Assembly (NCBI GenBank): GCA_027050205.1
Contig: JALUCS010000126.1
Location: forward strand, 1 to 64,000
DNA length: 64,000 nt
Origin: a candidate division WOR-3 bacterium
Lineage (GTDB): Bacteria > Hydrothermota > Hydrothermia > LBFQ01
Reading direction: 5' to 3'
The notes beneath the pieces are model-generated. The model did no database searches. It had not been told where the DNA came from and worked only from the letters and a program-made list of their open reading frames with translations. A program made the translations under genes and the position numbers. Below, in pieces: positions 1 through 64,000 of this stretch (positions are counted from its first letter, which is position 1; every line of letters starts with the position of its first letter).

Positions 1-1365
1 GGTCTCCGGGGGTACGTAGGGGGGGAGGTTGTCGTAGCCTATCACGCGAGCCACCTCCTCTATGACGTCCTCCTGAAGGGCTATGTCCGTCCGATGCTCC
101 GGCTCAACGACGGTTATACCCTCCTCGCTCCTCCCCTCAATACCGAAGCGGAGCCTCCGGAGTATGTCCTCAAGGTCCTCCGGGACGTATCCGAGGTACT
201 TCCGCAGCTTCTCAAAGGAGAGGAAGACCCTCCTCGGCCTCTCCACCTCACCGACGACCACGGGCCTGCCGTACTCCGCTCCCACCCACTCCTTCAGGAG
301 GTTGGCGGCGTAAAGCGAACCGGGAAGGACCAGACGGGGGCTTACGTTCCTCTCAAACCTCCGGGAGGACTCCGTGCGGATGTTTAACCTTACGGAGGCG
401 AACCTGACGGCGTCCGGCCTGAAGTGGGCGCTCTCAAGGTACACTACCTCGGTGTCCTCGTAGGTACCGCTCTCCTCCCCTCCTATCACGCCTGCTATGG
501 CCAGCGGCTTCTCCTCGTCGGCTATCAAAAGGACCCCCTCCGGCAGGGAGTACTCCTTCCCCTCAAGGGAGACGAACCTCTCCCCCTCCCGCGAGGGCCT
601 CACCACCACCTTACCCTTGACCTTGCGGGAGTCAAAGGCGTGGAGGGGCTGACCGAGGACGTAGGCCACCCAGTTGGTGGCGTCCACGGCCGGGTTTATG
701 GCGTTGAAGCCCACGAGGTGGAGCCTGTACCGGATACCCTTCGGCGTCTCCCCCTTTCCGAGCCTTATGGCTCGGAGGGTGTAGAGGTCGCACCTGTCGT
801 CCCGTACCTCAACGGGGAAGGTCTCGTTCAGGGTGGCCTCCTCCTCTATCTCCAAGTCCGAGAAGGGTACGCCCGTTATGGCGGAGATCTCTATGGCGAG
901 GCCTCGCACGCTCAACAGGTCGGGGCGGTTGGGGGTGATGTACAGCTGGAGGACGGTCTCGCCTAAGAGAAACTCCTCCCGGTACCTCTGCGGATCCTCC
1001 ACACGGGCCAGATGCTCGCTCTTACCCTCAAGCCCCAGCTCCTCGGCGGAGAGGAACATTCCCTCCGAGAGCCTGCCCCCTATCTCCTTGGGGGGTAGAT
1101 CCGCCCAGAGTAGGACCTCCCCAGGGCGGACGGTGTCCGTCGTGGCCACCGTCTTGAGGCTCCCCTCCACCTCCGCTTTGACCCACCTTATCCTCCCCGC
1201 CTCTTCCACCTCAACCACCCTCGCCGGCAGTACCTCGCCGAACCTCTCGCCTACCCTCTCCACCCCTTCTACCTCCACTCCGGCCCGCTCCAAGGCCTCT
1301 ATCACTTCGCTTTCCTTGAGTTGCCTGTCCAGAAACTCCAAAATATCCCCAATTATAACCCTCAA
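1..1365 (-). CDS. pheT: Phenylalanine--tRNA ligase beta subunit, 5' part (runs off window)
   Basis: Not in ORF track (no stop in window). Manual translation from TTG at 1365: MRVIIGDILEFL...AGVEVEGVE...SEGMFLSAEELGL...ITPNRPDLLSVRGLAIEISA, matching PheT motifs; TATAAT 9 nt upstream. Confidence 0.93.
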   Translation of the reverse strand, partial: MRVIIGDILEFLDRQLKESEVIEALERAGVEVEGVERVGERFGEVLPARVVEVEEAGRIRWVKAEVEGSLKTVATTDTVRPGEVLLWADLPPKEIGGRLSEGMFLSAEELGLEGKSEHLARVEDPQRYREEFLLGETVLQLYITPNRPDLLSVRGLAIEISAITGVPFSDLEIEEEATLNETFPVEVRDDRCDLYTLRAIRLGKGETPKGIRYRLHLVGFNAINPAVDATNWVAYVLGQPLHAFDSRKVKGKVVVRPSREGERFVSLEGKEYSLPEGVLLIADEEKPLAIAGVIGGEESGTYEDTEVVYLESAHFRPDAVRFASVRLNIRTESSRRFERNVSPRLVLPGSLYAANLLKEWVGAEYGRPVVVGEVERPRRVFLSFEKLRKYLGYVPEDLEDILRRLRFGIEGRSEEGITVVEPEHRTDIALQEDVIEEVARVIGYDNLPPYVPPET

Positions 1366-1386
1366 AGCGAAAAAATTATACGGGGG

Positions 1387-3108
1387 TTAATCACCCCGTC
1401 CGCAAGATTTCAGGAACCGCCTGTAGAACCTCAAACGGTGAGGGTCTATCATACCGTTGACCTCCCGGAGTATCGCCGGGTCTACGTTCTCCCCATCGCT
1501 GCACCTTATTATGAGCAGGTGAAGATAGACCTCCGGTAGGTTGAGGTCGTCCTCCGGAAGCCTCTCTATGGCACGCTCTACGAGCCTCTTCGCCCTCTCC
1601 CGCTTGCCGAGGAGGAAGTAGACCCACCCCTTCGTATCCAAGATGTGGTCCAGCTCACACAGGTCGTAGGCCCTATCCACCAAGACCTTCGCCGTGTCAA
1701 GGCGGTACTGCGTCAGGGCGAGGGTGTAGGCCCAGTTGTTGAGGACGGCGGCCAGCTCGCAGTCCTTCATCTTAAAGCCGTAGTGCTTGACGAGGTACGA
1801 GTACATAGCATGGGCGCTGTCGGGCATTCCGAGGAGGGCGTAGGTGTCCCCCAGCTCAAACCAGAAGTTCAGGCTGTCCGGGTACCTGTCCTTGAGGTTC
1901 CTCATTATCTTCAGGGCGAGGCGGAGGTCCCCGCGGCTCCGGGCGTACCAGTAGGCCTCAAGGTTGAGGGGGACGTTTCCCGGGTCCATCTCCACCAGCC
2001 TGCGGTAGTACTCCATCGCCCTCCTGGCATCCCCCTCCTTCCGGTAGAAGCGGGCGAACACCCACATCCCCAGAGGGTCCCTCTTATCCCTCTCCCGGAG
2101 CAAGTGGCCGAACTTGCGGGGGTTGTCCGAGACGGAGGAGAGGAGGAAGGCGTAGGCGAGGCGGTAGTCGTCGTCCTCCGGGGCCAGCTCGTAGGCCCTG
2201 CGGGCGTGCTTTAGGGCGGTCAGGGTGTCCCCCTTCCTAAGGAAAGCGTGCATAAGGAGGTTCCGGGCCTCCGGGTCGTCCCCTTTAACGGCCAGATAGT
2301 GCGCCAACTCCCTTATCCCCTCGTTGAGGTGGAAGGTATCCGGAGACATTATGAGAGCGTACCCCCAGTGGAGGTTGGGCCTCCTGAAGCCGAGCTCGTC
2401 GTACATAGCAGCGAGGAAAGAGAGGGCGTCCCGCCTACCCATCTTGGCGAGGAGGTCGGCTATACGGAAGCCTATGAGGGTGTCCTTCCGCACCATATAG
2501 GCCTCCTTGTAGTACTTCAGGGCCTTCTCCTCGTCCCCCAGACGGTCGTAGCACATAGCGAGGGCGAGATATACCCTCCTCCTCTCGTACCTATCTGCGT
2601 CCGATAGGGCCTCCTTACCGAGCCTGCGGAAGTACTTGAGGGCGGAGTCGCACTTGCCAAGGCGGGCGAAGAGGACGGCCGTATTTCGGAGTATCTCCGG
2701 CATCCCCTTTAGGGATAGGGACAGACGGTATAACCTCAAGGCCCCCTTCAGGTCCCCGTAGTTCTCGTATATCTCGCCGACGAAGCCCACCACTTCGGGT
2801 ACGGAGTCTATCCGCTCCCAGTACCTACGGACCACCTCCCTGAACTTTCTCTCGTCTCCCGTGGAGAATACCCGAAGGAGGAACCTCCTCCAGACGTAGG
2901 GATCCTTCGTCCCCCCCTCTATAAGGCTGACCGTCAGGCTGTCGGCGTCCATACCCATCCTCTCGGCCAACATCACCTTGAGGCTGTCGGGTAGGAAGCC
3001 GGAGCTGTCGCCGTACATCTCCAAGGCGGCTCCGGGGGAGACGGTGGAGAGGAGCATCACCCTTAGGTAGAGGTCCGCGGGGGAGGAGAGCAGGAGTAGG
3101 GCTATCAT
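1387..3108 (-). CDS. Tetratricopeptide-repeat protein, probably exported
   Basis: Repeated TPR helices (A..Y...G..E.A..YY); C-terminal LNNWAY...ILDTKGWVYF motif typical of periplasmic TPR proteins. Confidence 0.85.
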   Translation of the reverse strand: MIALLLLSSPADLYLRVMLLSTVSPGAALEMYGDSSGFLPDSLKVMLAERMGMDADSLTVSLIEGGTKDPYVWRRFLLRVFSTGDERKFREVVRRYWERIDSVPEVVGFVGEIYENYGDLKGALRLYRLSLSLKGMPEILRNTAVLFARLGKCDSALKYFRRLGKEALSDADRYERRRVYLALAMCYDRLGDEEKALKYYKEAYMVRKDTLIGFRIADLLAKMGRRDALSFLAAMYDELGFRRPNLHWGYALIMSPDTFHLNEGIRELAHYLAVKGDDPEARNLLMHAFLRKGDTLTALKHARRAYELAPEDDDYRLAYAFLLSSVSDNPRKFGHLLRERDKRDPLGMWVFARFYRKEGDARRAMEYYRRLVEMDPGNVPLNLEAYWYARSRGDLRLALKIMRNLKDRYPDSLNFWFELGDTYALLGMPDSAHAMYSYLVKHYGFKMKDCELAAVLNNWAYTLALTQYRLDTAKVLVDRAYDLCELDHILDTKGWVYFLLGKRERAKRLVERAIERLPEDDLNLPEVYLHLLIIRCSDGENVDPAILREVNGMIDPHRLRFYRRFLKSCGRGD

Positions 3109-6100
3109 TTCAGTATCATCTTCCTAAGCCTCCGCCCCTCCGGCGTCGCGAGGGATAGGAAGTACGCCCCTACGGGCAACCCTTCCAACCTTATAGAAAT
3201 TTCCACTTTCCCCGTACCTATGTAGGTTTTACCGAAGATCAACCTTCCTTCCACGTTGTAAATTTTAACCCCGAGCTCACCGTAGGACCACCCCGTTATC
3301 CTCAACTCCCTCCCGTAGAGGGATACCTTCAACCCCTCCGGGCGGGACCTACGGCCTTCCCTTAGGTTGACGATGAGGGTGTCGGGCATCTCAAGGGCGC
3401 CGTATCCGGAGTTCCACCTGTTCCCCCTCACCATCGGCCAGCTTAGGCGGGTGTAATGACCCAACTTCCAGCAGTACAGGTGATGGCCGCTCGTATGGGC
3501 GCAAAGCTCCACGAGGCTGTCCCCGTCCAGATCGTAGAGGAGAGGCCCGCCCTGCACCACCTCCTCCCTGAAGCGGTCGCCGTGGCCGAGGTCCATAGGG
3601 AAGCCGAGGAGGTCGCCGTAGTAGGTCTTACCCCACAGGACGCTCCTTCCGGAGGAGAAGAAGACCTCCTCCCTTCCGTCCCCGTCCACGTCCCCTCCTA
3701 CGAACCTACGGCCGAGGGGATGGATGTCGTCATGGTGGGAGAGGAGGGCGGAGCCGTCCCCGTCCTCAACCACCAAGTCGTACATATTGAGCCGGGCGTA
3801 CTCCCATCCGGGCGTGCCGTCCCACTCAAGGGGCATGGTCACGTCCGCCTCCGGGAGGATGGGGAAGGGTACGGAGTCCATCCTCCAGGACTCCGGGTCA
3901 AAGACGTACGCGTTGGTGGCGGCGTTCAGGAGGACCTCCCAACGGCCGTCGTCGTCGGGGTCGTATATCCTCGTTCCAACGTAAATCGGATAGGGGAGAG
4001 TTAGGACGGTGTCCGAGCAGTCTGCCCGCAGGATGACCACCTCGTGGCCGGAGGAACTCCCTTTAGCTACCACCTCCCACAGAGGATCGCCGTAGAGGTC
4101 TGCCGCCGACAGGTACTCGTCCGCCCACACGTAGGGGCCGCAGGCGTTGATGAGGTTGCCGTCCCCGTCGTAGAAGAGGACACGGTCCCCCACCTTTACG
4201 GCTATATCCGGGTAGGAGGTTTTGGTAAAGAGACCGAGGACGACCGGGCCTGTGGGTACGTCGGGCAGGGGGACGCGGTGCTTGAGGGTTCCGTCGGAGG
4301 ATAGGATGTACAGGGAGTGGGAGGGTCCGGCCGTACCGAAGACCACCTCGTACTCCCCGTCCCCGTCCACGTCCCCCACAGCCGGTGGGGCCGAGATCTC
4401 CGTAATGTCGGGCAAGGTATCTATTGAGTACCTCCAGAGGAGCCGGCCGGAGGAGGAGAAGACGCTGACGTAGTTATAAACTGAAGGGACGATCAGTTCG
4501 TACCCCGGTGAGGGGAGGAGGTCGGCGGCGAGGAGGTGCGAGCGGTACCCGCCGAAGAGGACGTCCCGGACGAAGAGGAGGGGAGGGTTCGGCCTCTGAC
4601 AGACCGGAGAGGAGGCATCCCCTATTATACCGCCCACAACGGGGGAGACCCTGTAGCACCTGACCCCCCAGCCACTGTACCCGTCCTCAACCGTGTTCCA
4701 TTCGCCGGGCAGGACGGACAGGACCCTCCAGCCGTCCCCCGTATCCACCTCAACGAGGGCGTTGTCGTAGTCTCCGTCCCACATCAAGCGCACGTACCCG
4801 TCCCCCGGCTCGGCGGATAGTACGGGAGGCGTAGGTAGGGAGTCGGGGACGACTATAAAGGCTAAGGCCGTATCCCCCTCGGCGTCCGTTATCCCGAAGG
4901 AGAGGGTGTTTCCGGGGGATAGAGGGGAGGGGAGGAGGACAGGGATGCTGTCCGTGGAGCCGAGAGGTAGGGAGGGGAGGGTGCCGATGTAAGAGGGAGT
5001 CAGGTCCCCGCCGATGAAGTTGGCCGTTATAAACGTAGCCGGGCTACCACCTCCGTTCGCAACGAGGAGGAACAGGGTATCCCCGGCCAACCTCCCACCG
5101 AGGAAGGAGAGGGAAGGACCCCTGCCTATAACGAAGAGGCTGTCCCCTACCGGCGTACAGGTCGGACACCTGACGGTCATGTACCCCTCTACCTTCCTGT
5201 CGCCGGCGAAGGACGAGGAGGGGACCTCCAGGGAGAAGGGGAGGGAGTCGGTTATGGGGCCGAGATATAGGGAGTCGGGGCGTAGGGGAAAGGGGGCGTA
5301 GAGTACTACCCAGACGCTGTCCAAGGGCGTAGGGGCGTAGACCACACCGGAGATACGGAGGGTGTCCCCGGAGGAGAGGGTGTCGGAATAGGTGTAGCGA
5401 ATGGATACGTCGGTGGGGCCGTAGGTCAGGGTGGAGATGTGGGGAAAGTAGCCCTCGGCGTAGATACCCACCTTGAAGGGGCCGGGGTGGAGGCCCATCA
5501 ACCTCACCGTAAGGCTACCGGAAGAACCCACCCTCCACCTGCCTATCACCCTGCCGTCCTGAAGGACGCTGACGAGGGCGCCCAAAGGTACCCCGGAGAC
5601 GGAGAGGGTGTCGGAGGATAGGGATACGGAGGGGGTAAAGGTGGAGGGGACGTCCCGGTAAAGCCGTAGGGACGGATCCCCAACGAGGTGGTAGCTCAAG
5701 GCCTCGTAGATGTAGGTGAAGTAGTACCCGGAAGATGCGGCGAAGTGCTTTAGGTGCAAGTCCACCATCCCGGCGAAGAAGCCGGAGGTGTCAAGATAGG
5801 CCTCCCTGAAGGAGGAGGCCACCATAGGGATAGCCGACCCCGGAGAGCTCTCCTTCGTTGGACCGTAGGAGGCTATACTCTTCCCCTCCTTATACACGAG
5901 GACGTTTATTGAGTTGGTGTGGGGGGAGTTGACGAAGCAGCCTATGTGCATCCAGAAGACGGGGGTACTGTCCGTACGGAGGCGGGGGATGTCCTGCGCC
6001 AGGAAGGGGACGGTGATGGTGTCAATATTCACGATGAAGGTGCGGTAGTTGGAGTGGGAGAAGGCCATAACGAAGGTGGAGTTGGCCACCGAATCTACGA

Positions 6101-7139
6101 ACTCCCCCATGCTCACATCCCGCTCCGGTACGTCCACCTCGCAGAGGGAGTCGTAGGGTAGGGACGGGGGGACGTAGTTGGCCATGCTCTCCACCATGGA
6201 GCAGGCGTCGTTGTCCATGTAGAAGCGGGAGGCGAAGAGGAGGATGTTGGGCGGGAAGGGGTAGTTGTAGTGGGTCTCGTAGTACATCACCCTCCTGACC
6301 ATCTCCATGGCCTCCTGTAGGTCCGTCGCCGGCATCCTACCTACGGCCACATCCATCCACAGGTCAAGGCTGTCCGAAAACTGGCCAAAGTCCCAGTTGC
6401 CGTCGGAGTTCCAGTCCCCGTCCAGACACCCGTAGTACGCGTCGCTCTGCATCTCGTCCCCGTAGTCATATGGCCAGGCCGAGGGCATACGGAGGCGGGG
6501 GGAAGGGACGTGGAACCTGTCCCCACCCAAAAGGAGGAACTTTACCCCCCAAGTTCCGTAGAGGTACCGTACGAAGTTCCTTATCCTCTCCGCCGGCGTC
6601 CTACCCGGGTAGGAGAGGGCCTCCTCCAAGGTAAATACGGCCGTCCTTATGCCAGTAAGGTTCTTGAACTCGGCGAGGCTGTCAAAGGCCGGCTTCAGGT
6701 CCGGCGTCGTAATTATAGCGAGATCTAAGGAGTCCGTCCCCGGCAACGTCGTTGGGGACGTCCCCACCCCCACCCTTGAGACCTCAAGCCTCACCTCCCT
6801 GTTCCGGTAGTACCTACTCCCTTCCTTGGTAATTTCAAACACGAGGACGCTCGCCTTCCTTATCCCCCTGTACGTCCCGTACCTGACCAAGACGGGGGAC
6901 GAGGGGACGGGCCTCGGCTCAAGGGGGAAACTCCCCCCATCCAAAAGGGTGAAGGTGGGCGTTATTTTGGGGCTGACCTCCACCCTATCCACGCCCACCA
7001 TCCGCACCGCGAGGCTCTCACCGGGGAGGAGGTCGTAGGTCAGGACCTTCAACCTACCCTGCGGCACACCCGGAACCTTCACCAGTAGATCCCCTTTCCC
7101 GAACCTCACCGTAAGGATAGAAGCCGTCAATAGGAGCAT
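3105..7139 (-). CDS. C25 (gingipain-like) cysteine peptidase with FG-GAP repeats and T9SS-like C-terminal domain
   Basis: FLLLGGD, SDAYYGCLDGDW, DVAVGRMP, HIGC, YHLVGDPS motifs; GDVDGDG repeats; tail IYNVEGRL...LPVGAYFL...KMILK. Confidence 0.85.
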   Translation of the reverse strand: MLLLTASILTVRFGKGDLLVKVPGVPQGRLKVLTYDLLPGESLAVRMVGVDRVEVSPKITPTFTLLDGGSFPLEPRPVPSSPVLVRYGTYRGIRKASVLVFEITKEGSRYYRNREVRLEVSRVGVGTSPTTLPGTDSLDLAIITTPDLKPAFDSLAEFKNLTGIRTAVFTLEEALSYPGRTPAERIRNFVRYLYGTWGVKFLLLGGDRFHVPSPRLRMPSAWPYDYGDEMQSDAYYGCLDGDWNSDGNWDFGQFSDSLDLWMDVAVGRMPATDLQEAMEMVRRVMYYETHYNYPFPPNILLFASRFYMDNDACSMVESMANYVPPSLPYDSLCEVDVPERDVSMGEFVDSVANSTFVMAFSHSNYRTFIVNIDTITVPFLAQDIPRLRTDSTPVFWMHIGCFVNSPHTNSINVLVYKEGKSIASYGPTKESSPGSAIPMVASSFREAYLDTSGFFAGMVDLHLKHFAASSGYYFTYIYEALSYHLVGDPSLRLYRDVPSTFTPSVSLSSDTLSVSGVPLGALVSVLQDGRVIGRWRVGSSGSLTVRLMGLHPGPFKVGIYAEGYFPHISTLTYGPTDVSIRYTYSDTLSSGDTLRISGVVYAPTPLDSVWVVLYAPFPLRPDSLYLGPITDSLPFSLEVPSSSFAGDRKVEGYMTVRCPTCTPVGDSLFVIGRGPSLSFLGGRLAGDTLFLLVANGGGSPATFITANFIGGDLTPSYIGTLPSLPLGSTDSIPVLLPSPLSPGNTLSFGITDAEGDTALAFIVVPDSLPTPPVLSAEPGDGYVRLMWDGDYDNALVEVDTGDGWRVLSVLPGEWNTVEDGYSGWGVRCYRVSPVVGGIIGDASSPVCQRPNPPLLFVRDVLFGGYRSHLLAADLLPSPGYELIVPSVYNYVSVFSSSGRLLWRYSIDTLPDITEISAPPAVGDVDGDGEYEVVFGTAGPSHSLYILSSDGTLKHRVPLPDVPTGPVVLGLFTKTSYPDIAVKVGDRVLFYDGDGNLINACGPYVWADEYLSAADLYGDPLWEVVAKGSSSGHEVVILRADCSDTVLTLPYPIYVGTRIYDPDDDGRWEVLLNAATNAYVFDPESWRMDSVPFPILPEADVTMPLEWDGTPGWEYARLNMYDLVVEDGDGSALLSHHDDIHPLGRRFVGGDVDGDGREEVFFSSGRSVLWGKTYYGDLLGFPMDLGHGDRFREEVVQGGPLLYDLDGDSLVELCAHTSGHHLYCWKLGHYTRLSWPMVRGNRWNSGYGALEMPDTLIVNLREGRRSRPEGLKVSLYGRELRITGWSYGELGVKIYNVEGRLIFGKTYIGTGKVEISIRLEGLPVGAYFLSLATPEGRRLRKMILK

Positions 7140-7151
7140 CGGTCTCGGATT

Positions 7152-7787
7152 TTAAGGCTGCCCGCCTCCGAAGGCCACCTCCTTGGCCCGCAGGATGTCC
7201 TCCAGTATCATCCCCTTCAGTCTGGGGTTCCGGAGGGCGGCGGCCGGGTGGTAGGTGCATACTCCGGGTATCCCGTATCGGGTGCCGTGGACCTTGCCCC
7301 TTATCTCCTTCATAGGGGGGTTGTCCGTCCTACCGAGGATGTAGAAGGAGCTGTACCTCCCCAGACAGAGGAGGACCCTCGGCTGCACCAACCTTATCTG
7401 GAACTCAAGGTAGGGGGAGCAGGCCCTTATCTCGTCGGGGAGGGGGTCCCGGTTGTTGGGGGGCCTGCACTTCAGGACGTTCGTAATGTAGAAGTCCCTC
7501 TGACGGCTTAGGCCCGCCTCCTCTATCAGCCTCGTCAGGAGCTGCCCCGCCCGGCCGACGAAGGGCTTCCCCTTCAGGTCCTCGTCCCTACCCGGAGCCT
7601 CCCCTACGGCCATTATGGGGGCGAAGGGGCTTCCGTCCCACACCACCACCCTGGTCCTCCGCAGGTGGAGGCGGCACCTCTTACACTCCTCAACCTTCCG
7701 GGTGAGCTCCTCGTGTATCCGGAGCCGGTTCTCCGTCTTCAGGACCAACTCGTACAAACCCAGACCCTTCAGGAGCTCCTCGTTCAT
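7152..7787 (-). CDS. udg: Uracil-DNA glycosylase, family 4 (Fe-S)
   Basis: C..C.L, GEAPG..ED..GKPFVG, KCRPPNNR, TYHPAA motifs. Confidence 0.95.
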   Translation of the reverse strand: MNEELLKGLGLYELVLKTENRLRIHEELTRKVEECKRCRLHLRRTRVVVWDGSPFAPIMAVGEAPGRDEDLKGKPFVGRAGQLLTRLIEEAGLSRQRDFYITNVLKCRPPNNRDPLPDEIRACSPYLEFQIRLVQPRVLLCLGRYSSFYILGRTDNPPMKEIRGKVHGTRYGIPGVCTYHPAAALRNPRLKGMILEDILRAKEVAFGGGQP

Positions 7788-9313
7788 GTCTCATCCTCCG
7801 AGGGGGTGGAGACCGCAGCGTAGAAGCCCAACCATACGAGGAGTACGAGGATAATGATCCGGGCGACCCACTGGCCCGTATTTCCGGTTATCAGCATACT
7901 CGGATCCTTCAGGTTCTGGGTGACCCACATGAAGGTTATGACGGCGAGGAAGGCGAGGGAGACCGTACCGGTGAGGTAGGCCACCCACTTCGGCAGCCTT
8001 ATCTGGGCGCCCTTGTTCAGCTCCCGGTGGAAGTTCTCCGGGCCGAATATCCAGACGAAGAGGATGATCTCCACGAGGCCGAACAGGATGAGCATGAAGC
8101 TGCCCGCCCAGAAGTCCAGCTCGTCTATGAATTTGGGCAGGAATATAGCGAAGTGCGCCCCGATTACGACCGTTACCATAGAAACGGCGACGGCCTTGGT
8201 GTGGCTCCAGCGCAGCTCGTCCTCAAAGAAGGTTATCATTGGCTGTATCAGGGCGACGGAGGAGGTGAAGGCGGCTATGAAGAGGAGGAAGAACCAGAGG
8301 AAGGAGTAGAACTGACCGCCGGGGAGGGAGTTCAGGGCGGCCGGCATGCTCATAAAACCTATGCGGAAGGTCCCGGCGGAGGCCAACTCGGATATGCTGG
8401 CGGGTCCGAAGAAGACGAAGGCGGCCGGTATGGCGATGGAGGAGCCGAGGACCACCTCAACGAACTCGTTCGTACTGGCCGTCGCCATCCCCGTGACGAC
8501 GATGTCGTCCTTCTCCCTGACGTAGGAGGCGTAGGTGGCTATCGCCCCCATACCGAGGGACAGGGTGAAGAAGATCTGCCCCGCCGCCTCAACCCAAACC
8601 TTAGCGTCAAAGATACGGGAGAAGTCCGGTTTCCAGATGAACTCAAGCCCCTTAACGGCGCTCCAATGCTCGTTCGGCCCCTTTGAGAAGAATATGACCA
8701 CCGCAAGGAAGATGGCCATTACGATGAGTAGGGGCATGCCGTATTTGGCGAGGACCTCAATGCCGTACCGGACCCCCCTCTGGAGGACGTACCAGTTGAG
8801 GAGGACCGTTATCCAGAAGATGAGGTACGCGAAGGGGGTAGGCCTGGTGTACTCGGCGAGGAAGGCCCCGAAGGGACGGAGGGCCTCGGCCGTATCCGCC
8901 GTCCTTATCGGTTCTGGGAGCCACCCGAAGAGGGCGCTAAGGGAGAAGCCGAGGGTCCAGGATTCTATATAGATGTAGTACATTATGATGAGGACGGGGG
9001 CTGCCACCCCCACCACGCCTATGAGCCTACCGATGAGCTTGGCCCTGCGGGAGCGGAAGAGGGTCCCGATTATACCCACGGTGGAGCCGTGGCCCCTCGC
9101 TCCCCCGTACCTGCCCGCCATCCACTCCACCCACATCAGGGGGAGGCCAAGGAGGGCGAGGGAGACGAGGTAGGGGATCATAAAGGCCCCACCACCGTAA
9201 AGGGCCACCTTTGAGGGGAATCGCAGGAGGTTCCCAAGGCCTACGGCGTTCCCGGCTGTGGCTAAGACGGCACCGATGCGGGAGCCCCAGTGTTGTCTCG
9301 GTCTCTTGGCCAT
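7784..9313 (-). CDS. Sodium-dependent transporter, NSS/SNF (LeuT-like) family
   Basis: GNAVGLGNLLRFP and GQIFFTLSLGMG motifs; about 12 TM segments. Confidence 0.95.
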   Translation of the reverse strand: MAKRPRQHWGSRIGAVLATAGNAVGLGNLLRFPSKVALYGGGAFMIPYLVSLALLGLPLMWVEWMAGRYGGARGHGSTVGIIGTLFRSRRAKLIGRLIGVVGVAAPVLIIMYYIYIESWTLGFSLSALFGWLPEPIRTADTAEALRPFGAFLAEYTRPTPFAYLIFWITVLLNWYVLQRGVRYGIEVLAKYGMPLLIVMAIFLAVVIFFSKGPNEHWSAVKGLEFIWKPDFSRIFDAKVWVEAAGQIFFTLSLGMGAIATYASYVREKDDIVVTGMATASTNEFVEVVLGSSIAIPAAFVFFGPASISELASAGTFRIGFMSMPAALNSLPGGQFYSFLWFFLLFIAAFTSSVALIQPMITFFEDELRWSHTKAVAVSMVTVVIGAHFAIFLPKFIDELDFWAGSFMLILFGLVEIILFVWIFGPENFHRELNKGAQIRLPKWVAYLTGTVSLAFLAVITFMWVTQNLKDPSMLITGNTGQWVARIIILVLLVWLGFYAAVSTPSEDET

Positions 9314-9354
9314 AGTCGTCTATTGTAATGAAGAAAACGGCTTAAAGAACGAGT

Positions 9355-9708
9355 TTATTCCCTTACCGTTGCCTTGAACCTCTCCACCTCGTCGGCCAGA
9401 CTCTTTAGGACGTAGGTCAGGACGGCGGCGTCGTCCACGTACCCCACTATGGGCAGGAAGTCCATTACAGCGTCCGTAGGGACGAGGAAGTAGAGTAGGG
9501 CGGCGGCGAGGGCGAAGATGGTCCTGTTGCTCAACCGGTACCTACCGCTCAAGGCCTCCCGGAGCATAGCGACCGTCAGGAGGAGGTCCCCCAGGATACC
9601 CTTCGGCCCCCCCTTCCTCAACCTCCCCTCCGCCTCCTTCAGGATCTCCCTTACGTCCCCCATCCCCCTAACGCGGGACAGGGCCAACCGGAACAGGAAC
9701 TTCCCCAC
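9355..9708 (-). CDS. YkvA/DUF1232 small membrane protein
   Basis: ALLYFLVPTD..DFLPIVGYVDD motif. Confidence 0.9.
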   Translation of the reverse strand: MGKFLFRLALSRVRGMGDVREILKEAEGRLRKGGPKGILGDLLLTVAMLREALSGRYRLSNRTIFALAAALLYFLVPTDAVMDFLPIVGYVDDAAVLTYVLKSLADEVERFKATVRE

Positions 9709-9731
9709 AGGGAAATTTTAAGGCCGGAACC

Positions 9732-10700
9732 CTACCGGTTCCTTTTAGTGCGGTCGTACCTCTCAACCCACCTCCGGAGCTCCTCCTTGGAGGAGGCGTA
9801 GTCAAATGCTTCATACACGACGAAGAAGTTCTCCGGGTCTACCACCCTGGGGTAGAGGAGCTTGGCCGCCTTCAGCCGATCGTTCTCAAAGTCAAACTCC
9901 TCCAGTATGGCCAACACCTGCTTGGATGTGAAGTAGTTCTTGGAAGCGGCCTCCTTAACTATCGCCATCTTCTCGTCGGAGAAAGAGGCGTCCTCTAAGG
10001 CCTCTATGAGCCTCTCAAAGGCCTCCGGATCCATCGGCTCCCTGTCTTCCTCCTTGTTGAGGTGCTTGACGTACAGGGTGTTCTCCATCCCGTCCTTGAC
10101 CTCCACCTTCCCCTCCCACTCGCCGCGGCCGCACCTCAACCTCACTATGTAGAAGCCGGCCTTCAGGTACTTTCCCGTAGGGGTCGTCGCCTTATGGACG
10201 CGATGGCCGTCCTCGTCCAAAACCTCGCAGGAGCATCCCCTCGGCTCCTTTATCCGCAGGTAGGTCCTCCCGTAGGGCCGACGCACCACCGTATAGTCCC
10301 CGTACTCCTCCCTCTCCTCCGTCTTCTCCCCATCCTTCTGCTCCATGTACTTGATGTAGAGAACGTTGTCCATCCCCCTCTTTATCTCCAGAACCCCGCT
10401 CCAGGAGTAGTCGTCGTAGCTGACGTTTATGCGGTACTTACCCGGCTTCATAGCCCTGGTGAGGGGTAGGTGGCTGGAGAGGACGAGGCGGTGGCTGCCG
10501 GCGCGGTATATGCGGACGGAGGCCCCTTCGGGGGAGGGGATAACGAGGCGGGTCATCCCCGTCCTCGCCCTGTAGAGGACGTAGGTATCGGTCTCGTACA
10601 CTTCCTCGTACGCGTCCTCGTCGGGTAGGTCCACCCTCACCCTGGCCCTCCCTCCATCTACGTCTATTTGCAAACCTTGTGCCATTAACACCAACAGCAT
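9732..10700 (-). CDS. Exported protein with two internal beta-rich repeats and C-terminal DUF4476-like domain
   Basis: Repeats ...WSGVLEIKRGMDNVLYIK / ...WEGKVEVKDGMENTLYVK; C-terminal F..D....K.....YFTS.QV..IL..FDFENDRL..AK..Y. Confidence 0.7.
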   Translation of the reverse strand: MLLVLMAQGLQIDVDGGRARVRVDLPDEDAYEEVYETDTYVLYRARTGMTRLVIPSPEGASVRIYRAGSHRLVLSSHLPLTRAMKPGKYRINVSYDDYSWSGVLEIKRGMDNVLYIKYMEQKDGEKTEEREEYGDYTVVRRPYGRTYLRIKEPRGCSCEVLDEDGHRVHKATTPTGKYLKAGFYIVRLRCGRGEWEGKVEVKDGMENTLYVKHLNKEEDREPMDPEAFERLIEALEDASFSDEKMAIVKEAASKNYFTSKQVLAILEEFDFENDRLKAAKLLYPRVVDPENFFVVYEAFDYASSKEELRRWVERYDRTKRNR

Positions 10701-10768
10701 AACGAGTCTATTCTAAGGACGTGTCGGTGTAAGGGGGCGGAACCGACGAATACACCCTCCAAACCGCT

Positions 10769-10794
10769 GATTGTTCCTATAAGATAGAACAATT
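10769..10794. repeat. 26-bp palindromic motif copy
   Basis: gattgttcct-ataaga-tagaacaatt. Confidence 0.75.
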
Positions 10795-10819
10795 GCGTAC
10801 GGCCGCCCTACGCCGCCCC

Positions 10820-10845
10820 TATTGCTCCGCTTAAGGAGAGCATCA
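10820..10845. repeat. 26-bp palindromic motif copy (weaker right arm)
   Basis: tattgctccg-cttaag-gagagcatca. Confidence 0.6.
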
Positions 10846-13197
10846 CCTCACTACGACGAACTTGCCCGTTGCCGTCCCCCTCTCCGTCATCACCACTACG
10901 AAGTACAGCCCTTCGGGTAGGTTGGAGATGTTCAGGCTCAACTCCGTCTCCCCTACGCTTATGTTCCTGGTCACCTTCTCCTCCCTTACGAGGTGGCCGG
11001 AGGCCGAGTATATGCGGATGGCCACGTAGTCGGCCGGGTAGGGACTCTCAACGACTAAGGTTATACGCCTGTGCCTGGACTTTGAGTAGGGGTTGGGATA
11101 GACCTTCGCCACCCTCATCCGTGGGCCTGTAGGCTCCACCTCAAACGGCTCGGCCGTAGCGAGGGCGTAGGCGTCGGGCATTCCGTACCCCGTCAGGTAG
11201 TTGGGCGTCGGATAGCCGGGGAGCTGGGAGGCTGTCTCAAGGAGCTTCCGCCGGAGCTTGGCGACGTCCCACGATGGATGGACCTCAAGGGCGAGGGCGA
11301 GGGCGCCCACCGTCAGGGGCGTGGAGTAGGAGGTCCCGGATACGCTCACGAGGGGGAAGGAGTCGTCCACCGCCACCACCGTGAAGGGGGCAGCCACCTC
11401 CGGCTTCACCCGGCCATCCGCGGAGGGGCCGAAGGCAGACCGGTTGGCCGGGAGCCACCTCCCGGAGACGGAGTCCCATATTACGCCGCTAACCGCCACC
11501 ATATCGTAGGCGTCGGCGGGGGCCGTAAGCGTTGTGTCCCCTACGAGGGGGTCGGGCAGGGGCCTGTTTCCGACGTTCCCCATGGCGGCGACCACCAAAA
11601 GGCCGTACTTGAGGGCCTGGGAGACCGCCCGTGAGGAGACGGCCGTCCGGCCGTCCATCATATCCTTCGTGTATCCGAGGTCCGCCCCGTAGCCCAGGCT
11701 GATGTTGGCTATCTGCACACCCCGACGCACCGCCCACTCCAACGCTGCTACGAGGAAGTCCTCCTCTATGCGGTTCTCCCACACCACCCCCGTATCCGTA
11801 CGGCCCACCTTCTCCGTCTTGGCGAGGTAGTAGGTCGCCCCCGGCGCCACCCCGATCAGCCTCCCCTCAACGTACCCGGCCAGGACGGAGAGGACGCGGG
11901 TACCGTGGTACCGGCCTATCCCGTACTCCGGGGCCTCCGCAACCGTGTCCCCCCTGGCCCGGAAGACCAACCTATCCCCGAAGAAGGTGGGTTTGTCGCA
12001 CGAGGTCCACCCGTAGGTGCCAAGGAGGTTGCCGAGGGTGTCGTACACCTCTATACGGTCGGGGGAGGGTACCGCCACCTCCGTACCGTTGAAGGCCACC
12101 TCCGTGAGCATAGGGGCGGAGGCTACGGGTCTCCCACCGACGAAGGCCGTATCGTTCCTGACGTAGGCCACCTTACCGCCGGCGTATACGGGACGGAAGC
12201 CGGGAAACAGGGGGGTGGTACCGCTGCGGGTCATCATATAGACCGTATCCCCGTCGGAGAAGAGTAGGGTATCCCCCTTTAGGTGCATCCCCCCGAAACC
12301 CTCTACCCTCTTACCCCTCCAGCACTCTATGGAGGATATTGCTCTATCGTAATAGCACAATTTTACGCTGTCCCCAGTGAAGGCCCCCAACGTGAGGGTG
12401 TCGGGTAGGGTGTCTAAGACGGCCATCTGGTAGCCGGTGAAGGTCCTTATGTCCTTTACAGTATCCTCCACCGTATCCACGGTGGCGAGGTGTAGGGTTC
12501 CGAAGCCGGAGGTCCATGCTACGAATATGCTGTCCCCAAGGAGGGCCAGCGAGGGGTTGTACTCGTACCCCATCTGGACGTTCCTAAGGCTCCACGAGCT
12601 GTCCTCGTTCAGGACGTACAGATAGAGGTTCCACGCCCGCGTGTTCGTTCCCTGTAGGGCCTTCTCGTCGGCACCGGAGTAGATGCAGAGGAAGGAGGAG
12701 GACAGGGGGAGGCAGTCGTAGGAGTGGACGTAGAAGGGTATGGGAACGGGGGGAGGGATCTCCCTGTCCTCCAACATCAGGCGGTCCCCACTGTTGAAGT
12801 CCATCTGACCGCCCACCTTAACGCCGAAGAGGGCGGGGTTGTTCAGGTCAAAGCCCGTGTCAAATATCCCGACCTTTACCCCCTTGCCGGTTATACCCAG
12901 CGAGTGGAGGGTGTCGGCCCTTACGGCCTCTACCTGCCGTTTGGACTCCCCGTAGGAGTAAGAGGAGATACCAATATTGCTACTGTTAAGCGGAACAATA
13001 TTCCCGGAGCGTTTCACCCTGTACGTAAGGACGGGTACCCCCTCCGGGTTGAGGCGGAAGCCCCTCGGACTCTTCCCTTCCGCGAACCAGTAGAAGGAGA
13101 AACGTTCGGTTAGGGTGGATTTGGTCCTCATATAGAGGGAGTAGGCCTCCGCGTAAGGTACGTCGCTCGCCCTAAGGGACACCCAAAGAGGTACCAT
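10843..13197 (-). CDS. S8 subtilisin-like serine peptidase with large insert and T9SS-like C-terminal domain
   Basis: Triad motifs GIFDTG, YHGT, SGTSYS; GRVKPEV; tail VYPNP...IYSASG...LPEGLYFV...KFVVVR. Start reset to ATG 13197 (TATAAT 7 nt upstream; removes overlap with divergent gene). Confidence 0.9.
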   Translation of the reverse strand: MVPLWVSLRASDVPYAEAYSLYMRTKSTLTERFSFYWFAEGKSPRGFRLNPEGVPVLTYRVKRSGNIVPLNSSNIGISSYSYGESKRQVEAVRADTLHSLGITGKGVKVGIFDTGFDLNNPALFGVKVGGQMDFNSGDRLMLEDREIPPPVPIPFYVHSYDCLPLSSSFLCIYSGADEKALQGTNTRAWNLYLYVLNEDSSWSLRNVQMGYEYNPSLALLGDSIFVAWTSGFGTLHLATVDTVEDTVKDIRTFTGYQMAVLDTLPDTLTLGAFTGDSVKLCYYDRAISSIECWRGKRVEGFGGMHLKGDTLLFSDGDTVYMMTRSGTTPLFPGFRPVYAGGKVAYVRNDTAFVGGRPVASAPMLTEVAFNGTEVAVPSPDRIEVYDTLGNLLGTYGWTSCDKPTFFGDRLVFRARGDTVAEAPEYGIGRYHGTRVLSVLAGYVEGRLIGVAPGATYYLAKTEKVGRTDTGVVWENRIEEDFLVAALEWAVRRGVQIANISLGYGADLGYTKDMMDGRTAVSSRAVSQALKYGLLVVAAMGNVGNRPLPDPLVGDTTLTAPADAYDMVAVSGVIWDSVSGRWLPANRSAFGPSADGRVKPEVAAPFTVVAVDDSFPLVSVSGTSYSTPLTVGALALALEVHPSWDVAKLRRKLLETASQLPGYPTPNYLTGYGMPDAYALATAEPFEVEPTGPRMRVAKVYPNPYSKSRHRRITLVVESPYPADYVAIRIYSASGHLVREEKVTRNISVGETELSLNISNLPEGLYFVVVMTERGTATGKFVVVR
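12337..12362. repeat. 26-bp palindromic motif copy inside S8 CDS
   Basis: tattgctcta-tcgtaa-tagcacaatt. Confidence 0.65.
12975..13000. repeat. 26-bp palindromic motif copy inside S8 CDS
   Basis: tattgctact-gttaag-cggaacaata. Confidence 0.7.
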
Positions 13198-13270
13198 AGA
13201 CGCTATTATATTTCCGGAGGGTAGTCGGAATACGTCCCCGTCCGTCCCCGCCGTATAATAGTGCGACCGT

Positions 13271-14368
13271 ATGTGGCTACTTCTCCTTACCGCCACCTCT
13301 TCCGACAGCCTCTTGGTGCGCACAATGAAGCCGGAGATAGAGAAGGTTTTCGTTCCGCCTCCGGACTACACCCTGAACCCCGGCGACCGGGTCCTCATAA
13401 CCGCGTACTCAAAGGAGGTCTCCATAGTCCAGTACGAGACCTTCGTAGATAACAACGGCCTCCTACCCCTTGAGATATCCCCCCTCTCCCGCCCTACGGC
13501 CGTAAAGGTCAAGGGGCTGACCATAGACTCCGCCCAGAAGGTCCTCCTAAAGGCCTACAGGAGGTTCATCCCCTCCGTCGGGTACGTGTCCCTCCAGCTC
13601 ATAGCCCCCTCCAAGTTCTACGTCATACTCCGGGGGAACTTTGACCCCTCCCTCAACGGCTTCCTTCAGGTCAACGGCCTTACGAGGCTCTCCGACCTCG
13701 TTTGGAAGAAGGGGAAGGCCCTCCCTTACTCGGCCTTCAGCCGGGTGGTTGTCAACGGCGATACCTTCAACCTCTGGAGGTACCTCAAGGAGGGGGACAT
13801 AAGCCAGAACCCCCTGCTCAAGGCCTACGATACGGTATTTCTGGATAGGACGGACTCCGTCGTCTATGCCGTCGGGGACTTCTCCAAGGGGAACTACTGG
13901 ACGATAGAGTGGGAGCCGGGGGATAGGGTCCACGACCTCGTCCTTAAGCTCCAGCTCGCCCGCCGTCTCTACACCCTGCGGAGGGTCCTCATAAACGGCC
14001 GGGAGGCCAACTTAAACACCCCCCTGCACGTCGGTGATACGGTTAGTTTTGACTTCGCCATTCCCTACGTCCTCGTCCTCGGAGAGGTCGTCAAACCGGG
14101 TGGGGTGGAGTACGCCCCCCACAAGACCGTCCAGGACTACATAATAGAGTCCTACGGTTTCGGCGAGAGGGCCAACCGCTGGAACATACGGGTGAAACAT
14201 CCGGGGAGTACGAAGTTGGAGAGGGTCTCCCTGGACTACAGGCCCGGTCCGGGGGACGTAATAATCGTCGGCACTACCCTCCTGACCTTCAGGGACCTCG
14301 TCTTCCTCGGCCCCTCCATCGTATCAACGGCCGTCCTCGTCTATACTACCTTCTTCTCAAAGCGTTGA
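13271..14368 (+). CDS. Polysaccharide export protein (Wza-like, SLBB domains)
   Basis: DYTLNPGD, VKVKGLT, VLGEVVKPG...GPGDVIIV SLBB patterns. Confidence 0.8.
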   Translation: MWLLLLTATSSDSLLVRTMKPEIEKVFVPPPDYTLNPGDRVLITAYSKEVSIVQYETFVDNNGLLPLEISPLSRPTAVKVKGLTIDSAQKVLLKAYRRFIPSVGYVSLQLIAPSKFYVILRGNFDPSLNGFLQVNGLTRLSDLVWKKGKALPYSAFSRVVVNGDTFNLWRYLKEGDISQNPLLKAYDTVFLDRTDSVVYAVGDFSKGNYWTIEWEPGDRVHDLVLKLQLARRLYTLRRVLINGREANLNTPLHVGDTVSFDFAIPYVLVLGEVVKPGGVEYAPHKTVQDYIIESYGFGERANRWNIRVKHPGSTKLERVSLDYRPGPGDVIIVGTTLLTFRDLVFLGPSIVSTAVLVYTTFFSKR

Positions 14369-15092
14369 AGAGGCGGTGGTAGAGGGGCGTTAGCCTTGAG
14401 GGTAAGGTTAAGGCCACATCCACCAAGGCGTAGAGGGACAGGAGCTTGTGCCTTAATGTCAGGTCGGGGAGCATAACGGGTATCCTCGGTACGTGCATCC
14501 TACCGAAGGACCTTCGGCAAGAGGGACCGGCGAATCCCCAGCGGTACCCCACCTCTGCGGCTACGGATAGCACCTTCCTATTATATATATTAAAAGGATA
14601 GGCAACGGCGACCACCTCCTCACCGAGGAGGTCCTCAAGGTACTTCTTGGAGTACTCCAACTCGTAGCGGAGTTGCCGGTCGGGTAGGGTGGTCAGGGAA
14701 CGGTGGGAGACCGTGTGGGAGCCTACGAGCCAGCCGGAGCGGTGTAGTTCTATTATAGCGGAACGATCCATGTGCCTTACGGGTATACCGAAGTGAGCGT
14801 CCCACAGGTTCCGCTTGCCAACGAAGTCGGTGATGACGAAGACGGCTCCCTTTACACCCATCTCCTCCATTATCGGGAAGGCCCACCTATGGACCCCCTC
14901 AAGGGCGTCGTCAAAGGTCAGGAGGAAGGCGTCGTAGGGTAGGGGGAAGCGAAGGGCCTTGGGGTCCATAGGGCGAAAGCGGTTGAGGAGGAAGGAGAGG
15001 TGCCTTCGGAAGAACTTCGGGGGTACCCAGTTCCCCGAAAGCCTAAGGTAGGGGGAGACGTCGTGATAGGCGAAGACGAGGGGGTACCTCAC
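14346..15092 (-). CDS. Polysaccharide deacetylase (CE4)
   Basis: YH.V, LTFDDA, GSHTVSH, AYPF motifs. Confidence 0.9.
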   Translation of the reverse strand: MRYPLVFAYHDVSPYLRLSGNWVPPKFFRRHLSFLLNRFRPMDPKALRFPLPYDAFLLTFDDALEGVHRWAFPIMEEMGVKGAVFVITDFVGKRNLWDAHFGIPVRHMDRSAIIELHRSGWLVGSHTVSHRSLTTLPDRQLRYELEYSKKYLEDLLGEEVVAVAYPFNIYNRKVLSVAAEVGYRWGFAGPSCRRSFGRMHVPRIPVMLPDLTLRHKLLSLYALVDVALTLPSRLTPLYHRLFNALRRR

Positions 15093-15379
15093 GGTGGGTA
15101 TTGTACGGTGGAGGGGTTTTGGGCCGGGGTGGTTATTTGTATTATATCAATATTTTCATAATACGACTAATTTTACTGTTTGATGGTATTTTAGTGTTAA
15201 ATTGCAACATTTTAATACAAAGATTTATTTATATGTATAGATAATATAGTTTCAATAAATTGTATAATAATTTTACTTTTTGATAGAAAAGTATTCGTAC
15301 AACACTTAAATATCACACTCCCCACAAACGATTTCCAACCTTTACCCCCACCGGAGGCCGGCCGTATAATATCGCAGGT

Positions 15380-16045
15380 ATGGCCGTATTCAAGAGATTG
15401 GCGGATATCCTTAGGGCGAACATAAACGCCCTGTTGGAGAAGGCGGAGGATCCGGAGAAGATGCTCAAGCTCATCCTATCCGATATGGAGGAGGCCTTGA
15501 GGAAGGCCACGGTGGCGACGGCCCAGGCCGTGGCCAACGAGAGGCGGCTGAAGGCCCAGTACGAGCGGGCGAAGGCCCTCGCCGAGGAGTGGCAGAGGAG
15601 GGCGGAGGAGGCCCTTAAGTCCGGGGACGAGGCCCTCGCTATGAAGGCCCTCAAGAAGAAGGTGGAGTACGAGGAGAAGGCCGCCCGGTACGAGGAGGCT
15701 TACAGGGAGGCTCACGAGGTCTCCGAGAGGATGAGGGACCAGCTGGAGAAGCTCAAGGCCAAGCTTGAGGAGGCTCGGACGCGGTATACGACCCTCATAT
15801 CCCGGAAGAAGGCCGCCGAGGCGCAAAAGACCTTCGCCCAGTACTCCGGTACCTTCGGGGGTGAGGTCTTCTCCAAGTTTGATAAGATGGAGGATAGGAT
15901 CCTCCGGGAGGAGGAGGAGGCCAAGGCCCTCGCAGAGCTGTCCGGCGATACCCTTGAGGACGAGTACGACGAGCTTATGAAGGAGAAGAAGGTCCAGAGC
16001 GAACTTGAGGCCCTCAAGGAGAAGCTCGGCCTGAAGGGAGGGTAG
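15380..16045 (+). CDS. pspA: PspA/IM30 family protein
   Basis: N-terminus F.R..DI..ANINALL.KAEDPEKM; long coiled coil; C-terminal ELEALK. Confidence 0.93.
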   Translation: MAVFKRLADILRANINALLEKAEDPEKMLKLILSDMEEALRKATVATAQAVANERRLKAQYERAKALAEEWQRRAEEALKSGDEALAMKALKKKVEYEEKAARYEEAYREAHEVSERMRDQLEKLKAKLEEARTRYTTLISRKKAAEAQKTFAQYSGTFGGEVFSKFDKMEDRILREEEEAKALAELSGDTLEDEYDELMKEKKVQSELEALKEKLGLKGG

Positions 16046-16050
16046 GGGAG

Positions 16051-16497
16051 ATGAAGGTGAAGATAGTTCCCGGTACGAACGAGAGGCTCCTGCAGGAGGT
16101 CAGGGGGAAGGTCAGGGATTACCTGAAGGACATAGTTGGGGACTTCGTGGAGATGGACGGCATCTTCTCCTTCACCTACGGGAGCGTCACCGTCAACGTT
16201 GAGGTTGTCCCTTGGCACAGTGAGGACGTCTTGGTCAAGGTCTTCTCCTACATAGCAGAGAACGTCTCCCTATCCGAGGAGCTTATGGCCACCCTCCTTG
16301 AGATGAACGCCCGCTTGCCCCTCGGAGCCTTCGCCCTCGGTATGGACAACAGCGTCGTGTTCCGGTACGCCCTCGCCGGGGCCAACCTGAACTTCAACGA
16401 GCTCCTTGCCGCCGTCTATACCGTCGCGACCGTTGCCGACTCCTACGATGAGTTCGTAAAGGGCTACAGCGCGGGGATGGAGAGGAGGCTGGACTGA
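16051..16497 (+). CDS. YbjN / type III chaperone-like fold protein
   Basis: YGS..V, LLEMN....GAF, V..VA..ADSYD pattern; operonic with pspA; GGAG SD. Confidence 0.7.
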   Translation: MKVKIVPGTNERLLQEVRGKVRDYLKDIVGDFVEMDGIFSFTYGSVTVNVEVVPWHSEDVLVKVFSYIAENVSLSEELMATLLEMNARLPLGAFALGMDNSVVFRYALAGANLNFNELLAAVYTVATVADSYDEFVKGYSAGMERRLD

Positions 16498-16498
16498 T

Positions 16499-17095
16499 AT
16501 GGGTACCGTATTGCTCCTATTAACCGTAGCAATACTTCTCCTCCTCGTCGGCGTACCCGTATACCTTATATATCTATATAACAACCTCGTCCGGAAGAGG
16601 CAGCTGGTAAAGGAAGCCTGGAGCGGCGTTGAGGTGCAGCTGAAGCGCAGGGCCGACCTCATCCCCTCGTTGGTAGAGGTCGTAAAGGGGTACGCCAAGC
16701 ACGAAAAGGAGATATTTGAGAAGATAGCCGAGGCGAGGGCGAAGAGCCTCGGAGTGGGGAGCATCGCCGAGAGGGGTAGGGCGGAGGGGGAGCTAACCCG
16801 TGCCTTGAAGAGCATAATAGCCCTCGCCGAGAAGTACCCGGACCTCAAGGCCAATAAGAACTTCCTTGAGCTGCAGAAGGCCTTAACGGACGTAGAGGAC
16901 GAGCTACAGCTCGCCCGCCGATACTACAACGCCACCGTGAGGGAGTACAACACGGCTATACAGATGTTCCCGGCCGTCCTCATAGCCAGGAGTATGGGCT
17001 TTACGCCGGAGGAGTACTTTGACCTTGACGTAGAGGCCTTCAGGAGCGGGGAGGACGCCGTTCAGCAGCGGAGGAGGCCGAAGATAGAGTTCTGA
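16499..17095 (+). CDS. lemA: LemA family protein
   Basis: YNNLV, QLKRRADLIP.LV..VKGYA.HE, YPDLKAN.NF, ARRYYN..V.EYN motifs. Confidence 0.95.
   Translation: MGTVLLLLTVAILLLLVGVPVYLIYLYNNLVRKRQLVKEAWSGVEVQLKRRADLIPSLVEVVKGYAKHEKEIFEKIAEARAKSLGVGSIAERGRAEGELTRALKSIIALAEKYPDLKANKNFLELQKALTDVEDELQLARRYYNATVREYNTAIQMFPAVLIARSMGFTPEEYFDLDVEAFRSGEDAVQQRRRPKIEF
16509..16534. repeat. 26-bp palindromic motif copy inside lemA
   Basis: tattgctcct-attaac-cgtagcaata. Confidence 0.75.
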
Positions 17096-17100
17096 AACGG

Positions 17101-17128
17101 GTTGCACATAAGGTATCTTATGTTAACT
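17101..17128 (+). other. dif: dif site (XerC/XerD chromosome dimer resolution)
   Basis: GTTGCACATAA-GGTATC-TTATGTTAACT; 9/11 and 10/11 identity to the E. coli dif arms GGTGCGCATAA and TTATGTTAAAT, 6-bp spacer, intergenic. Confidence 0.88.
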
Positions 17129-17763
17129 AACCTTTCAGGGAGGGACGGGGGCGGTCAAGAGACCTCTGCCCCTCCCTCCATCTACCGTTGGCATCAAACT
17201 TTCCGCAATCGCTCCGGCCCCTATTGTTCCGCTTTACAGAATCTACAACCCCCGACCCCGATTTAGCGAAGGGTTGGTCGCCCTGTCCCCTACCCTAACG
17301 CCGTTACCTATATGCCGTTTTAGGTACGTCTCCCGGACCCGTGGGGTTCCTAAGGTTCTACGGATTCGTAGATGAGAATACCGGTGCAGTCTTAGATCCA
17401 ACGTAACAGTCCTTGATGCGAATAAATCGCCCGTTGGAGGGCCGGGAAGTAATACCGTAGGGTTCAAACCTCGCCCAACCGCACTTTTATTCGTAGTACC
17501 CTACCCTAATTCAGAAACCTCCATCCAACGCCGTCGGGGAACATCCCCAAACTCCACGGGGCCGGCTTTCGTCAAGCATCAAGTTCCATACGACATAGCC
17601 CGAATCTTATCGGGGAAACCGGCAACAACACCCATGGGACCGCCCGCCGTTTGATAGGGACTCCTATTCGTCGGTTCCTACTTTGATCAAACTGGGATAA
17701 CCCAAGGGCGACTTCGGGGACGTCGTCTGTTCCCTTACGTACCGCTTAAGCGGATCTATGTGT

Positions 17764-17789
17764 TATTGATACGCTAAACCGGAACAATA
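17764..17789. repeat. 26-bp palindromic motif copy
   Basis: tattgatacg-ctaaac-cggaacaata. Confidence 0.7.
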
Positions 17790-17823
17790 ATCACTCCGGC
17801 GAAATGGTTTCCGTTGGATCAAG

Positions 17824-17849
17824 TATTGCTCCTATTAAATAGAACAATA
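17824..17849. repeat. 26-bp palindromic motif copy
   Basis: tattgctcct-attaaa-tagaacaata. Confidence 0.8.
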
Positions 17850-17883
17850 CCCAAGACGCCGCCCTCCGTATAATCAACCCGCT

Positions 17884-19125
17884 GTGAGGGGCTTCGTACT
17901 CTACCTTATACCCGTCCTCGCACTCCTATACTCCCTCTCCCTACCCCCCGTAGGCCAGCACGACCATTCCCTCCTCCTGATACACCTGCAGGCCCTCGGC
18001 CTCCTGAAGTACTCCTCCCATCCCCCTACCCTACCCATTTTAGTTAGGGCGGTCTACGAAACCTTAGGGGCGGATTACCAGGTGGTTAGGCTCCTCGCCA
18101 TACTCTCCGCCTCCCTCCTCCCCCTTTCGGCCCTCCTCATAGGTAGTCGTCTCGGTAAGGGCGTAGGGCTGTGGGCCTACCTCCTGGCTCTAACGAGTCC
18201 CCTCTTCCTCATCTACGGAAAGGCTCCTCTGTACGCCCTCTTCGGTTTCTCCTTCGGTGCCTTCGCTCTCGCCCTCCATACGAGCGGGAGGCCTCTCCTG
18301 GCCAACCTCATATCTGCCGTCGCCCTAATCCTGGACTGGACCTCCATCCCCCTCGTCCTCCCCGTCCTCTACGATACCCTCAAAAGGCGAAGGCCTCTCC
18401 TCCTACTCTACCTCCCCACCCTCCCCATATACGCCCTGTGGGTGGCAGACTTCTCAACAGTAGCCGGCGGGGAGTTCTCCCAGAGGCTACCGTCCCCCCA
18501 ATCCCTCCTCCTGTTGGTGCCGGTGGTGGCGTTAAGATTGCTCCTATTTACCGGACCTATAACCCTCCTCGGCATCCTCCACCTCTCCATCCGCCGTACG
18601 AGGCTACCCCGCTTCCTCCTCCGGTACCTCTACCTACAGCTCGCCTTCGTACTCCTATGGGCGAACTTTTACGTTTATCATACCCCCTACCTCTTCAACC
18701 TCCTCCCCCTTTTGGCCGTAGCCGGGGCGTTGGGAGTTGTAAGGATGGGCGTTAGGCTCAAGGCTTCGCTATTAACCCTTTCCATCATCTACTCCGCTGC
18801 TCTCACCTTCCTCCTCCTCTATCCCTACAGGACGTTCGCCGCCTCGGATGTGGGTTGTATATTACTACGCTTAAGCGAATCAAAAGCGGGGGCGAGGTAC
18901 GTCCTCCCCGAAGGCGGCCGACCCCCGAAGTCCCTCAAACTCCTCCTCACCCTCCTACCCCCCGACGACTCCTCCCCTATAACCGTATCCTTCGGACCGA
19001 AAGGGAGACGCCCCATCGTGTTGTACGGCGATACCGTATCAATAACCGGCTACGGTACGGTCAGGTGCCGAGGGGATACGGGACGGATAGACCGACTATT
19101 ACTCCGCTTAAAAGGAATTAAGTAG
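17884..19125 (+). CDS. Polytopic membrane protein, possible GT-C (ArnT/PMT-like) glycosyltransferase
   Basis: HPP motif near N-terminus followed by RLL..L and many TM helices; TATAAT 9 nt before GTG. Confidence 0.5.
   Translation: MRGFVLYLIPVLALLYSLSLPPVGQHDHSLLLIHLQALGLLKYSSHPPTLPILVRAVYETLGADYQVVRLLAILSASLLPLSALLIGSRLGKGVGLWAYLLALTSPLFLIYGKAPLYALFGFSFGAFALALHTSGRPLLANLISAVALILDWTSIPLVLPVLYDTLKRRRPLLLLYLPTLPIYALWVADFSTVAGGEFSQRLPSPQSLLLLVPVVALRLLLFTGPITLLGILHLSIRRTRLPRFLLRYLYLQLAFVLLWANFYVYHTPYLFNLLPLLAVAGALGVVRMGVRLKASLLTLSIIYSAALTFLLLYPYRTFAASDVGCILLRLSESKAGARYVLPEGGRPPKSLKLLLTLLPPDDSSPITVSFGPKGRRPIVLYGDTVSITGYGTVRCRGDTGRIDRLLLRLKGIK
18536..18561. repeat. 26-bp palindromic motif copy inside CDS
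   Basis: gattgctcct-atttac-cggacctata. Confidence 0.55.
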
Positions 19126-19413
19126 GGCCTTGAGGACCTTAGGAGCAGACCGGAGCGTCCGTAGGCTCAAGAGCAGAGAAGGCCTTTCCCGACAACGTTG
19201 AGGACACCCTTGGGCGTATCCTCCATTCCTAATATCCTTTATATATAGGATAGGAGATAGATACATCGCCTTAGACGGGGCGGACCGGCCTTGACCCCTT
19301 CTAGAGCTTCTCATCCCCTACTCTACCTTTATCCCCGCTATCGTACGGCCGTAGGGCCACCGTGCCGGTTAAATTGGCGATTGGGCCGCAGTACCGCAGT
19401 AAAATCCTATCCT

Positions 19414-22134
19414 ATGGCCAAAAAGACGGTGTACTTCTTCGGCAACGGTGTAGCCGAAGGCCACGGTCTCGGAAAGGACCTCCTCGGAGGTAAGGGCCAC
19501 GGTCTGCACGAGATGACCCACGCCGGCCTGCCCGTTCCCCCCGGCTTCACGATAACGACGGAGGTATGCCGGTACTACTACGCTCATAACAGGCAGTTCC
19601 CTCCCGGCCTGAAGGATGAGGTCCTCCAGAACCTGAAGAGGGTTGAGGAGGCCAAGGGGCAGAAGTTCGGCGACCCCCACAACCCCCTGCTGGTCTCCGT
19701 CCGCTCCGGCGCCCCCGTCTCCATGCCCGGAATGATGGACACCATCCTGAACCTCGGCCTGAACGACGAGACGGTGAAGGGCCTCGCCGAGATGGCCAAC
19801 GAGAGGTTCGCCTACGACTCCTACAGGCGATTCCTCCAGATGTTCGGCAAGGTCGTCCTCAAGATAGACGATAAGCTCTTTGACAGGGAGCTGGAGGCCG
19901 TAAAGGAGAGGAAGGCGAAGGAGTTGGGTAAAAGTGCGAAGGAGGTTAAGGACACCGACCTGACGGCCGAGGACTGGAAGGAGGTCGTGGAGAGGTTCAA
20001 GGAGGTCATAAGGAAGGAGACCGGATCAGACTTCCCGCAGGACCCCTACCAGCAGCTCTGGATGGCCATAAAGGCCGTCTTTGACTCCTGGAACAACCCA
20101 AGAGCCATAGAGTACCGGAGGATTGAGGGGATACCCGACGACCTCGGAACGGCCTGCAACGTCGTGGCCATGGTCTTCGGCAACCTCGGGGACGACAGCG
20201 GTACGGGGGTGATGTTTACGAGGGACCCCAACACCGGCGAGAAGCGGGTCTACGGTGAGTTCCTCCCTAATGCCCAGGGTGAGGACATCGTGGCGGGTAT
20301 CCGTACCCCCATGCCCCTTTCCAAGAGGGACAAGAAGGACCCCAACCAACTTTCCCTTGAGGAGTGGGACCCCAACGTCTATAAGGAACTCCTTGAGCTG
20401 GCCGATAAGCTGGAGAGGTACTACAAGGACATGCAGGACATAGAGTTCACCATAGAGCGGAAGAAGGTGTGGCTCCTCCAGACCCGCCGCGGTAAACGCA
20501 CACCCAAGGCCGAGGTGAAGATAGCCGTTGATATGGCCAAGGAGGGCCTCATAACCAGGGAAGAGGCCATAATGCGGGTGGACCCCTACAGGTTTGAGCA
20601 GGTCCTCCACCCCTACATAGACGAGAAGGTCGTTGAAAAGCAACTCGGATACGTCCCCGTCATAGCCCATGGGATAGCCGCCTCCCCCGGTGCGGCGACC
20701 GGTAAGGTGGTCTTCCACCCGGACAAGGCTCACGAGATGGCGGAGAAGGGTGAGAAGGTAATACTGGTGAGGGTTGAGACCTCCCCGGAGGACATCAAGG
20801 GTATGGCCGCAGCCGTCGGTATCCTGACGGGGAGGGGTGGCGCCCTGTCCCACGCCGCCGTGGTGGCCAGGGGTATGGGTAAGCCCGCCGTCGTCGGCGC
20901 CGAGATGTTGGACATCTACGAGGACGAGGGCTACTTCAAGGTGAGCGGAGAACACACCTACAACGGCAAAGAGGTTGTGGTGCGCGAGGGGGACGTCATC
21001 ACCATAGACGGCGGTAGCGGTAAGGTCTATCTGGGGGATATACCGAAGGTAGAGCCGGAGCTGGGCGGTGAGGTGGCGGAGCTGCTTGAGTGGGCGGACG
21101 AGGTCCGGAAGGGCAAGCTCGGTGTGAGGGCCAACGCCGACACGCCAGAGGACGCCCGCAGGGCGAGGGAGTTCGGGGCGGAGGGTATAGGTCTCGCCCG
21201 CACGGAGCATATGTTCTTCGCCGAGGACAGGATAAGGGACTTCCGTACGATGATCCTCTTCGCCTCAAGGAAGGGGGAGAGGTACGAGGAGGCCAAGGAG
21301 AGGATAAAGTCCTATCAGGCTGAAGACTTCTACGGCCTCTTGAAGGAGATGGACGACCTCCCGGTGATAATCCGCCTCTTAGATCCTCCCCTCCACGAGT
21401 TCCTCCCCAAGACGGAGGACCAGATTAAAGAGACGGCGGAGTACGCCGGGGTATCCGAGGAGGAGATCAGGAGGTTAGTTGAGGCCACCCACGAGGCCAA
21501 CCCGATGCTAGGACACAGGGGCGTTAGGCTGGCCATCACCTACCCCGACATCTACGCCATGCAGACGGAGGCCGTGGCCGAGGCCTACCTGAAGCTCAAA
21601 AACGAGGGCTATAACCCCAAACCCAAGATAATGCTCCCCTTAGTGGCCTTCGCCTCGGAGATGGAGAAGGTGCGGGAGATAGTGGAAGGGGTGCTTGAGA
21701 GGTACGGCCTGAAGGGGAAGGTTGAGGTCGGGACGATGATTGAGCTGCCAAGGGCGGCGGTTAAAGGGGACGAGATAGCCCGCTACGCCGACTTCTTCTC
21801 CTTCGGGACGAACGACCTCACCCAGACGACCCTCGGATTCTCAAGGGACGACGCCGGTAAGTTCCTGCCGGAGTACATAGAGAAGGGCCTCCTTGAGGAC
21901 GACCCCTTCAAGACGGTGGACGACGCCGTGGTGGCCTTGGTGGAGATGGGGACGTCCAAGGGTAAGTGTGAGAAGGACAACCTTGAGGTGGGGGTGTGCG
22001 GTGAGCATGGCGGGGACCCCAAGAGCATACGGAAGTTCTATAAGGCGGGGGTTGATTACGTGAGCGCCTCCCCCTTCAGGGTGCCGGTGGCCCGTCTTGC
22101 GGCCGCCCAGGCCGTACTCGGTGAGAGATGCTGA
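19414..22134 (+). CDS. ppdK: Pyruvate, phosphate dikinase
   Basis: LLGGKG, VSVRSGA..SMPGMMDT.LNLG, GG..SHAAVVARG (phospho-His), FSFGTNDLTQ, GVCGEHGG; start reset to ATG 19414 (MAKKTVYFFG). Confidence 0.97.
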   Translation: MAKKTVYFFGNGVAEGHGLGKDLLGGKGHGLHEMTHAGLPVPPGFTITTEVCRYYYAHNRQFPPGLKDEVLQNLKRVEEAKGQKFGDPHNPLLVSVRSGAPVSMPGMMDTILNLGLNDETVKGLAEMANERFAYDSYRRFLQMFGKVVLKIDDKLFDRELEAVKERKAKELGKSAKEVKDTDLTAEDWKEVVERFKEVIRKETGSDFPQDPYQQLWMAIKAVFDSWNNPRAIEYRRIEGIPDDLGTACNVVAMVFGNLGDDSGTGVMFTRDPNTGEKRVYGEFLPNAQGEDIVAGIRTPMPLSKRDKKDPNQLSLEEWDPNVYKELLELADKLERYYKDMQDIEFTIERKKVWLLQTRRGKRTPKAEVKIAVDMAKEGLITREEAIMRVDPYRFEQVLHPYIDEKVVEKQLGYVPVIAHGIAASPGAATGKVVFHPDKAHEMAEKGEKVILVRVETSPEDIKGMAAAVGILTGRGGALSHAAVVARGMGKPAVVGAEMLDIYEDEGYFKVSGEHTYNGKEVVVREGDVITIDGGSGKVYLGDIPKVEPELGGEVAELLEWADEVRKGKLGVRANADTPEDARRAREFGAEGIGLARTEHMFFAEDRIRDFRTMILFASRKGERYEEAKERIKSYQAEDFYGLLKEMDDLPVIIRLLDPPLHEFLPKTEDQIKETAEYAGVSEEEIRRLVEATHEANPMLGHRGVRLAITYPDIYAMQTEAVAEAYLKLKNEGYNPKPKIMLPLVAFASEMEKVREIVEGVLERYGLKGKVEVGTMIELPRAAVKGDEIARYADFFSFGTNDLTQTTLGFSRDDAGKFLPEYIEKGLLEDDPFKTVDDAVVALVEMGTSKGKCEKDNLEVGVCGEHGGDPKSIRKFYKAGVDYVSASPFRVPVARLAAAQAVLGERC

Positions 22135-23417
22135 TAAGACTGAAGGCCCGCAGGTACCGAAGCCTGCGGTGGGTGGACGTACCTGTGGGCCACTTTAACG
22201 TCCTGATAGGGCCGAACGCCTCCGGTAAGAGCAACTTCCTTGACGTCCTCCTCTTCATAAAGGATATGATAACCTCCGAGGATGGGGTTATGGGGGCGGT
22301 GCGGAGGCGGGCGCCCGACTTCTCCCACCTCGTATGGATGATGGAGGACGTAGGGGAGGGTTTTGAGTTCGTCGTGGAGTACGAGCTGCCGGAGGAGTAC
22401 AAGGTGAGAACCAAGGATAAGCGGGGTAAGGAGAGGCTCTACGACAGGATAAAGTACATGCTGAAGGTGGGAACGGGGGAGTACGGCCCCGCTCCCGTCA
22501 GGGAACACCTCTATCTGGTGGATAGCTCCTCCACCGAAGAACCGCCTCCGAAACGGGACTTTTTCCCCCAGACGCTCCCGGACAGGCCCCTTATTGACAC
22601 TACGAAGAAGAAGGTAAGGACGCCGGTAGGACACAGGATAGTGGCCCGGAGGCCGAAGTACGGCCCAGGGGTCTATATGAGGTCGGAGCGGGGTTCCAGA
22701 CCCTTCAACATAACCCTTAGCATAAACCCCCGTAAGTCCGTCCTCTCCGTCCTTTTGGAGGACGAGCGGAGGTTCAGGACCTCGCTGTGGTTCAGGAACG
22801 TACTGAAGAACTCCCTCCTCTTCGTCCATCTAAACGTTGAGAGGATGAGGCGTCCGACCCCACCGAGCGCCCCCACCACCTTCCAGCCCGACGGCTCCAA
22901 CCTCCCCACCGTCCTGTTGGACCTGAAGGACAACTACCCCCGGAGGTTTAAGTGGTACGTCTCGCATGTCAGCTCCGCCCTGAAGGACGTTGAGGATATT
23001 GAGATTCAACGCAGACCGGAGGATAACTTCCTGTACGTCGTCCTCCGCTACAGGTACGGTCTGAAGGCCCCATCGTGGGTACTGTCCGACGGTACCCTCC
23101 GGTTCCTCGCCCTTAGCGTCATCCCCTTCCTCCCACCCCAGAGCCGCATATTCCTCATAGAGGAGCCGGAGAACGGGATACACCCCCGCGCCGTAAGCAG
23201 CCTGTTGGAGGTACTCAAAGGCCCGTCCGACAACCAGATATTCGTAGCCACCCACTCCCCCCTGATACTCCGTCAGATGCAGCCGAAGGACATCCTCGTC
23301 TTCAGGAAAACCGAGGATGGGGCCACGGACATAGTGAGGGGGACGGAGCATCCGGCCCTCCGGAGGTGGAGGGAGGAGGTTCCCCTTGATAAGTTGGTGG
23401 TGAGCGGTATCCTATGA
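22128..23417 (+). CDS. ABC/AAA_21-type ATPase, MAD3-like
   Basis: Walker A GPNASGKS, signature LSDG, Walker B LIEEPENGIHP, H-loop ATHSP. Confidence 0.85.
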   Translation: MLIRLKARRYRSLRWVDVPVGHFNVLIGPNASGKSNFLDVLLFIKDMITSEDGVMGAVRRRAPDFSHLVWMMEDVGEGFEFVVEYELPEEYKVRTKDKRGKERLYDRIKYMLKVGTGEYGPAPVREHLYLVDSSSTEEPPPKRDFFPQTLPDRPLIDTTKKKVRTPVGHRIVARRPKYGPGVYMRSERGSRPFNITLSINPRKSVLSVLLEDERRFRTSLWFRNVLKNSLLFVHLNVERMRRPTPPSAPTTFQPDGSNLPTVLLDLKDNYPRRFKWYVSHVSSALKDVEDIEIQRRPEDNFLYVVLRYRYGLKAPSWVLSDGTLRFLALSVIPFLPPQSRIFLIEEPENGIHPRAVSSLLEVLKGPSDNQIFVATHSPLILRQMQPKDILVFRKTEDGATDIVRGTEHPALRRWREEVPLDKLVVSGIL

Positions 23418-24031
23418 GCGAGTACGACGTCGTCATACTCGTGGCGGACTCCCACGCGGAGGTCTTTGTGGACGTCCTGCTTAAGGAGAAGAGGGAGGCG
23501 ATCGGTGTTGGCCCCATCAGGTACGAGGTGATCGTCCACTACGAGAGCGATCCGGGGGTATTCAAGAACCCGTACGAGCTTCTACGGGCCTATCAGGGCA
23601 GGGCGAGGAAGGTCCTGGTGATGTTGGACGAGGAGTGGAGCGGTTCCCCGGGTAAGGGGGAGATTGAAAAGCGCATCAAGGAACTGATCCTCAGGAACAC
23701 CACATGGGGGGCGGAGGACATAGAGGTCGTAGTCCTGTCGCCGGAGATAGAAGTTTGGGCCTGGTACGACACATGGAGGCTCACGTGGGCTTTGGGGGTT
23801 GATAGGCGGATCGTAGAGGACTGCCGTAAGGAGTACGGGGTGAGGGAGGACGGGAAGCCCGTCAGACCCAAGGAGGCTCTGGAGTGTATATCTAACAACG
23901 GAGGGCCGCCCTACGGTGGAGGTATGTTGAGGCTCATAGCCCAGCGTGTAAGTAGGAGGGTGGCCAAGGCGTGCAGGGACGAGGGGTTCGGGAGGTTCGT
24001 TGAGTTCTTGAGGGCGGTAGGAAAAAGGTAA
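23414..24031 (+). CDS. MAD4 / DUF4276-like TOPRIM-fold partner of the ATPase
   Basis: VILVAD, H.ESDPG, LVMLD.E.SG, PEIEVW, P.RPKEA, C.D..F..F motifs; ATGA overlap with ATPase; family assignment from memory. Confidence 0.7.
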   Translation: MSEYDVVILVADSHAEVFVDVLLKEKREAIGVGPIRYEVIVHYESDPGVFKNPYELLRAYQGRARKVLVMLDEEWSGSPGKGEIEKRIKELILRNTTWGAEDIEVVVLSPEIEVWAWYDTWRLTWALGVDRRIVEDCRKEYGVREDGKPVRPKEALECISNNGGPPYGGGMLRLIAQRVSRRVAKACRDEGFGRFVEFLRAVGKR

Positions 24032-24094
24032 GGGTCCCCGCCCTACCCTATCCGTTTTTAAAAAACCCACCTTTCGGGAGTAGAATCGCCACCT

Positions 24095-26134
24095 ATGGTG
24101 GAAACTCTCCTCTTGAGCGCGGTGGCTCTCGGCGTTCTCGGATTCCTCGCCGCTATCGCCACCTACTACTACATAGGGAGTCTCCCCGGTGGAGAGGGGA
24201 AGATGGTGGAGTACGCTGCGGCCATCCGTAAGGGTGCCTTCGTATTCCTCCGCCGTGAGTACATCTACATCAGTATATTCGTAGTAATCGTATTCCTCGT
24301 CCTGACCTTCGCCATCAAACCCATGGTCGGTGTGGCCTACCTGACGGGCGCCCTCTTCTCCCTCCTCGCTGGCTTCGTCGGGATGGCTGCCGCCACCCTC
24401 GCCAACGTCCGCACGGCCTACGTGGCCTACAAGACCAAGAACGCCGGCGACACCCTCTCCGTGGCCTTCAAAGGTGGCTCCGTGATGGGAATAACCGTCG
24501 CCGCCCTCGGTCTCCTTGGCGTCGCCTTCTGGTACTGGCTCACGAAGGATGCGGCGGTCTTGAGCGGCTTCGGTATGGGTGCCTCCTCGGTCGCCCTCTT
24601 CGCCCGCGTGGGCGGTGGGATATACACCAAGGCGGCCGATGTCGGTGCGGACCTGGTGGGTAAGGTGGAGGCCGGGATACCGGAGGACGACCCTCGCAAC
24701 CCCGCCGTCATAGCCGACAACGTTGGAGATAACGTCGGAGACACGGCCGGGATGGGTGCCGACCTCTACGAGTCCTACGTTGGCAGCATGGTGGCCACCG
24801 TCGCCATAGCCCTCGCCGGCTCCTTCTCCCTCTCCAACATGAAGTTAGAGTACGGCGCCCTCCCCATAATCCTCGCCGCCCTCGGCCTCGTGGTCTCCCT
24901 GATAGCCGTGTATGCCATTGACCTCTTCAAGAAGGCCGACCCGCAGACGGCCATAAGGAACGCCACCATAACCGCCGCCGTCCTCTTCGTTATCGGGGCG
25001 TACTTCGTCAACCAGGTCGTCGTCGGCAGCATCGGTACGTGGCTGGCCGTGGTCGGTGGCCTGGTGGCCGGTCTCCTGATAGGTTTTGAGAGCGAATACT
25101 ACACCTCCGGAAGCCCCATCAAGTTCATAGCAGAGTCGGCCAAGTTCGGGCCGGCGACCGTGATAATAAACGGCGTAGCCGTCGGATACGAGTCGGTGGT
25201 CCTACCCTTCATAACCATAGCCGCCGCCATCCTCTTCGGCTACTTCTCCGCGGAGGTCTGGGGTGCGCCCGGTCTCGGCATCTACGGTGTGGCCCTCGCC
25301 GCAGTAGGTATGCTGGCCACCGTCGGCATAGTGATGACCACGGACTCCTACGGCCCCATAGCCGACAACGCCGGCGGGATAACGGAGATGGCCCACCTCG
25401 GTGAGGACGTGAGGGCCATAACCGACAAGTTGGACGCCCTCGGCAACACCACGGCCGCCATAGGTAAGGGTTTCGCCATAGGTTCCGCCGCCCTGGCCGC
25501 CCTCGCCCTCCTGGTGGCATACACCGAGACGGTAGGGCTTGAGGCCCTGGACTTCACCAAGGTGGAGAGCGTCGCCGGGGCCTTCCTCGGAGCGGCCATG
25601 CCCGCCCTAATAGCGGCTATGACCCTCAAGGCCGTGGGTAGGGCCGCCAACAGGATGGTGGCGGAGGTGCGCCGCCAGTTCAAGGAGCTGAAGCTCCTAA
25701 CCGACCCCAACGCCAAGCCCCAGTACGACAAGGCCATAGACATCGTCACCCAGGCCGCCATAAGGGAGATGATCCTGCCGGGCGTCTCGGCCGTCCTCGC
25801 TCCCCTCATCGTCGGCTGGCTCCTCGGCACGGAGGCCCTCGGTTTCTTCTTGGGTGCCGCTCTCTTAGTGGGAGCCTTGATAGCCATCTTCATGGCCAAC
25901 ACCGGTGGGGCCTGGGACAACGCCAAGAAGTACATAGAGGCCGGGAACTTCGGCGGTAAGGGGTCCGACGCCCACAAGGCCGCCGTCGTCGGCGACACCG
26001 TTGGCGACCCCTTCAAGGACACCACCGGTCCCTCAATGAACATCCTCATCAAGCTCATGTCCATCGTCTCCCTCGTCTTCGGTCCCCTCATCCACCAGTA
26101 CGGCGGCGTCCTCCTCAAGTTCTTCACCCACTGA
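24095..26134 (+). CDS. hppA: Membrane-bound pyrophosphatase, K+-dependent type (probably Na+-translocating)
   Basis: [35 protein letters not shown] (Ala indicates K+-dependent), [10 protein letters not shown]. Confidence 0.96.
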
Positions 26135-26151
26135 AGGTAGTACCGGAAAGT

Positions 26152-26182
26152 AAGGGGCGGGGCCCCGTCCCCGCCCTTTTTT
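26152..26182 (+). terminator. Intrinsic terminator after hppA
   Basis: gggcgggg-loop-ccccgccc stem followed by TTTTTT. Confidence 0.8.
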
Positions 26183-26219
26183 ATTTCAACCGCAACCAGA
26201 ACGCTCTTAAAATCCCCGT

Positions 26220-26960
26220 ATGAAGACCCTCATCCTCGGAGCCAACTCCGCCATAGCCAAGGCGGTGGCCGAGATCCTCGCCGGGAAGGGGGAAGAGCTC
26301 TATCTGGCCAGCCGGAACTACGAGGAGACGGAGAGGTTCGCCTCCCACCTACGCGTAAAGTACGGTGTGAAGACCTACGCTGACCGCTTTGACGCTATGG
26401 ATTACGACTCCCACGGCCCGTTCTTCCGCAAGGTACTGAAGGAGATGGGGGAGATAGACAGGGTTCTGATAGCCTTCGGCTACCTCGGGGATCAGGAGAG
26501 GGCGGTCAGGGACTTCTCCGAGGCCAGGAGGATAATTGAGATAAACTACCTTGGAGCCGTTTCCATCCTCACCCACATCGTACCCTATATGGAGGAGAGG
26601 GGGAAGGGTACCATAGCCGCCATATCCTCCGTCGCCGGGGACAGGGGAAGGGGCAGCAACTTCACGTACGGGAGTGCCAAGGGAGCCTTGAGCATATACC
26701 TAAGCGGACTCCGGAACAGGCTGTATAGGAAAGGGGTCCGGGTCGTTACCATCAAACCGGGCTTCGTGGCCACCCCTATGACCGCCCACCTTGACCTTCC
26801 GAAGAGGCTCGTATCCAAACCGGAGAGGGTAGCGAGGGACATCGTGATGGCCATAGAGAAGGGGAAGGACGAGGTATATACGCCCGGCTACTGGCGGTTC
26901 ATAATGTGGGTGATAAAGGCCATACCGGAGCCGATCTTCAAGCGACTGAACCTCCGTTAG
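26220..26960 (+). CDS. SDR oxidoreductase (DprE2-like)
   Basis: ILGANSAIA, ISSVAGDRGR.SNFTYGSAK (YxxxK), KPGFV.T.MT. Confidence 0.88.
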   Translation: MKTLILGANSAIAKAVAEILAGKGEELYLASRNYEETERFASHLRVKYGVKTYADRFDAMDYDSHGPFFRKVLKEMGEIDRVLIAFGYLGDQERAVRDFSEARRIIEINYLGAVSILTHIVPYMEERGKGTIAAISSVAGDRGRGSNFTYGSAKGALSIYLSGLRNRLYRKGVRVVTIKPGFVATPMTAHLDLPKRLVSKPERVARDIVMAIEKGKDEVYTPGYWRFIMWVIKAIPEPIFKRLNLR

Positions 26961-27856
26961 GCCTCTACGGTTGAGTACTCCGGATTCCAGACGGCAAGTA
27001 GGTGGAGGAAGGGGTTGGGCAGGTACCTCCGGTAGCCGGTTTCGGTGTCCCTGATGGCGAGGTACAACCGGTTGAACCTGCGGTAGTCTATGGCTCCGTC
27101 CCTGTGCAGTTCCCTTAAAGCGTAGTATCCGAGTCGCAGGAGCATAGGTCCCCCCTCGTTGAGTTTCTTCAGGAGCTCCTGGGATGCGGTGAGGCTTCCG
27201 AGGGCGTACGCCTTCCAGAGGTTTATCACCCTGCGGTAGTCCCGGACGTGGGAGAGGAGCCGGAGGGCGACGCCCGGACTGTGGCCAGAGAGTTCGTAGA
27301 GGACGGGGTCCTCCTCCCCTACCACCTTTATGAAGTCCCCGTAGCTTAGGGGTGAGAACCTGACCTTCAGGGACCGGGAACGTATGGTGGGCAGGACCCG
27401 GTGGGGGTGGGAGGTTATGAGGATGAAGAGGGTACGCCTCCAGCCCTCCTCAAGGAGCTTGAGCATGGAGTTCTGGGCCTCAAGGGTGGCGTTCTCGGCG
27501 TTCATTATCACCACCACCTTACGGTTGAGGGCGACGGGGGGCCTTACCACCTCCGCCTTTATCTCCCTTATGCGGTTTATCCCGATGGTGGAGCGGGACT
27601 CGTAGAAGTCTTCGGGCCGAGGCTTCCCCGGAACGGGGGGGACGGGTGAGACGAAGAGGACATCCTGACAGGTTAGACGCCTCACCTTCTCTGCGAGTCC
27701 GTACTTTGAGGCTAGAACCTCAAGGAACTCGTAGGCGAGGGTGGCCTTCCCCACCCCCTCCGGACCCACCAGCATGAGGGTGGGGACCTCCGCACCCTCA
27801 AGGAAGCGGGAGAGGACCCGCTTGGCCACCCCCTGCCCTACCGTCCTCTCAAACAT
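26957..27856 (-). CDS. holB: DNA polymerase III delta' subunit
   Basis: GPEGVGK, AQNSMLKLLEE, LPTIRSR motifs. Confidence 0.85.
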   Translation of the reverse strand: MFERTVGQGVAKRVLSRFLEGAEVPTLMLVGPEGVGKATLAYEFLEVLASKYGLAEKVRRLTCQDVLFVSPVPPVPGKPRPEDFYESRSTIGINRIREIKAEVVRPPVALNRKVVVIMNAENATLEAQNSMLKLLEEGWRRTLFILITSHPHRVLPTIRSRSLKVRFSPLSYGDFIKVVGEEDPVLYELSGHSPGVALRLLSHVRDYRRVINLWKAYALGSLTASQELLKKLNEGGPMLLRLGYYALRELHRDGAIDYRRFNRLYLAIRDTETGYRRYLPNPFLHLLAVWNPEYSTVEA

Positions 27857-28833
27857 CACCGTCGGCCGAGTATCTCCTTGAGTTTCCTTATGCGGTCTAT
27901 CCGGTAGGGGTCTCCCCCGTACTCCACCGTAAGCCAGTAGGAAACGAAATCCCCGAACCAGATGAGGTAGAGCATCTGGGCCAGTCTGCTCTCCCCCTTC
28001 GCCCCAACGCTGTAGGCTCCGAGGACGTAGTCCCGCAGGAGGTCCTCCACTATCTCCATCCGCAACCTTACCCTCGGGTGGTCGTAGTCCGTCTTTAGGA
28101 AGACGAGCCAGGCCTTGGTATCAAGGAATTCGGGGTGGTCAAACCCCTCTATCTCGTTGTGGTTATGCTCCGGGAAGAGCATCACGTGGGCGAAGGCGTT
28201 GGCGTTCTCGTTTATCTGGTTCTTCCAGCGGACGGCCACGGAGCCGATGGAGGCGTCCGCGTATATCAGGGGCAGGCGTTTGTATATTCGGCTGGCCACC
28301 TCGTACGTGGGGGAGTCCTCACCGTCCAACTCCTCACCGTACCCCTTCAGCTCCTCCGCCGCCTTCAGGAGTTCCCCGTACTCCTCCCCTTTGATTATAC
28401 CCATCTCCCTCGCCCCGAAAGCCAGGGCCTTGAAGAGGAAGCCGAAGGCCTCCCTTGGCTGGTATCCGGAGGGTACCGTTACGACAGGCACACCGTCCCC
28501 CTTGGCCATCTCCCGCAACTTCCCCCCCGTCGTGATCACGAACCCCCTCATCCCCCTCTTCACAGCCTGCGAGTATGCCGACAGGGTCTCCTCCGTATTT
28601 CCGGAATAGCTTACGGCAACAAAGGTGTCCCCCTCACCGTAGAAGGGAGGAAGGTCGTAGTGCCGCACCGTCCTTACGTCAAGGCCGAGCCAGTCGGCGA
28701 AGAGGTCCCCCGCCGCCGCCGAGCCTCCCATGCCCATTATTACGATCCTGCCGCCCTCGTAGGGCCTGAAGGTCCCCTCCGCATCCGGCTCGTAGAGGAG
28801 CATATCCGGAAACTTCCGTATGTTCTCAACCAT
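27856..28833 (-). CDS. Bifunctional phosphoglucose/phosphomannose isomerase
   Basis: GMGGS, SYSGNTEET, RWKNQINENA, PEHNHNEI motifs. Confidence 0.93.
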   Translation of the reverse strand: MVENIRKFPDMLLYEPDAEGTFRPYEGGRIVIMGMGGSAAAGDLFADWLGLDVRTVRHYDLPPFYGEGDTFVAVSYSGNTEETLSAYSQAVKRGMRGFVITTGGKLREMAKGDGVPVVTVPSGYQPREAFGFLFKALAFGAREMGIIKGEEYGELLKAAEELKGYGEELDGEDSPTYEVASRIYKRLPLIYADASIGSVAVRWKNQINENANAFAHVMLFPEHNHNEIEGFDHPEFLDTKAWLVFLKTDYDHPRVRLRMEIVEDLLRDYVLGAYSVGAKGESRLAQMLYLIWFGDFVSYWLTVEYGGDPYRIDRIRKLKEILGRR

Positions 28834-28834
28834 G

Positions 28835-29665
28835 CTAAGATTCTACGCTGGAGCGGAGGAAGGCCACGTACTCCTCCATACACTTCAGGAAGGAGGGGGC
28901 ATCGTACCGGTACCTTGAGGAGAGTAGAACGGAGGTCCTCGGCCTTATCTCCATACCGGGGCCGGGAGAGCGGAGGAGGATCCTGGACCTGGAGCCGAGG
29001 GCGTCCCCTAAGAGTACGGCGGCCTTAAAGGGGGTCGTGGGGAAGCGGCCGGTTACGTGGTATACGCCTCCGGGGACCTCCCCCTCCAACATCTCAAAGA
29101 TGACCCGTGCGAGGAAGGGGGCGTAGGTGGGGGAAGAGAGCTGTCCGTCGTGGGCCTTCACCTCCTCACCCTTGAGGAGCATTGAGGGGAGGCGGCTGAA
29201 GAAGTTCCTCCCCCCCGGACCGTAGAGCCACGAGGTCCTTATCACGATGGCGTCGGGGTTCTCCTCCAGAACGTACCTCTCGCCGAGGAGCTTGGTCTTT
29301 CCGTAGACCCCCAGGGGTTGGGGGTAGTCGTCCTCGTAGTAGAAGCCAACCCTACCGTCAAAGACGTAGTCCGTGGATACGTGTACGAGCCTTACCCCCA
29401 TCTCCCGGCTTACCCTCGCCAACACCTTGGGGAAGTCCGCATTCACCAGGGTGGCCTCAACCGGATTCCCCTCCGCACCGTCTACGTCCGTGTACGCGGC
29501 GGCGTTTATGACCACCTTCAGCTCCCGTAGGAACTTCCGCAGGTACCTCTCTACGCCCCCTACGTTCCTAAGGTCAAAATCCCTCCTTGAGTGAAACTTG
29601 ATTACGGGGAGTACCTCCCGGAGCGCCCTACCGAGGGTCCCCGTACCTCCTATTACACCTATCAC
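28835..29665 (-). CDS. rfbD: dTDP-4-dehydrorhamnose reductase
   Basis: NAAAYT.VD.AE, STDYVFDG, YGKTKL.GE, RTSWLYG. Confidence 0.92.
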   Translation of the reverse strand: MIGVIGGTGTLGRALREVLPVIKFHSRRDFDLRNVGGVERYLRKFLRELKVVINAAAYTDVDGAEGNPVEATLVNADFPKVLARVSREMGVRLVHVSTDYVFDGRVGFYYEDDYPQPLGVYGKTKLLGERYVLEENPDAIVIRTSWLYGPGGRNFFSRLPSMLLKGEEVKAHDGQLSSPTYAPFLARVIFEMLEGEVPGGVYHVTGRFPTTPFKAAVLLGDALGSRSRILLRSPGPGMEIRPRTSVLLSSRYRYDAPSFLKCMEEYVAFLRSSVES

Positions 29666-29671
29666 GCCCCG

Positions 29672-31360
29672 TTATTTTACGCCGGGGAAACCCCGGCCGT
29701 AGAGGGAACGGTAGGCCCTGTAGCTCCGTATCACCCTCCGGACGTACTTCCGGGTCTCGCTGTAGGGTATTACGTCTATGAAGTGGGGGAAGTTCAGGAG
29801 CTCGTACCCGTACCTGCAGAGCCACCTGTCCAAGGCCCCCCTACCGGCGTTATAGGCGGCGGCCACAAGGTGAGGGGAACGGTAGATCTGGAAGGCCTCC
29901 CTAAGGAGGAAGGCACCCATCCTTAGGTTGGTCAGGGGGGCGTAGGGGTCCCTCACCCTCTCCTTCATCTCCCTCCTGAACCGCCTGACGTTGAAGGGCA
30001 TTATCTGGGCGAGACCCATAGCCCCCGCCCTTGACCTCGCCTTCCTCTTGAACCGGGACTCCTCCCTGACTATAGCCCGGAGGAAGAGGGGGTCTATGCC
30101 GAACTCCTTGGCCGCCGAGTCTATCTCCCTCCCGTAGAGGGTGTAAGGGAAGGCCATCCTCCCCCACCAGAGGGGTACCCCCCTACCCTTGTCTGCCACC
30201 CTATACACCCCCGCCAGGACGTAGGAGGCCTTCAGGAAGTTCCCCTCGTCCATCAGCTCCCTTGCCCTCCTGTAGCCGGAGGGGACGTCCTTAACGTACC
30301 AGGGGTAGGCGAGGCTCCAGCCCCAGAGTTTCTCCATCACCTTGCCTATCTCGTAGTTCCTAAGGTTGCCAGCGGTGTCCCAGACGTCCCCCTCCTTCCA
30401 TGGAACGTCCTCCGAAAGTTCAAGGTAGTAGTAGCTTATGGGGTTGTAGGTGCGGAGGTCCCGGACGTAGTTGGTATCCCGGCTTAGTAGGTAGAGCCAG
30501 TAGGTCGCCTGCGTCCATACGAAGGACCCCCTCTCCGCCCTCTTGCGGGCCTCGTAGAAGTAGTTGTACGCGTCTTCAAGGTAATGGACGCCGTAGGCGG
30601 AGAGGCCGAGCCATACGAAGCTCTCCGGGTCCAAGCCGTCATAGGCGGTGGCCGAAATGCGGGCGTAGAGGTCGGAGGCCTCGTAGCGGAGGAAGGGTTT
30701 AGCCACCTCCGAAGCCATCACTCGGTAGGCCCTCCTGTAATCCCCCATCCTGATGAGCTCCAAGAGGGCCAGGGATATGGAGTCGTAGTCTTCGGCGTTC
30801 AGAAACCGCACAAGGTGCTTTATGAGCGCCCTCTTCCGGTACTCCGGGGGCATCTTGAGAACCTCGGAGAAGGATACCCCCCTCCTCTTCCACTTCGCCA
30901 CCAGGTACAGGCCGTACTCCTCCGGGTCCGTCGTATCCGCCGCCTTGAGGACGGAGTCCCACATCCCGTGGGCGAGCATAACCCGAAGCTTCAATTTCTT
31001 GGAAACTGGGAGTTTGAGGAGTTTCTTCGCCTCCTTTGTCCTTGGGTAGAGGCGGCCGAGGTCGGCGAGGTAGGAGACCTTGCGGGTCTTCCTGTAGAGG
31101 TACTTGAGGACGGGGTAGGTCTTCGGACAGGGAGGAACCTTGACGGCCGGCGATCCTCCCCCGGCGAGTCGGTTGCAGGCCAGACGGCAGGGCCTCTTAT
31201 CTTTCAGTGAGCATATCTCCCGGAGGATGCGGGAGGCTTCCCCCGGAGGGGTGGTCTTGAGGGTTGCCTTTGCGGCGAGGATGTAAGGTCTTATCTCCGG
31301 GTAGAGCTGCTGTAGGGAGTCAAGGGCGCGACTGCTAAGGGCGGCAGATAGTAGGAGCAT
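29672..31360 (-). CDS. Lytic transglycosylase (Slt-like)
   Basis: AIVREES.F, GAMGLAQIMP, AAYNAG, IPY.ETR.YV. Confidence 0.92.
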   Translation of the reverse strand: MLLLSAALSSRALDSLQQLYPEIRPYILAAKATLKTTPPGEASRILREICSLKDKRPCRLACNRLAGGGSPAVKVPPCPKTYPVLKYLYRKTRKVSYLADLGRLYPRTKEAKKLLKLPVSKKLKLRVMLAHGMWDSVLKAADTTDPEEYGLYLVAKWKRRGVSFSEVLKMPPEYRKRALIKHLVRFLNAEDYDSISLALLELIRMGDYRRAYRVMASEVAKPFLRYEASDLYARISATAYDGLDPESFVWLGLSAYGVHYLEDAYNYFYEARKRAERGSFVWTQATYWLYLLSRDTNYVRDLRTYNPISYYYLELSEDVPWKEGDVWDTAGNLRNYEIGKVMEKLWGWSLAYPWYVKDVPSGYRRARELMDEGNFLKASYVLAGVYRVADKGRGVPLWWGRMAFPYTLYGREIDSAAKEFGIDPLFLRAIVREESRFKRKARSRAGAMGLAQIMPFNVRRFRREMKERVRDPYAPLTNLRMGAFLLREAFQIYRSPHLVAAAYNAGRGALDRWLCRYGYELLNFPHFIDVIPYSETRKYVRRVIRSYRAYRSLYGRGFPGVK

Positions 31361-31392
31361 AGCGGTGATTATAAAAGCGCACTGCTATCCCA

Positions 31393-31689
31393 TTACCCTA
31401 TCCCGTACTTGCTCAGGTAGGCCTTCACGAGGAGGTTGAAGAACTTCGTGTGTTTCCCGTCCATCAGCTTAAGATGCACCAGCTCGTGTACTATCACCTC
31501 GTGGCGGAAGCGGGCGGGTTGCTTGAGTAGGTCGCTGTTTAAGGTGAGCCTTCCCCTCGTTGAGACGCTCGCCCACTTCCGTTTCATCGGCCTCACGTGT
31601 ATCTCCTTCAACCTGTCCTCAACCCCTATCCTCCTCGCCCACGTCCAGACTTCGGCGATGAGAATGTCCCGCATTACGTCCTCACTCAT
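31393..31689 (-). CDS. Short M48/YgjP-like zinc metallopeptidase associated with Type I R-M
   Basis: MKRKWAS, VIVHELVHL, H...F; overlaps hsdR stop. Confidence 0.85.
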   Translation of the reverse strand: MSEDVMRDILIAEVWTWARRIGVEDRLKEIHVRPMKRKWASVSTRGRLTLNSDLLKQPARFRHEVIVHELVHLKLMDGKHTKFFNLLVKAYLSKYGIG

Positions 31690-34582
31690 CCGCTATCCTC
31701 CTTAGCAGGTTAAGGATGTCGTTTGCCCATTCAACCCTGTCCTCTATACCTGCCCCTTTGAGGACCTTGTAGAGCCTCCTGCGGAGGCCTCCCTCCTGTC
31801 GGGCGCTCTTACTCCAATAGGGGAACTCCTTCAGGGCCTCGTCTATACCGAGGGCGAGATCTTCGGAGGTATGGGGGTCCAACCCCTTGTGGAGCCGCAG
31901 CCACCACTTTACGGCGAAGGCACCGTTGGAGAGGTGGGTTTCCCCCATCTGCCTCTGGGCCTCCTTTATCTCCCTTACGAGTTTCTCCAGCTCCTTTAGG
32001 GCCTGCCTGCTGTTTATCTGCCTCTCCTCAAAGGCCTTCCTTATCCTCTCCGCCCTCTCCCCTATGGGTATGAGGAAAGGTTTCTCCTTCCCCTCCTCCG
32101 CCACCATCCGGGCTATGGTGTTGAGGAGGTTAAACATCCTGACGGTTTCGGGTTTGTGCCTGGCGGTTAGGAGGGACTCAAGGGTTTCGGGGGTTATCTC
32201 GTAGGTCTCTTTAAGGAGGTTTAAGGTTGGGGTACGGGTGTGCCTCTGTACGATTTCGGCTGTCTTTCTAAGGAAGGACTTATCAACATCAACCGAAGGC
32301 TCGTAGGCGCTTCGCAGGATCCTGTACATCTCAACGAGTTTCCTGTAGTCGTCCAAGAAGGGACGGAGGAAGGGGTCGGGGGATAGCACCTCGTAGAGTT
32401 CTTGGAGTTCGCGAAAGAACCTATAAAACTCCTCCCTCAAGGGTTTATCCTTGAAGCGTTGGAGGATGGCTTCGGCGACCCTGTCCGGTTCGTTGGGATC
32501 AAATACGGGTAGGTACTCCTCCCTCCCCACTCTTATGAGCTCCTCAAAGCGCTCCTTCAGGACGTCTATTCCCTCAACTATTCCCTTGATGTCCTCCGAG
32601 TCAAAGGCGAGGGCCTTTTCAAGGTTGTCAAATATGCCTACGAAGTCAATTATGAGTCCGTTGGTCTTCCTACGTCCGTCTTCGTCCTCGTACGGGCGAT
32701 TCACTCTGGCAATGGCTTGGAGGAGGACGTGGTCCCGCATGGGTTTGTCAAGGTACATAGCGTAAAGGATCGGGGCGTCGTATCCGGTCAGGAGCTTCTC
32801 CGTGACTATGAGAATCTTGGGGTTTTCGTCGGGCTTCCTGAAGGCCTTCCTTACGCGGGTCTCCTCCTCGTCGCTTAGGTGGTAGCGTTTCAGATGGGGA
32901 GGGTCGTTGTGGTTCCGGCTTATTACGACCTCGCTGTATTCAGGGGGCAGGTACCTGTCCAAAGCCTCCTTGTAGAGGACGCACGCCTCCCTATCCACGG
33001 CCACAAGGAAGGCCTTGTACCCCATAGGTTCAACGTTGCTTTTAAAGTGTTCGGCCACAAAACGGGCGATCTTCTCAACTCTTTCGCTGTTTTTGAGCAT
33101 ATTTTTGAGATTCACCGCCCTATCCAACACCCGGTTTATCTCCTCTATATCGGCCACACCCTCAAGGGCGGCGGCCTTCCAGAACTCCCTCTCCATCGTC
33201 TCCCTATCCACGACCAACTCGTTTGGGGCCATCTGGTAATGGAGGGGAACGGTGGTCCCATCCTCTATAGACTCCTTTATGGAGTACTTGTCCAGATAAC
33301 CCCTCGGAGGGTCATCCACACCGAAGACCTTGAAGGTACCCTTCCCCCTACTCGTCTTATCTATCGGTGTCCCGGTGAAACCTATAAACGTGGCGTTGGG
33401 AAGCGCCCCCATAAGGTAGTTTCCGAGGTCCCCGCCCGTTGATCTGTGAGCCTCGTCTATCAGGACGATGATGTTGGAGCGGGTGTTCAGGTTGGCGTCC
33501 GCTTTATCAAACTTATGGATCATAGAGACTATCAGGCCGCGGGTGTCCCTCTTGAGGAGTTCCCGGAGGTGTCTTTTGCTCTTGGCAACGTGGAGGTTTC
33601 CGAAACCGACGGCCTCAAGGTTCTGGAAGAGCTGCTGCTGGAGTTCGTTCCTGTCCACTATCATAAGGACGGTGGGGTTCTTGAAGCGGGGGTCCTCCAG
33701 TATAAGTCTGGCGGCGGTTATCATCGTGTAGGTCTTCCCGGAACCCTGTGTGTGCCATACGAGTCCCCTACGCTTTCCGCGGTCACTGGCCCTCCCTACG
33801 ACCTTTCCGACGGCCCTCATCTGATGGGGACGGAGGACCACCTTGGACAGCTCCCCGTCCCTCCGGACGAAGAGGATGTACCTGCCGAGGATTTCAAGGA
33901 TCCTCCTCCGGGATACGAAGGCCTTGACGAGGGTCTCAAAGTCCCCGGCCTGCTCGTCTCTGTAATTGAACAGGGCTTTACGGGAGAGGTTCCACGTGGG
34001 GCCGTAGAGGAAGCGGTGGAAGTCTGTAATTACGTATATTTGGCTCTGTACCAGAAGCTCCGGAGCCTCGTCGTGGTACCGTCTTATCTGCTCATGGGCC
34101 TCCCCTATGCCCTCAACCTTCGTAGGGGCCTTGGCCTCAAGGACCACAACGGGGATGCCGTTGACGAGGAAGACGATGTCAAGGCGAACGGTGGAGGTTC
34201 CACTGACGAAGCGGAACTCCTCGGTTATGTGGAATACGTTGTTCTCCGGAACCTCAAAGTCAATAAGGCGTACGTTCTTCTCCCTTTTCTCCTCCTCAAC
34301 GAATACGGTCTTAAGGCCCCTCAGGTACTCCCACACCTCGTAATTTCCTTCAACGTTGGGCCTCACCCTTACAAGTCTGTCTATCACCTCTTCGGCCTTC
34401 GTCCGGTTTACTATGGCAGTGGGGTTGAGTTTCTGAAGTTGCTCTATCAGAATGCTCCGCAGTACGGGACTACTCTCCCCTCCCCGTAGCCTAAGGGCCT
34501 CATCCGGAGGGAGGTACCTCCAACCCACCTCCTGGGTGTGGCGGATTATAGGTTCCTGAACGGTCTGGCGTTCGGAGAACAT
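31682..34582 (-). CDS. hsdR: Type I restriction endonuclease subunit R
   Basis: Nuclease motifs RLDIV..VNGIP...EAK and QI.RY; helicase motifs WHTQGSGKT, DEAHRS, FTGTP, LLTGYDAP, QAIARVNR. Confidence 0.97.
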   Translation of the reverse strand: MFSERQTVQEPIIRHTQEVGWRYLPPDEALRLRGGESSPVLRSILIEQLQKLNPTAIVNRTKAEEVIDRLVRVRPNVEGNYEVWEYLRGLKTVFVEEEKREKNVRLIDFEVPENNVFHITEEFRFVSGTSTVRLDIVFLVNGIPVVVLEAKAPTKVEGIGEAHEQIRRYHDEAPELLVQSQIYVITDFHRFLYGPTWNLSRKALFNYRDEQAGDFETLVKAFVSRRRILEILGRYILFVRRDGELSKVVLRPHQMRAVGKVVGRASDRGKRRGLVWHTQGSGKTYTMITAARLILEDPRFKNPTVLMIVDRNELQQQLFQNLEAVGFGNLHVAKSKRHLRELLKRDTRGLIVSMIHKFDKADANLNTRSNIIVLIDEAHRSTGGDLGNYLMGALPNATFIGFTGTPIDKTSRGKGTFKVFGVDDPPRGYLDKYSIKESIEDGTTVPLHYQMAPNELVVDRETMEREFWKAAALEGVADIEEINRVLDRAVNLKNMLKNSERVEKIARFVAEHFKSNVEPMGYKAFLVAVDREACVLYKEALDRYLPPEYSEVVISRNHNDPPHLKRYHLSDEEETRVRKAFRKPDENPKILIVTEKLLTGYDAPILYAMYLDKPMRDHVLLQAIARVNRPYEDEDGRRKTNGLIIDFVGIFDNLEKALAFDSEDIKGIVEGIDVLKERFEELIRVGREEYLPVFDPNEPDRVAEAILQRFKDKPLREEFYRFFRELQELYEVLSPDPFLRPFLDDYRKLVEMYRILRSAYEPSVDVDKSFLRKTAEIVQRHTRTPTLNLLKETYEITPETLESLLTARHKPETVRMFNLLNTIARMVAEEGKEKPFLIPIGERAERIRKAFEERQINSRQALKELEKLVREIKEAQRQMGETHLSNGAFAVKWWLRLHKGLDPHTSEDLALGIDEALKEFPYWSKSARQEGGLRRRLYKVLKGAGIEDRVEWANDILNLLRRIADE

Positions 34583-34587
34583 GATCT

Positions 34588-35448
34588 TTACCCCTTCTTA
34601 TGCCTTGTGTTATCAAATAAGTTTGGCTCATTTTCTCGCATTTTTAAATAAATATTGGTGTATGGTCTCCCTTCTTCATCAGGGAAACCCCATAAATTAA
34701 ATTTCCTACGCCATCTATATTGATCTTTTCTGACCCATCGCACTATAAATGACGCTAATTCTCTTTTTGCTGGTTTTCTCACTTTATTTAATAAAGCTGC
34801 TTGAGTTGAACCTATCAATAAATCAGTAAACTGTAGTAAATCATCATCTGAAGAGTCTTTAGGCACCACTTTTAATATTACTTCAGGATAATTCCCTTTC
34901 TCCTCCTTCTGTAGAATGCTATCATATCTTGCTCGTTGTTGTATGTATTTCTCAAAATTATCAATTATACTACGATTCTTTTTATCTGTTATAAAAGTTA
35001 TCTCTAATCTATCATATTCGTTTTCCTGAAGTATATGCCAATTAATACCAGCTTTTAACGCCATAGCAGTAAAACGATTGTACTCGTGAAAATCTTTTGG
35101 AAATCTGCTATGTTCGTAAGCACTACTATAACGATCTACAATGAGACAAGAAAAATTTGCAATCTCTGACAAACGTTGGCGAAATTCTATCATCCATTTT
35201 TTAGCTATTCTTGCTTTTGCACCATATTTACCTGAAAAGGATTTAGGTAATTCCTTAAAATGAATTTCTCTAAAGTAGTTTTCCTCCTCCCTTACCCTAT
35301 ACAAAATTTTGCGTGCAATATCAATATCATGACTTTTTATAAATAGCAGACCTATAATTAACCATCGTTTCTCTGGGAGACTTTCATCATGAAAAACATG
35401 ATACTTCCCTACTTTCACGATTTCATTGCCCCAAAAATCTCGTTTCAT
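34588..35448 (-). CDS. DUF3800-like protein (RNase H-like fold), AT-rich
   Basis: N-terminal VFHDES, EIHF.E, C-terminal LQFTD; much lower GC than flanks. Confidence 0.7.
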   Translation of the reverse strand: MKRDFWGNEIVKVGKYHVFHDESLPEKRWLIIGLLFIKSHDIDIARKILYRVREEENYFREIHFKELPKSFSGKYGAKARIAKKWMIEFRQRLSEIANFSCLIVDRYSSAYEHSRFPKDFHEYNRFTAMALKAGINWHILQENEYDRLEITFITDKKNRSIIDNFEKYIQQRARYDSILQKEEKGNYPEVILKVVPKDSSDDDLLQFTDLLIGSTQAALLNKVRKPAKRELASFIVRWVRKDQYRWRRKFNLWGFPDEEGRPYTNIYLKMRENEPNLFDNTRHKKG

Positions 35449-35617
35449 CCTAACTTTTGATCAAATAATATCCCCACAATCTCCTCCCCTCATCGTCCTC
35501 CATCTCCTCAATCACCCCCGGAACCAAAATCTCCAACATCGCTACCGCTATTATACAGCCGAACCGTCGCCCTCAAACTGCCTCAAAGCTCTTCGCCTAT
35601 GAATATGCGGCATAAAC

Positions 35618-36838
35618 CTATCGTTGGAGAGTGGAAAATATATCTTCACAACCCTTAACCCTCCTTTCATAAAATTCTCTCTCAAAATATTCATCCTTAA
35701 GGTCATTTATAGGAACATATACTTCAACTGGAATACTTGCGTTTTTAAGGTAATTTACCATCACAGGACCAACCTGCTCCCATTTCAATCCCCCAAGACC
35801 ACACCCAAGGGCGGGGAAGGCTATTGATTTAACCCCTTCCCTCCTGTAAAACTTCAAAAACCACTTCAAACCCTCACATATCATCTTGAGATTGCTCTTT
35901 TCCTTCCAGTGCCTTTTTGTAGGAAAGAATAGGAACCACCTTTCGCCGTTAAGGCTCTCCGGCTTATAAAGGTAGGGCCTCCCTGGTCTTAATATTTTCC
36001 TTTTTACGATGTTTTGATACACCAGAAAGGCTGCCGGGTACATGTACTTAAAACGGCTTGCCAAACCCTTTCCCATAACACCGACAGTGTTGACGCTTAT
36101 AGTTAATGTTTGCATCTCGCTATCAAACATATCACCTTCCACTATGTAAAGGTTTGGATAAATTTCCACTTTTCTGCGAGGTTCAAAGAATAAATCGGGG
36201 TCAACAATAATTTCTATACCTTTAGGTAATTTTCCCACCATTCGTAAAACTTTTTTCTTCATATCTTCGTTAGGTACATAAATAGCCCGTATGTACTTTT
36301 TAGGCACCCTCTTGGGGATTAAGACCTCGGACTGTAGAAAGGTCTTAGGGAATAAGTACTCCACAGATGGGAATGGGAGCTTGCTTTTCTTAATAAAAGG
36401 TTTTATGTTTATTATGGCTTCACTTGAATACCAATCCCGTATATCTCGCACCTTCTCAAAGAGTTTTGTTAGATATACATCTCCAGAATCCAATAGAATT
36501 GAATAATCACTCGCAGCGTTACCTATGGAAACTTTACTTCCACTTCTTTCGGATACTGTTGCATCTACGCCTATCACGAGTAGTTTATTCTTGCGCTTTT
36601 TTGATAGTCTATACATCATAGCGTTCCTTGGATAGACGTAGAGATTCGCATATTTACTTAAACCCTTTTTTCTTCTTTTTTCAACTATCCCCTCATCTGC
36701 TATATCTATAAAATTCAAACCAAGTTTTTCAACCTCATCACGGCTCAAAATACCTGAGCGAAGTATAGATTCCAGATTCTCAATTCCCGTAATATAGTAC
36801 AGTTCCCTCCTTCGGTCTCGCCTTCTTGCCTTTCTCAC
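35618..36838 (-). CDS. DarT (DUF4433) DNA ADP-ribosyltransferase fused to DarG-type macrodomain
   Basis: N-half YYITGIENL.SIL..GILS, DIA...I...R, PRNAMMY, GNAA, QSEVL; C-half GDMF...VNTVGVMGKGLA..FK, FPTKRHW, SIAFPALGCGLGGL.W. Confidence 0.9.
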   Translation of the reverse strand: MRKARRRDRRRELYYITGIENLESILRSGILSRDEVEKLGLNFIDIADEGIVEKRRKKGLSKYANLYVYPRNAMMYRLSKKRKNKLLVIGVDATVSERSGSKVSIGNAASDYSILLDSGDVYLTKLFEKVRDIRDWYSSEAIINIKPFIKKSKLPFPSVEYLFPKTFLQSEVLIPKRVPKKYIRAIYVPNEDMKKKVLRMVGKLPKGIEIIVDPDLFFEPRRKVEIYPNLYIVEGDMFDSEMQTLTISVNTVGVMGKGLASRFKYMYPAAFLVYQNIVKRKILRPGRPYLYKPESLNGERWFLFFPTKRHWKEKSNLKMICEGLKWFLKFYRREGVKSIAFPALGCGLGGLKWEQVGPVMVNYLKNASIPVEVYVPINDLKDEYFEREFYERRVKGCEDIFSTLQR

Positions 36839-38130
36839 ACCAGCCCCTCCATGTTGTGTGCTAACTTACCCACCAACTCCTTAGGTATCCTCCTCTTCGC
36901 TGTCATCAAGTCGTTGAGCAGAGCTTTAAAAACCTTTTCCAACGCCTCCGCTCTCCTCCTCTCGGCCTCTATTTTGTCATCTACGGCCTTCAGTATCTCG
37001 GCTATGCGTTTCTGCTCGTGGAGAGGGGGAAGAACTAAAACCTGTTCTCGTAATATGCGATAATGACGATTATAACCTCTACTTGGAATTTTAAGATTTA
37101 GTAAGGCATAATAAAGGAAAAGAGGGAAGTATTTTTCGGTATTAGGTATTAAAATTTTAGTACCATCAGCTCCACGTACAAAGGGAAAATCTACGTACTT
37201 AAATATACGAGTATGATCTCCAAAAACTATCACCGGAAGCGGTCCATAATAGACATCATCTTCGTTATTCCAGTATCCAGCGATTAGATTCTGCCCCTGA
37301 TCAACAATAGGGAATCGCCCCACTGGGAGGTAATTTTGCTGTTTAACTTTGCTAGTTTTTATTCTTTTTTTAAGTATAGCGTCCTCAAACCTCACCACCT
37401 CCCAGTGTTCCGGTATATCTCCCACCTCCGTTTCCTTCAACTTCACTTTATCAACCTCACCGAGAGGCACAGGGCCGTAGGTGAATAGGTGCTTCATCAA
37501 AGACTTCTTGAGTTCCTTGAGAGCCTTTATAACCTCTTCCGTCTTCTCCTTCGCCTCCTGCACAGCCCTTAAGATGTAGGCGATGGCCTTCTGCTCCGGA
37601 ATCGGGGGGAGGAGGATGGGAAGAGTTTTTATCCGAGACAAAGCCAATTTAGGTTGCGAAGTTTTAGTAGTTTGTGATCTTATGTACATCTGCCCCATTG
37701 GACTAGCCAAGAAAAATATAAGAAAATTTTGGTCAAGGGATTGAGACAAAATCACAATTCTTGCGGCATTTTCTGTAAGGTGCGCCCCATCCAATTCATC
37801 CGGAATTCTTCCAACAATACCTATAGTTCCTGCAATTGAAATATAAACATCCGATTTTTTAATATGATAGCGCTGCAAAAGGCGATGTTGGTCCTCAGTT
37901 AGGTATTTCAAGTTATCCGTAGTTATTGAGAAATTCCTAAAATTTACCACACGGATATACGGATATTTAGTAGGACGCTCTGAAAATTTTTGCCCTTTAG
38001 GTAAGCGTTTCCCACCTTTAACCTCTACCACCTCCCCCAACCTCACCACCTCCCACTCCTCCGGTAAAGGCCCCAACTCCGTCATTCTGTAGCCGGGCGG
38101 TACATCATCCGTATTTGCTACTCTGCTCAT
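36835..38130 (-). CDS. hsdS: Type I R-M specificity subunit S
   Basis: Two TRDs bounded by PEEWEVVRL / PEHWEVVRF and PP..EQ..IA..L repeats; LKKSLM..LFT central conserved region. Confidence 0.95.
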   Translation of the reverse strand: MSRVANTDDVPPGYRMTELGPLPEEWEVVRLGEVVEVKGGKRLPKGQKFSERPTKYPYIRVVNFRNFSITTDNLKYLTEDQHRLLQRYHIKKSDVYISIAGTIGIVGRIPDELDGAHLTENAARIVILSQSLDQNFLIFFLASPMGQMYIRSQTTKTSQPKLALSRIKTLPILLPPIPEQKAIAYILRAVQEAKEKTEEVIKALKELKKSLMKHLFTYGPVPLGEVDKVKLKETEVGDIPEHWEVVRFEDAILKKRIKTSKVKQQNYLPVGRFPIVDQGQNLIAGYWNNEDDVYYGPLPVIVFGDHTRIFKYVDFPFVRGADGTKILIPNTEKYFPLFLYYALLNLKIPSRGYNRHYRILREQVLVLPPLHEQKRIAEILKAVDDKIEAERRRAEALEKVFKALLNDLMTAKRRIPKELVGKLAHNMEGLV

Positions 38131-38138
38131 ACGGACAC

Positions 38139-38181
38139 CTCCTCCTTATCCACACTGCGGATTATAAAGGCGGAGGGCGTT
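38139..38181. repeat. 43-bp direct repeat, copy 1
   Basis: ctcctccttatccacactgcggattataaaggcggagggcgtt, identical to 38820-38862. Confidence 0.95.
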
Positions 38182-38539
38182 ATAGATCATCCTGCCATCC
38201 CTCGTTCCATATCACACCTTCAAGCTTACGCTCAAGTTCGGGTATGTCATCCCTCACCGTCGCCCATAACACCCCAACATCCACACCGAAATAGAAGTGT
38301 ATCAACTTATCCCTCGTCCTGGCTATTATGCTCCACTCAATTTCAGGATATTTTTCCTTCAATTCGGAAGAAACCTTCTTACTCGCTTCCCCCAGAATCT
38401 CCAAATTTCTGACAACGGCGTCTATAGTCCTCTCGTCCCTTAGAAAGTCCTTAAATCGCATACCCTCGGTATACTCCAAGATCTTCCTACACGCTATCAG
38501 CATATCAAGGACAAATTCCCTATCTCCCCTTTTATACAT
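38180..38539 (-). CDS. HepT-like HEPN ribonuclease toxin (DUF86)
   Basis: DAVVRNLEILGEA, RDKLIH (R-X4-H), YFGVD. Confidence 0.92.
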   Translation of the reverse strand: MYKRGDREFVLDMLIACRKILEYTEGMRFKDFLRDERTIDAVVRNLEILGEASKKVSSELKEKYPEIEWSIIARTRDKLIHFYFGVDVGVLWATVRDDIPELERKLEGVIWNEGWQDDL

Positions 38540-38834
38540 ACTCCAGTTCCTTCTTTATCGCTTCTCTTACGTGTCTTATGCGTATGTTCTCCACTCCGTA
38601 AGGCGTTAGTAGGTCCACTTCCCTTTTGAACAACCTCTCAAGGAAATCGGCGAGGCCTATGAAATCCTTCAAATTTCCCCTGCGGTCTTCAAACTCAACA
38701 ACAATATCAATATCGCTATCCTCCCCCGCCTCCCCTCGCACTACGGAGCCGAAGATCCCTATCCTCTTAACCCCGAACTTCCTTATCTCCTCGTAATTCT
38801 CCCTTATCCGCCTTATGATCTCCTCCTTATCCAC
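38532..38834 (-). CDS. MntA-like minimal nucleotidyltransferase antitoxin
   Basis: FGS..RG.....SDID..V motif, VDL. Confidence 0.92.
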   Translation of the reverse strand: MDKEEIIRRIRENYEEIRKFGVKRIGIFGSVVRGEAGEDSDIDIVVEFEDRRGNLKDFIGLADFLERLFKREVDLLTPYGVENIRIRHVREAIKKELEYV

Positions 38835-38862
38835 ACTGCGGATTATAAAGGCGGAGGGCGTT
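38820..38862. repeat. 43-bp direct repeat, copy 2
   Basis: Identical to 38139-38181; carries TATAAT and the GTG start of the MNT gene. Confidence 0.95.
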
Positions 38863-39074
38863 CTACAGGGGAGGGTGGTGTCCGATATATGTCCGTTAAT
38901 AGGTTAGAATGTAGTATCTCTTATTTTTCTCTGCTGTGGCCTTAGATAGTCCTTTTACAAATATCTAAAAATAATTCCAATAATTGAAATTTACAATTTC
39001 TAGGCTTTTTTGGATACCTCTCTTAAACTCTATCATCCGATTTTAATTTTTAGAACACCAAATGTTAAATATTC

Positions 39075-40106
39075 TTAGAATGGTAAATTATTGGAATCAA
39101 AGTCGGGTTCATCAAGAATTCCTGGATTTAAAAGGTCATTTAGCAGCTCAAGGTCACTGGAATCTATTTTATCCTCATTACCTTTGATTATTTTTAATAT
39201 AAATTCCATAACATCGGTATCATTAATTATCCAATATATCTGATTATTTGATACATATGCAGCCGCGATTGCTCTTATCTGATCCTCTGAAAATTCATCA
39301 TATTTATTTAATTTTGCTATTATTTCATGGGTTTCAGCAAACGATCTACTATTTAATAATCTCTTTATTAAGATTTCTTTTTCTAGCTCACTTGCTAATT
39401 TAATATTTGGGAAATTATCCCTGAAAAACTGTGATAGGCTTTTATAGAATATTATATTTGAATTTTTCTTTTCCTGCCATTCCTCAAATAAAAAAGTGTT
39501 AAAACTATCCTTATCAATAGGAGAAATAAAGTCCTTATCATCTGATATAAAATATAAGTTTTCACCATTAGGCACTTTTTCAAGTAAAACTTCCCAATTT
39601 AAAGCATCCCCCAAACTTCCTTTTTTTCCTGGAGGATTACCTCTTTCTATACGTATACGTGCTTTTTCTATAATTTCATCATCCGTTTTCAAAATTTCGG
39701 ATAGTTCAAAAATTTGCTGTATTATATAATCTGCTTTAAGATCTTTATTTCTAATATCTTCACGAATATTCAGTATCAGCTCGTTATATAATTTTTCACA
39801 TTCCTTAAGTAATTTTATAAGCACTTTATACTCCTTATAATCCTTGCAATATTGAGGAAATTCCAACTTGAATTTTTTATTTTGCTTACGAAGCTTGTCG
39901 AATGAAGAAGCTATTTTGTTTTCTCTGTTTCTATAAAATTCTTGAACGACCTGTTCCGGTAGAAATAATTTTATTTCCCCTTCACTACTTTCTAATAATG
40001 CTATTAATTTTTTAAGCTCCTCTAAATCTTCGCTGGTGAAATGATAAAAGGCTAGGAAAATATTTGTATCTATAAATAGATTTATCCTACCCCTTTCATC
40101 TTCCAT
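39075..40106 (-). CDS. PIN-like domain protein (DUF4935-type), very AT-rich
   Basis: LFIDTN, QV..EF.RN, GDA..WE.LL, FIS.D.DF acidic PIN residues. Confidence 0.8.
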   Translation of the reverse strand: MEDERGRINLFIDTNIFLAFYHFTSEDLEELKKLIALLESSEGEIKLFLPEQVVQEFYRNRENKIASSFDKLRKQNKKFKLEFPQYCKDYKEYKVLIKLLKECEKLYNELILNIREDIRNKDLKADYIIQQIFELSEILKTDDEIIEKARIRIERGNPPGKKGSLGDALNWEVLLEKVPNGENLYFISDDKDFISPIDKDSFNTFLFEEWQEKKNSNIIFYKSLSQFFRDNFPNIKLASELEKEILIKRLLNSRSFAETHEIIAKLNKYDEFSEDQIRAIAAAYVSNNQIYWIINDTDVMEFILKIIKGNEDKIDSSDLELLNDLLNPGILDEPDFDSNNLPF

Positions 40107-40144
40107 GTCTCACCAACTATTATATCCCTGAAGCACTTCCAATT

Positions 40145-40552
40145 TCATCTGAGAACCACATAAACGTAATAGGGTGGTTTCTCCTTGATGTCGCGTGGTT
40201 TCTCAATGCCAACATCGCCCTCGTCCAGGATATCCATCAGAATGCTTTCGGCATAGTACCGGATAAGTTCGTCTTCAACCTCGTGGGCATAGCGTAGACT
40301 GGTCGTCCTATAAACCACCACGGCCTTATCAAACTCCCCCGCATATCGGGGAAGCTCCTCCTCCGGGGATGATGTCCGGCCTACGTACATCTGAAGGTAA
40401 AGGTTAGAATTTATAAGCCGGGTGATGCGACGTTTTATCTTCGGGAGGACCTCTTTAGGACGGCCGGTATAGATGGAGTAAATCGTCGGTATGTATCTTG
40501 TGCTTGCAAAGGCTATGAGGATGGCGAGAAATTCTTCAAACGTCAGCTCCAT
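40145..40552 (-). CDS. Hypothetical protein, possible circularly permuted GIY-YIG
   Basis: MYVGRT, A..VE..LI.YY, C-terminal YYVYV; start reset to ATG 40552 (TATAAT 6 nt upstream). Confidence 0.55.
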   Translation of the reverse strand: MELTFEEFLAILIAFASTRYIPTIYSIYTGRPKEVLPKIKRRITRLINSNLYLQMYVGRTSSPEEELPRYAGEFDKAVVVYRTTSLRYAHEVEDELIRYYAESILMDILDEGDVGIEKPRDIKEKPPYYVYVVLR

Positions 40553-40600
40553 ATGTGCATTATAAGACCGACTGTCGAGTAGAAGACCCCCCCAAGGCCG

Positions 40601-40626
40601 TATTGCTCCGGTATACCGGAGCAATA
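40601..40626. repeat. 26-bp palindromic motif copy (perfect palindrome)
   Basis: tattgctccg-gtatac-cggagcaata. Confidence 0.85.
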
Positions 40627-41211
40627 AATCGTTTTATTTGGATATGATGATACTTCTTAATAATTTAGAAACGAAACGGCCCCTTGGATATTACGCCGAT
40701 AGAATACCGCCGTCACTGTTCAATCCGAACCTGGCCGTTGATCTTTAGGGTGTCGCGGAGTTCTCACAGTTTAAACGGAAATTTGGGATTAAGCCGATAG
40801 AGGGAGTCATCCACCGTCCGCATAGGCTCATAGAACTACTGAACTTTTTGGTCATATGAAAATGCTTCGTAAAAATGGTGAAAATACGCAGTTGTTGGCA
40901 TTAAGTTGTGTAAAATCTAAATATATCTTAAGGATTATGAAACTCTTTGATTTTCCTGTTTGACAGGACTATATTACAATCGCTATTCTATCATCAGAAT
41001 CCCCAAATCTTGGACCGCATCAAGTGATAGCCTCACCTTTAGACGGAAATCGTTTTGGCGTATGCAATACAAAAAACTTTCCACATTGGGAAATGAATCG
41101 CCCTATCAGCCGAATACCCCGATCCTTTATCGGCGGGAAAGACCTTCATCCTGCCGCTCGTATCATCCGATTCGCTGAATCCCCCATCGGTGTCCTATTG
41201 CGGAAGGTTTC

Positions 41212-42066
41212 CTACCTGTACTTGCCTTCGTACAGCCCCTTTACGAATATGTGCTTGAGGGTATCCCCTACGGAGTACGCCCGGATGTAGTCCCCGGCGA
41301 CCTCTATGGTGGAGCCTCCCTCCCTGTACTCCACCTTCGCCGAGTCCCTGAAGATTACGTATTGTACGTAGCCGTCCTTGAAGGTTATCTCCACCGTCCG
41401 GGAGGTCCCTTGGCCGTTCTCCCACTCCACGCGGGCGTTCCCGAAGATCTTCAGGCTCTTGAGGGTGGTATCGGCCATAACGACCCGGAAGGTGTCGCCT
41501 GTCGCCTTGAACCTCTTGGACTCCGCCACCACGTCCCCTACCCCGAAGGTGGTATCCCTGTGGAGTACGAAGAGGTCCGCCCTTATCTCCACGGTGTCCC
41601 TGCGGAGTATCTTGGCGTAGGCGTCCCCCATCACGTACCCGAAGGCCTCCTTTCCGTCGTAGAAGGCGCTGTCCCCCTCAACGATTATCCCCTTCGTCTT
41701 GGACTCAACGTACACGTTCCCCACCACCCAGGTGGAGTCCCCCCTGGCTACGATCTTGTCCCCGGAGACCTTCCTGTAGGAGTCCTCAAAGTACGCGTCC
41801 CCGATGAGGCGTAGGAGGCGGTTCTTCCGCCTGTAGTATAGGCTGTCGGCCTTCATCTTCAGGTGGCTTGAGGTTATATCGGCACGGTAGAGCCTCACTA
41901 TCCCCGCCCCCTCGTAATACACCCCCCTACTCCCCCTGATGTCATAGTCCCTCGTCTTGACCTTGACGCCCTTGCCGAGTATATAGACCGTTTCCCCACC
42001 CTTGAAGAGGACGGTCATTGAGCCGGCGCTGAAGGTGAACCTACCGGAGAGGAGAATGAGGAACAC
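41212..42066 (-). CDS. LptA/OstA-like beta-jellyroll protein
   Basis: Repeating beta strands ADSL.Y, G.A...D, GDSA.Y, GNV.V. Confidence 0.75.
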   Translation of the reverse strand: MFLILLSGRFTFSAGSMTVLFKGGETVYILGKGVKVKTRDYDIRGSRGVYYEGAGIVRLYRADITSSHLKMKADSLYYRRKNRLLRLIGDAYFEDSYRKVSGDKIVARGDSTWVVGNVYVESKTKGIIVEGDSAFYDGKEAFGYVMGDAYAKILRRDTVEIRADLFVLHRDTTFGVGDVVAESKRFKATGDTFRVVMADTTLKSLKIFGNARVEWENGQGTSRTVEITFKDGYVQYVIFRDSAKVEYREGGSTIEVAGDYIRAYSVGDTLKHIFVKGLYEGKYR

Positions 42067-42069
42067 GCC

Positions 42070-42651
42070 CTATTTTACGGTCGCCCTGCCCACGAAGTAG
42101 CCTATGGAGAAGCCGAGGCCGGCGCCCAAGAGGACGTCCGAGAGCCAGTGCCTGTCTAGGTATATCCTCGCCGCCCCTACCCCGGTCGCTAAGGCCAGGC
42201 TCCCCCACCTCACCCAGGGGTTCCGGCTGCGGGCGAAGAGGTAGCCAGCGGAGGAGAAGGCGACGGAGGTATGACCGGAGGGGAGGGAGTTGAAGTCGTC
42301 GTCAAGGCTGAAGGGGCGGAAGTAGGTTGCCCCCTTACCCACGCCCGGCCTGGCCCTCCCTATCGCCACCTTGAGGCCGAGGGTGGTTATACCGGTTATG
42401 AGGAAGGAGACTTCCCCCCACTTACCGAGGGAGTAGAGGGCGTCGTCCTTGAGGAGGTATCCGGTGAGGGCGACCCCCGCCCAGCCGAGGGCGTGGACCT
42501 TCCCGTCCCCCAAGGGATTGATGGCATGGAAGAGGAGGTCCAGATTTCGGGACCTATGGCTCTGGACGTACCCCCTCAAAGACTCGTCCGCCGTATATAC
42601 GGCTACGGGTGTCAGAAGGAGGGAGGTGCCGAGGACTAAGCCCTCAACCAT
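42070..42651 (-). CDS. PAP2 family phosphatase
   Basis: K....R.RP, PSGH, AR.Y...HW.SDV. Confidence 0.92.
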   Translation of the reverse strand: MVEGLVLGTSLLLTPVAVYTADESLRGYVQSHRSRNLDLLFHAINPLGDGKVHALGWAGVALTGYLLKDDALYSLGKWGEVSFLITGITTLGLKVAIGRARPGVGKGATYFRPFSLDDDFNSLPSGHTSVAFSSAGYLFARSRNPWVRWGSLALATGVGAARIYLDRHWLSDVLLGAGLGFSIGYFVGRATVK

Positions 42652-43418
42652 ACCTGCCTCCGTCTCACCGACCAGACTGCGGCGAAGACCAGGAAGGATA
42701 GGGCGGTGGTGGTGGCGCCGTAGGGGAGGTCCAGGTAGAAGGAGAGGGCGTAGCCGGAGAGGGAGAGGAGGAGGGAGATGAGGCCGCTCATAAGGAGGGA
42801 TAGGAGAAAGCCCCGAAAGAGCATAAAGGAGAGGAGGGCGGGGACGACCACTAAGGAGGTCGTGAGGATGGAGCCGAAGACCCGGAGGACGAAGATTATC
42901 GTCAGGGTCTCAAAGAGGAGGAGGAGGGCGTGGTAGATGCCTACGGGGAACCTCTCGGCGGCGGCTATCTCCTCGCTGAAGAGGTAGACCTTGAGGCCGT
43001 TGTAGAGGAAGGCGAAGCCCAAGACCCCGATGAGGAGGAGCAGGAGGATGGCGGCCACGTTCCCCCAGGTTGCGAGGGTGACGTTGCCGAACATATACGA
43101 CCACAGGAGGTTGGCGTACCCCCTGTAGAAGCGGAGGGCTATCGCCCCGACGCTCATTAAAAAGGAGAAGGTGAGGCCGATTATGGCGTCCCTCGGCAAC
43201 CTCCTACCGAAGAGGTATATCCCAAGGCCCATCAGGAGGCCGAAGGTGAGTCCGCCGAGGGTAGGGTTGAGGCCGAGGACCACGGCGAAGGCTATACCTC
43301 CGAACATAGCGTGGGCCACCCCCGTAGCAGCGAAGGCCATATTCCGGGCGACGACGAAGAAGGAGGCGAAGCCGAGGAGAAGCCCCCCGGACAGCACGGC
43401 TGCGATGTGGAGGAGCAT
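42636..43418 (-). CDS. Zn/Mn ABC transporter permease (ZnuB-like)
   Basis: V.RNMAF....AH..FGG, D..IG, YMFG, VVPA. Confidence 0.88.
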   Translation of the reverse strand: MLLHIAAVLSGGLLLGFASFFVVARNMAFAATGVAHAMFGGIAFAVVLGLNPTLGGLTFGLLMGLGIYLFGRRLPRDAIIGLTFSFLMSVGAIALRFYRGYANLLWSYMFGNVTLATWGNVAAILLLLLIGVLGFAFLYNGLKVYLFSEEIAAAERFPVGIYHALLLLFETLTIIFVLRVFGSILTTSLVVVPALLSFMLFRGFLLSLLMSGLISLLLSLSGYALSFYLDLPYGATTTALSFLVFAAVWSVRRRQVWLRA

Positions 43419-43420
43419 GC

Positions 43421-44209
43421 TCAAAATATCCTGACGTTGAGGTTTATGTACCTACCCGGATTGCGGCGTATGTCCTCTATGAGCGCCCGCAGCTCCTTGA
43501 CGGTCAGGTTCAACTCGTTGTAGAGGGAGTCCTCGGTCATCAGCCTCTGAACGGTACCGTCCGCCCTGACGAAAGAGTCCACGACGGCGGCCGTCTCGTC
43601 CAACCTGTTGGCCACCTGAAGTATCTGGTAGGATACGGCGTCCACCTTGGCGTTGGCGTTGTCTGCCAGGTCCTTAGTGGAGGCCACCAACTCCCTTAGG
43701 TCCCGGCTAAGGGCCACCAACTCCCTCTGGGTGCGGAGGAGAAGGACGTTGGCGTTCCTTAGGGTGGTATCCGTGCGGGCCGAGATCCTCTCAAAGCTCT
43801 GTAGGATGCGGTCTATGAGGAAGACGAAGTCCGTAAAGGTAGGCGTCTCCTCTCCCTTTATCAGTGAGCCTTCGGGCAGGAAGTCCCCCTTTCCTTGATA
43901 AACGGCGAGCTTGCGGTTGCCCACCACCCCCTCGTTCTCTATGCGGGCGTAGGCCCCCCTCCGGAGCCTTATCCCCTCGGTGTAGAAGCGTATGATGACG
44001 CTGTCGGTGTATATCTCTATCCGCTCTATCCTCCCGACGTTCACTCCCTGGAGGCTGACGGGGTCCCCGTTTCCGAGGAAGCCCGCCGTCCTGAAGACCG
44101 CCCCGTAGTGATACTTCCTCTTCAGGGAGAAACCCTTGAGCCAAAGGAGGCCGGCCGCCCCTATCCCGAGTGCGAGGAGCAGGAAGAAGGCGGCCTTGAG
44201 CTTCTCCAT
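43421..44209 (-). CDS. MlaD/MCE family protein
   Basis: N-terminal TM, L..GDPV...GV.VG.I MCE motif, helical tail GT..RL..D..LY, DI..NP.RY. Confidence 0.9.
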   Translation of the reverse strand: MEKLKAAFFLLLALGIGAAGLLWLKGFSLKRKYHYGAVFRTAGFLGNGDPVSLQGVNVGRIERIEIYTDSVIIRFYTEGIRLRRGAYARIENEGVVGNRKLAVYQGKGDFLPEGSLIKGEETPTFTDFVFLIDRILQSFERISARTDTTLRNANVLLLRTQRELVALSRDLRELVASTKDLADNANAKVDAVSYQILQVANRLDETAAVVDSFVRADGTVQRLMTEDSLYNELNLTVKELRALIEDIRRNPGRYINLNVRIF

Positions 44210-44862
44210 CACTTGGAAAGGCTCTCTTGGACCTTACGCCAGTCCGAAAGGAACTTCTCCAGGCCTATGTCCGTTAAGGGGTGTTTCAGGAGCTTCCAGA
44301 GGACGGCCGGCGGCACCGTCCCTATGTGGGCGCCCGACTTCGCCGCGGCTATGAAGTGGGCGGGGTGCCTTATGCTCGCGGCTATTATCTGGGTGGGTAT
44401 ATCGTAGAGGGCAAATATCTTGGCCGTCTCCCTTACCACCTCCACCCCGGAGTAGCCTATGTCGTCTATGCGGCCGATGAAGGGGGAGACGAAGTCGGCT
44501 CCCACCCGCGCGGCTATGAGGGCCTGGGCGGCCGAGAATATGAGGGTGACGTTCACCCTGATGCCATCCCCCTTGAGGCGACGGACGGCCTTCAACCCCT
44601 CCGGCGTGAAGGGGATCTTCACCACGATGTTGGGGTGGATGGAGGCCAGGTCCTTCCCCTCCTTGTACATCCCGTCGGCGTCCTCGGCCACGACCTCGGC
44701 GGAGACGTGTTCAAGCATCTCCGCCAACTCCCTGTATATCTCGCGCGGATCCCTCCCCGTCTTGGCGACGAGGCTGGGGTTGGTCGTGGCTCCGGAGACA
44801 AAACCCATCTCGTAAAGCTTCTTTATTTCCTCCACGTCGGCGGAATCCACGAATATCCTCAT
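44209..44862 (-). CDS. tal: Transaldolase / fructose-6-phosphate aldolase family
   Basis: GATTNPSL, VVKIP, NVTLIFS, SPFIGR.DD, AASIRHP, HPLTD.G. Confidence 0.93.
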   Translation of the reverse strand: MRIFVDSADVEEIKKLYEMGFVSGATTNPSLVAKTGRDPREIYRELAEMLEHVSAEVVAEDADGMYKEGKDLASIHPNIVVKIPFTPEGLKAVRRLKGDGIRVNVTLIFSAAQALIAARVGADFVSPFIGRIDDIGYSGVEVVRETAKIFALYDIPTQIIAASIRHPAHFIAAAKSGAHIGTVPPAVLWKLLKHPLTDIGLEKFLSDWRKVQESLSK

Positions 44863-44904
44863 ATCAACCGTCTATTGTACGCCCGAAAGCGGCCTAACGG
44901 ACCG

Positions 44905-46464
44905 TTAGAACACTACGATGGCCTCCTCCAGACTCCCCGCCTTTACGACGTAGGCTCCCCTCTGAAGTCTCAAGGTGAGGGTTCCACCCTTCGCCACCCT
45001 ACGTACTACGAGGCGGCCATCGGCGGAGTAGATGGAGACGGGTAACTCCCTCCCGACGTAGAGCCTTACGAGGCCGCGGCCCACCTGCTCCACCTTAAGG
45101 CTGACGGGAGGCGTAGGGGCCTCCTCCGCTCCGAGGTCTCCCCCTTCGCCCAAGACGTTGCACCCGGATACGGGGGTGGAGGAGTCAAAGACGTAGAGTC
45201 GGCTACTGGAGTAGTCCCCGCTGGAGACGACCTCCATACAGGAGTCGTTGTCCACGTCGGCTATGGAGAGGCCCTCAAAGTAGTCGGAGTCGTAGGTCCA
45301 GGCCACCGTCCCATCCGGACCCCTAAGGACGGCGAGGTGGGGACTGGAGCCGTACCTCGCCCCGGAGACTATGACCTCTATCACCCCGTCCCCGTCTATG
45401 TCGCCTATCTTGCGGCCGAGGGCCTGGTAGCCGCTCCTCGTTCCACTGTAAGACCACTGGACGCTCCCGTCCGTCCCACGGAGGACGTAGAGGTACCCCG
45501 TTGAGGAGGGCATGCATCCGAAGAGGACGTCCTTGACACCGTCGCCCGTTACGTCGGCTATGGTGGGGGAGTTGAGGGATCCCCAGTAGGAGCCGCACCC
45601 GGAGGTCCAGGACCATATTACGGTGCCGTCATGACGGAGGGCTACGACGTTCCCGTTCCCGGCCACCACCACCACGTCGTAGAATCCGTCCCCGTCCACG
45701 TCGGCTACGGCGGGGTTCCCTTGGGTACCTACGGAGTACGTCCATACGGTTGAGCCATCGTTGGCGTTAAGGACGTAGAGGGTGTTGCTCGCTACGGTTA
45801 TGACCTCGTCGTGGCTGTCTCCGTCCAGATCCGCAACGGCGACGTTGGCGTAGCTGGAGGAGCCGGAGTGGGACCAGAGGGTGGCGCCGTCGCTACCCCG
45901 AAGGGCGTAGATGCTGCTGCCTACGACGAAGACCTCCCCCACACCGTCCCCGTTGACGTCCTGTATGGTAGCAGGGGAGTAGCTGACGCCAAGGGACCTG
46001 CTCCAGAGGACGGCCCCGTCCGTACCCCGGAGGGCGTAAACCGTCCCGCCGTTGGAGACCACCACCTCAAGCCCCGGAGAGGAGGGGTCCAGCTCGCCCA
46101 GGGCGGGGGTCCCCCAGCCGGTGGAGGAGCCGAGGTACCTCGTCCAAAGGAGGGTACAGTCCGTCCCCCGGAAGACCATCACCCGGCTGGAGCTGTAGGT
46201 GAGGACGACGATCTCGTTGATGCCATCGTCGTTGATGTCGGCGACGGCGGGGTCACCCTCGCTGCCGGTGTTGAGGGTGGCGGAGCATTTCAGGTGGGGA
46301 CCCGTCACCGCCCCCGTTAGCCGTTGGATACCCGCGAGGGAAGAGGAACCGTGGTGCATCATCCAAGTGCTGACGGCCGAAGATACCGGAGGTACCTGGG
46401 CCTCAAGGGAGACCGCACTCCCAGCAATGAAACTTCCAAGTATCGCATACAAAAACCTTCTCAT
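44905..46464 (-). CDS. FG-GAP/PQQ-like beta-propeller repeat protein with T9SS-like tail
   Basis: Multiple ADxDGDG..EVV and ALRG.DG..LW repeats; tail IYSADGRLV...GAYVVK. Confidence 0.85.
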   Translation of the reverse strand: MRRFLYAILGSFIAGSAVSLEAQVPPVSSAVSTWMMHHGSSSLAGIQRLTGAVTGPHLKCSATLNTGSEGDPAVADINDDGINEIVVLTYSSSRVMVFRGTDCTLLWTRYLGSSTGWGTPALGELDPSSPGLEVVVSNGGTVYALRGTDGAVLWSRSLGVSYSPATIQDVNGDGVGEVFVVGSSIYALRGSDGATLWSHSGSSSYANVAVADLDGDSHDEVITVASNTLYVLNANDGSTVWTYSVGTQGNPAVADVDGDGFYDVVVVAGNGNVVALRHDGTVIWSWTSGCGSYWGSLNSPTIADVTGDGVKDVLFGCMPSSTGYLYVLRGTDGSVQWSYSGTRSGYQALGRKIGDIDGDGVIEVIVSGARYGSSPHLAVLRGPDGTVAWTYDSDYFEGLSIADVDNDSCMEVVSSGDYSSSRLYVFDSSTPVSGCNVLGEGGDLGAEEAPTPPVSLKVEQVGRGLVRLYVGRELPVSIYSADGRLVVRRVAKGGTLTLRLQRGAYVVKAGSLEEAIVVF

Positions 46465-46495
46465 CAACGGAGATTGTAAGGCCGATACTGTCCCT

Positions 46496-47356
46496 TTACT
46501 CGTACTTGTAGAAGCCTTCCCCCGTCTTCCTACCGAGTTTGCCGGCCTCCACCATCTTGACGAGGAGCGGGCAGGGACGGTACTTGGGGTCCTTGAAGTC
46601 GTTGTAGAGGACGAGGAGGATGTTTAGGACGACGTCCAGACCTATGAAGTCGGCCAGGGTGAGGGGACCCATAGGGTGGTTCATCCCGAGCTTCATTACG
46701 GTGTCTATAGCCTCCTTGGTGGCCACCCCCTCGTACAGGGCGCATATGGCCTCGTTTATCATAGGCATCAGGACCCTGTTGGAGACGAAGCCGGGGTAGT
46801 CCTTCACCTCTACGGGGGTCTTACCGAGCTTCTTCGCCAGCTCTATCACGAGGTTGGCCGTTTCGTCGCTCGTGGAGTAGCCCCTCACCACCTCTACCAA
46901 CTTCATGACGGGGACGGGGTTGAAGAAGTGCATACCGGCAAAGAGCTCCGGCCTACCGGAGTAGGAGGCGAGGCGGGTGATGGATATGGAGGAGGTGTTG
47001 GAGGTCAGGACCACCTCCGGGCGGGTTATCTCACCGAGCCTGTTGAAGATGTCCCTCTTGACGTTCTCGTCCTCAAACACGGCCTCAACCACGAAGTCCA
47101 CATCCGCGAAGTCCTCAAGGTTGGTCGTGGTGGTTATGCGGGAGAGGACCTTGGGGATGTCCTCCTCGGAGATTATGCCCTTCTTGGCCTGGCGGCCGAG
47201 GTTCTTCTCTATGGTCTTGAGCGCCCTCTCCAGGTAGCCCTCGGAGACGTCGGCGAGTTTGACGTTGTACCCGGCGAGGGCGAAGACGTGGGCGATGCCG
47301 TTCCCCATCGTACCGGCACCTACGACACCTACGGTCTTGATATCCTCTAACCTCAT
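46496..47356 (-). CDS. hbd: 3-hydroxybutyryl-CoA dehydrogenase
   Basis: GAGTMG.GIA, SNTSS, GMHFFNP, GFVSNR, HPMGP..LAD.IGLD, GRKTG.GFY. Confidence 0.95.
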
Positions 47357-47381
47357 AGGAAGGGGATTCTACGGTCGCACC

Positions 47382-47897
47382 CTACCTACCGAACCTGTCC
47401 CTAAGGTAAAGTATCACCGCCCACCTGTCCTTTTCGGATAGGATGTCCTTGTAGGCGGGCATAGCGCTCCCTATGGGCTTCCCGCCCTCCGAAATCGTCC
47501 AGAAGAGGTACTCGTCCGTGGCTATGTGCCGCTTCATAACGAAGGAGAGGTCGGAGGGTTTGGGGTCCAACCCCTTGGCCGCCGGTCCGTCCCCCTTCCC
47601 GTTCTCCCCGTGGCAGGCTTTACACTGCTGGGTGTATATCTCCTCGCCCCTCTTGAGAAGCTCCGGGGAGGGTTCGTAGGGGTTGGTCTTGCCGGAATAC
47701 TCCGCCGGGAGGCCGCCGTGCATGTACAACCTGTGCCGTTTGACGCTGACCTTGGCCATATGCCCCATCATTCGGCCCCTTCCCATTCCCATCATCCCCA
47801 TCGCATGGGAAGGGTGGCTTCCCCCCCTACCGCAAGCCCAAAAACCCGTAGCGATGAGCAGGAGCGTTCCACCTTTGAGGATGTCCTTAACGAGCAT
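47382..47897 (-). CDS. c-type cytochrome lipoprotein
   Basis: CKACH heme motif, axial Met in SAMP, lipobox FWAC; start reset to ATG 47897 because the longer ORF overlaps the tRNA. Confidence 0.88.
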   Translation of the reverse strand: MLVKDILKGGTLLLIATGFWACGRGGSHPSHAMGMMGMGRGRMMGHMAKVSVKRHRLYMHGGLPAEYSGKTNPYEPSPELLKRGEEIYTQQCKACHGENGKGDGPAAKGLDPKPSDLSFVMKRHIATDEYLFWTISEGGKPIGSAMPAYKDILSEKDRWAVILYLRDRFGR

Positions 47898-47928
47898 CTT
47901 TCTATTGTACAGGAGAGGAGGGAAAAAG

Positions 47929-48001
47929 TGGAGCGGAGGGGAGTCGAACCCCCGACCCCCTGGTTGCAAACCAGGTGCTCTCCCACCTGAGCTACCGCCC
48001 C
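47929..48001 (-). tRNA. tRNA-Ala(UGC)
   Basis: 73-nt cloverleaf GGGGCGG...CCGCTCCA; anticodon arm CCTGG-TTTGCAA-CCAGG; TTCGA T-loop; G3:U70 alanine identity pair; CCA not encoded. Confidence 0.97.
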
Positions 48002-48025
48002 AAACGCCCGGAAATTCTAAGGCGG

Positions 48026-48790
48026 TCAACGGGAGTAGTTCAGCCCTATGTAGGTGCTTAGGGGTAGCTCCGGATGTACGGTCGCGAGTACGTCGGAGGA
48101 GATGCTGGCCGTCTGGAGGGTGAAGCCGAGGTAGAAGGTGGGGAACTCCCCGTCGTACCGCATGCTTCCGCGGAGGGTCAAGAGGTCGTAGAGCCTCCAG
48201 CTACCGCCGAGACCGAAGTTTATGCCGGAGTACTGGTCCTTGTAGAGACCCACGGAGGTGCGGATGGTGGCCTTGGGGAGGAAGGAGATGTAGCCACCGA
48301 GGAGGGTCGGCAGGGGTGTGCCGCCTATGTCGGGGGCGTTCACGTTGCGGGCGAAGAGGCCAACGTTCCAGCGGTCGTAGACGGTGAAGGAGGAGGAGAG
48401 GTGGAGACCGAAGGCCTGAAGCCTCGGTACGTCTGGGCGAGGGGTGTTGAGTTGGTAGTAGGAGAAGGAACCTCCAAGGCGGAATCCGGGAAAGACGTTG
48501 TGGGCGTAGCCGAGGGTGGCAGCTATCTCGCTCGCCGTCCCCTTGTACTCGTCCTCAAGGCGGGCGAACCGTCCCTCAAGGGATAGGGCGAGGCCTTTGA
48601 AGCCAACGCCGACGTAGGCGTCGTTGAATATGGCGAAGGACTGGCTGTAGGCGGCGGAGACGGAGAGCCTTTCGGGGTTGGAGGCGGGGTCAAAGGACAC
48701 CCTCAAGGGGGTGGCCTCCGGCATCATCCACAGACCGGCGAGGTGGGGGCCCCCGGCGACGAGGACCCCCGTTATGGCGTTAAAGAGCAT
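48026..48790 (-). CDS. Outer-membrane beta-barrel, PorV/PorQ-like
   Basis: Alternating beta-strand pattern, VGLFARNV..P, LTLRG, terminal aromatic strand. Confidence 0.5.
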   Translation of the reverse strand: MLFNAITGVLVAGGPHLAGLWMMPEATPLRVSFDPASNPERLSVSAAYSQSFAIFNDAYVGVGFKGLALSLEGRFARLEDEYKGTASEIAATLGYAHNVFPGFRLGGSFSYYQLNTPRPDVPRLQAFGLHLSSSFTVYDRWNVGLFARNVNAPDIGGTPLPTLLGGYISFLPKATIRTSVGLYKDQYSGINFGLGGSWRLYDLLTLRGSMRYDGEFPTFYLGFTLQTASISSDVLATVHPELPLSTYIGLNYSR

Positions 48791-49929
48791 CAATCGTGTT
48801 CCTCCTCGGGGTTATGCTCAATCTCGTACTCGCCCTCCTCTAGGCCCTTCTTGTGGCGGAGCTTCTTGAGGATCTTGGGGAGGTTGGTGTACTCCATGCT
48901 CTCCTCGGGGAGCCTGTGAGGCTCAAAGATGCCGTGCCTCCTCATTATGTTCGCGAGGTGGTTGGCCTCCTCACGGGCGTAGTCAAAGGCGGGGTCGTCA
49001 AAGAGGTCCCTGGGGCCTACGAGCTTGCCGTTGGCCAGCTGGAAGCCGGCGGCTATCACCCTCGGAGGGCCGTCAAACCGGGAGGGGTTGGCGTGGCTGA
49101 AGGGTACGGGCATAAGCGGCCCCATATGGCTACCCCTCATCCATCCCTCAACGAAGAAGGGACGGGCGAAAGGCTCTAGGATCTCACCGACGGCGGGGAA
49201 GCCGCTCTGCGCCCTCACTACTAAGACGGGGTCGTCCTTACCGACGTACTTGCCGGCTATGAGGGAGAGCTTCTGCGTAGAGGCCACGGCGGCTATCTCA
49301 CCGTCCTTGCGGCGATAGACGGCCTTGACGGTGTACCTCTCTATGCCGCTGATGAGGGCGAGGAGGTCGTAGGTCTCCTCCGGGCAGTCTACGGCGTACT
49401 CCTCACCGGTCTTTACGTCAAGGACTATGAAGCGGAACCCCTCGTGCATTGAGGGGTCTATCACCAGGCCGGCCGTGTTCTGGGGGTTGGCAAACATCTC
49501 GTAGAGGGGGAGGTTCCAGGCGGAGGGGGAGGTCTTGTCGGCCATGAAGACTATAACAGGCTCGGAGGGCCTCTCCACGAACTCCATCTCCGCCACGCCG
49601 GGACCCATACCCTTCACGTTCCCGCTGAAGGCGTCCGAGAGGAGGTCCTGACCGGCGCCGTAGAGCTTGAGCTCCTTCGCCTTCTCCGTAGCCTTCAAAA
49701 AGGCCTCCCAGGCCAGACGGTGGATGTCCTCGTTATCCACACCCTTGGTGTGGGTCATTATGAGGTTGATGTCGTCCCCTACCCTAAGGACGGCGTAGTC
49801 TATGAGGAGACCGGAGGTCTTCGCCTCCTCAAGTACCTGGGATGCGGCGTCCATGAGGGCGGGATGGGTGCTGGAGTGTCCAACGTACCCACCGACGTCG
49901 GCCTTTATTACCGAAAGGGTCACCTTCAT
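48790..49929 (-). CDS. fbp: Bifunctional fructose-1,6-bisphosphate aldolase/phosphatase (class V)
   Basis: SVIKADVGG..GH, YGAGQDLL.DAFSGNVKGMGPG, YVGKDDP, GWMRGSH, RFDGPPR; start reset to ATG 49929. Confidence 0.96.
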   Translation of the reverse strand: MKVTLSVIKADVGGYVGHSSTHPALMDAASQVLEEAKTSGLLIDYAVLRVGDDINLIMTHTKGVDNEDIHRLAWEAFLKATEKAKELKLYGAGQDLLSDAFSGNVKGMGPGVAEMEFVERPSEPVIVFMADKTSPSAWNLPLYEMFANPQNTAGLVIDPSMHEGFRFIVLDVKTGEEYAVDCPEETYDLLALISGIERYTVKAVYRRKDGEIAAVASTQKLSLIAGKYVGKDDPVLVVRAQSGFPAVGEILEPFARPFFVEGWMRGSHMGPLMPVPFSHANPSRFDGPPRVIAAGFQLANGKLVGPRDLFDDPAFDYAREEANHLANIMRRHGIFEPHRLPEESMEYTNLPKILKKLRHKKGLEEGEYEIEHNPEEEHD

Positions 49930-49999
49930 AGGACGGTATTTTAAAGGGGTAATCGCCCCCTTCCCGGAGTTGGACGGCTTCGGGCGTATAATATCGGAA

Positions 50000-50599
50000 A
50001 TGTTCCCCAAGAGGGTTATCTCGCTCTCTATCCTGATAGTGATAGGCGTCTCGCCGCTGTGGGGACGAGGTAGGAGCCTGTGGATGGAGGTCGGAGGGGG
50101 GCCTTGGCTCCCTATGTTCGGCACCTTCAAGAGCGACCACGACCCCGGCCTCCAGGGGCGCATCCGCATCGGGTACGACGGCCGCTTCACCGTACCCCAA
50201 GCCCTCCAAACTTGGTTTCCTCCCCTCGCCCTGTTCAAGGACGCCTATCCCTTCGCCGAGGTCTATCACTCCTTCAACAGGTTGAAGACGGGGACCTCCG
50301 GAAACCTCCTGTTCTTCGGGGCCGGAGGTAGGGTCCTAAAGAACGCTGGGAGCTTCGGGTACGGCGGACAGATGTCCCTCGGTTTCCTCTACCTTTACTC
50401 CTCCAAGAGCTACCAACCCGCCGGTATCCTCGGTATTTACGGGAGGTGGGACCTGCGAAGTTTCTACCTCTACGCCGAATACTCCCTGGAGACGTCCGTT
50501 GACCTGAGGTCCTCCTACTCCGTAGATACCTCCCTCTCCTTCCTCCAGAGGACGGCCGGGTGGCACGAGGCGGGGGTGGGGATAGGGATGAGGTGGTAG
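50000..50599 (+). CDS. Probable outer-membrane beta-barrel protein
   Basis: Signal-like N-terminus MFPKRVISLSIL; alternating strands; terminal GIGMRW; TATAAT 7 nt before ATG 50000. Confidence 0.55.
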   Translation: MFPKRVISLSILIVIGVSPLWGRGRSLWMEVGGGPWLPMFGTFKSDHDPGLQGRIRIGYDGRFTVPQALQTWFPPLALFKDAYPFAEVYHSFNRLKTGTSGNLLFFGAGGRVLKNAGSFGYGGQMSLGFLYLYSSKSYQPAGILGIYGRWDLRSFYLYAEYSLETSVDLRSSYSVDTSLSFLQRTAGWHEAGVGIGMRW

Positions 50600-50602
50600 C
50601 CC

Positions 50603-52615
50603 TCAAAGGTTCCCGTAGGCCGCCTTCAGAATCTCCAACAGGAGCCTCCCCTTCCCCTCCCTTAAGGCGCGGTCTATGACCTCCTCACCCTTCAAGGCAG
50701 AGAGGAGCATGACCTCAAACGGAATCTCCCTCTCCTCATCGTCCTCCTCCTCTACCGCCATCTCCTCCAGGAGGCCGAGTTCTTCAAGGATGCCCTCCGG
50801 GCCCACGTTCTCCTCCGAAAGGCGGTCCAGGGCGTACGCCCATCCCCGTATCGCCCCCGTCATCAGTAGGTTGTATAAGTATTCCGAAAAGGACCACAGG
50901 GGCCTGATCACCTTCTCCCCCTTCCTCCATATCACCATCGGGTAGGTCTCATCGTCCACGTCCAACCGCACGAGGGCGACCTCGTCCTCAAAGGGGGAGT
51001 CAAAAACCCTCATCTTCCGATAACCTCTGGGTTTCCTCCCGAAGTCGGGGACGTCCCCCTCCTCTCCCACCAGGGCCTCAACGGGCAGTATCCGGGAGGA
51101 CCCCACCCTGCCTATCCCCTCTATCCCATAGGAGAAGGTCAGGCCGTTGCACACCCTGTAGAAGTCCATCAGGTAGTCCGGGAGACTTACACCGAACCTC
51201 TCCTCCGCCTCCCTCGCCATCTCCCTCAACCTGTCCTCGGAAACGGGAGGGTTCACCTCAAGCCTTACGTCTATCCCGTCGGATACGTCCTTCAGCCTCC
51301 GGGCGAGGTCCTTGAGCCTTACGAGGAAGCCCAGGGCGTAGTCGCCGTAGTAGTGAAAGACGGCACCCTTCGTTATGAAGTTGCGTCTGGTTGCGAGGAT
51401 GACGTCGCTCCTTTTCATAAACTGCGCCCCGGTGAAGTCGGCATCTCCCTTGAAGCGGGTTTCCTCTATCTCAAGGTGTCCCTTAAAAATGGCTCCTCTG
51501 AAGGACACGTGGGAGAGGAACTTGCTGTATCTCAGAGCCGCCCACTCCCCTTCGCACACGCACCCGTCAAACGTCGCCAACCCCTTGAAGGTGGAGTTGC
51601 TTATCTCCAGATTCCTTATACGGGAGCCGGACAGGTCAAAGATGCCGCCAACCTTGAGCCTGAAGAGGTGCAGGTGGTGGGAGAAGTGCGCCCCACGGAT
51701 GAGTACGTCCGAGCCGAAGGTGGCCTCATCAAAGCCGGAGTACAACCGTATGGACGCCCCGTCAAGGCGGAAGGGTCCCCGGAAGGAGGCTTCGTCCATG
51801 TTGAGGTTGGTTCTTACGTCTATACCGGATAGGTCCGCTTCGGCCCGGAACTCGGCTTCGGTGAAATCGCCCACATTAAAGGTGGCACGGACGAAGTCCG
51901 CCCTACCCAAGAACTTCGTCCCCATAAAGAGACCCCTCTCTTTAAAGACGCTCTCCCGGAAGGAGACCCCTCCCTCAAAGACGACCTGCGAGAAGTCCGC
52001 CCTCGTGAGGAAGCGGGTACGCCTGAAGGAGGCGAAACCGGAGAAGGTACTCTCCTCAAAGTAGGCGAGGTCGTGGAACACCACGTCGTCAAATATCGCC
52101 CTGCCCAGAAACTTGACCTGCGAAGTGTGGAGCCACGTCCGGAAGGTAGCCCCCTCAAAGATAACGCTCCCGTTGAAGACCGTCTCCTCCCCCTCCTCCC
52201 AGAATGGGATACCCGTACTGCTCTTGGGGAAGTCAAAGCCGGAGAAATCGTATGCCCTACCGAGGAGTATCCCCCACCGTTCCTCGTACCTGTTCGCCCA
52301 GAAGGGGAGGTTGAGGTACTCCCTAAGTGGTCTCCAGAACTCCCTGTCGCTGAACTCCTTGTCCCATATATCGGCCTCCTTGGACGTGTGGAAGACGCAC
52401 TTGCCCCTCTCCGAGGGCGGTATGGCTTCCAGCTCCTCCCTCCCAGCCCACGCGAAGCCGATGGCGTCCCTAAGGCACCCCATGACGGAGCAGATGGACG
52501 AGTCAAGGCCGTAGTCCCTGGCGACTTCCCACGCCTCCGGGTTCTCCCGTACGTTCCTGGCGTGGTGGTCGTACCGGTACTTCCTCCAGGTCCTCTCGTT
52601 GAAGATCAGTCGCAT
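50603..52615 (-). CDS. Pentapeptide-repeat protein with C-terminal SMI1/KNR4 domain
   Basis: More than 20 F...A.F repeats; E...GV.LP..L.DFY..CNG SMI1/KNR4 signature; N-terminal C...C...C.FH. Confidence 0.8.
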   Translation of the reverse strand: MRLIFNERTWRKYRYDHHARNVRENPEAWEVARDYGLDSSICSVMGCLRDAIGFAWAGREELEAIPPSERGKCVFHTSKEADIWDKEFSDREFWRPLREYLNLPFWANRYEERWGILLGRAYDFSGFDFPKSSTGIPFWEEGEETVFNGSVIFEGATFRTWLHTSQVKFLGRAIFDDVVFHDLAYFEESTFSGFASFRRTRFLTRADFSQVVFEGGVSFRESVFKERGLFMGTKFLGRADFVRATFNVGDFTEAEFRAEADLSGIDVRTNLNMDEASFRGPFRLDGASIRLYSGFDEATFGSDVLIRGAHFSHHLHLFRLKVGGIFDLSGSRIRNLEISNSTFKGLATFDGCVCEGEWAALRYSKFLSHVSFRGAIFKGHLEIEETRFKGDADFTGAQFMKRSDVILATRRNFITKGAVFHYYGDYALGFLVRLKDLARRLKDVSDGIDVRLEVNPPVSEDRLREMAREAEERFGVSLPDYLMDFYRVCNGLTFSYGIEGIGRVGSSRILPVEALVGEEGDVPDFGRKPRGYRKMRVFDSPFEDEVALVRLDVDDETYPMVIWRKGEKVIRPLWSFSEYLYNLLMTGAIRGWAYALDRLSEENVGPEGILEELGLLEEMAVEEEDDEEREIPFEVMLLSALKGEEVIDRALREGKGRLLLEILKAAYGNL

Positions 52616-52661
52616 AGTGGGATTGTAAGGGGGCTTCGGAGCGAAGCGAGAATGCGGACCC

Positions 52662-52687
52662 TATTGCTCCGCTATAATAGAGCAATT
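52662..52687. repeat. 26-bp palindromic motif copy
   Basis: tattgctccg-ctataa-tagagcaatt. Confidence 0.8.
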
Positions 52688-52881
52688 TTTAATTTTAATC
52701 CGTATTACCGAAATAATACCAAAATTCGTACAGAGCCACATAAGGGGTTGGAATCCATTCCGGCAGAAGACTCGGATGCTCCCTATGGCCTTTATTCTGC
52801 ACCAATGACTCCTCCGTTGCACTTCCCTTTGCAACCGGTGGAGGTTTTCAACTTTACCCCCCATAAAATACCCACGATGGG

Positions 52882-53391
52882 ATGAGGTGGCTTCCTATCC
52901 TCCTTCTCCTATCCTCCTGCTCGTTTGCTGTAAGGGGGGATATAGACGGCTCAACCCTCACCTCCCCCGAAGTCATCGGTACCGTCGTCCTCGGTTTTGA
53001 GGCCCCCGGAGGGCATGGGGACGTATCCATCGGCGGGAACCTCTTCAAGGAGCCGCCAAGGGGGTTGAGGGGGACGACGGATGGCCTCCTTTACCTCACC
53101 TACCAGCTCATGCCCTACTCCAAAAGGCTCAAGAGGAGCAACCTTCCCCTATTCTCCCCCGGTTTCTCCGTCGGCTACGCCCACAGGTTGGACACAGGCC
53201 ACAACCTCCTCCTCTCCGGCAACCTTGAGCTTAACTTCCTAAGGTACTACGGCCGGGAGGCCTACGACTTCGGCCTACTTTTCCTAACCGTCAGGTATCA
53301 AACCTTCTTCCCGACGTCCGGTAGGGACATCCGCACGGGTGTGAGCTTTGGGTTCGGCTTCAGGGGGGCGTGGTGGTCCGCTCCGTGGTGA
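52882..53391 (+). CDS. Hypothetical lipoprotein / outer-membrane protein
   Basis: MRWLPILLLLSSC lipobox; beta-strand-like C-terminus. Confidence 0.6.
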   Translation: MRWLPILLLLSSCSFAVRGDIDGSTLTSPEVIGTVVLGFEAPGGHGDVSIGGNLFKEPPRGLRGTTDGLLYLTYQLMPYSKRLKRSNLPLFSPGFSVGYAHRLDTGHNLLLSGNLELNFLRYYGREAYDFGLLFLTVRYQTFFPTSGRDIRTGVSFGFGFRGAWWSAPW

Positions 53392-54602
53392 GGTACCTCC
53401 TCCCCCTACCCCTCCTGTCCTCTTGCGCCTCCTTTAGCCTGGAGATGCCGTACAGGGAGGTGGTTATACTGAATCCGGAGGATGGGGCCATCGTCCCGGA
53501 CACCTTCACCCTATCCATCCTCGCCTATGACAGGGGACCGGTACTCCGTAAGGAGATAGTCTACGGATTTCCGGACGGGCCGGTTGAGAGGGGTAGGTTC
53601 CCCGGATGCTACCGGTTTGAGGCGGTGGTTAAGGTGAATGGGCGTGAGGTGGGAAGGTACGAAGGGTGCGACTCCCTAACGGCGACGGTCAGGGTCAGGG
53701 CGAGGGGGGAGGAGGTAAGGGTGGAGTTGAGGGTGGGAGGAACCGTAAAGGAGGCCACCTACACCGTCGTTGAGCCTTACCCCTACACCTTAACCCCCCT
53801 TTCCCACGTACGGGATACTGCTGGGAGGAGGGCGGAGCCTCCGGTCAGGTACTACGGTAGGGTTCCCTTGGGGGAGAGGGAACTCCTCGTCTCGTGGGAC
53901 GACGGTACTACCGTCCTTTACCTCTGGGGGGATACCCTCAAGGAGGTGCTACGGGGTAAGTGGATGAAGGCGGTGGCCATCGGTGGGAGGGCCTTAGTGG
54001 TCGGTGAGGACGGAAACGGTGGGTTCTACGCCCTCGTCGGTGGGGAGGGCGTCCTGTCCCTCCGTAGGGTGGATGGCCCAACGTACGTAAGCGACGTCCT
54101 GATATGTGGGCGAGGGGTGGCCTACTTCGGCGACGCCGGGGTGATTTGGTTGGACGACGAAGGAAACTTCGGCCTCTCGGAGGTTCCGATGGTACCCTTC
54201 GGTGGGAAGGGGTGCCTGAACGGTTTGCCCTACTTCTCCTTCCTCTCCGACTCTTCCCTCCTCCTCGTCGGGGCGGATACCCGGACCCTCCCCGCACCGG
54301 AAGGGGCGAAGGGGATCCAAGTCTTCTACGGCTACGGGGACACCCTTCTACTCATCTACGGGAACGGCGGCGGGATAAGGGGTAGGATGTGGGACGGTAG
54401 GAGGTGGGTAAGGACGTACGTCCCTTGGAGTCCGTCCTCTGTGGGGTGCTATGGCCCCGCCGTAGCCTGCGTGTGCCTCTGCCCTATAGCCTTCCCCTTG
54501 GTATCTACGGAGGGTAGATGCTCCATCAACGCTCCGGTCTTCGGGGTGGTGGCTGGGGGTGTTAGGGTTGGGGACCGCACCTACTCGGTTAGGTTCAGGT
54601 AG
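53388..54602 (+). CDS. Hypothetical lipoprotein with Ig-like N-terminal domain
   Basis: GTG 53388 overlaps upstream TGA; MRYLLPLPLLSSC lipobox; I..P.DG Ig-like motif. Confidence 0.6.
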   Translation: MRYLLPLPLLSSCASFSLEMPYREVVILNPEDGAIVPDTFTLSILAYDRGPVLRKEIVYGFPDGPVERGRFPGCYRFEAVVKVNGREVGRYEGCDSLTATVRVRARGEEVRVELRVGGTVKEATYTVVEPYPYTLTPLSHVRDTAGRRAEPPVRYYGRVPLGERELLVSWDDGTTVLYLWGDTLKEVLRGKWMKAVAIGGRALVVGEDGNGGFYALVGGEGVLSLRRVDGPTYVSDVLICGRGVAYFGDAGVIWLDDEGNFGLSEVPMVPFGGKGCLNGLPYFSFLSDSSLLLVGADTRTLPAPEGAKGIQVFYGYGDTLLLIYGNGGGIRGRMWDGRRWVRTYVPWSPSSVGCYGPAVACVCLCPIAFPLVSTEGRCSINAPVFGVVAGGVRVGDRTYSVRFR

Positions 54603-55397
54603 ATAGGGTAATACATACCTTATAAGGAACCGGAAATGCCTTGTGCTACGGGTGAAAATGCGACGTCGGAATGTGGCCGGCGATTTTCCAAGCGGCTTAA
54701 GGGGTCGTTAAAGTCGTATCATTTTTGGATACGTTAAAATTTTGATATTCTGCGGACGAGATGCTCCCCACCTCCTATCGGCATAATCTCACTTGGCTGT
54801 CCGTTCAAAATTTACCATAAGGGGACGTTGGACGTCCGGCGAACTATACCCCTATCGGTGTAATCCCCAAATTTTTACGGGGATAACGGGATGAAATTCG
54901 CGGCACATTACATAAGATCAATCAAGGTCCGTTTGTGTGTAAATTTCTACTGTTATATGGGTATAGAATTATAGTCTTTATGATGAAATATGAGGAAACT
55001 GAACATTATCAAAAATATAACCATCAAATTTCTATAAACGGTATAAAGATGCCTGTTTGCTATTCAATTCGCATAGGGTATAGTTTTCCCAACATAAATT
55101 TTCCATTTTGGATTGAGATAAAATTTGGATAATACTTAAAAAATTTCGCAAAAATTACAAAAATACATAATTACTCGTAATAAGTCATTAAAATCCTGCA
55201 AGTTTTAAATTGAAGGCAGTTAAGGATAGAGGCGTGCGTAAAAATCACAGTACCGTTATTCCCGTTTGACGAGACCGTATAGAAGCTGTCATCCCACAGT
55301 ATAACTCTTAAGGAAAATCCCTCCACCTATTCCAAAAACGACTAAAACCTAAAGAGCGCCCCAAAAGGGCAATGACGGACAGGTTCCTATGCCCGCC

Positions 55398-56258
55398 TCA
55401 CATTATGGTACCCTTCAGTGCTTCGCTGCACTCCGGCGGAGGGTCTTCCGGTAGTCGCTTGGCGATCTCGTGTATGAGGTCTATGATCTGCTGCTTTCTA
55501 CTGGAGGAGACCTGAAGAACCTCCTCCGTCGTGAGCTTGGTTGGGGATATGCCGGCGGCCATGTTGGTGACTATCGTTATGAGGGTGTAGCACATCTCCA
55601 GTTCCCTCGCGAGGAAGGCCTCCGGTACGGCCGTCATGCCTACCAGATCAGCCCCCAAGATCCGAAGCGCCCTGATCTCCGCCGCCGTCTCCAGCCTCGG
55701 CCCCTCCATAGCAGCGTAGGTACCCTTGGGTATCACCTCAAGGCCCGCCTCGGACAGGACCTCAAAGGCCACGTCCCTACCCTGCGGGTCAAACGGCTCC
55801 GTTACGTCTATATGCACCACCTTCTTCTCCTTCAGGGCGTAGTACACCCTGTCTCTTCCCCTGCCCGGATGCTCAAACTCGCCGTCGGGGGTGAACTTGC
55901 CCTCGTAGAAGGTTATCTGGCCGCGGGTGCGGGTCATATCAAGGAGCTGGTCCGGTATGACTATGTCCCCCACCTCAAGGTCGGGGTTTACGGCCCCTAC
56001 GGCCGAGATGGCGAAGATCCGGTCGACCTCCAACAGCCTGAACCCCCATATGTTGGCACGGTAGGGTATGCGGTGGGGGGGAATGTCGTGGTTCTTGCCA
56101 TGGCGGGCGAGGAAGACGAACTCAAAGCCGTCCTTCCCGGCGATTATGTAGTCGGCCGAAGGCTCCCCCCAAGGGGTCTTCCGTATGTGCCGCCTGTCAA
56201 GGATATCGTACCCCTCAATGTTGTAGAACCCGGAACCGCCTATAACTCCTATACGCAT
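55398..56258 (-). CDS. mtnP: 5'-methylthioadenosine/inosine phosphorylase (MTAP family)
   Basis: IGVIGGSG, TPWG.PS, LARHG..H.IPPH, EGPRLET.AE, VGMT..PE..LAREL; start reset to ATG 56258. Confidence 0.92.
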   Translation of the reverse strand: MRIGVIGGSGFYNIEGYDILDRRHIRKTPWGEPSADYIIAGKDGFEFVFLARHGKNHDIPPHRIPYRANIWGFRLLEVDRIFAISAVGAVNPDLEVGDIVIPDQLLDMTRTRGQITFYEGKFTPDGEFEHPGRGRDRVYYALKEKKVVHIDVTEPFDPQGRDVAFEVLSEAGLEVIPKGTYAAMEGPRLETAAEIRALRILGADLVGMTAVPEAFLARELEMCYTLITIVTNMAAGISPTKLTTEEVLQVSSSRKQQIIDLIHEIAKRLPEDPPPECSEALKGTIM

Positions 56259-56315
56259 AGGGGGGATTCTAAAGGGGCGATTTACCCCGTAGCGTTCTGC
56301 AGTAGAATACCGACT

Positions 56316-56945
56316 ATGCAGAGGGTCAGTCCTACCCGTATGAACCTCCTCATCCGTAAGAGGCAGATGAAGATAGCCAGACAGGGGGCGGACCTCCTCC
56401 GTAAGAAGAGGGACGCCCTGATGAAGGAGTTCCAGAAGATGCTGAAACCTATAGTGCAGGCCCACAGGGAGCTTGACCGCACGGCCCGTGAGGCCGTAGC
56501 CTTCCTATCCTTGGCCCTCGGTAAGGATGGCCCGGAGGCAGTCAGGTCGGCCGCCCTCTCCAGCGCCGGGAGGCTGAAGGTGTATAAGGAGGAGGAGAAG
56601 GTCTGGGGTGTCAGGATCCCCAACCTCAAGGCGGAGGGGGTTGTAAGGAGGAGTAAAGAGAGGGGATACACCCTCCTAAGCGTGAGCGCCCGCATTGAGC
56701 TGACGGCAGCCGCCTACGAGAGGCTTATGGCCAAGATCTTTGAGTTGGTGCCGCTTGAGGCCAAGATGAAGAGGATCGGACAGGAGATAAGGAAGACGTC
56801 GCGGAGGGTGAACACCCTTGAGCAGAGGGTCATACCCCAGCTTCAGGCCGAGATGAGGTTCATCCGTCAGGTCCTTGAGGACAGGGAGAGGGAGGACAAG
56901 TTCCGTCTGAAGAGGCTCAAGGCCAAGAAAGAGAAGAGAGGTTAG
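56316..56945 (+). CDS. atpD: V/A-type ATP synthase subunit D
   Basis: PTRMNL, G..LL..KRDAL, EI.KT.RRVN.LE..IP, LE.RERE..FRLK; start reset to ATG 56316. Confidence 0.95.
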   Translation: MQRVSPTRMNLLIRKRQMKIARQGADLLRKKRDALMKEFQKMLKPIVQAHRELDRTAREAVAFLSLALGKDGPEAVRSAALSSAGRLKVYKEEEKVWGVRIPNLKAEGVVRRSKERGYTLLSVSARIELTAAAYERLMAKIFELVPLEAKMKRIGQEIRKTSRRVNTLEQRVIPQLQAEMRFIRQVLEDREREDKFRLKRLKAKKEKRG

Positions 56946-59735
56946 ATGCTCGTCCTGCTCCTAAGCCAGTGGTCCTACGGGTACAACAAGGTGGATTACA
57001 AGAACCTCCGCTGGGGCTACCTTGACGGGAAGCACTTTCAGGTGTATTACTATCAGGGTGGGGAGAGGCTGGCGGAGTTCGCCCTTGGGGTACTTGAGGA
57101 GGCCTTCAAGGAGTACCAACCCTACTTTCCGGGAGCCATAACCGAGGGGGAGAAGATTCCCGTCCTCATATACGTCTCCCCCAAGGACTTTGAGATGACC
57201 AACGTCTCCCCTTACCTCGTACCGGAGGGGGTCGGTGGCTTCACGGAGAGCTTCAAGAGGAGGATAGTGGTCCCCTTCGCCGGATCCTATCCGGAGTTCC
57301 GGCACGTCCTACGGCACGAGCTGGTGCATGCCTTCCAGTACTCCTACTCAAGGGGGCTGTCATCTATGTTCTCATCCCCTCCCCCGCTGTGGTTTGTGGA
57401 GGGGATGGCCGAGTTCCTGTCGGAGGGGTGGAGCGTCCGCACCGAGGCCTATATGCGGGATATGGTCATAAACCTCTCCCTCCCTCCTCTACGGGAGATG
57501 GACTACTACGCCGGGTACATAGTCTATCGCTACGGTGAGGCCTTCTTCAACTACGTAAAGGACGTCTACGGGGAGGAGGCCGTTCGGGACTTCATAAGGT
57601 ACGGCTTGGGCGGTAAGGTGCAGGAGGCCCTCCGCCGTATCACCCACAAGGACCTCGTGGATATTGACGAGGAGTTTTCTATGTACATAAAGGAGAGGGT
57701 CCTGAAGGCGATGGGTACCTTCAACTTCCCCAACGATATAAAGAAGCTGACGAGCCGTCGTAGGGACAACTCCTTCCTCAACCTCGGTGCCGCCATATCA
57801 CCGGACGGCTCCAAGGTGGCCTTCGTGTCGGATAGGGGCGGGAGGATTGGGATATACGTCGCCGACCTCGCTACGAGGGAGATAAAGAAGCTCCTTTCGG
57901 CCGGGAGGTCCCCGGACTTTGAGAACCTACACGTCGTAAAGCCCTCGTTGAGCATATCTAAGGACGGGAAGCTGGTCACTATATCGCAGGGTACGTACTC
58001 GGACCTCCTCCACATCTACGACATCCGTACCTTCAAGAGGCTCAAGAAGGTCCCCCTGAAATTCTTGGACGGCGCCCATGGCGCCCGCATATCCCCGGAC
58101 GGCGGTAAGGTGGTCTTCGTAGGGTACTCCAACGGCGTCCCCGACCTCTACCTCTACGACATAAGGCGAGGGGTGTTCTCCAAACTGACCAACGACCCGT
58201 GGAGCGAGGACGACCCCTATTGGTACGACGATAGCACCGTCATATACGTGAGCGACAGGAACGATAAGGGGGAAATAGGTGCCTACGCCATTTTCAAGGT
58301 AAACGTCAATACCGGCGACATAGAGTACGTCTGGGGCAGGCGGAGGATACTCCGCTCCCCTATAAGGTGGAAGGACGGGATCGCCTTTCTGACGGACTAC
58401 AGGGGGGCGGTGAATATGTTCCTCCTGCGGGGGGACAGCATTTATATGCTAACCGATTACTTCACGGAGCTATCCCATCCGGACGTGGCCGAGAACGGTA
58501 GGGTGGTCTTCTCTATGATGTGGGAGGGGGGATGGGACGTCTTCCTCGCCCCTTACTCCTTGGATGAGAAGGGGGAGGTTTCTCTGGAGACGGAAGGAGG
58601 TTATACCCTGCCCGACTCCAACCTCATCGCTGGGGCAGTTAAGAGGCCTCTGGGCTTCACCCTCGGCATAGACATGGCCTACGGGAGCCTCGGATACTCC
58701 TCCTTTTACGGGACGGTCGGGGCCTTCTACATGCTCCTCTCGGACATCCCCGGAGACAACTGGATATTCCTCCAGCTTCTCGGCCAATCCCAGGACATAA
58801 GCAACTCCGAGTTCGTGATAACGTGGTACAACTTCAAGGGGCGCCTGGACAAGGTCCTCGGCCTCTCCCAGCTCTGGAACTTCAAGTACACTCCTCCCCA
58901 TTTCATATACGAGAAGAGGCTTTCCGCCGACGTCGGTCTCCAGTACCCGTTTACCCGGTACTTCAGGGTAGAAGGGTACTTCTCCGCCCACTACAACACC
59001 TGGATAATGTTTCACGAGGACTCCCTACTCTACTACTACCCCAACTGCGTTAGCTACAACCTGTGCATATCGCCCAGATTCACCTATCCTAAGGGGTACG
59101 ATATTACGGCCTCTCTGGTCTACGACGACGTCCTCTTAACCTACTATGGCTCAACGGAGGGCGTAAGGTGGAGGTTGATAGGGGCGACGAGTCTCCCCGG
59201 CTCACAGGTGGACTTCAGGACGGCCTTCTTTGAGGGGATGTTCTTCAAGAGGGTAACCCACCGGAGCATCTGGGCGAACCGCCTCGTCCTCGCCCGTAGC
59301 GTTGGCAAACATAGGGATGCCTTCACCGCCGGGGGGCCTTACGGTGTGAGGGCTTACGACCTCTTCTACTTCTTCTACGACGAGAACAACAGACCGGTGC
59401 GGTTCCTCATAGGCAACAACCTCGTCCTGTTCAACTCCGAGTTGCGGTTCCCCTTCCTTGACCGCCTCAAGTTCGGTTTCCTGCCCTTTGAGGTTAGGGG
59501 CATAAGGGCGCTCCTCTTCTTGGACATAGGAAACGCCTGGTTTGACGAGGATATACCCCTGAACAAGTTCCAACCTATAAGGGACGGCGTCCTCTGGGAC
59601 CTCTTCGCAGACTTCGGGGCCGGTTTCCGTTTCAACCTCGGATACTTCCCCTTGAGGGTGGATTACGCCTTCCCAACGGACCTCAAGAGGGTCTATAGCG
59701 GGCGGTGGATCCTGTCCTTCGGCTGGGACTTTTAG
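56946..59735 (+). CDS. Omp85/BamA-family barrel with N-terminal metallopeptidase-like and TolB-like (PD40) domains
   Basis: HELVH...WFVEGMAE zincin motif; SPDG.K..F.S repeats; GG...VRAY loop, ELRFP, terminal FGWDF. Confidence 0.88.
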   Translation: MLVLLLSQWSYGYNKVDYKNLRWGYLDGKHFQVYYYQGGERLAEFALGVLEEAFKEYQPYFPGAITEGEKIPVLIYVSPKDFEMTNVSPYLVPEGVGGFTESFKRRIVVPFAGSYPEFRHVLRHELVHAFQYSYSRGLSSMFSSPPPLWFVEGMAEFLSEGWSVRTEAYMRDMVINLSLPPLREMDYYAGYIVYRYGEAFFNYVKDVYGEEAVRDFIRYGLGGKVQEALRRITHKDLVDIDEEFSMYIKERVLKAMGTFNFPNDIKKLTSRRRDNSFLNLGAAISPDGSKVAFVSDRGGRIGIYVADLATREIKKLLSAGRSPDFENLHVVKPSLSISKDGKLVTISQGTYSDLLHIYDIRTFKRLKKVPLKFLDGAHGARISPDGGKVVFVGYSNGVPDLYLYDIRRGVFSKLTNDPWSEDDPYWYDDSTVIYVSDRNDKGEIGAYAIFKVNVNTGDIEYVWGRRRILRSPIRWKDGIAFLTDYRGAVNMFLLRGDSIYMLTDYFTELSHPDVAENGRVVFSMMWEGGWDVFLAPYSLDEKGEVSLETEGGYTLPDSNLIAGAVKRPLGFTLGIDMAYGSLGYSSFYGTVGAFYMLLSDIPGDNWIFLQLLGQSQDISNSEFVITWYNFKGRLDKVLGLSQLWNFKYTPPHFIYEKRLSADVGLQYPFTRYFRVEGYFSAHYNTWIMFHEDSLLYYYPNCVSYNLCISPRFTYPKGYDITASLVYDDVLLTYYGSTEGVRWRLIGATSLPGSQVDFRTAFFEGMFFKRVTHRSIWANRLVLARSVGKHRDAFTAGGPYGVRAYDLFYFFYDENNRPVRFLIGNNLVLFNSELRFPFLDRLKFGFLPFEVRGIRALLFLDIGNAWFDEDIPLNKFQPIRDGVLWDLFADFGAGFRFNLGYFPLRVDYAFPTDLKRVYSGRWILSFGWDF

Positions 59736-59741
59736 CTTAGC

Positions 59742-61196
59742 CTACCTGACCACTACCTTAAACACCCTATCCTTGACCTTAACGAAATACACACCGGTGG
59801 GCAGAGATACCCTGCCCTCGCCTCTGAAGACGAGTCTGCCGCTGACGGAATACACCTCACCCTTAACCTTCATCTCAAGCCCTCCCTTTAGTACGGTAAA
59901 TACCCCCTTACTCTCCATCCTCCTCTCCTTAACCTCTACCATACCTTTGGTGGTAACACTGAAATACACCATACGATCTGGCTCCCTCCTGTCCCCACCC
60001 CATATGCCAAAGAGACGGTCGCTGTCGTACTCAAACCCCATATACTCCCCCTCAAGATTGTCCCCGTACATCCTGAAATCCGCAGAGGACACACGCCCAA
60101 CTACCTCCCACGTGTTCCCTCTATCAACACTCCTGCCCCACATTACCCTCCAGACACTGTCCCTTCGGGACGTGTCCACCTTCTCAAGATAGCTTACGTA
60201 CCACACGCTCGCACTTTGGGTCAGGGTGGGCTGTATCTGATCCCTGTTCAGCGTGCTGTCTATCCACCTACCCGTCCAACTCCCATAACCTCCGTTGTAG
60301 TTGTAGGCCACCCGCACATTGCACGTTGTCATCCCGTTGAACCTCGTGTATCCTATTGCTATCGTGTCTCCTTTGACTATCATGGTGTGAATCGTTTTCG
60401 TTGGTCTCTTCCAAATTAGCCTGCTCCTTGTGGCACATTTTGTTGTACTATCCGCCAGAAACCATATCGCTGCTGTGTCTATTATGTCCCAAGTTGCGCC
60501 GTAGTCGTCGCTCCTCGCCAGACCGATGGTTATCCTTGAAGGAGATGAAAGGAAGTACTTTGTGCTTGCGTACGAGAGATAAAATCTACCACCGGTGTAT
60601 GCAAGATAGGATACGTTTGCCTCCCTCGTAGAATCAACGATTACGGGCCCTTCCCATGTTATTCCACCATCTGATGAATGATAAACGACTACAACCGGAG
60701 TGTCAGCTTTGTACTCATGAGCCACGCTTACGACGATTTTTCCTCCGGGTGCAACGGCCATTCTGGGATAGTCTTTGGGGATGGTATCCCTTACAGTGTC
60801 TCCATAGATCATGCCAGTAAGTGTATCGCAATCACCTAATACCCCTCCTATCACCTCACAGAAATGGACAAAGTATCTGCTGCCATGTGGTAATCGTGGG
60901 CATACCTCAAGATAAACGACAAAAAATCTGCTGGGATTATCAGGATCGGGACGAACAAAAGGATCCGTTCTATTACAGTTTTTAGGAAACGTATCAGCAT
61001 CACTCCACGTACTTCCCCCATCGCTACTGTATTTATAATAGACCTTTATATTACCACGGGTATCTGCCTTCATCCAGGCAACCATTACATTGTTGCCGTT
61101 AACTGCCACATGAGGTTCTACGTTCCTATATCCTGACTCTCCTATTTGAACTTCGCTCAGGAAGGGAGGATCAAGGGAAATCAGGAGTGCCAGCAT
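59742..61196 (-). CDS. BNR/Asp-box (sialidase-like) protein with T9SS-like tail
   Basis: SSDGGSTW, SSDGGITW, SDDYGATW, SVDRGNTW Asp-boxes; tail VYSVSGRLV...LPTGVYFVK...KVVVR. Confidence 0.85.
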   Translation of the reverse strand: MLALLISLDPPFLSEVQIGESGYRNVEPHVAVNGNNVMVAWMKADTRGNIKVYYKYSSDGGSTWSDADTFPKNCNRTDPFVRPDPDNPSRFFVVYLEVCPRLPHGSRYFVHFCEVIGGVLGDCDTLTGMIYGDTVRDTIPKDYPRMAVAPGGKIVVSVAHEYKADTPVVVVYHSSDGGITWEGPVIVDSTREANVSYLAYTGGRFYLSYASTKYFLSSPSRITIGLARSDDYGATWDIIDTAAIWFLADSTTKCATRSRLIWKRPTKTIHTMIVKGDTIAIGYTRFNGMTTCNVRVAYNYNGGYGSWTGRWIDSTLNRDQIQPTLTQSASVWYVSYLEKVDTSRRDSVWRVMWGRSVDRGNTWEVVGRVSSADFRMYGDNLEGEYMGFEYDSDRLFGIWGGDRREPDRMVYFSVTTKGMVEVKERRMESKGVFTVLKGGLEMKVKGEVYSVSGRLVFRGEGRVSLPTGVYFVKVKDRVFKVVVR

Positions 61197-61208
61197 ACTT
61201 TCACCTCC

Positions 61209-61838
61209 TCATTTCAGATAAACAGGCCCCACTTCAAACGAGGCGCAGGAGTCTATGGAACCTAATGGAGGCGTAACGAAAAGAGTAAAACCGTAGATCG
61301 GCTGGAAAGATTGATTGGGATAAACGAGATCGTAGAGATACATCGCAACCCTTTCCCACTTACCGGGTTCTTTTATGTGGGCCTTTCTCGTTCCCCATCC
61401 TTCCCATTCTACCTCCTCGCCTTTGTTGTTAAGGGAACGGAGTTCCGGTACGAAACGTACAGTACAGTACTTCTCCTTGCTTCTGACATAGACGATGAGG
61501 CTATCAACCTTGGGTATCGGATAGTAGTAGAGGTCGTAGTACTTGCCATTATAGGAGTTCTCGTATCCGAACTTATAACCCATCTCCTCGTACCTTCTCT
61601 TCATATCCACATCGCCCTTTTCTATCCATCTCTGGCCAGCTATGAGTGTAGCACCGGAGTAGGACCTGTGCTTGGGATAGGCGAAGTAGAACCTCTGGTA
61701 GGCCTTTATAACGATCTTGGCATCCTCCTCCTTGGGTACGCTGTCATCGGGGAGTATCAAAGTATCCCTCTTCAGAGGTAGGGCAGCCCACCATCCACCT
61801 TCTAACTCTACCGGTTGCGACAGAAGGCATAGAAGCAT
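61209..61838 (-). CDS. Hypothetical exported protein
   Basis: ORF with short hydrophobic N-terminus; distant similarity to neighbour 61882-62505. Confidence 0.6.
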   Translation of the reverse strand: MLLCLLSQPVELEGGWWAALPLKRDTLILPDDSVPKEEDAKIVIKAYQRFYFAYPKHRSYSGATLIAGQRWIEKGDVDMKRRYEEMGYKFGYENSYNGKYYDLYYYPIPKVDSLIVYVRSKEKYCTVRFVPELRSLNNKGEEVEWEGWGTRKAHIKEPGKWERVAMYLYDLVYPNQSFQPIYGFTLFVTPPLGSIDSCASFEVGPVYLK

Positions 61839-61881
61839 AAGGTTATATTTTAAAGGTGAAGCAAAGATTTTGAAAGTGTAT

Positions 61882-62505
61882 TTACTTTACAAGGTATATT
61901 GGGCTTAGCTCTATCTCGTACTCGTAGTCGCCAAAGGTGTCGGCTAGGGGGATGATGTAAAAGCTAAGCGGATAGGGTCTATCGGTACCGTACGAACAAG
62001 GCAAGGAAAAGTGCATCCCGACAGCCGGAGGATTATAAACGTTAAAATCCTTACCTAAACTATCAAGGTCTATACGAATCTCTATCCACGATACGTCAAG
62101 GGTTTGCTTTCGTACTATAGGGCTTCTACAGTATCCCCGATATACAATCTCTCCGCCCATTTCGTACTTTCCCTTCCCCCTGATATAGAAGACGAGATAC
62201 CTACCCCAGTCAAGGAGGTCAAGAGGATAGCTTTTAAGATAGGAAGCCATACCGGGCATAAGGAGTTCCGTCCTCCAGCTCTTATCCCTGTACTCCCACA
62301 CTCCCTTTAGATGCAGGGCCTTGTAGTCATCTACGACCCTGTACTCCCCGTTGGGTACGGGAATACTGTCGCTCAAGGGTAGTGTGTCAAAGTTGGCTAT
62401 CTCCCAGCCCCCGTACTCGTACTTCACCGCACCGACAGCCTTGAGTATGCTGTCCATCTGTCTGCTCTCGTAAAGGTCGGCAAAGAGGTAGGCAAAAAGC
62501 AACAC
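61882..62505 (-). CDS. Hypothetical exported protein
   Basis: ORF with short hydrophobic N-terminus; distant similarity to neighbour 61209-61838. Confidence 0.6.
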   Translation of the reverse strand: MLLFAYLFADLYESRQMDSILKAVGAVKYEYGGWEIANFDTLPLSDSIPVPNGEYRVVDDYKALHLKGVWEYRDKSWRTELLMPGMASYLKSYPLDLLDWGRYLVFYIRGKGKYEMGGEIVYRGYCRSPIVRKQTLDVSWIEIRIDLDSLGKDFNVYNPPAVGMHFSLPCSYGTDRPYPLSFYIIPLADTFGDYEYEIELSPIYLVK

Positions 62506-62576
62506 GGCAACCTTGATTTTATAGGAGGCGTATGCCCCGACGAAGTTTTGGCTATCTCGTCCATAAAATAATGGCC

Positions 62577-64000
62577 ATGATAGGCTCCGTTATCCTCGTA
62601 GCCGCTAGCATAGGCGACCTCTTTCCCATAGCAGAGGCCGATTTGGAGGCCGAGGTTATGTTCCTTGCGGGGGTTTCGGCTTTCCGCATAAGGGAATTGA
62701 GGGAACTTAAGGACATAAGGGACCTGTGCCTCCATTCTGTGGCCAAAGACCTACCGATTTTGACGGCGTCCTCGTGCTACCTTTACGCCGAGAGGTTGAA
62801 CGGTCTGGCCAAGTACGACTCCGCCCTCAATTACTACGGCTATGCCTTGAAGGGTATAGAGAAACTCAAGCATCATCGTATAAGGCGGATAGATGTTGTT
62901 CTAGATTCATCTTTTATTAATTTTATTGCATCGTTTCCGAAAATTCGCCAAGAATTACCCAGAATAATAGACACGTACGGGTATAAGATTACCATAACGC
63001 CCGGATTGTTGGGAGAATTGGCGAAGGTGGTGGAGGGAGACATATACCTCGGTATGGGAAGGGCGAAGTATTACAAGGTATCTTACGGGTTGGACCCCGA
63101 ACGGATAGACCTCTTCTACAGCACACTATCTGACGCCGAAAGGGACTATAAGAAGGCCGTAGTATCCTATATGGAGATGTTTTTGCCCGGCGTGAAAGAC
63201 ACCTTCAACTTCCCCAACCCCAAACTGGGCCGAGCCTACCTCCACCTCGCCGCCCTCTACAAACTTAGGGGGGAGATTCAGAGGTCCGACTCCCTATACA
63301 CAAAGGCCAGCGACAACCTCGGTAATGTGGCTGCGTGGTACTTCGCCCTCGTATCCGACAGATTCCCGGATATGGAGAGGGCTAAGCCGTACATCCGTAA
63401 GGCCAAACTTTACACCCTCCTATCTTTGGAACCGCTCCTGAAGAGGATCAAGTACGACTACGGGAAGTTAGCCGATACCTACCTAATGCTTGGAAAGATA
63501 GCCCTTGTGGAGGGGAATATGAGACTGGCCCTATCAACCTACCGCAGAGTCAACACCCTAAGCCTCTCTTACGCCTCCGAGTACCTTGACACCGTAGTGT
63601 CCGACTACCTATGCTTCCTGAACGAGGAGGGATGCGGGGACGGTTGGGTACAGGCAATGCTACGGACAGCCGGGAAGAGATACGAGAGGTTCAACAAGGC
63701 CGAAGCCTACGGGATGTTGGCCGAGACCTACGAGCTGAAGGGGGACTTGAGGAGGGCCGTACGGTACTACGGGAGGATGGCGGAGGTCTATCTGAACTAC
63801 GGACGAAGGATTAGAGAAAGAAAAACGAAGAAAAAACTAAAAAATTTAATTGATTATCTCAAAAAATACACCTACTTAAACTCCCCCTCCGGCGCCCAGG
63901 TTCTCTTGGCGGCCGGTGAGATATACGACGCCCTCGGATACCACCACGTCGCCCTCTCCTACTATCGGAAGGCCCTTAAGATATACAGCGATTGCTCCAA
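62577..64000 (+). CDS. TPR-containing protein, 5' part (runs off window)
   Basis: Not in ORF track; manual reading MIGSVILVAASIG...; TPR-like segments (A.L.LAALYK..G, GEIYDALG....ALSYYRKAL); TAAAAT 7 nt before ATG. Confidence 0.7.
   Translation, partial: MIGSVILVAASIGDLFPIAEADLEAEVMFLAGVSAFRIRELRELKDIRDLCLHSVAKDLPILTASSCYLYAERLNGLAKYDSALNYYGYALKGIEKLKHHRIRRIDVVLDSSFINFIASFPKIRQELPRIIDTYGYKITITPGLLGELAKVVEGDIYLGMGRAKYYKVSYGLDPERIDLFYSTLSDAERDYKKAVVSYMEMFLPGVKDTFNFPNPKLGRAYLHLAALYKLRGEIQRSDSLYTKASDNLGNVAAWYFALVSDRFPDMERAKPYIRKAKLYTLLSLEPLLKRIKYDYGKLADTYLMLGKIALVEGNMRLALSTYRRVNTLSLSYASEYLDTVVSDYLCFLNEEGCGDGWVQAMLRTAGKRYERFNKAEAYGMLAETYELKGDLRRAVRYYGRMAEVYLNYGRRIRERKTKKKLKNLIDYLKKYTYLNSPSGAQVLLAAGEIYDALGYHHVALSYYRKALKIYSDCS

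Follow-up and report, generated by a model that had tools for sequence, protein, structure and literature searches.

In the 64,000-nucleotide stretch of DNA analysed here (the window), which belongs to a 2.05-Mb genome that is 93.5% complete (G000) and, like all the genomes compared, a fragmented draft, copies of a 26-bp palindrome are crowded around dif, and the question raised by this locus is what such a family of repeats does there. The original prediction listed ten clear copies and six weaker or half copies and proposed that they bind an unnamed dimeric chromosome-organising or division-coupling protein. All 16 positions read as described, and the ten clear copies fit the consensus. dif itself, at the centre of the array (17101..17128, forward strand), consists of a XerC arm (GTTGCACATAA), a 6-bp spacer (GGTATC) and a XerD arm (TTATGTTAACT), a pattern that has a single match in the whole genome. 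The polarity of GGGNAGGG, which we take to be the KOPS motif, was 21:1 on the left of dif and 18:40 on its right (Fisher 1e-7). The dif site is genuine: KOPS points towards it from both sides and switches polarity there, as it also does in the relatives G002 and G004; six other dif loci showed no significant switch, and GC skew near dif is weak.

Anatomy of the array in the window

To the left of dif, an intergenic copy at 10769..10794 (28.2 bits) is the partner of a copy at 10820..10845 (17.5 bits) that falls on the stop codon of an S8 peptidase gene, and this pair is present at the same gene junction in G002, G004 and G006. The S8 peptidase gene, which encodes a T9SS-type tail (10843..13197, reverse strand), contains two further copies, at 12337..12362, whose score was equalled by none of 20,000 synonymous resamples, and at 12975..13000, which is also found in G002 and G004. 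A weaker copy (14743..14768; 25.0 bits) lies within a polysaccharide deacetylase gene, and another copy, 592 bp left of dif, within lemA (copy, 16509..16534; gene, 16499..17095, forward strand); the lemA copy is kept in G002, G004, G005 and G006 and missing from G001 and G003. To the right of dif, a weaker copy ~120 bp away (17222..17247) is followed by two partnered intergenic copies, at 17764..17789 and at 17824..17849, the latter with 30.0 bits and 723 bp from dif. Next comes a gene for a membrane protein without Pfam family (17884..19125, forward strand), which holds a clear copy at 18536..18561, weak ones at 18860..18885 (16.6 bits) and, near its end, at 19097..19122 (19.5 bits), and a doubtful half copy at 19019..19044. 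As predicted, eight of the ten clear copies lie near dif, within 6.4 kb. The other two are the strongest, and both are placed upstream of start codons: the copy at 40601..40626, 23.5 kb from dif on the edge of a low-GC defence island, is a perfect palindrome, and that at 52662..52687 (31.2 bits), 35.6 kb from dif, stands in tandem with a weak copy 31 bp away (52693..52718; 14.5 bits). They precede ATGs at 40552 and 52615 by 49 and 47 bp, respectively, as had been noted. Of the 16 listed copies, eight altogether lie between genes, three of these as pairs.

The palindrome had been described as a 10-6-10 repeat with a free spacer. The refined consensus is TWTTGYTC-YRD-TWWA-HYR-GARCAAWA, in which position 12 is T at 87% of sites (order-wide matrix) and the centre is TWWA, so that the 6-bp spacer is constrained. 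A pyrimidine-purine step occupies positions 9-10 in 121 of the 156 half-sites, CG being preferred in the GC-rich genus and TA in the AT-rich genera. The distance between the arms is likewise specific. When ATTGYTC-Nx-GARCAAT was searched with up to two mismatches, x=10 gave 12 matches, ten of them on the window's contig, and the other spacers from x=6 to 15 gave one to six scattered matches each. Adjacent copies are frequently 25-64 bp apart.

Distribution in the genome and among relatives

A matrix built from the ten clear copies gave 18 matches of at least 14 bits in the 2.05-Mb genome; the top 12 lie on the window's contig, and the best match elsewhere reached 16.4 bits. When each copy was held out in turn, nine of the ten outscored all positions outside this contig, the exception being the 12337 copy, which was outscored by three positions. 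A foreign matrix, made of 48 sites from other genomes (local GC background, threshold 13 bits), gave 20 matches of at least 13 bits in G000, the top 15 all within the window, and none in the reversed genome used as control. By this foreign matrix the weaker copies at 14743, 17222, 18860, 19097 and 52693 were upheld with at least 13 bits, whereas the half copy at 19019 fell below 13 bits. A scan covering 1.50 of the ~1.6 Mb of the relative G017 yielded seven top matches of 18.6-25.9 bits, compared to a maximum of 16.9 bits in the reversed control. Three contigs account for these seven: the one that carries dif, a second that is syntenic with G018's dif contig, and a third that has them in its first 15 kb. 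In sister genomes the genes of the second and third border dif, and we infer that the three contigs are joined. Copies are thus not spread over the genome, either in G000 or in G017.

To compare relatives, dif loci were taken from 17 of the 18 genomes of the same order (no dif was found in G015) and from 19 of 22 genomes of other orders (all except G028, G033 and G039), some of the latter as short as 3.6-11 kb. With an order-wide matrix at 14 bits, sites were found beside dif in 15 of the 17 same-order relatives, and no site was found on the dif contig of G003 or G012; the same 15 loci were positive with matrices from which the genome's own genus had been left out. In G015, five sites were found on one contig, and the genes of that contig are neighbours of dif in sister genomes. 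Among the dif loci of other orders, 17 of 19 had no site and two had one borderline match, when reversed controls gave four. A stricter pattern scanned across the phylum matched 11 of 18 genomes of the order and none of 42 from the other orders of its class. In other classes it gave single matches in 17 of 182 genomes (seven for the control), and the 14 of these 17 that were inspected showed no array and none at a credible dif; scans of sequence collections gave 69 and 41 matches, which were scattered. In a de novo dyad search the motif was recovered from G000 and, weakly, from G002, but not from the AT-rich G008 and G013; G003, G012 and 17 other-order loci yielded nothing clear. Because the search missed a known motif in G008 and G013, G003, G012 and the other-order loci may well harbour other motifs.

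Site density depends on the distance from dif. Pooled over 18 genomes, the number of sites per 10 kb fell from 8.3 in the first kb on either side of dif to 2.5-2.7 at 1-7 kb and to 0.3-0.6 farther out, with zero at all distances in the reversed control; like the dif-locus and in-gene counts, these figures come from matrices partly trained on the sites scored and from kin that are not independent. In absolute terms, the 79 sites divide into 29 in 35 kb (less than 1 kb from dif), 42 in 167 kb (1-7 kb) and eight in 207 kb (beyond). A copy was present within 1 kb on both sides of dif at nine of 16 site-bearing dif loci. The palindrome tracks dif across genera that differ in the gene content of the dif region. 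These results show that distance from dif sets where the sites lie; as a rule each side has a copy at 0.6-1 kb.

Selection on the sites and candidate readers

Four clear copies had been reported inside coding sequence, with atypical codons. This count holds for the clear copies, and is larger when the weak ones at 14743, 18860 and 19097 are included. The in-gene copies indeed make use of codons that are rare in this genome (TTA 2%, AGA 3%, GCA 4%, AAT 5%), and for five of the window's in-CDS copies the observed score was never attained in 20,000 synonymous resamples. Across 16 genomes, 45 in-CDS sites were counted within 7 kb of dif, compared to a mean of 5.2 and a maximum of 13 in within-gene synonymous shuffles, in line with the excess that had been predicted. 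A total of 48 of the 79 sites fall in ORFs of 15 families, or 47 of 79 in 14 families once the 40601 copy, which lies in a spurious upstream extension, is subtracted; the families include trpS, aspS, uvrB, lemA and glycosyltransferases (names partly read from the sequences). The synonymous controls show that the sites are kept by selection on the DNA sequence, even within genes.

The main copy in the membrane-protein gene occupies different codons in G000 and in G002 and G004, where the equivalent sits 13 alignment columns further on. G003 keeps the order S8, wza, deacetylase, pspA, lemA, dif, yet is without any site. Judged from the alignments, the shifting of in-gene copies and the loss in G003 represent binding-site turnover, not protein constraint. 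All in all, the palindromes are very probably a protein-bound landmark of the terminus, and they are best read as landmarks on the chromosomes of a single WOR-3 (Candidatus Hydrothermia) order of uncultured and heat-loving bacteria. Close homologues of proteins from a same-order genome carry the names WOR-3 and Candidatus Hydrothermia in their source records. From these dimer-type sites we infer a dimeric reader protein, as the original prediction had proposed; neither an even spread over the genome, nor fixed promoter positions, nor an in-gene frequency at the level of synonymous controls, the outcomes it had named against itself, was found.

Which protein might read the palindromes was addressed by searching for chromosome-handling genes and for proteins that follow the motif. 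FtsK was found in five of five genomes and XerC/D are present, and GyrA/ParC is represented by one locus in each of the five. The SMC hinge was found in none of 41 genomes and ScpA and MukB in none of five. MatP (PF06303) was not found in G000 by a search that detected the E. coli positive control; RTP was not found in G000, nor Tus in any of five genomes. The gene order pheT-zauP-like-zapA(-like)-rny occurs in G017 and G000. Pfam ZapA was detected in 25 of 41 genomes, yet in none of the 12 of G000's family, and the syntenic zapA-like ORF of G000 aligns weakly.

The best lead, and a weak one, is a MerR-type protein of G000 (contig C114, 12761-13099), which is single, small and basic, ends in a short C-terminal helix and lacks a metal site; it is built like Caulobacter ZapT, and on this analogy it could be the reader, doubtful as we consider this. 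With an occurrence of 38 in 41 genomes, the protein extends to orders that lack the motif, and two motif-bearing genera have sharply different versions of its recognition helix. In G003 the gene aligns at 64% with its first 30 codons unaligned, compared to 71-75% for full-length alignments in G001, G002, G004 and G006; a control gene gave 69% in both G003 and G001. No DNA match to the gene was found in the site-bearing G005. The gene follows dprA in G000 and stands between plsY and a CoA-binding gene in G017 (two genomes).

None of the reader candidates tested tracks the motif, and every one is also present in G003, which has no sites. Rejected candidates include the 135-aa GIY-YIG-like ORF downstream of the 40601 copy (40145..40552, reverse strand), which is patchy (5 of 41 genomes); a PadR-like protein, whose sole match in G000 is weak and ArsR-like and which is also in G003 and in other orders; a 115-aa basic protein encoded behind rpsG (18 of 19 genomes of the order, two of 22 others, also G003; no Atlas match); and an acidic 104-aa GIY-like protein (18 of 19 of the order, also G003). 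A 164-aa protein of no assigned family, TetR and a tandem winged-helix gene are all present in G003, and a ParB-domain gene that adjoins dif in one genus has no counterpart in G000. Subtraction of G000 against G017 started from 879 reciprocal best hits, of which 492 were small, 386 had no outgroup match and 315 were soluble; 300 of the 315 were scanned with Pfam (15 in ribosomal gene clusters were omitted), 69 were rescanned at E 0.01, and 221 of 290 G017 ORFs without a G000 match were also scanned. No protein tracking the motif emerged against this partial outgroup set, which amounts to only 1.4 Mb of scattered loci, so that the subtraction is incomplete. G003, a genome of the same genus that has lost all sites, offers a natural subtraction for naming the reader, and the consensus is a ready bait for it.

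Possible roles at the terminus and known systems

We lean towards a role in tethering the dif region for segregation by FtsK/XerCD, by analogy with MatP and ZapT, which work via ZapB and ZauP-ZapA. A candidate homodimer would read both TWTTGYTC half-sites, which are separated by 1.5 helical turns, and might bend the A/T centre where the pyrimidine-purine steps flank it, and the 25-64 bp between adjacent copies would permit side-by-side binding. The bound protein could then hold the last-separating 15-kb stretch at the division site, and FtsK and XerCD would complete unlinking at dif. This final step of separation would carry more weight here because no SMC or MukB was found and there is only one GyrA/ParC gene.

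The palindromes could alternatively be accessory sites for dimer resolution, at which a host factor, or XerC/XerD bound without recombining, as at XDS, shapes or licenses the synapse or recruits gyrase for decatenation. The density maximum within 1 kb of dif and the single GyrA/ParC gene would suit such a role, as would the copy in G016 that overlaps the XerC arm of dif. We nevertheless regard it as unlikely, given that the palindromes are not dif-like (the XerD arm was found in 0 of 79 at up to two mismatches and in 10 of 79 at three), that many copies lie several kb from dif and that G003 has dif but no palindromes. Conversely, neither arm of dif fits the motif matrix better than its own shuffles.

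RTP sites have a two-dimer arrangement, and the tandem copies 25-31 bp apart resemble it. This raises the prospect of a replication fork trap, in which a dimer bound to the palindromes would delay forks and make them meet at dif, in the manner of RTP and Tus. Sites on both sides of dif in most genomes are consistent with a trap, and in 24 of 38 orthology groups the half-site farther from dif is the stronger one (Wilcoxon p=0.027). This asymmetry is weak by a sign test (p=0.14), however, and is not attributable to any single position; a symmetric site confers no polarity, and neither RTP in G000 nor Tus in five genomes was found. We give this reading little chance.

An ordinary transcription-factor regulon, the alternative named in the original prediction, would explain the dimer-type operator architecture, the intergenic half of the listed copies and the position of the two strongest upstream of ATGs. 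It is largely refuted. The majority of sites lie within genes, neighbouring genes vary between genera while the distance from dif is kept, and no strong site was found near any regulator gene or elsewhere in the 2 Mb. Near-identical perfect sites to the 40601 copy occur in G002 and G004 next to different genes, so that relatives do not have the same genes downstream of their perfect far copies, and the ORF that follows 40601 is patchy. Since 14 gene families host the sites, which use rare codons and shift position inside genes, a regulon is very improbable.

Recombination or integration sites, or relics of a mobile element with a preference for the terminus, are brought to mind by the arm-spacer-arm appearance and by the perfect copies in G000 and G002, which lie next to restriction or defence genes and at breaks in synteny. 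Against this, the central 6 bp differ in 15 of the 16 copies, no common flanks were found, and the copies are formed from in-frame host codons and arise at new positions; G000 has only two tyrosine recombinases, and viral contigs gave 0 motif matches. Such an origin is highly improbable. Finally, RNA hairpins or a compositional artefact are scarcely credible, even though the 40601 copy can fold as a perfect stem: the arms fit the consensus independently, without covariation beyond it (0.509 compared to 0.478 expected, sd 0.018, P=0.06), as is typical of double-stranded protein sites and unlike RNA stems, neither Rfam nor a terminator scan gave a match at the sites, and the same motif is shared by genomes of 25-57% GC.

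We return to a terminus landmark read by a dimeric protein. To our knowledge, sequence-specific organisers of the terminus exist in few lineages, namely MatP, XerD with XDS, ZapT (no consensus) and two fork traps, and we know of none with a defined site that is not tied to SMC-type complexes or to fork arrest. A defined, selected site in a deep-branching group with no detected condensin would therefore imply a different role at dif. We tentatively raise the possibility that the palindromes represent a third, independently evolved terminus system, in which a 26-bp array bracketing dif organises final unlinking without SMC, MukBEF, MatP, Tus, RTP or a separate topoisomerase IV. Dense palindromes at dif, kept even within genes, point to a candidate protein for the last step of chromosome separation.

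RTP/Ter and Tus/Ter sites flank the terminus and some lie within genes, both of which are also true of the palindromes; Ter sites are polar, whereas the palindromes are near-symmetric, and RTP and Tus were not found. The palindromes also differ from the sites of tyrosine recombinases, with 15 different spacers in 16 copies and TTAT at the spacer edge in 0 of 79, and from LexA, HrcA and HspR operators by a 10-bp gap and by not being genome-wide. That the motif is not matS, parS or a LexA box was borne out by scans with the site consensuses: the matS 13-mer and the CIRCE, HAIR and TGTTC-N4-GAACA boxes had 0 exact matches in G000, and the one copy of the 16-bp parS consensus in the genome lies on another contig (C93).

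As for ZapT of Caulobacter, it is presented in excerpts of PMC7188993 as a MerR-type terminus binder that has no consensus and binds over 0.9 Mb, mostly within ORFs, with its gene behind ihfA. The ZapT-ZauP-ZapA system has a possible parallel here, in that there is one small MerR protein along with a zauP-like/zapA pair; unlike zapT, the merR-type gene is not behind ihfA in G000 or G017, and its protein does not track the motif. The XDS of B. subtilis are, by the partial accounts in PMC11840125 and PMC11894783, dif-like and unload SMC. The palindromes share with XDS the presence of a few extra sites around dif and, going by that description, differ in not being dif-like and in that SMC and ScpA were not found (PMC11840125, PMC11894783). 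matS sites are spread over 800 kb and read by a dimer, with MatP linked to the divisome via ZapB-ZapA, in the extracts of PMC7858052. The term matS-like is apt for placement and behaviour, the palindromes being confined to the terminus and independent of genes, but not for scale or machinery: judged against these extracts, the sites are 26 bp long rather than a 13-mer and lie mostly within ~7 kb of dif, in a zone of ~15 kb with few outliers rather than 800 kb, and MatP and MukB were not found (PMC7858052). No terminus motif in WOR-3 was found in the literature, as searched by titles and abstract openings with few subscription journals covered. The site family is apparently undescribed, matS- or XDS-like in its placement and outside each of the known systems.

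Segregation machinery and small proteins of the order

Chromosome segregation in the class of the window's host, a candidate division WOR-3 bacterium, seems to proceed without condensin and topoisomerase IV, since no SMC hinge was detected in any of the 41 genomes from the same and other orders, neither ScpA nor MukB was found in five genomes, and each of five genomes showed a single GyrA/ParC locus. In G017, a genome of the order, the gyrA frame (records L393/L394) extends to 1045 aa and its Pfam match is split by an insertion, possibly an intein.

Two small proteins are typical of the order. A highly conserved basic protein of 114 aa that belongs to no known family (L262:1474-1815), encoded behind rpsL-rpsG, is almost restricted to the order and is possibly ribosome-associated. 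The other, of 104 aa (L381:1492-1803), shows likeness to a nuclease-dead GIY-YIG domain and was present in 18 of the 19 genomes of the order; outside it, the protein was not clearly found.

Consensus matches in other phyla

Matches to the consensus of the 26-bp palindrome were also seen elsewhere. In a Desulfitobacteriaceae record (L334, 786-813 and 1499-1524), an intragenic perfect match lies ∼700 bp from a Firmicutes-type dif, with lexA nearby, and the ortholog of the match-bearing gene in another record retains the perfect match (L300:1499-1524). Because each of these two genomes contains only 2 matches, neither carries an array. A match in a low-GC Bacilli record (L322:1470-1524) directly adjoins a dif-like sequence, and that genome holds 2 matches separated by 21.6 kb. 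Reversed controls of the scan for dif-like sequences gave no matches in 110 loci. The near-perfect palindrome with the same arm type found between divergent genes in Gemmatimonadota (L297, L299 and L302) is probably an operator unrelated to the 26-bp site.

Surroundings of dif in the window and in relatives

In G016, the XerC arm of dif shares bases with one of the palindrome copies (L096:4537-4580). A ParB-domain gene immediately adjoins dif in G014 and G018 (L098:10302-11093), and a gene of this type is present in G015 too. The nusG-rplK-rplA-rpoB cluster of G009 occupies an unusual position for such genes, 11-17 kb from dif (L089:13858-19998).

Window positions 31396-40552 form a low-GC defence island encoding type I hsdR and hsdS, DUF3800, a DarT-macro domain fusion, a HEPN/nucleotidyltransferase pair, a PIN protein and a GIY-YIG-like ORF; hsdM was not found among its scanned ORFs. 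Elsewhere in the window genome, near-identical genes for a 185-aa Uma2-like nuclease form tandem arrays on contigs C49, C73, C97, C104 and C122.

At the window's left end, pheT is split, with one part at 1-1365 and the other on contig C72, and no overlap of the two ends was present to confirm the join. This arrangement would place a zauP-like gene, two zapA-like ORFs and rny ∼18 kb from dif.
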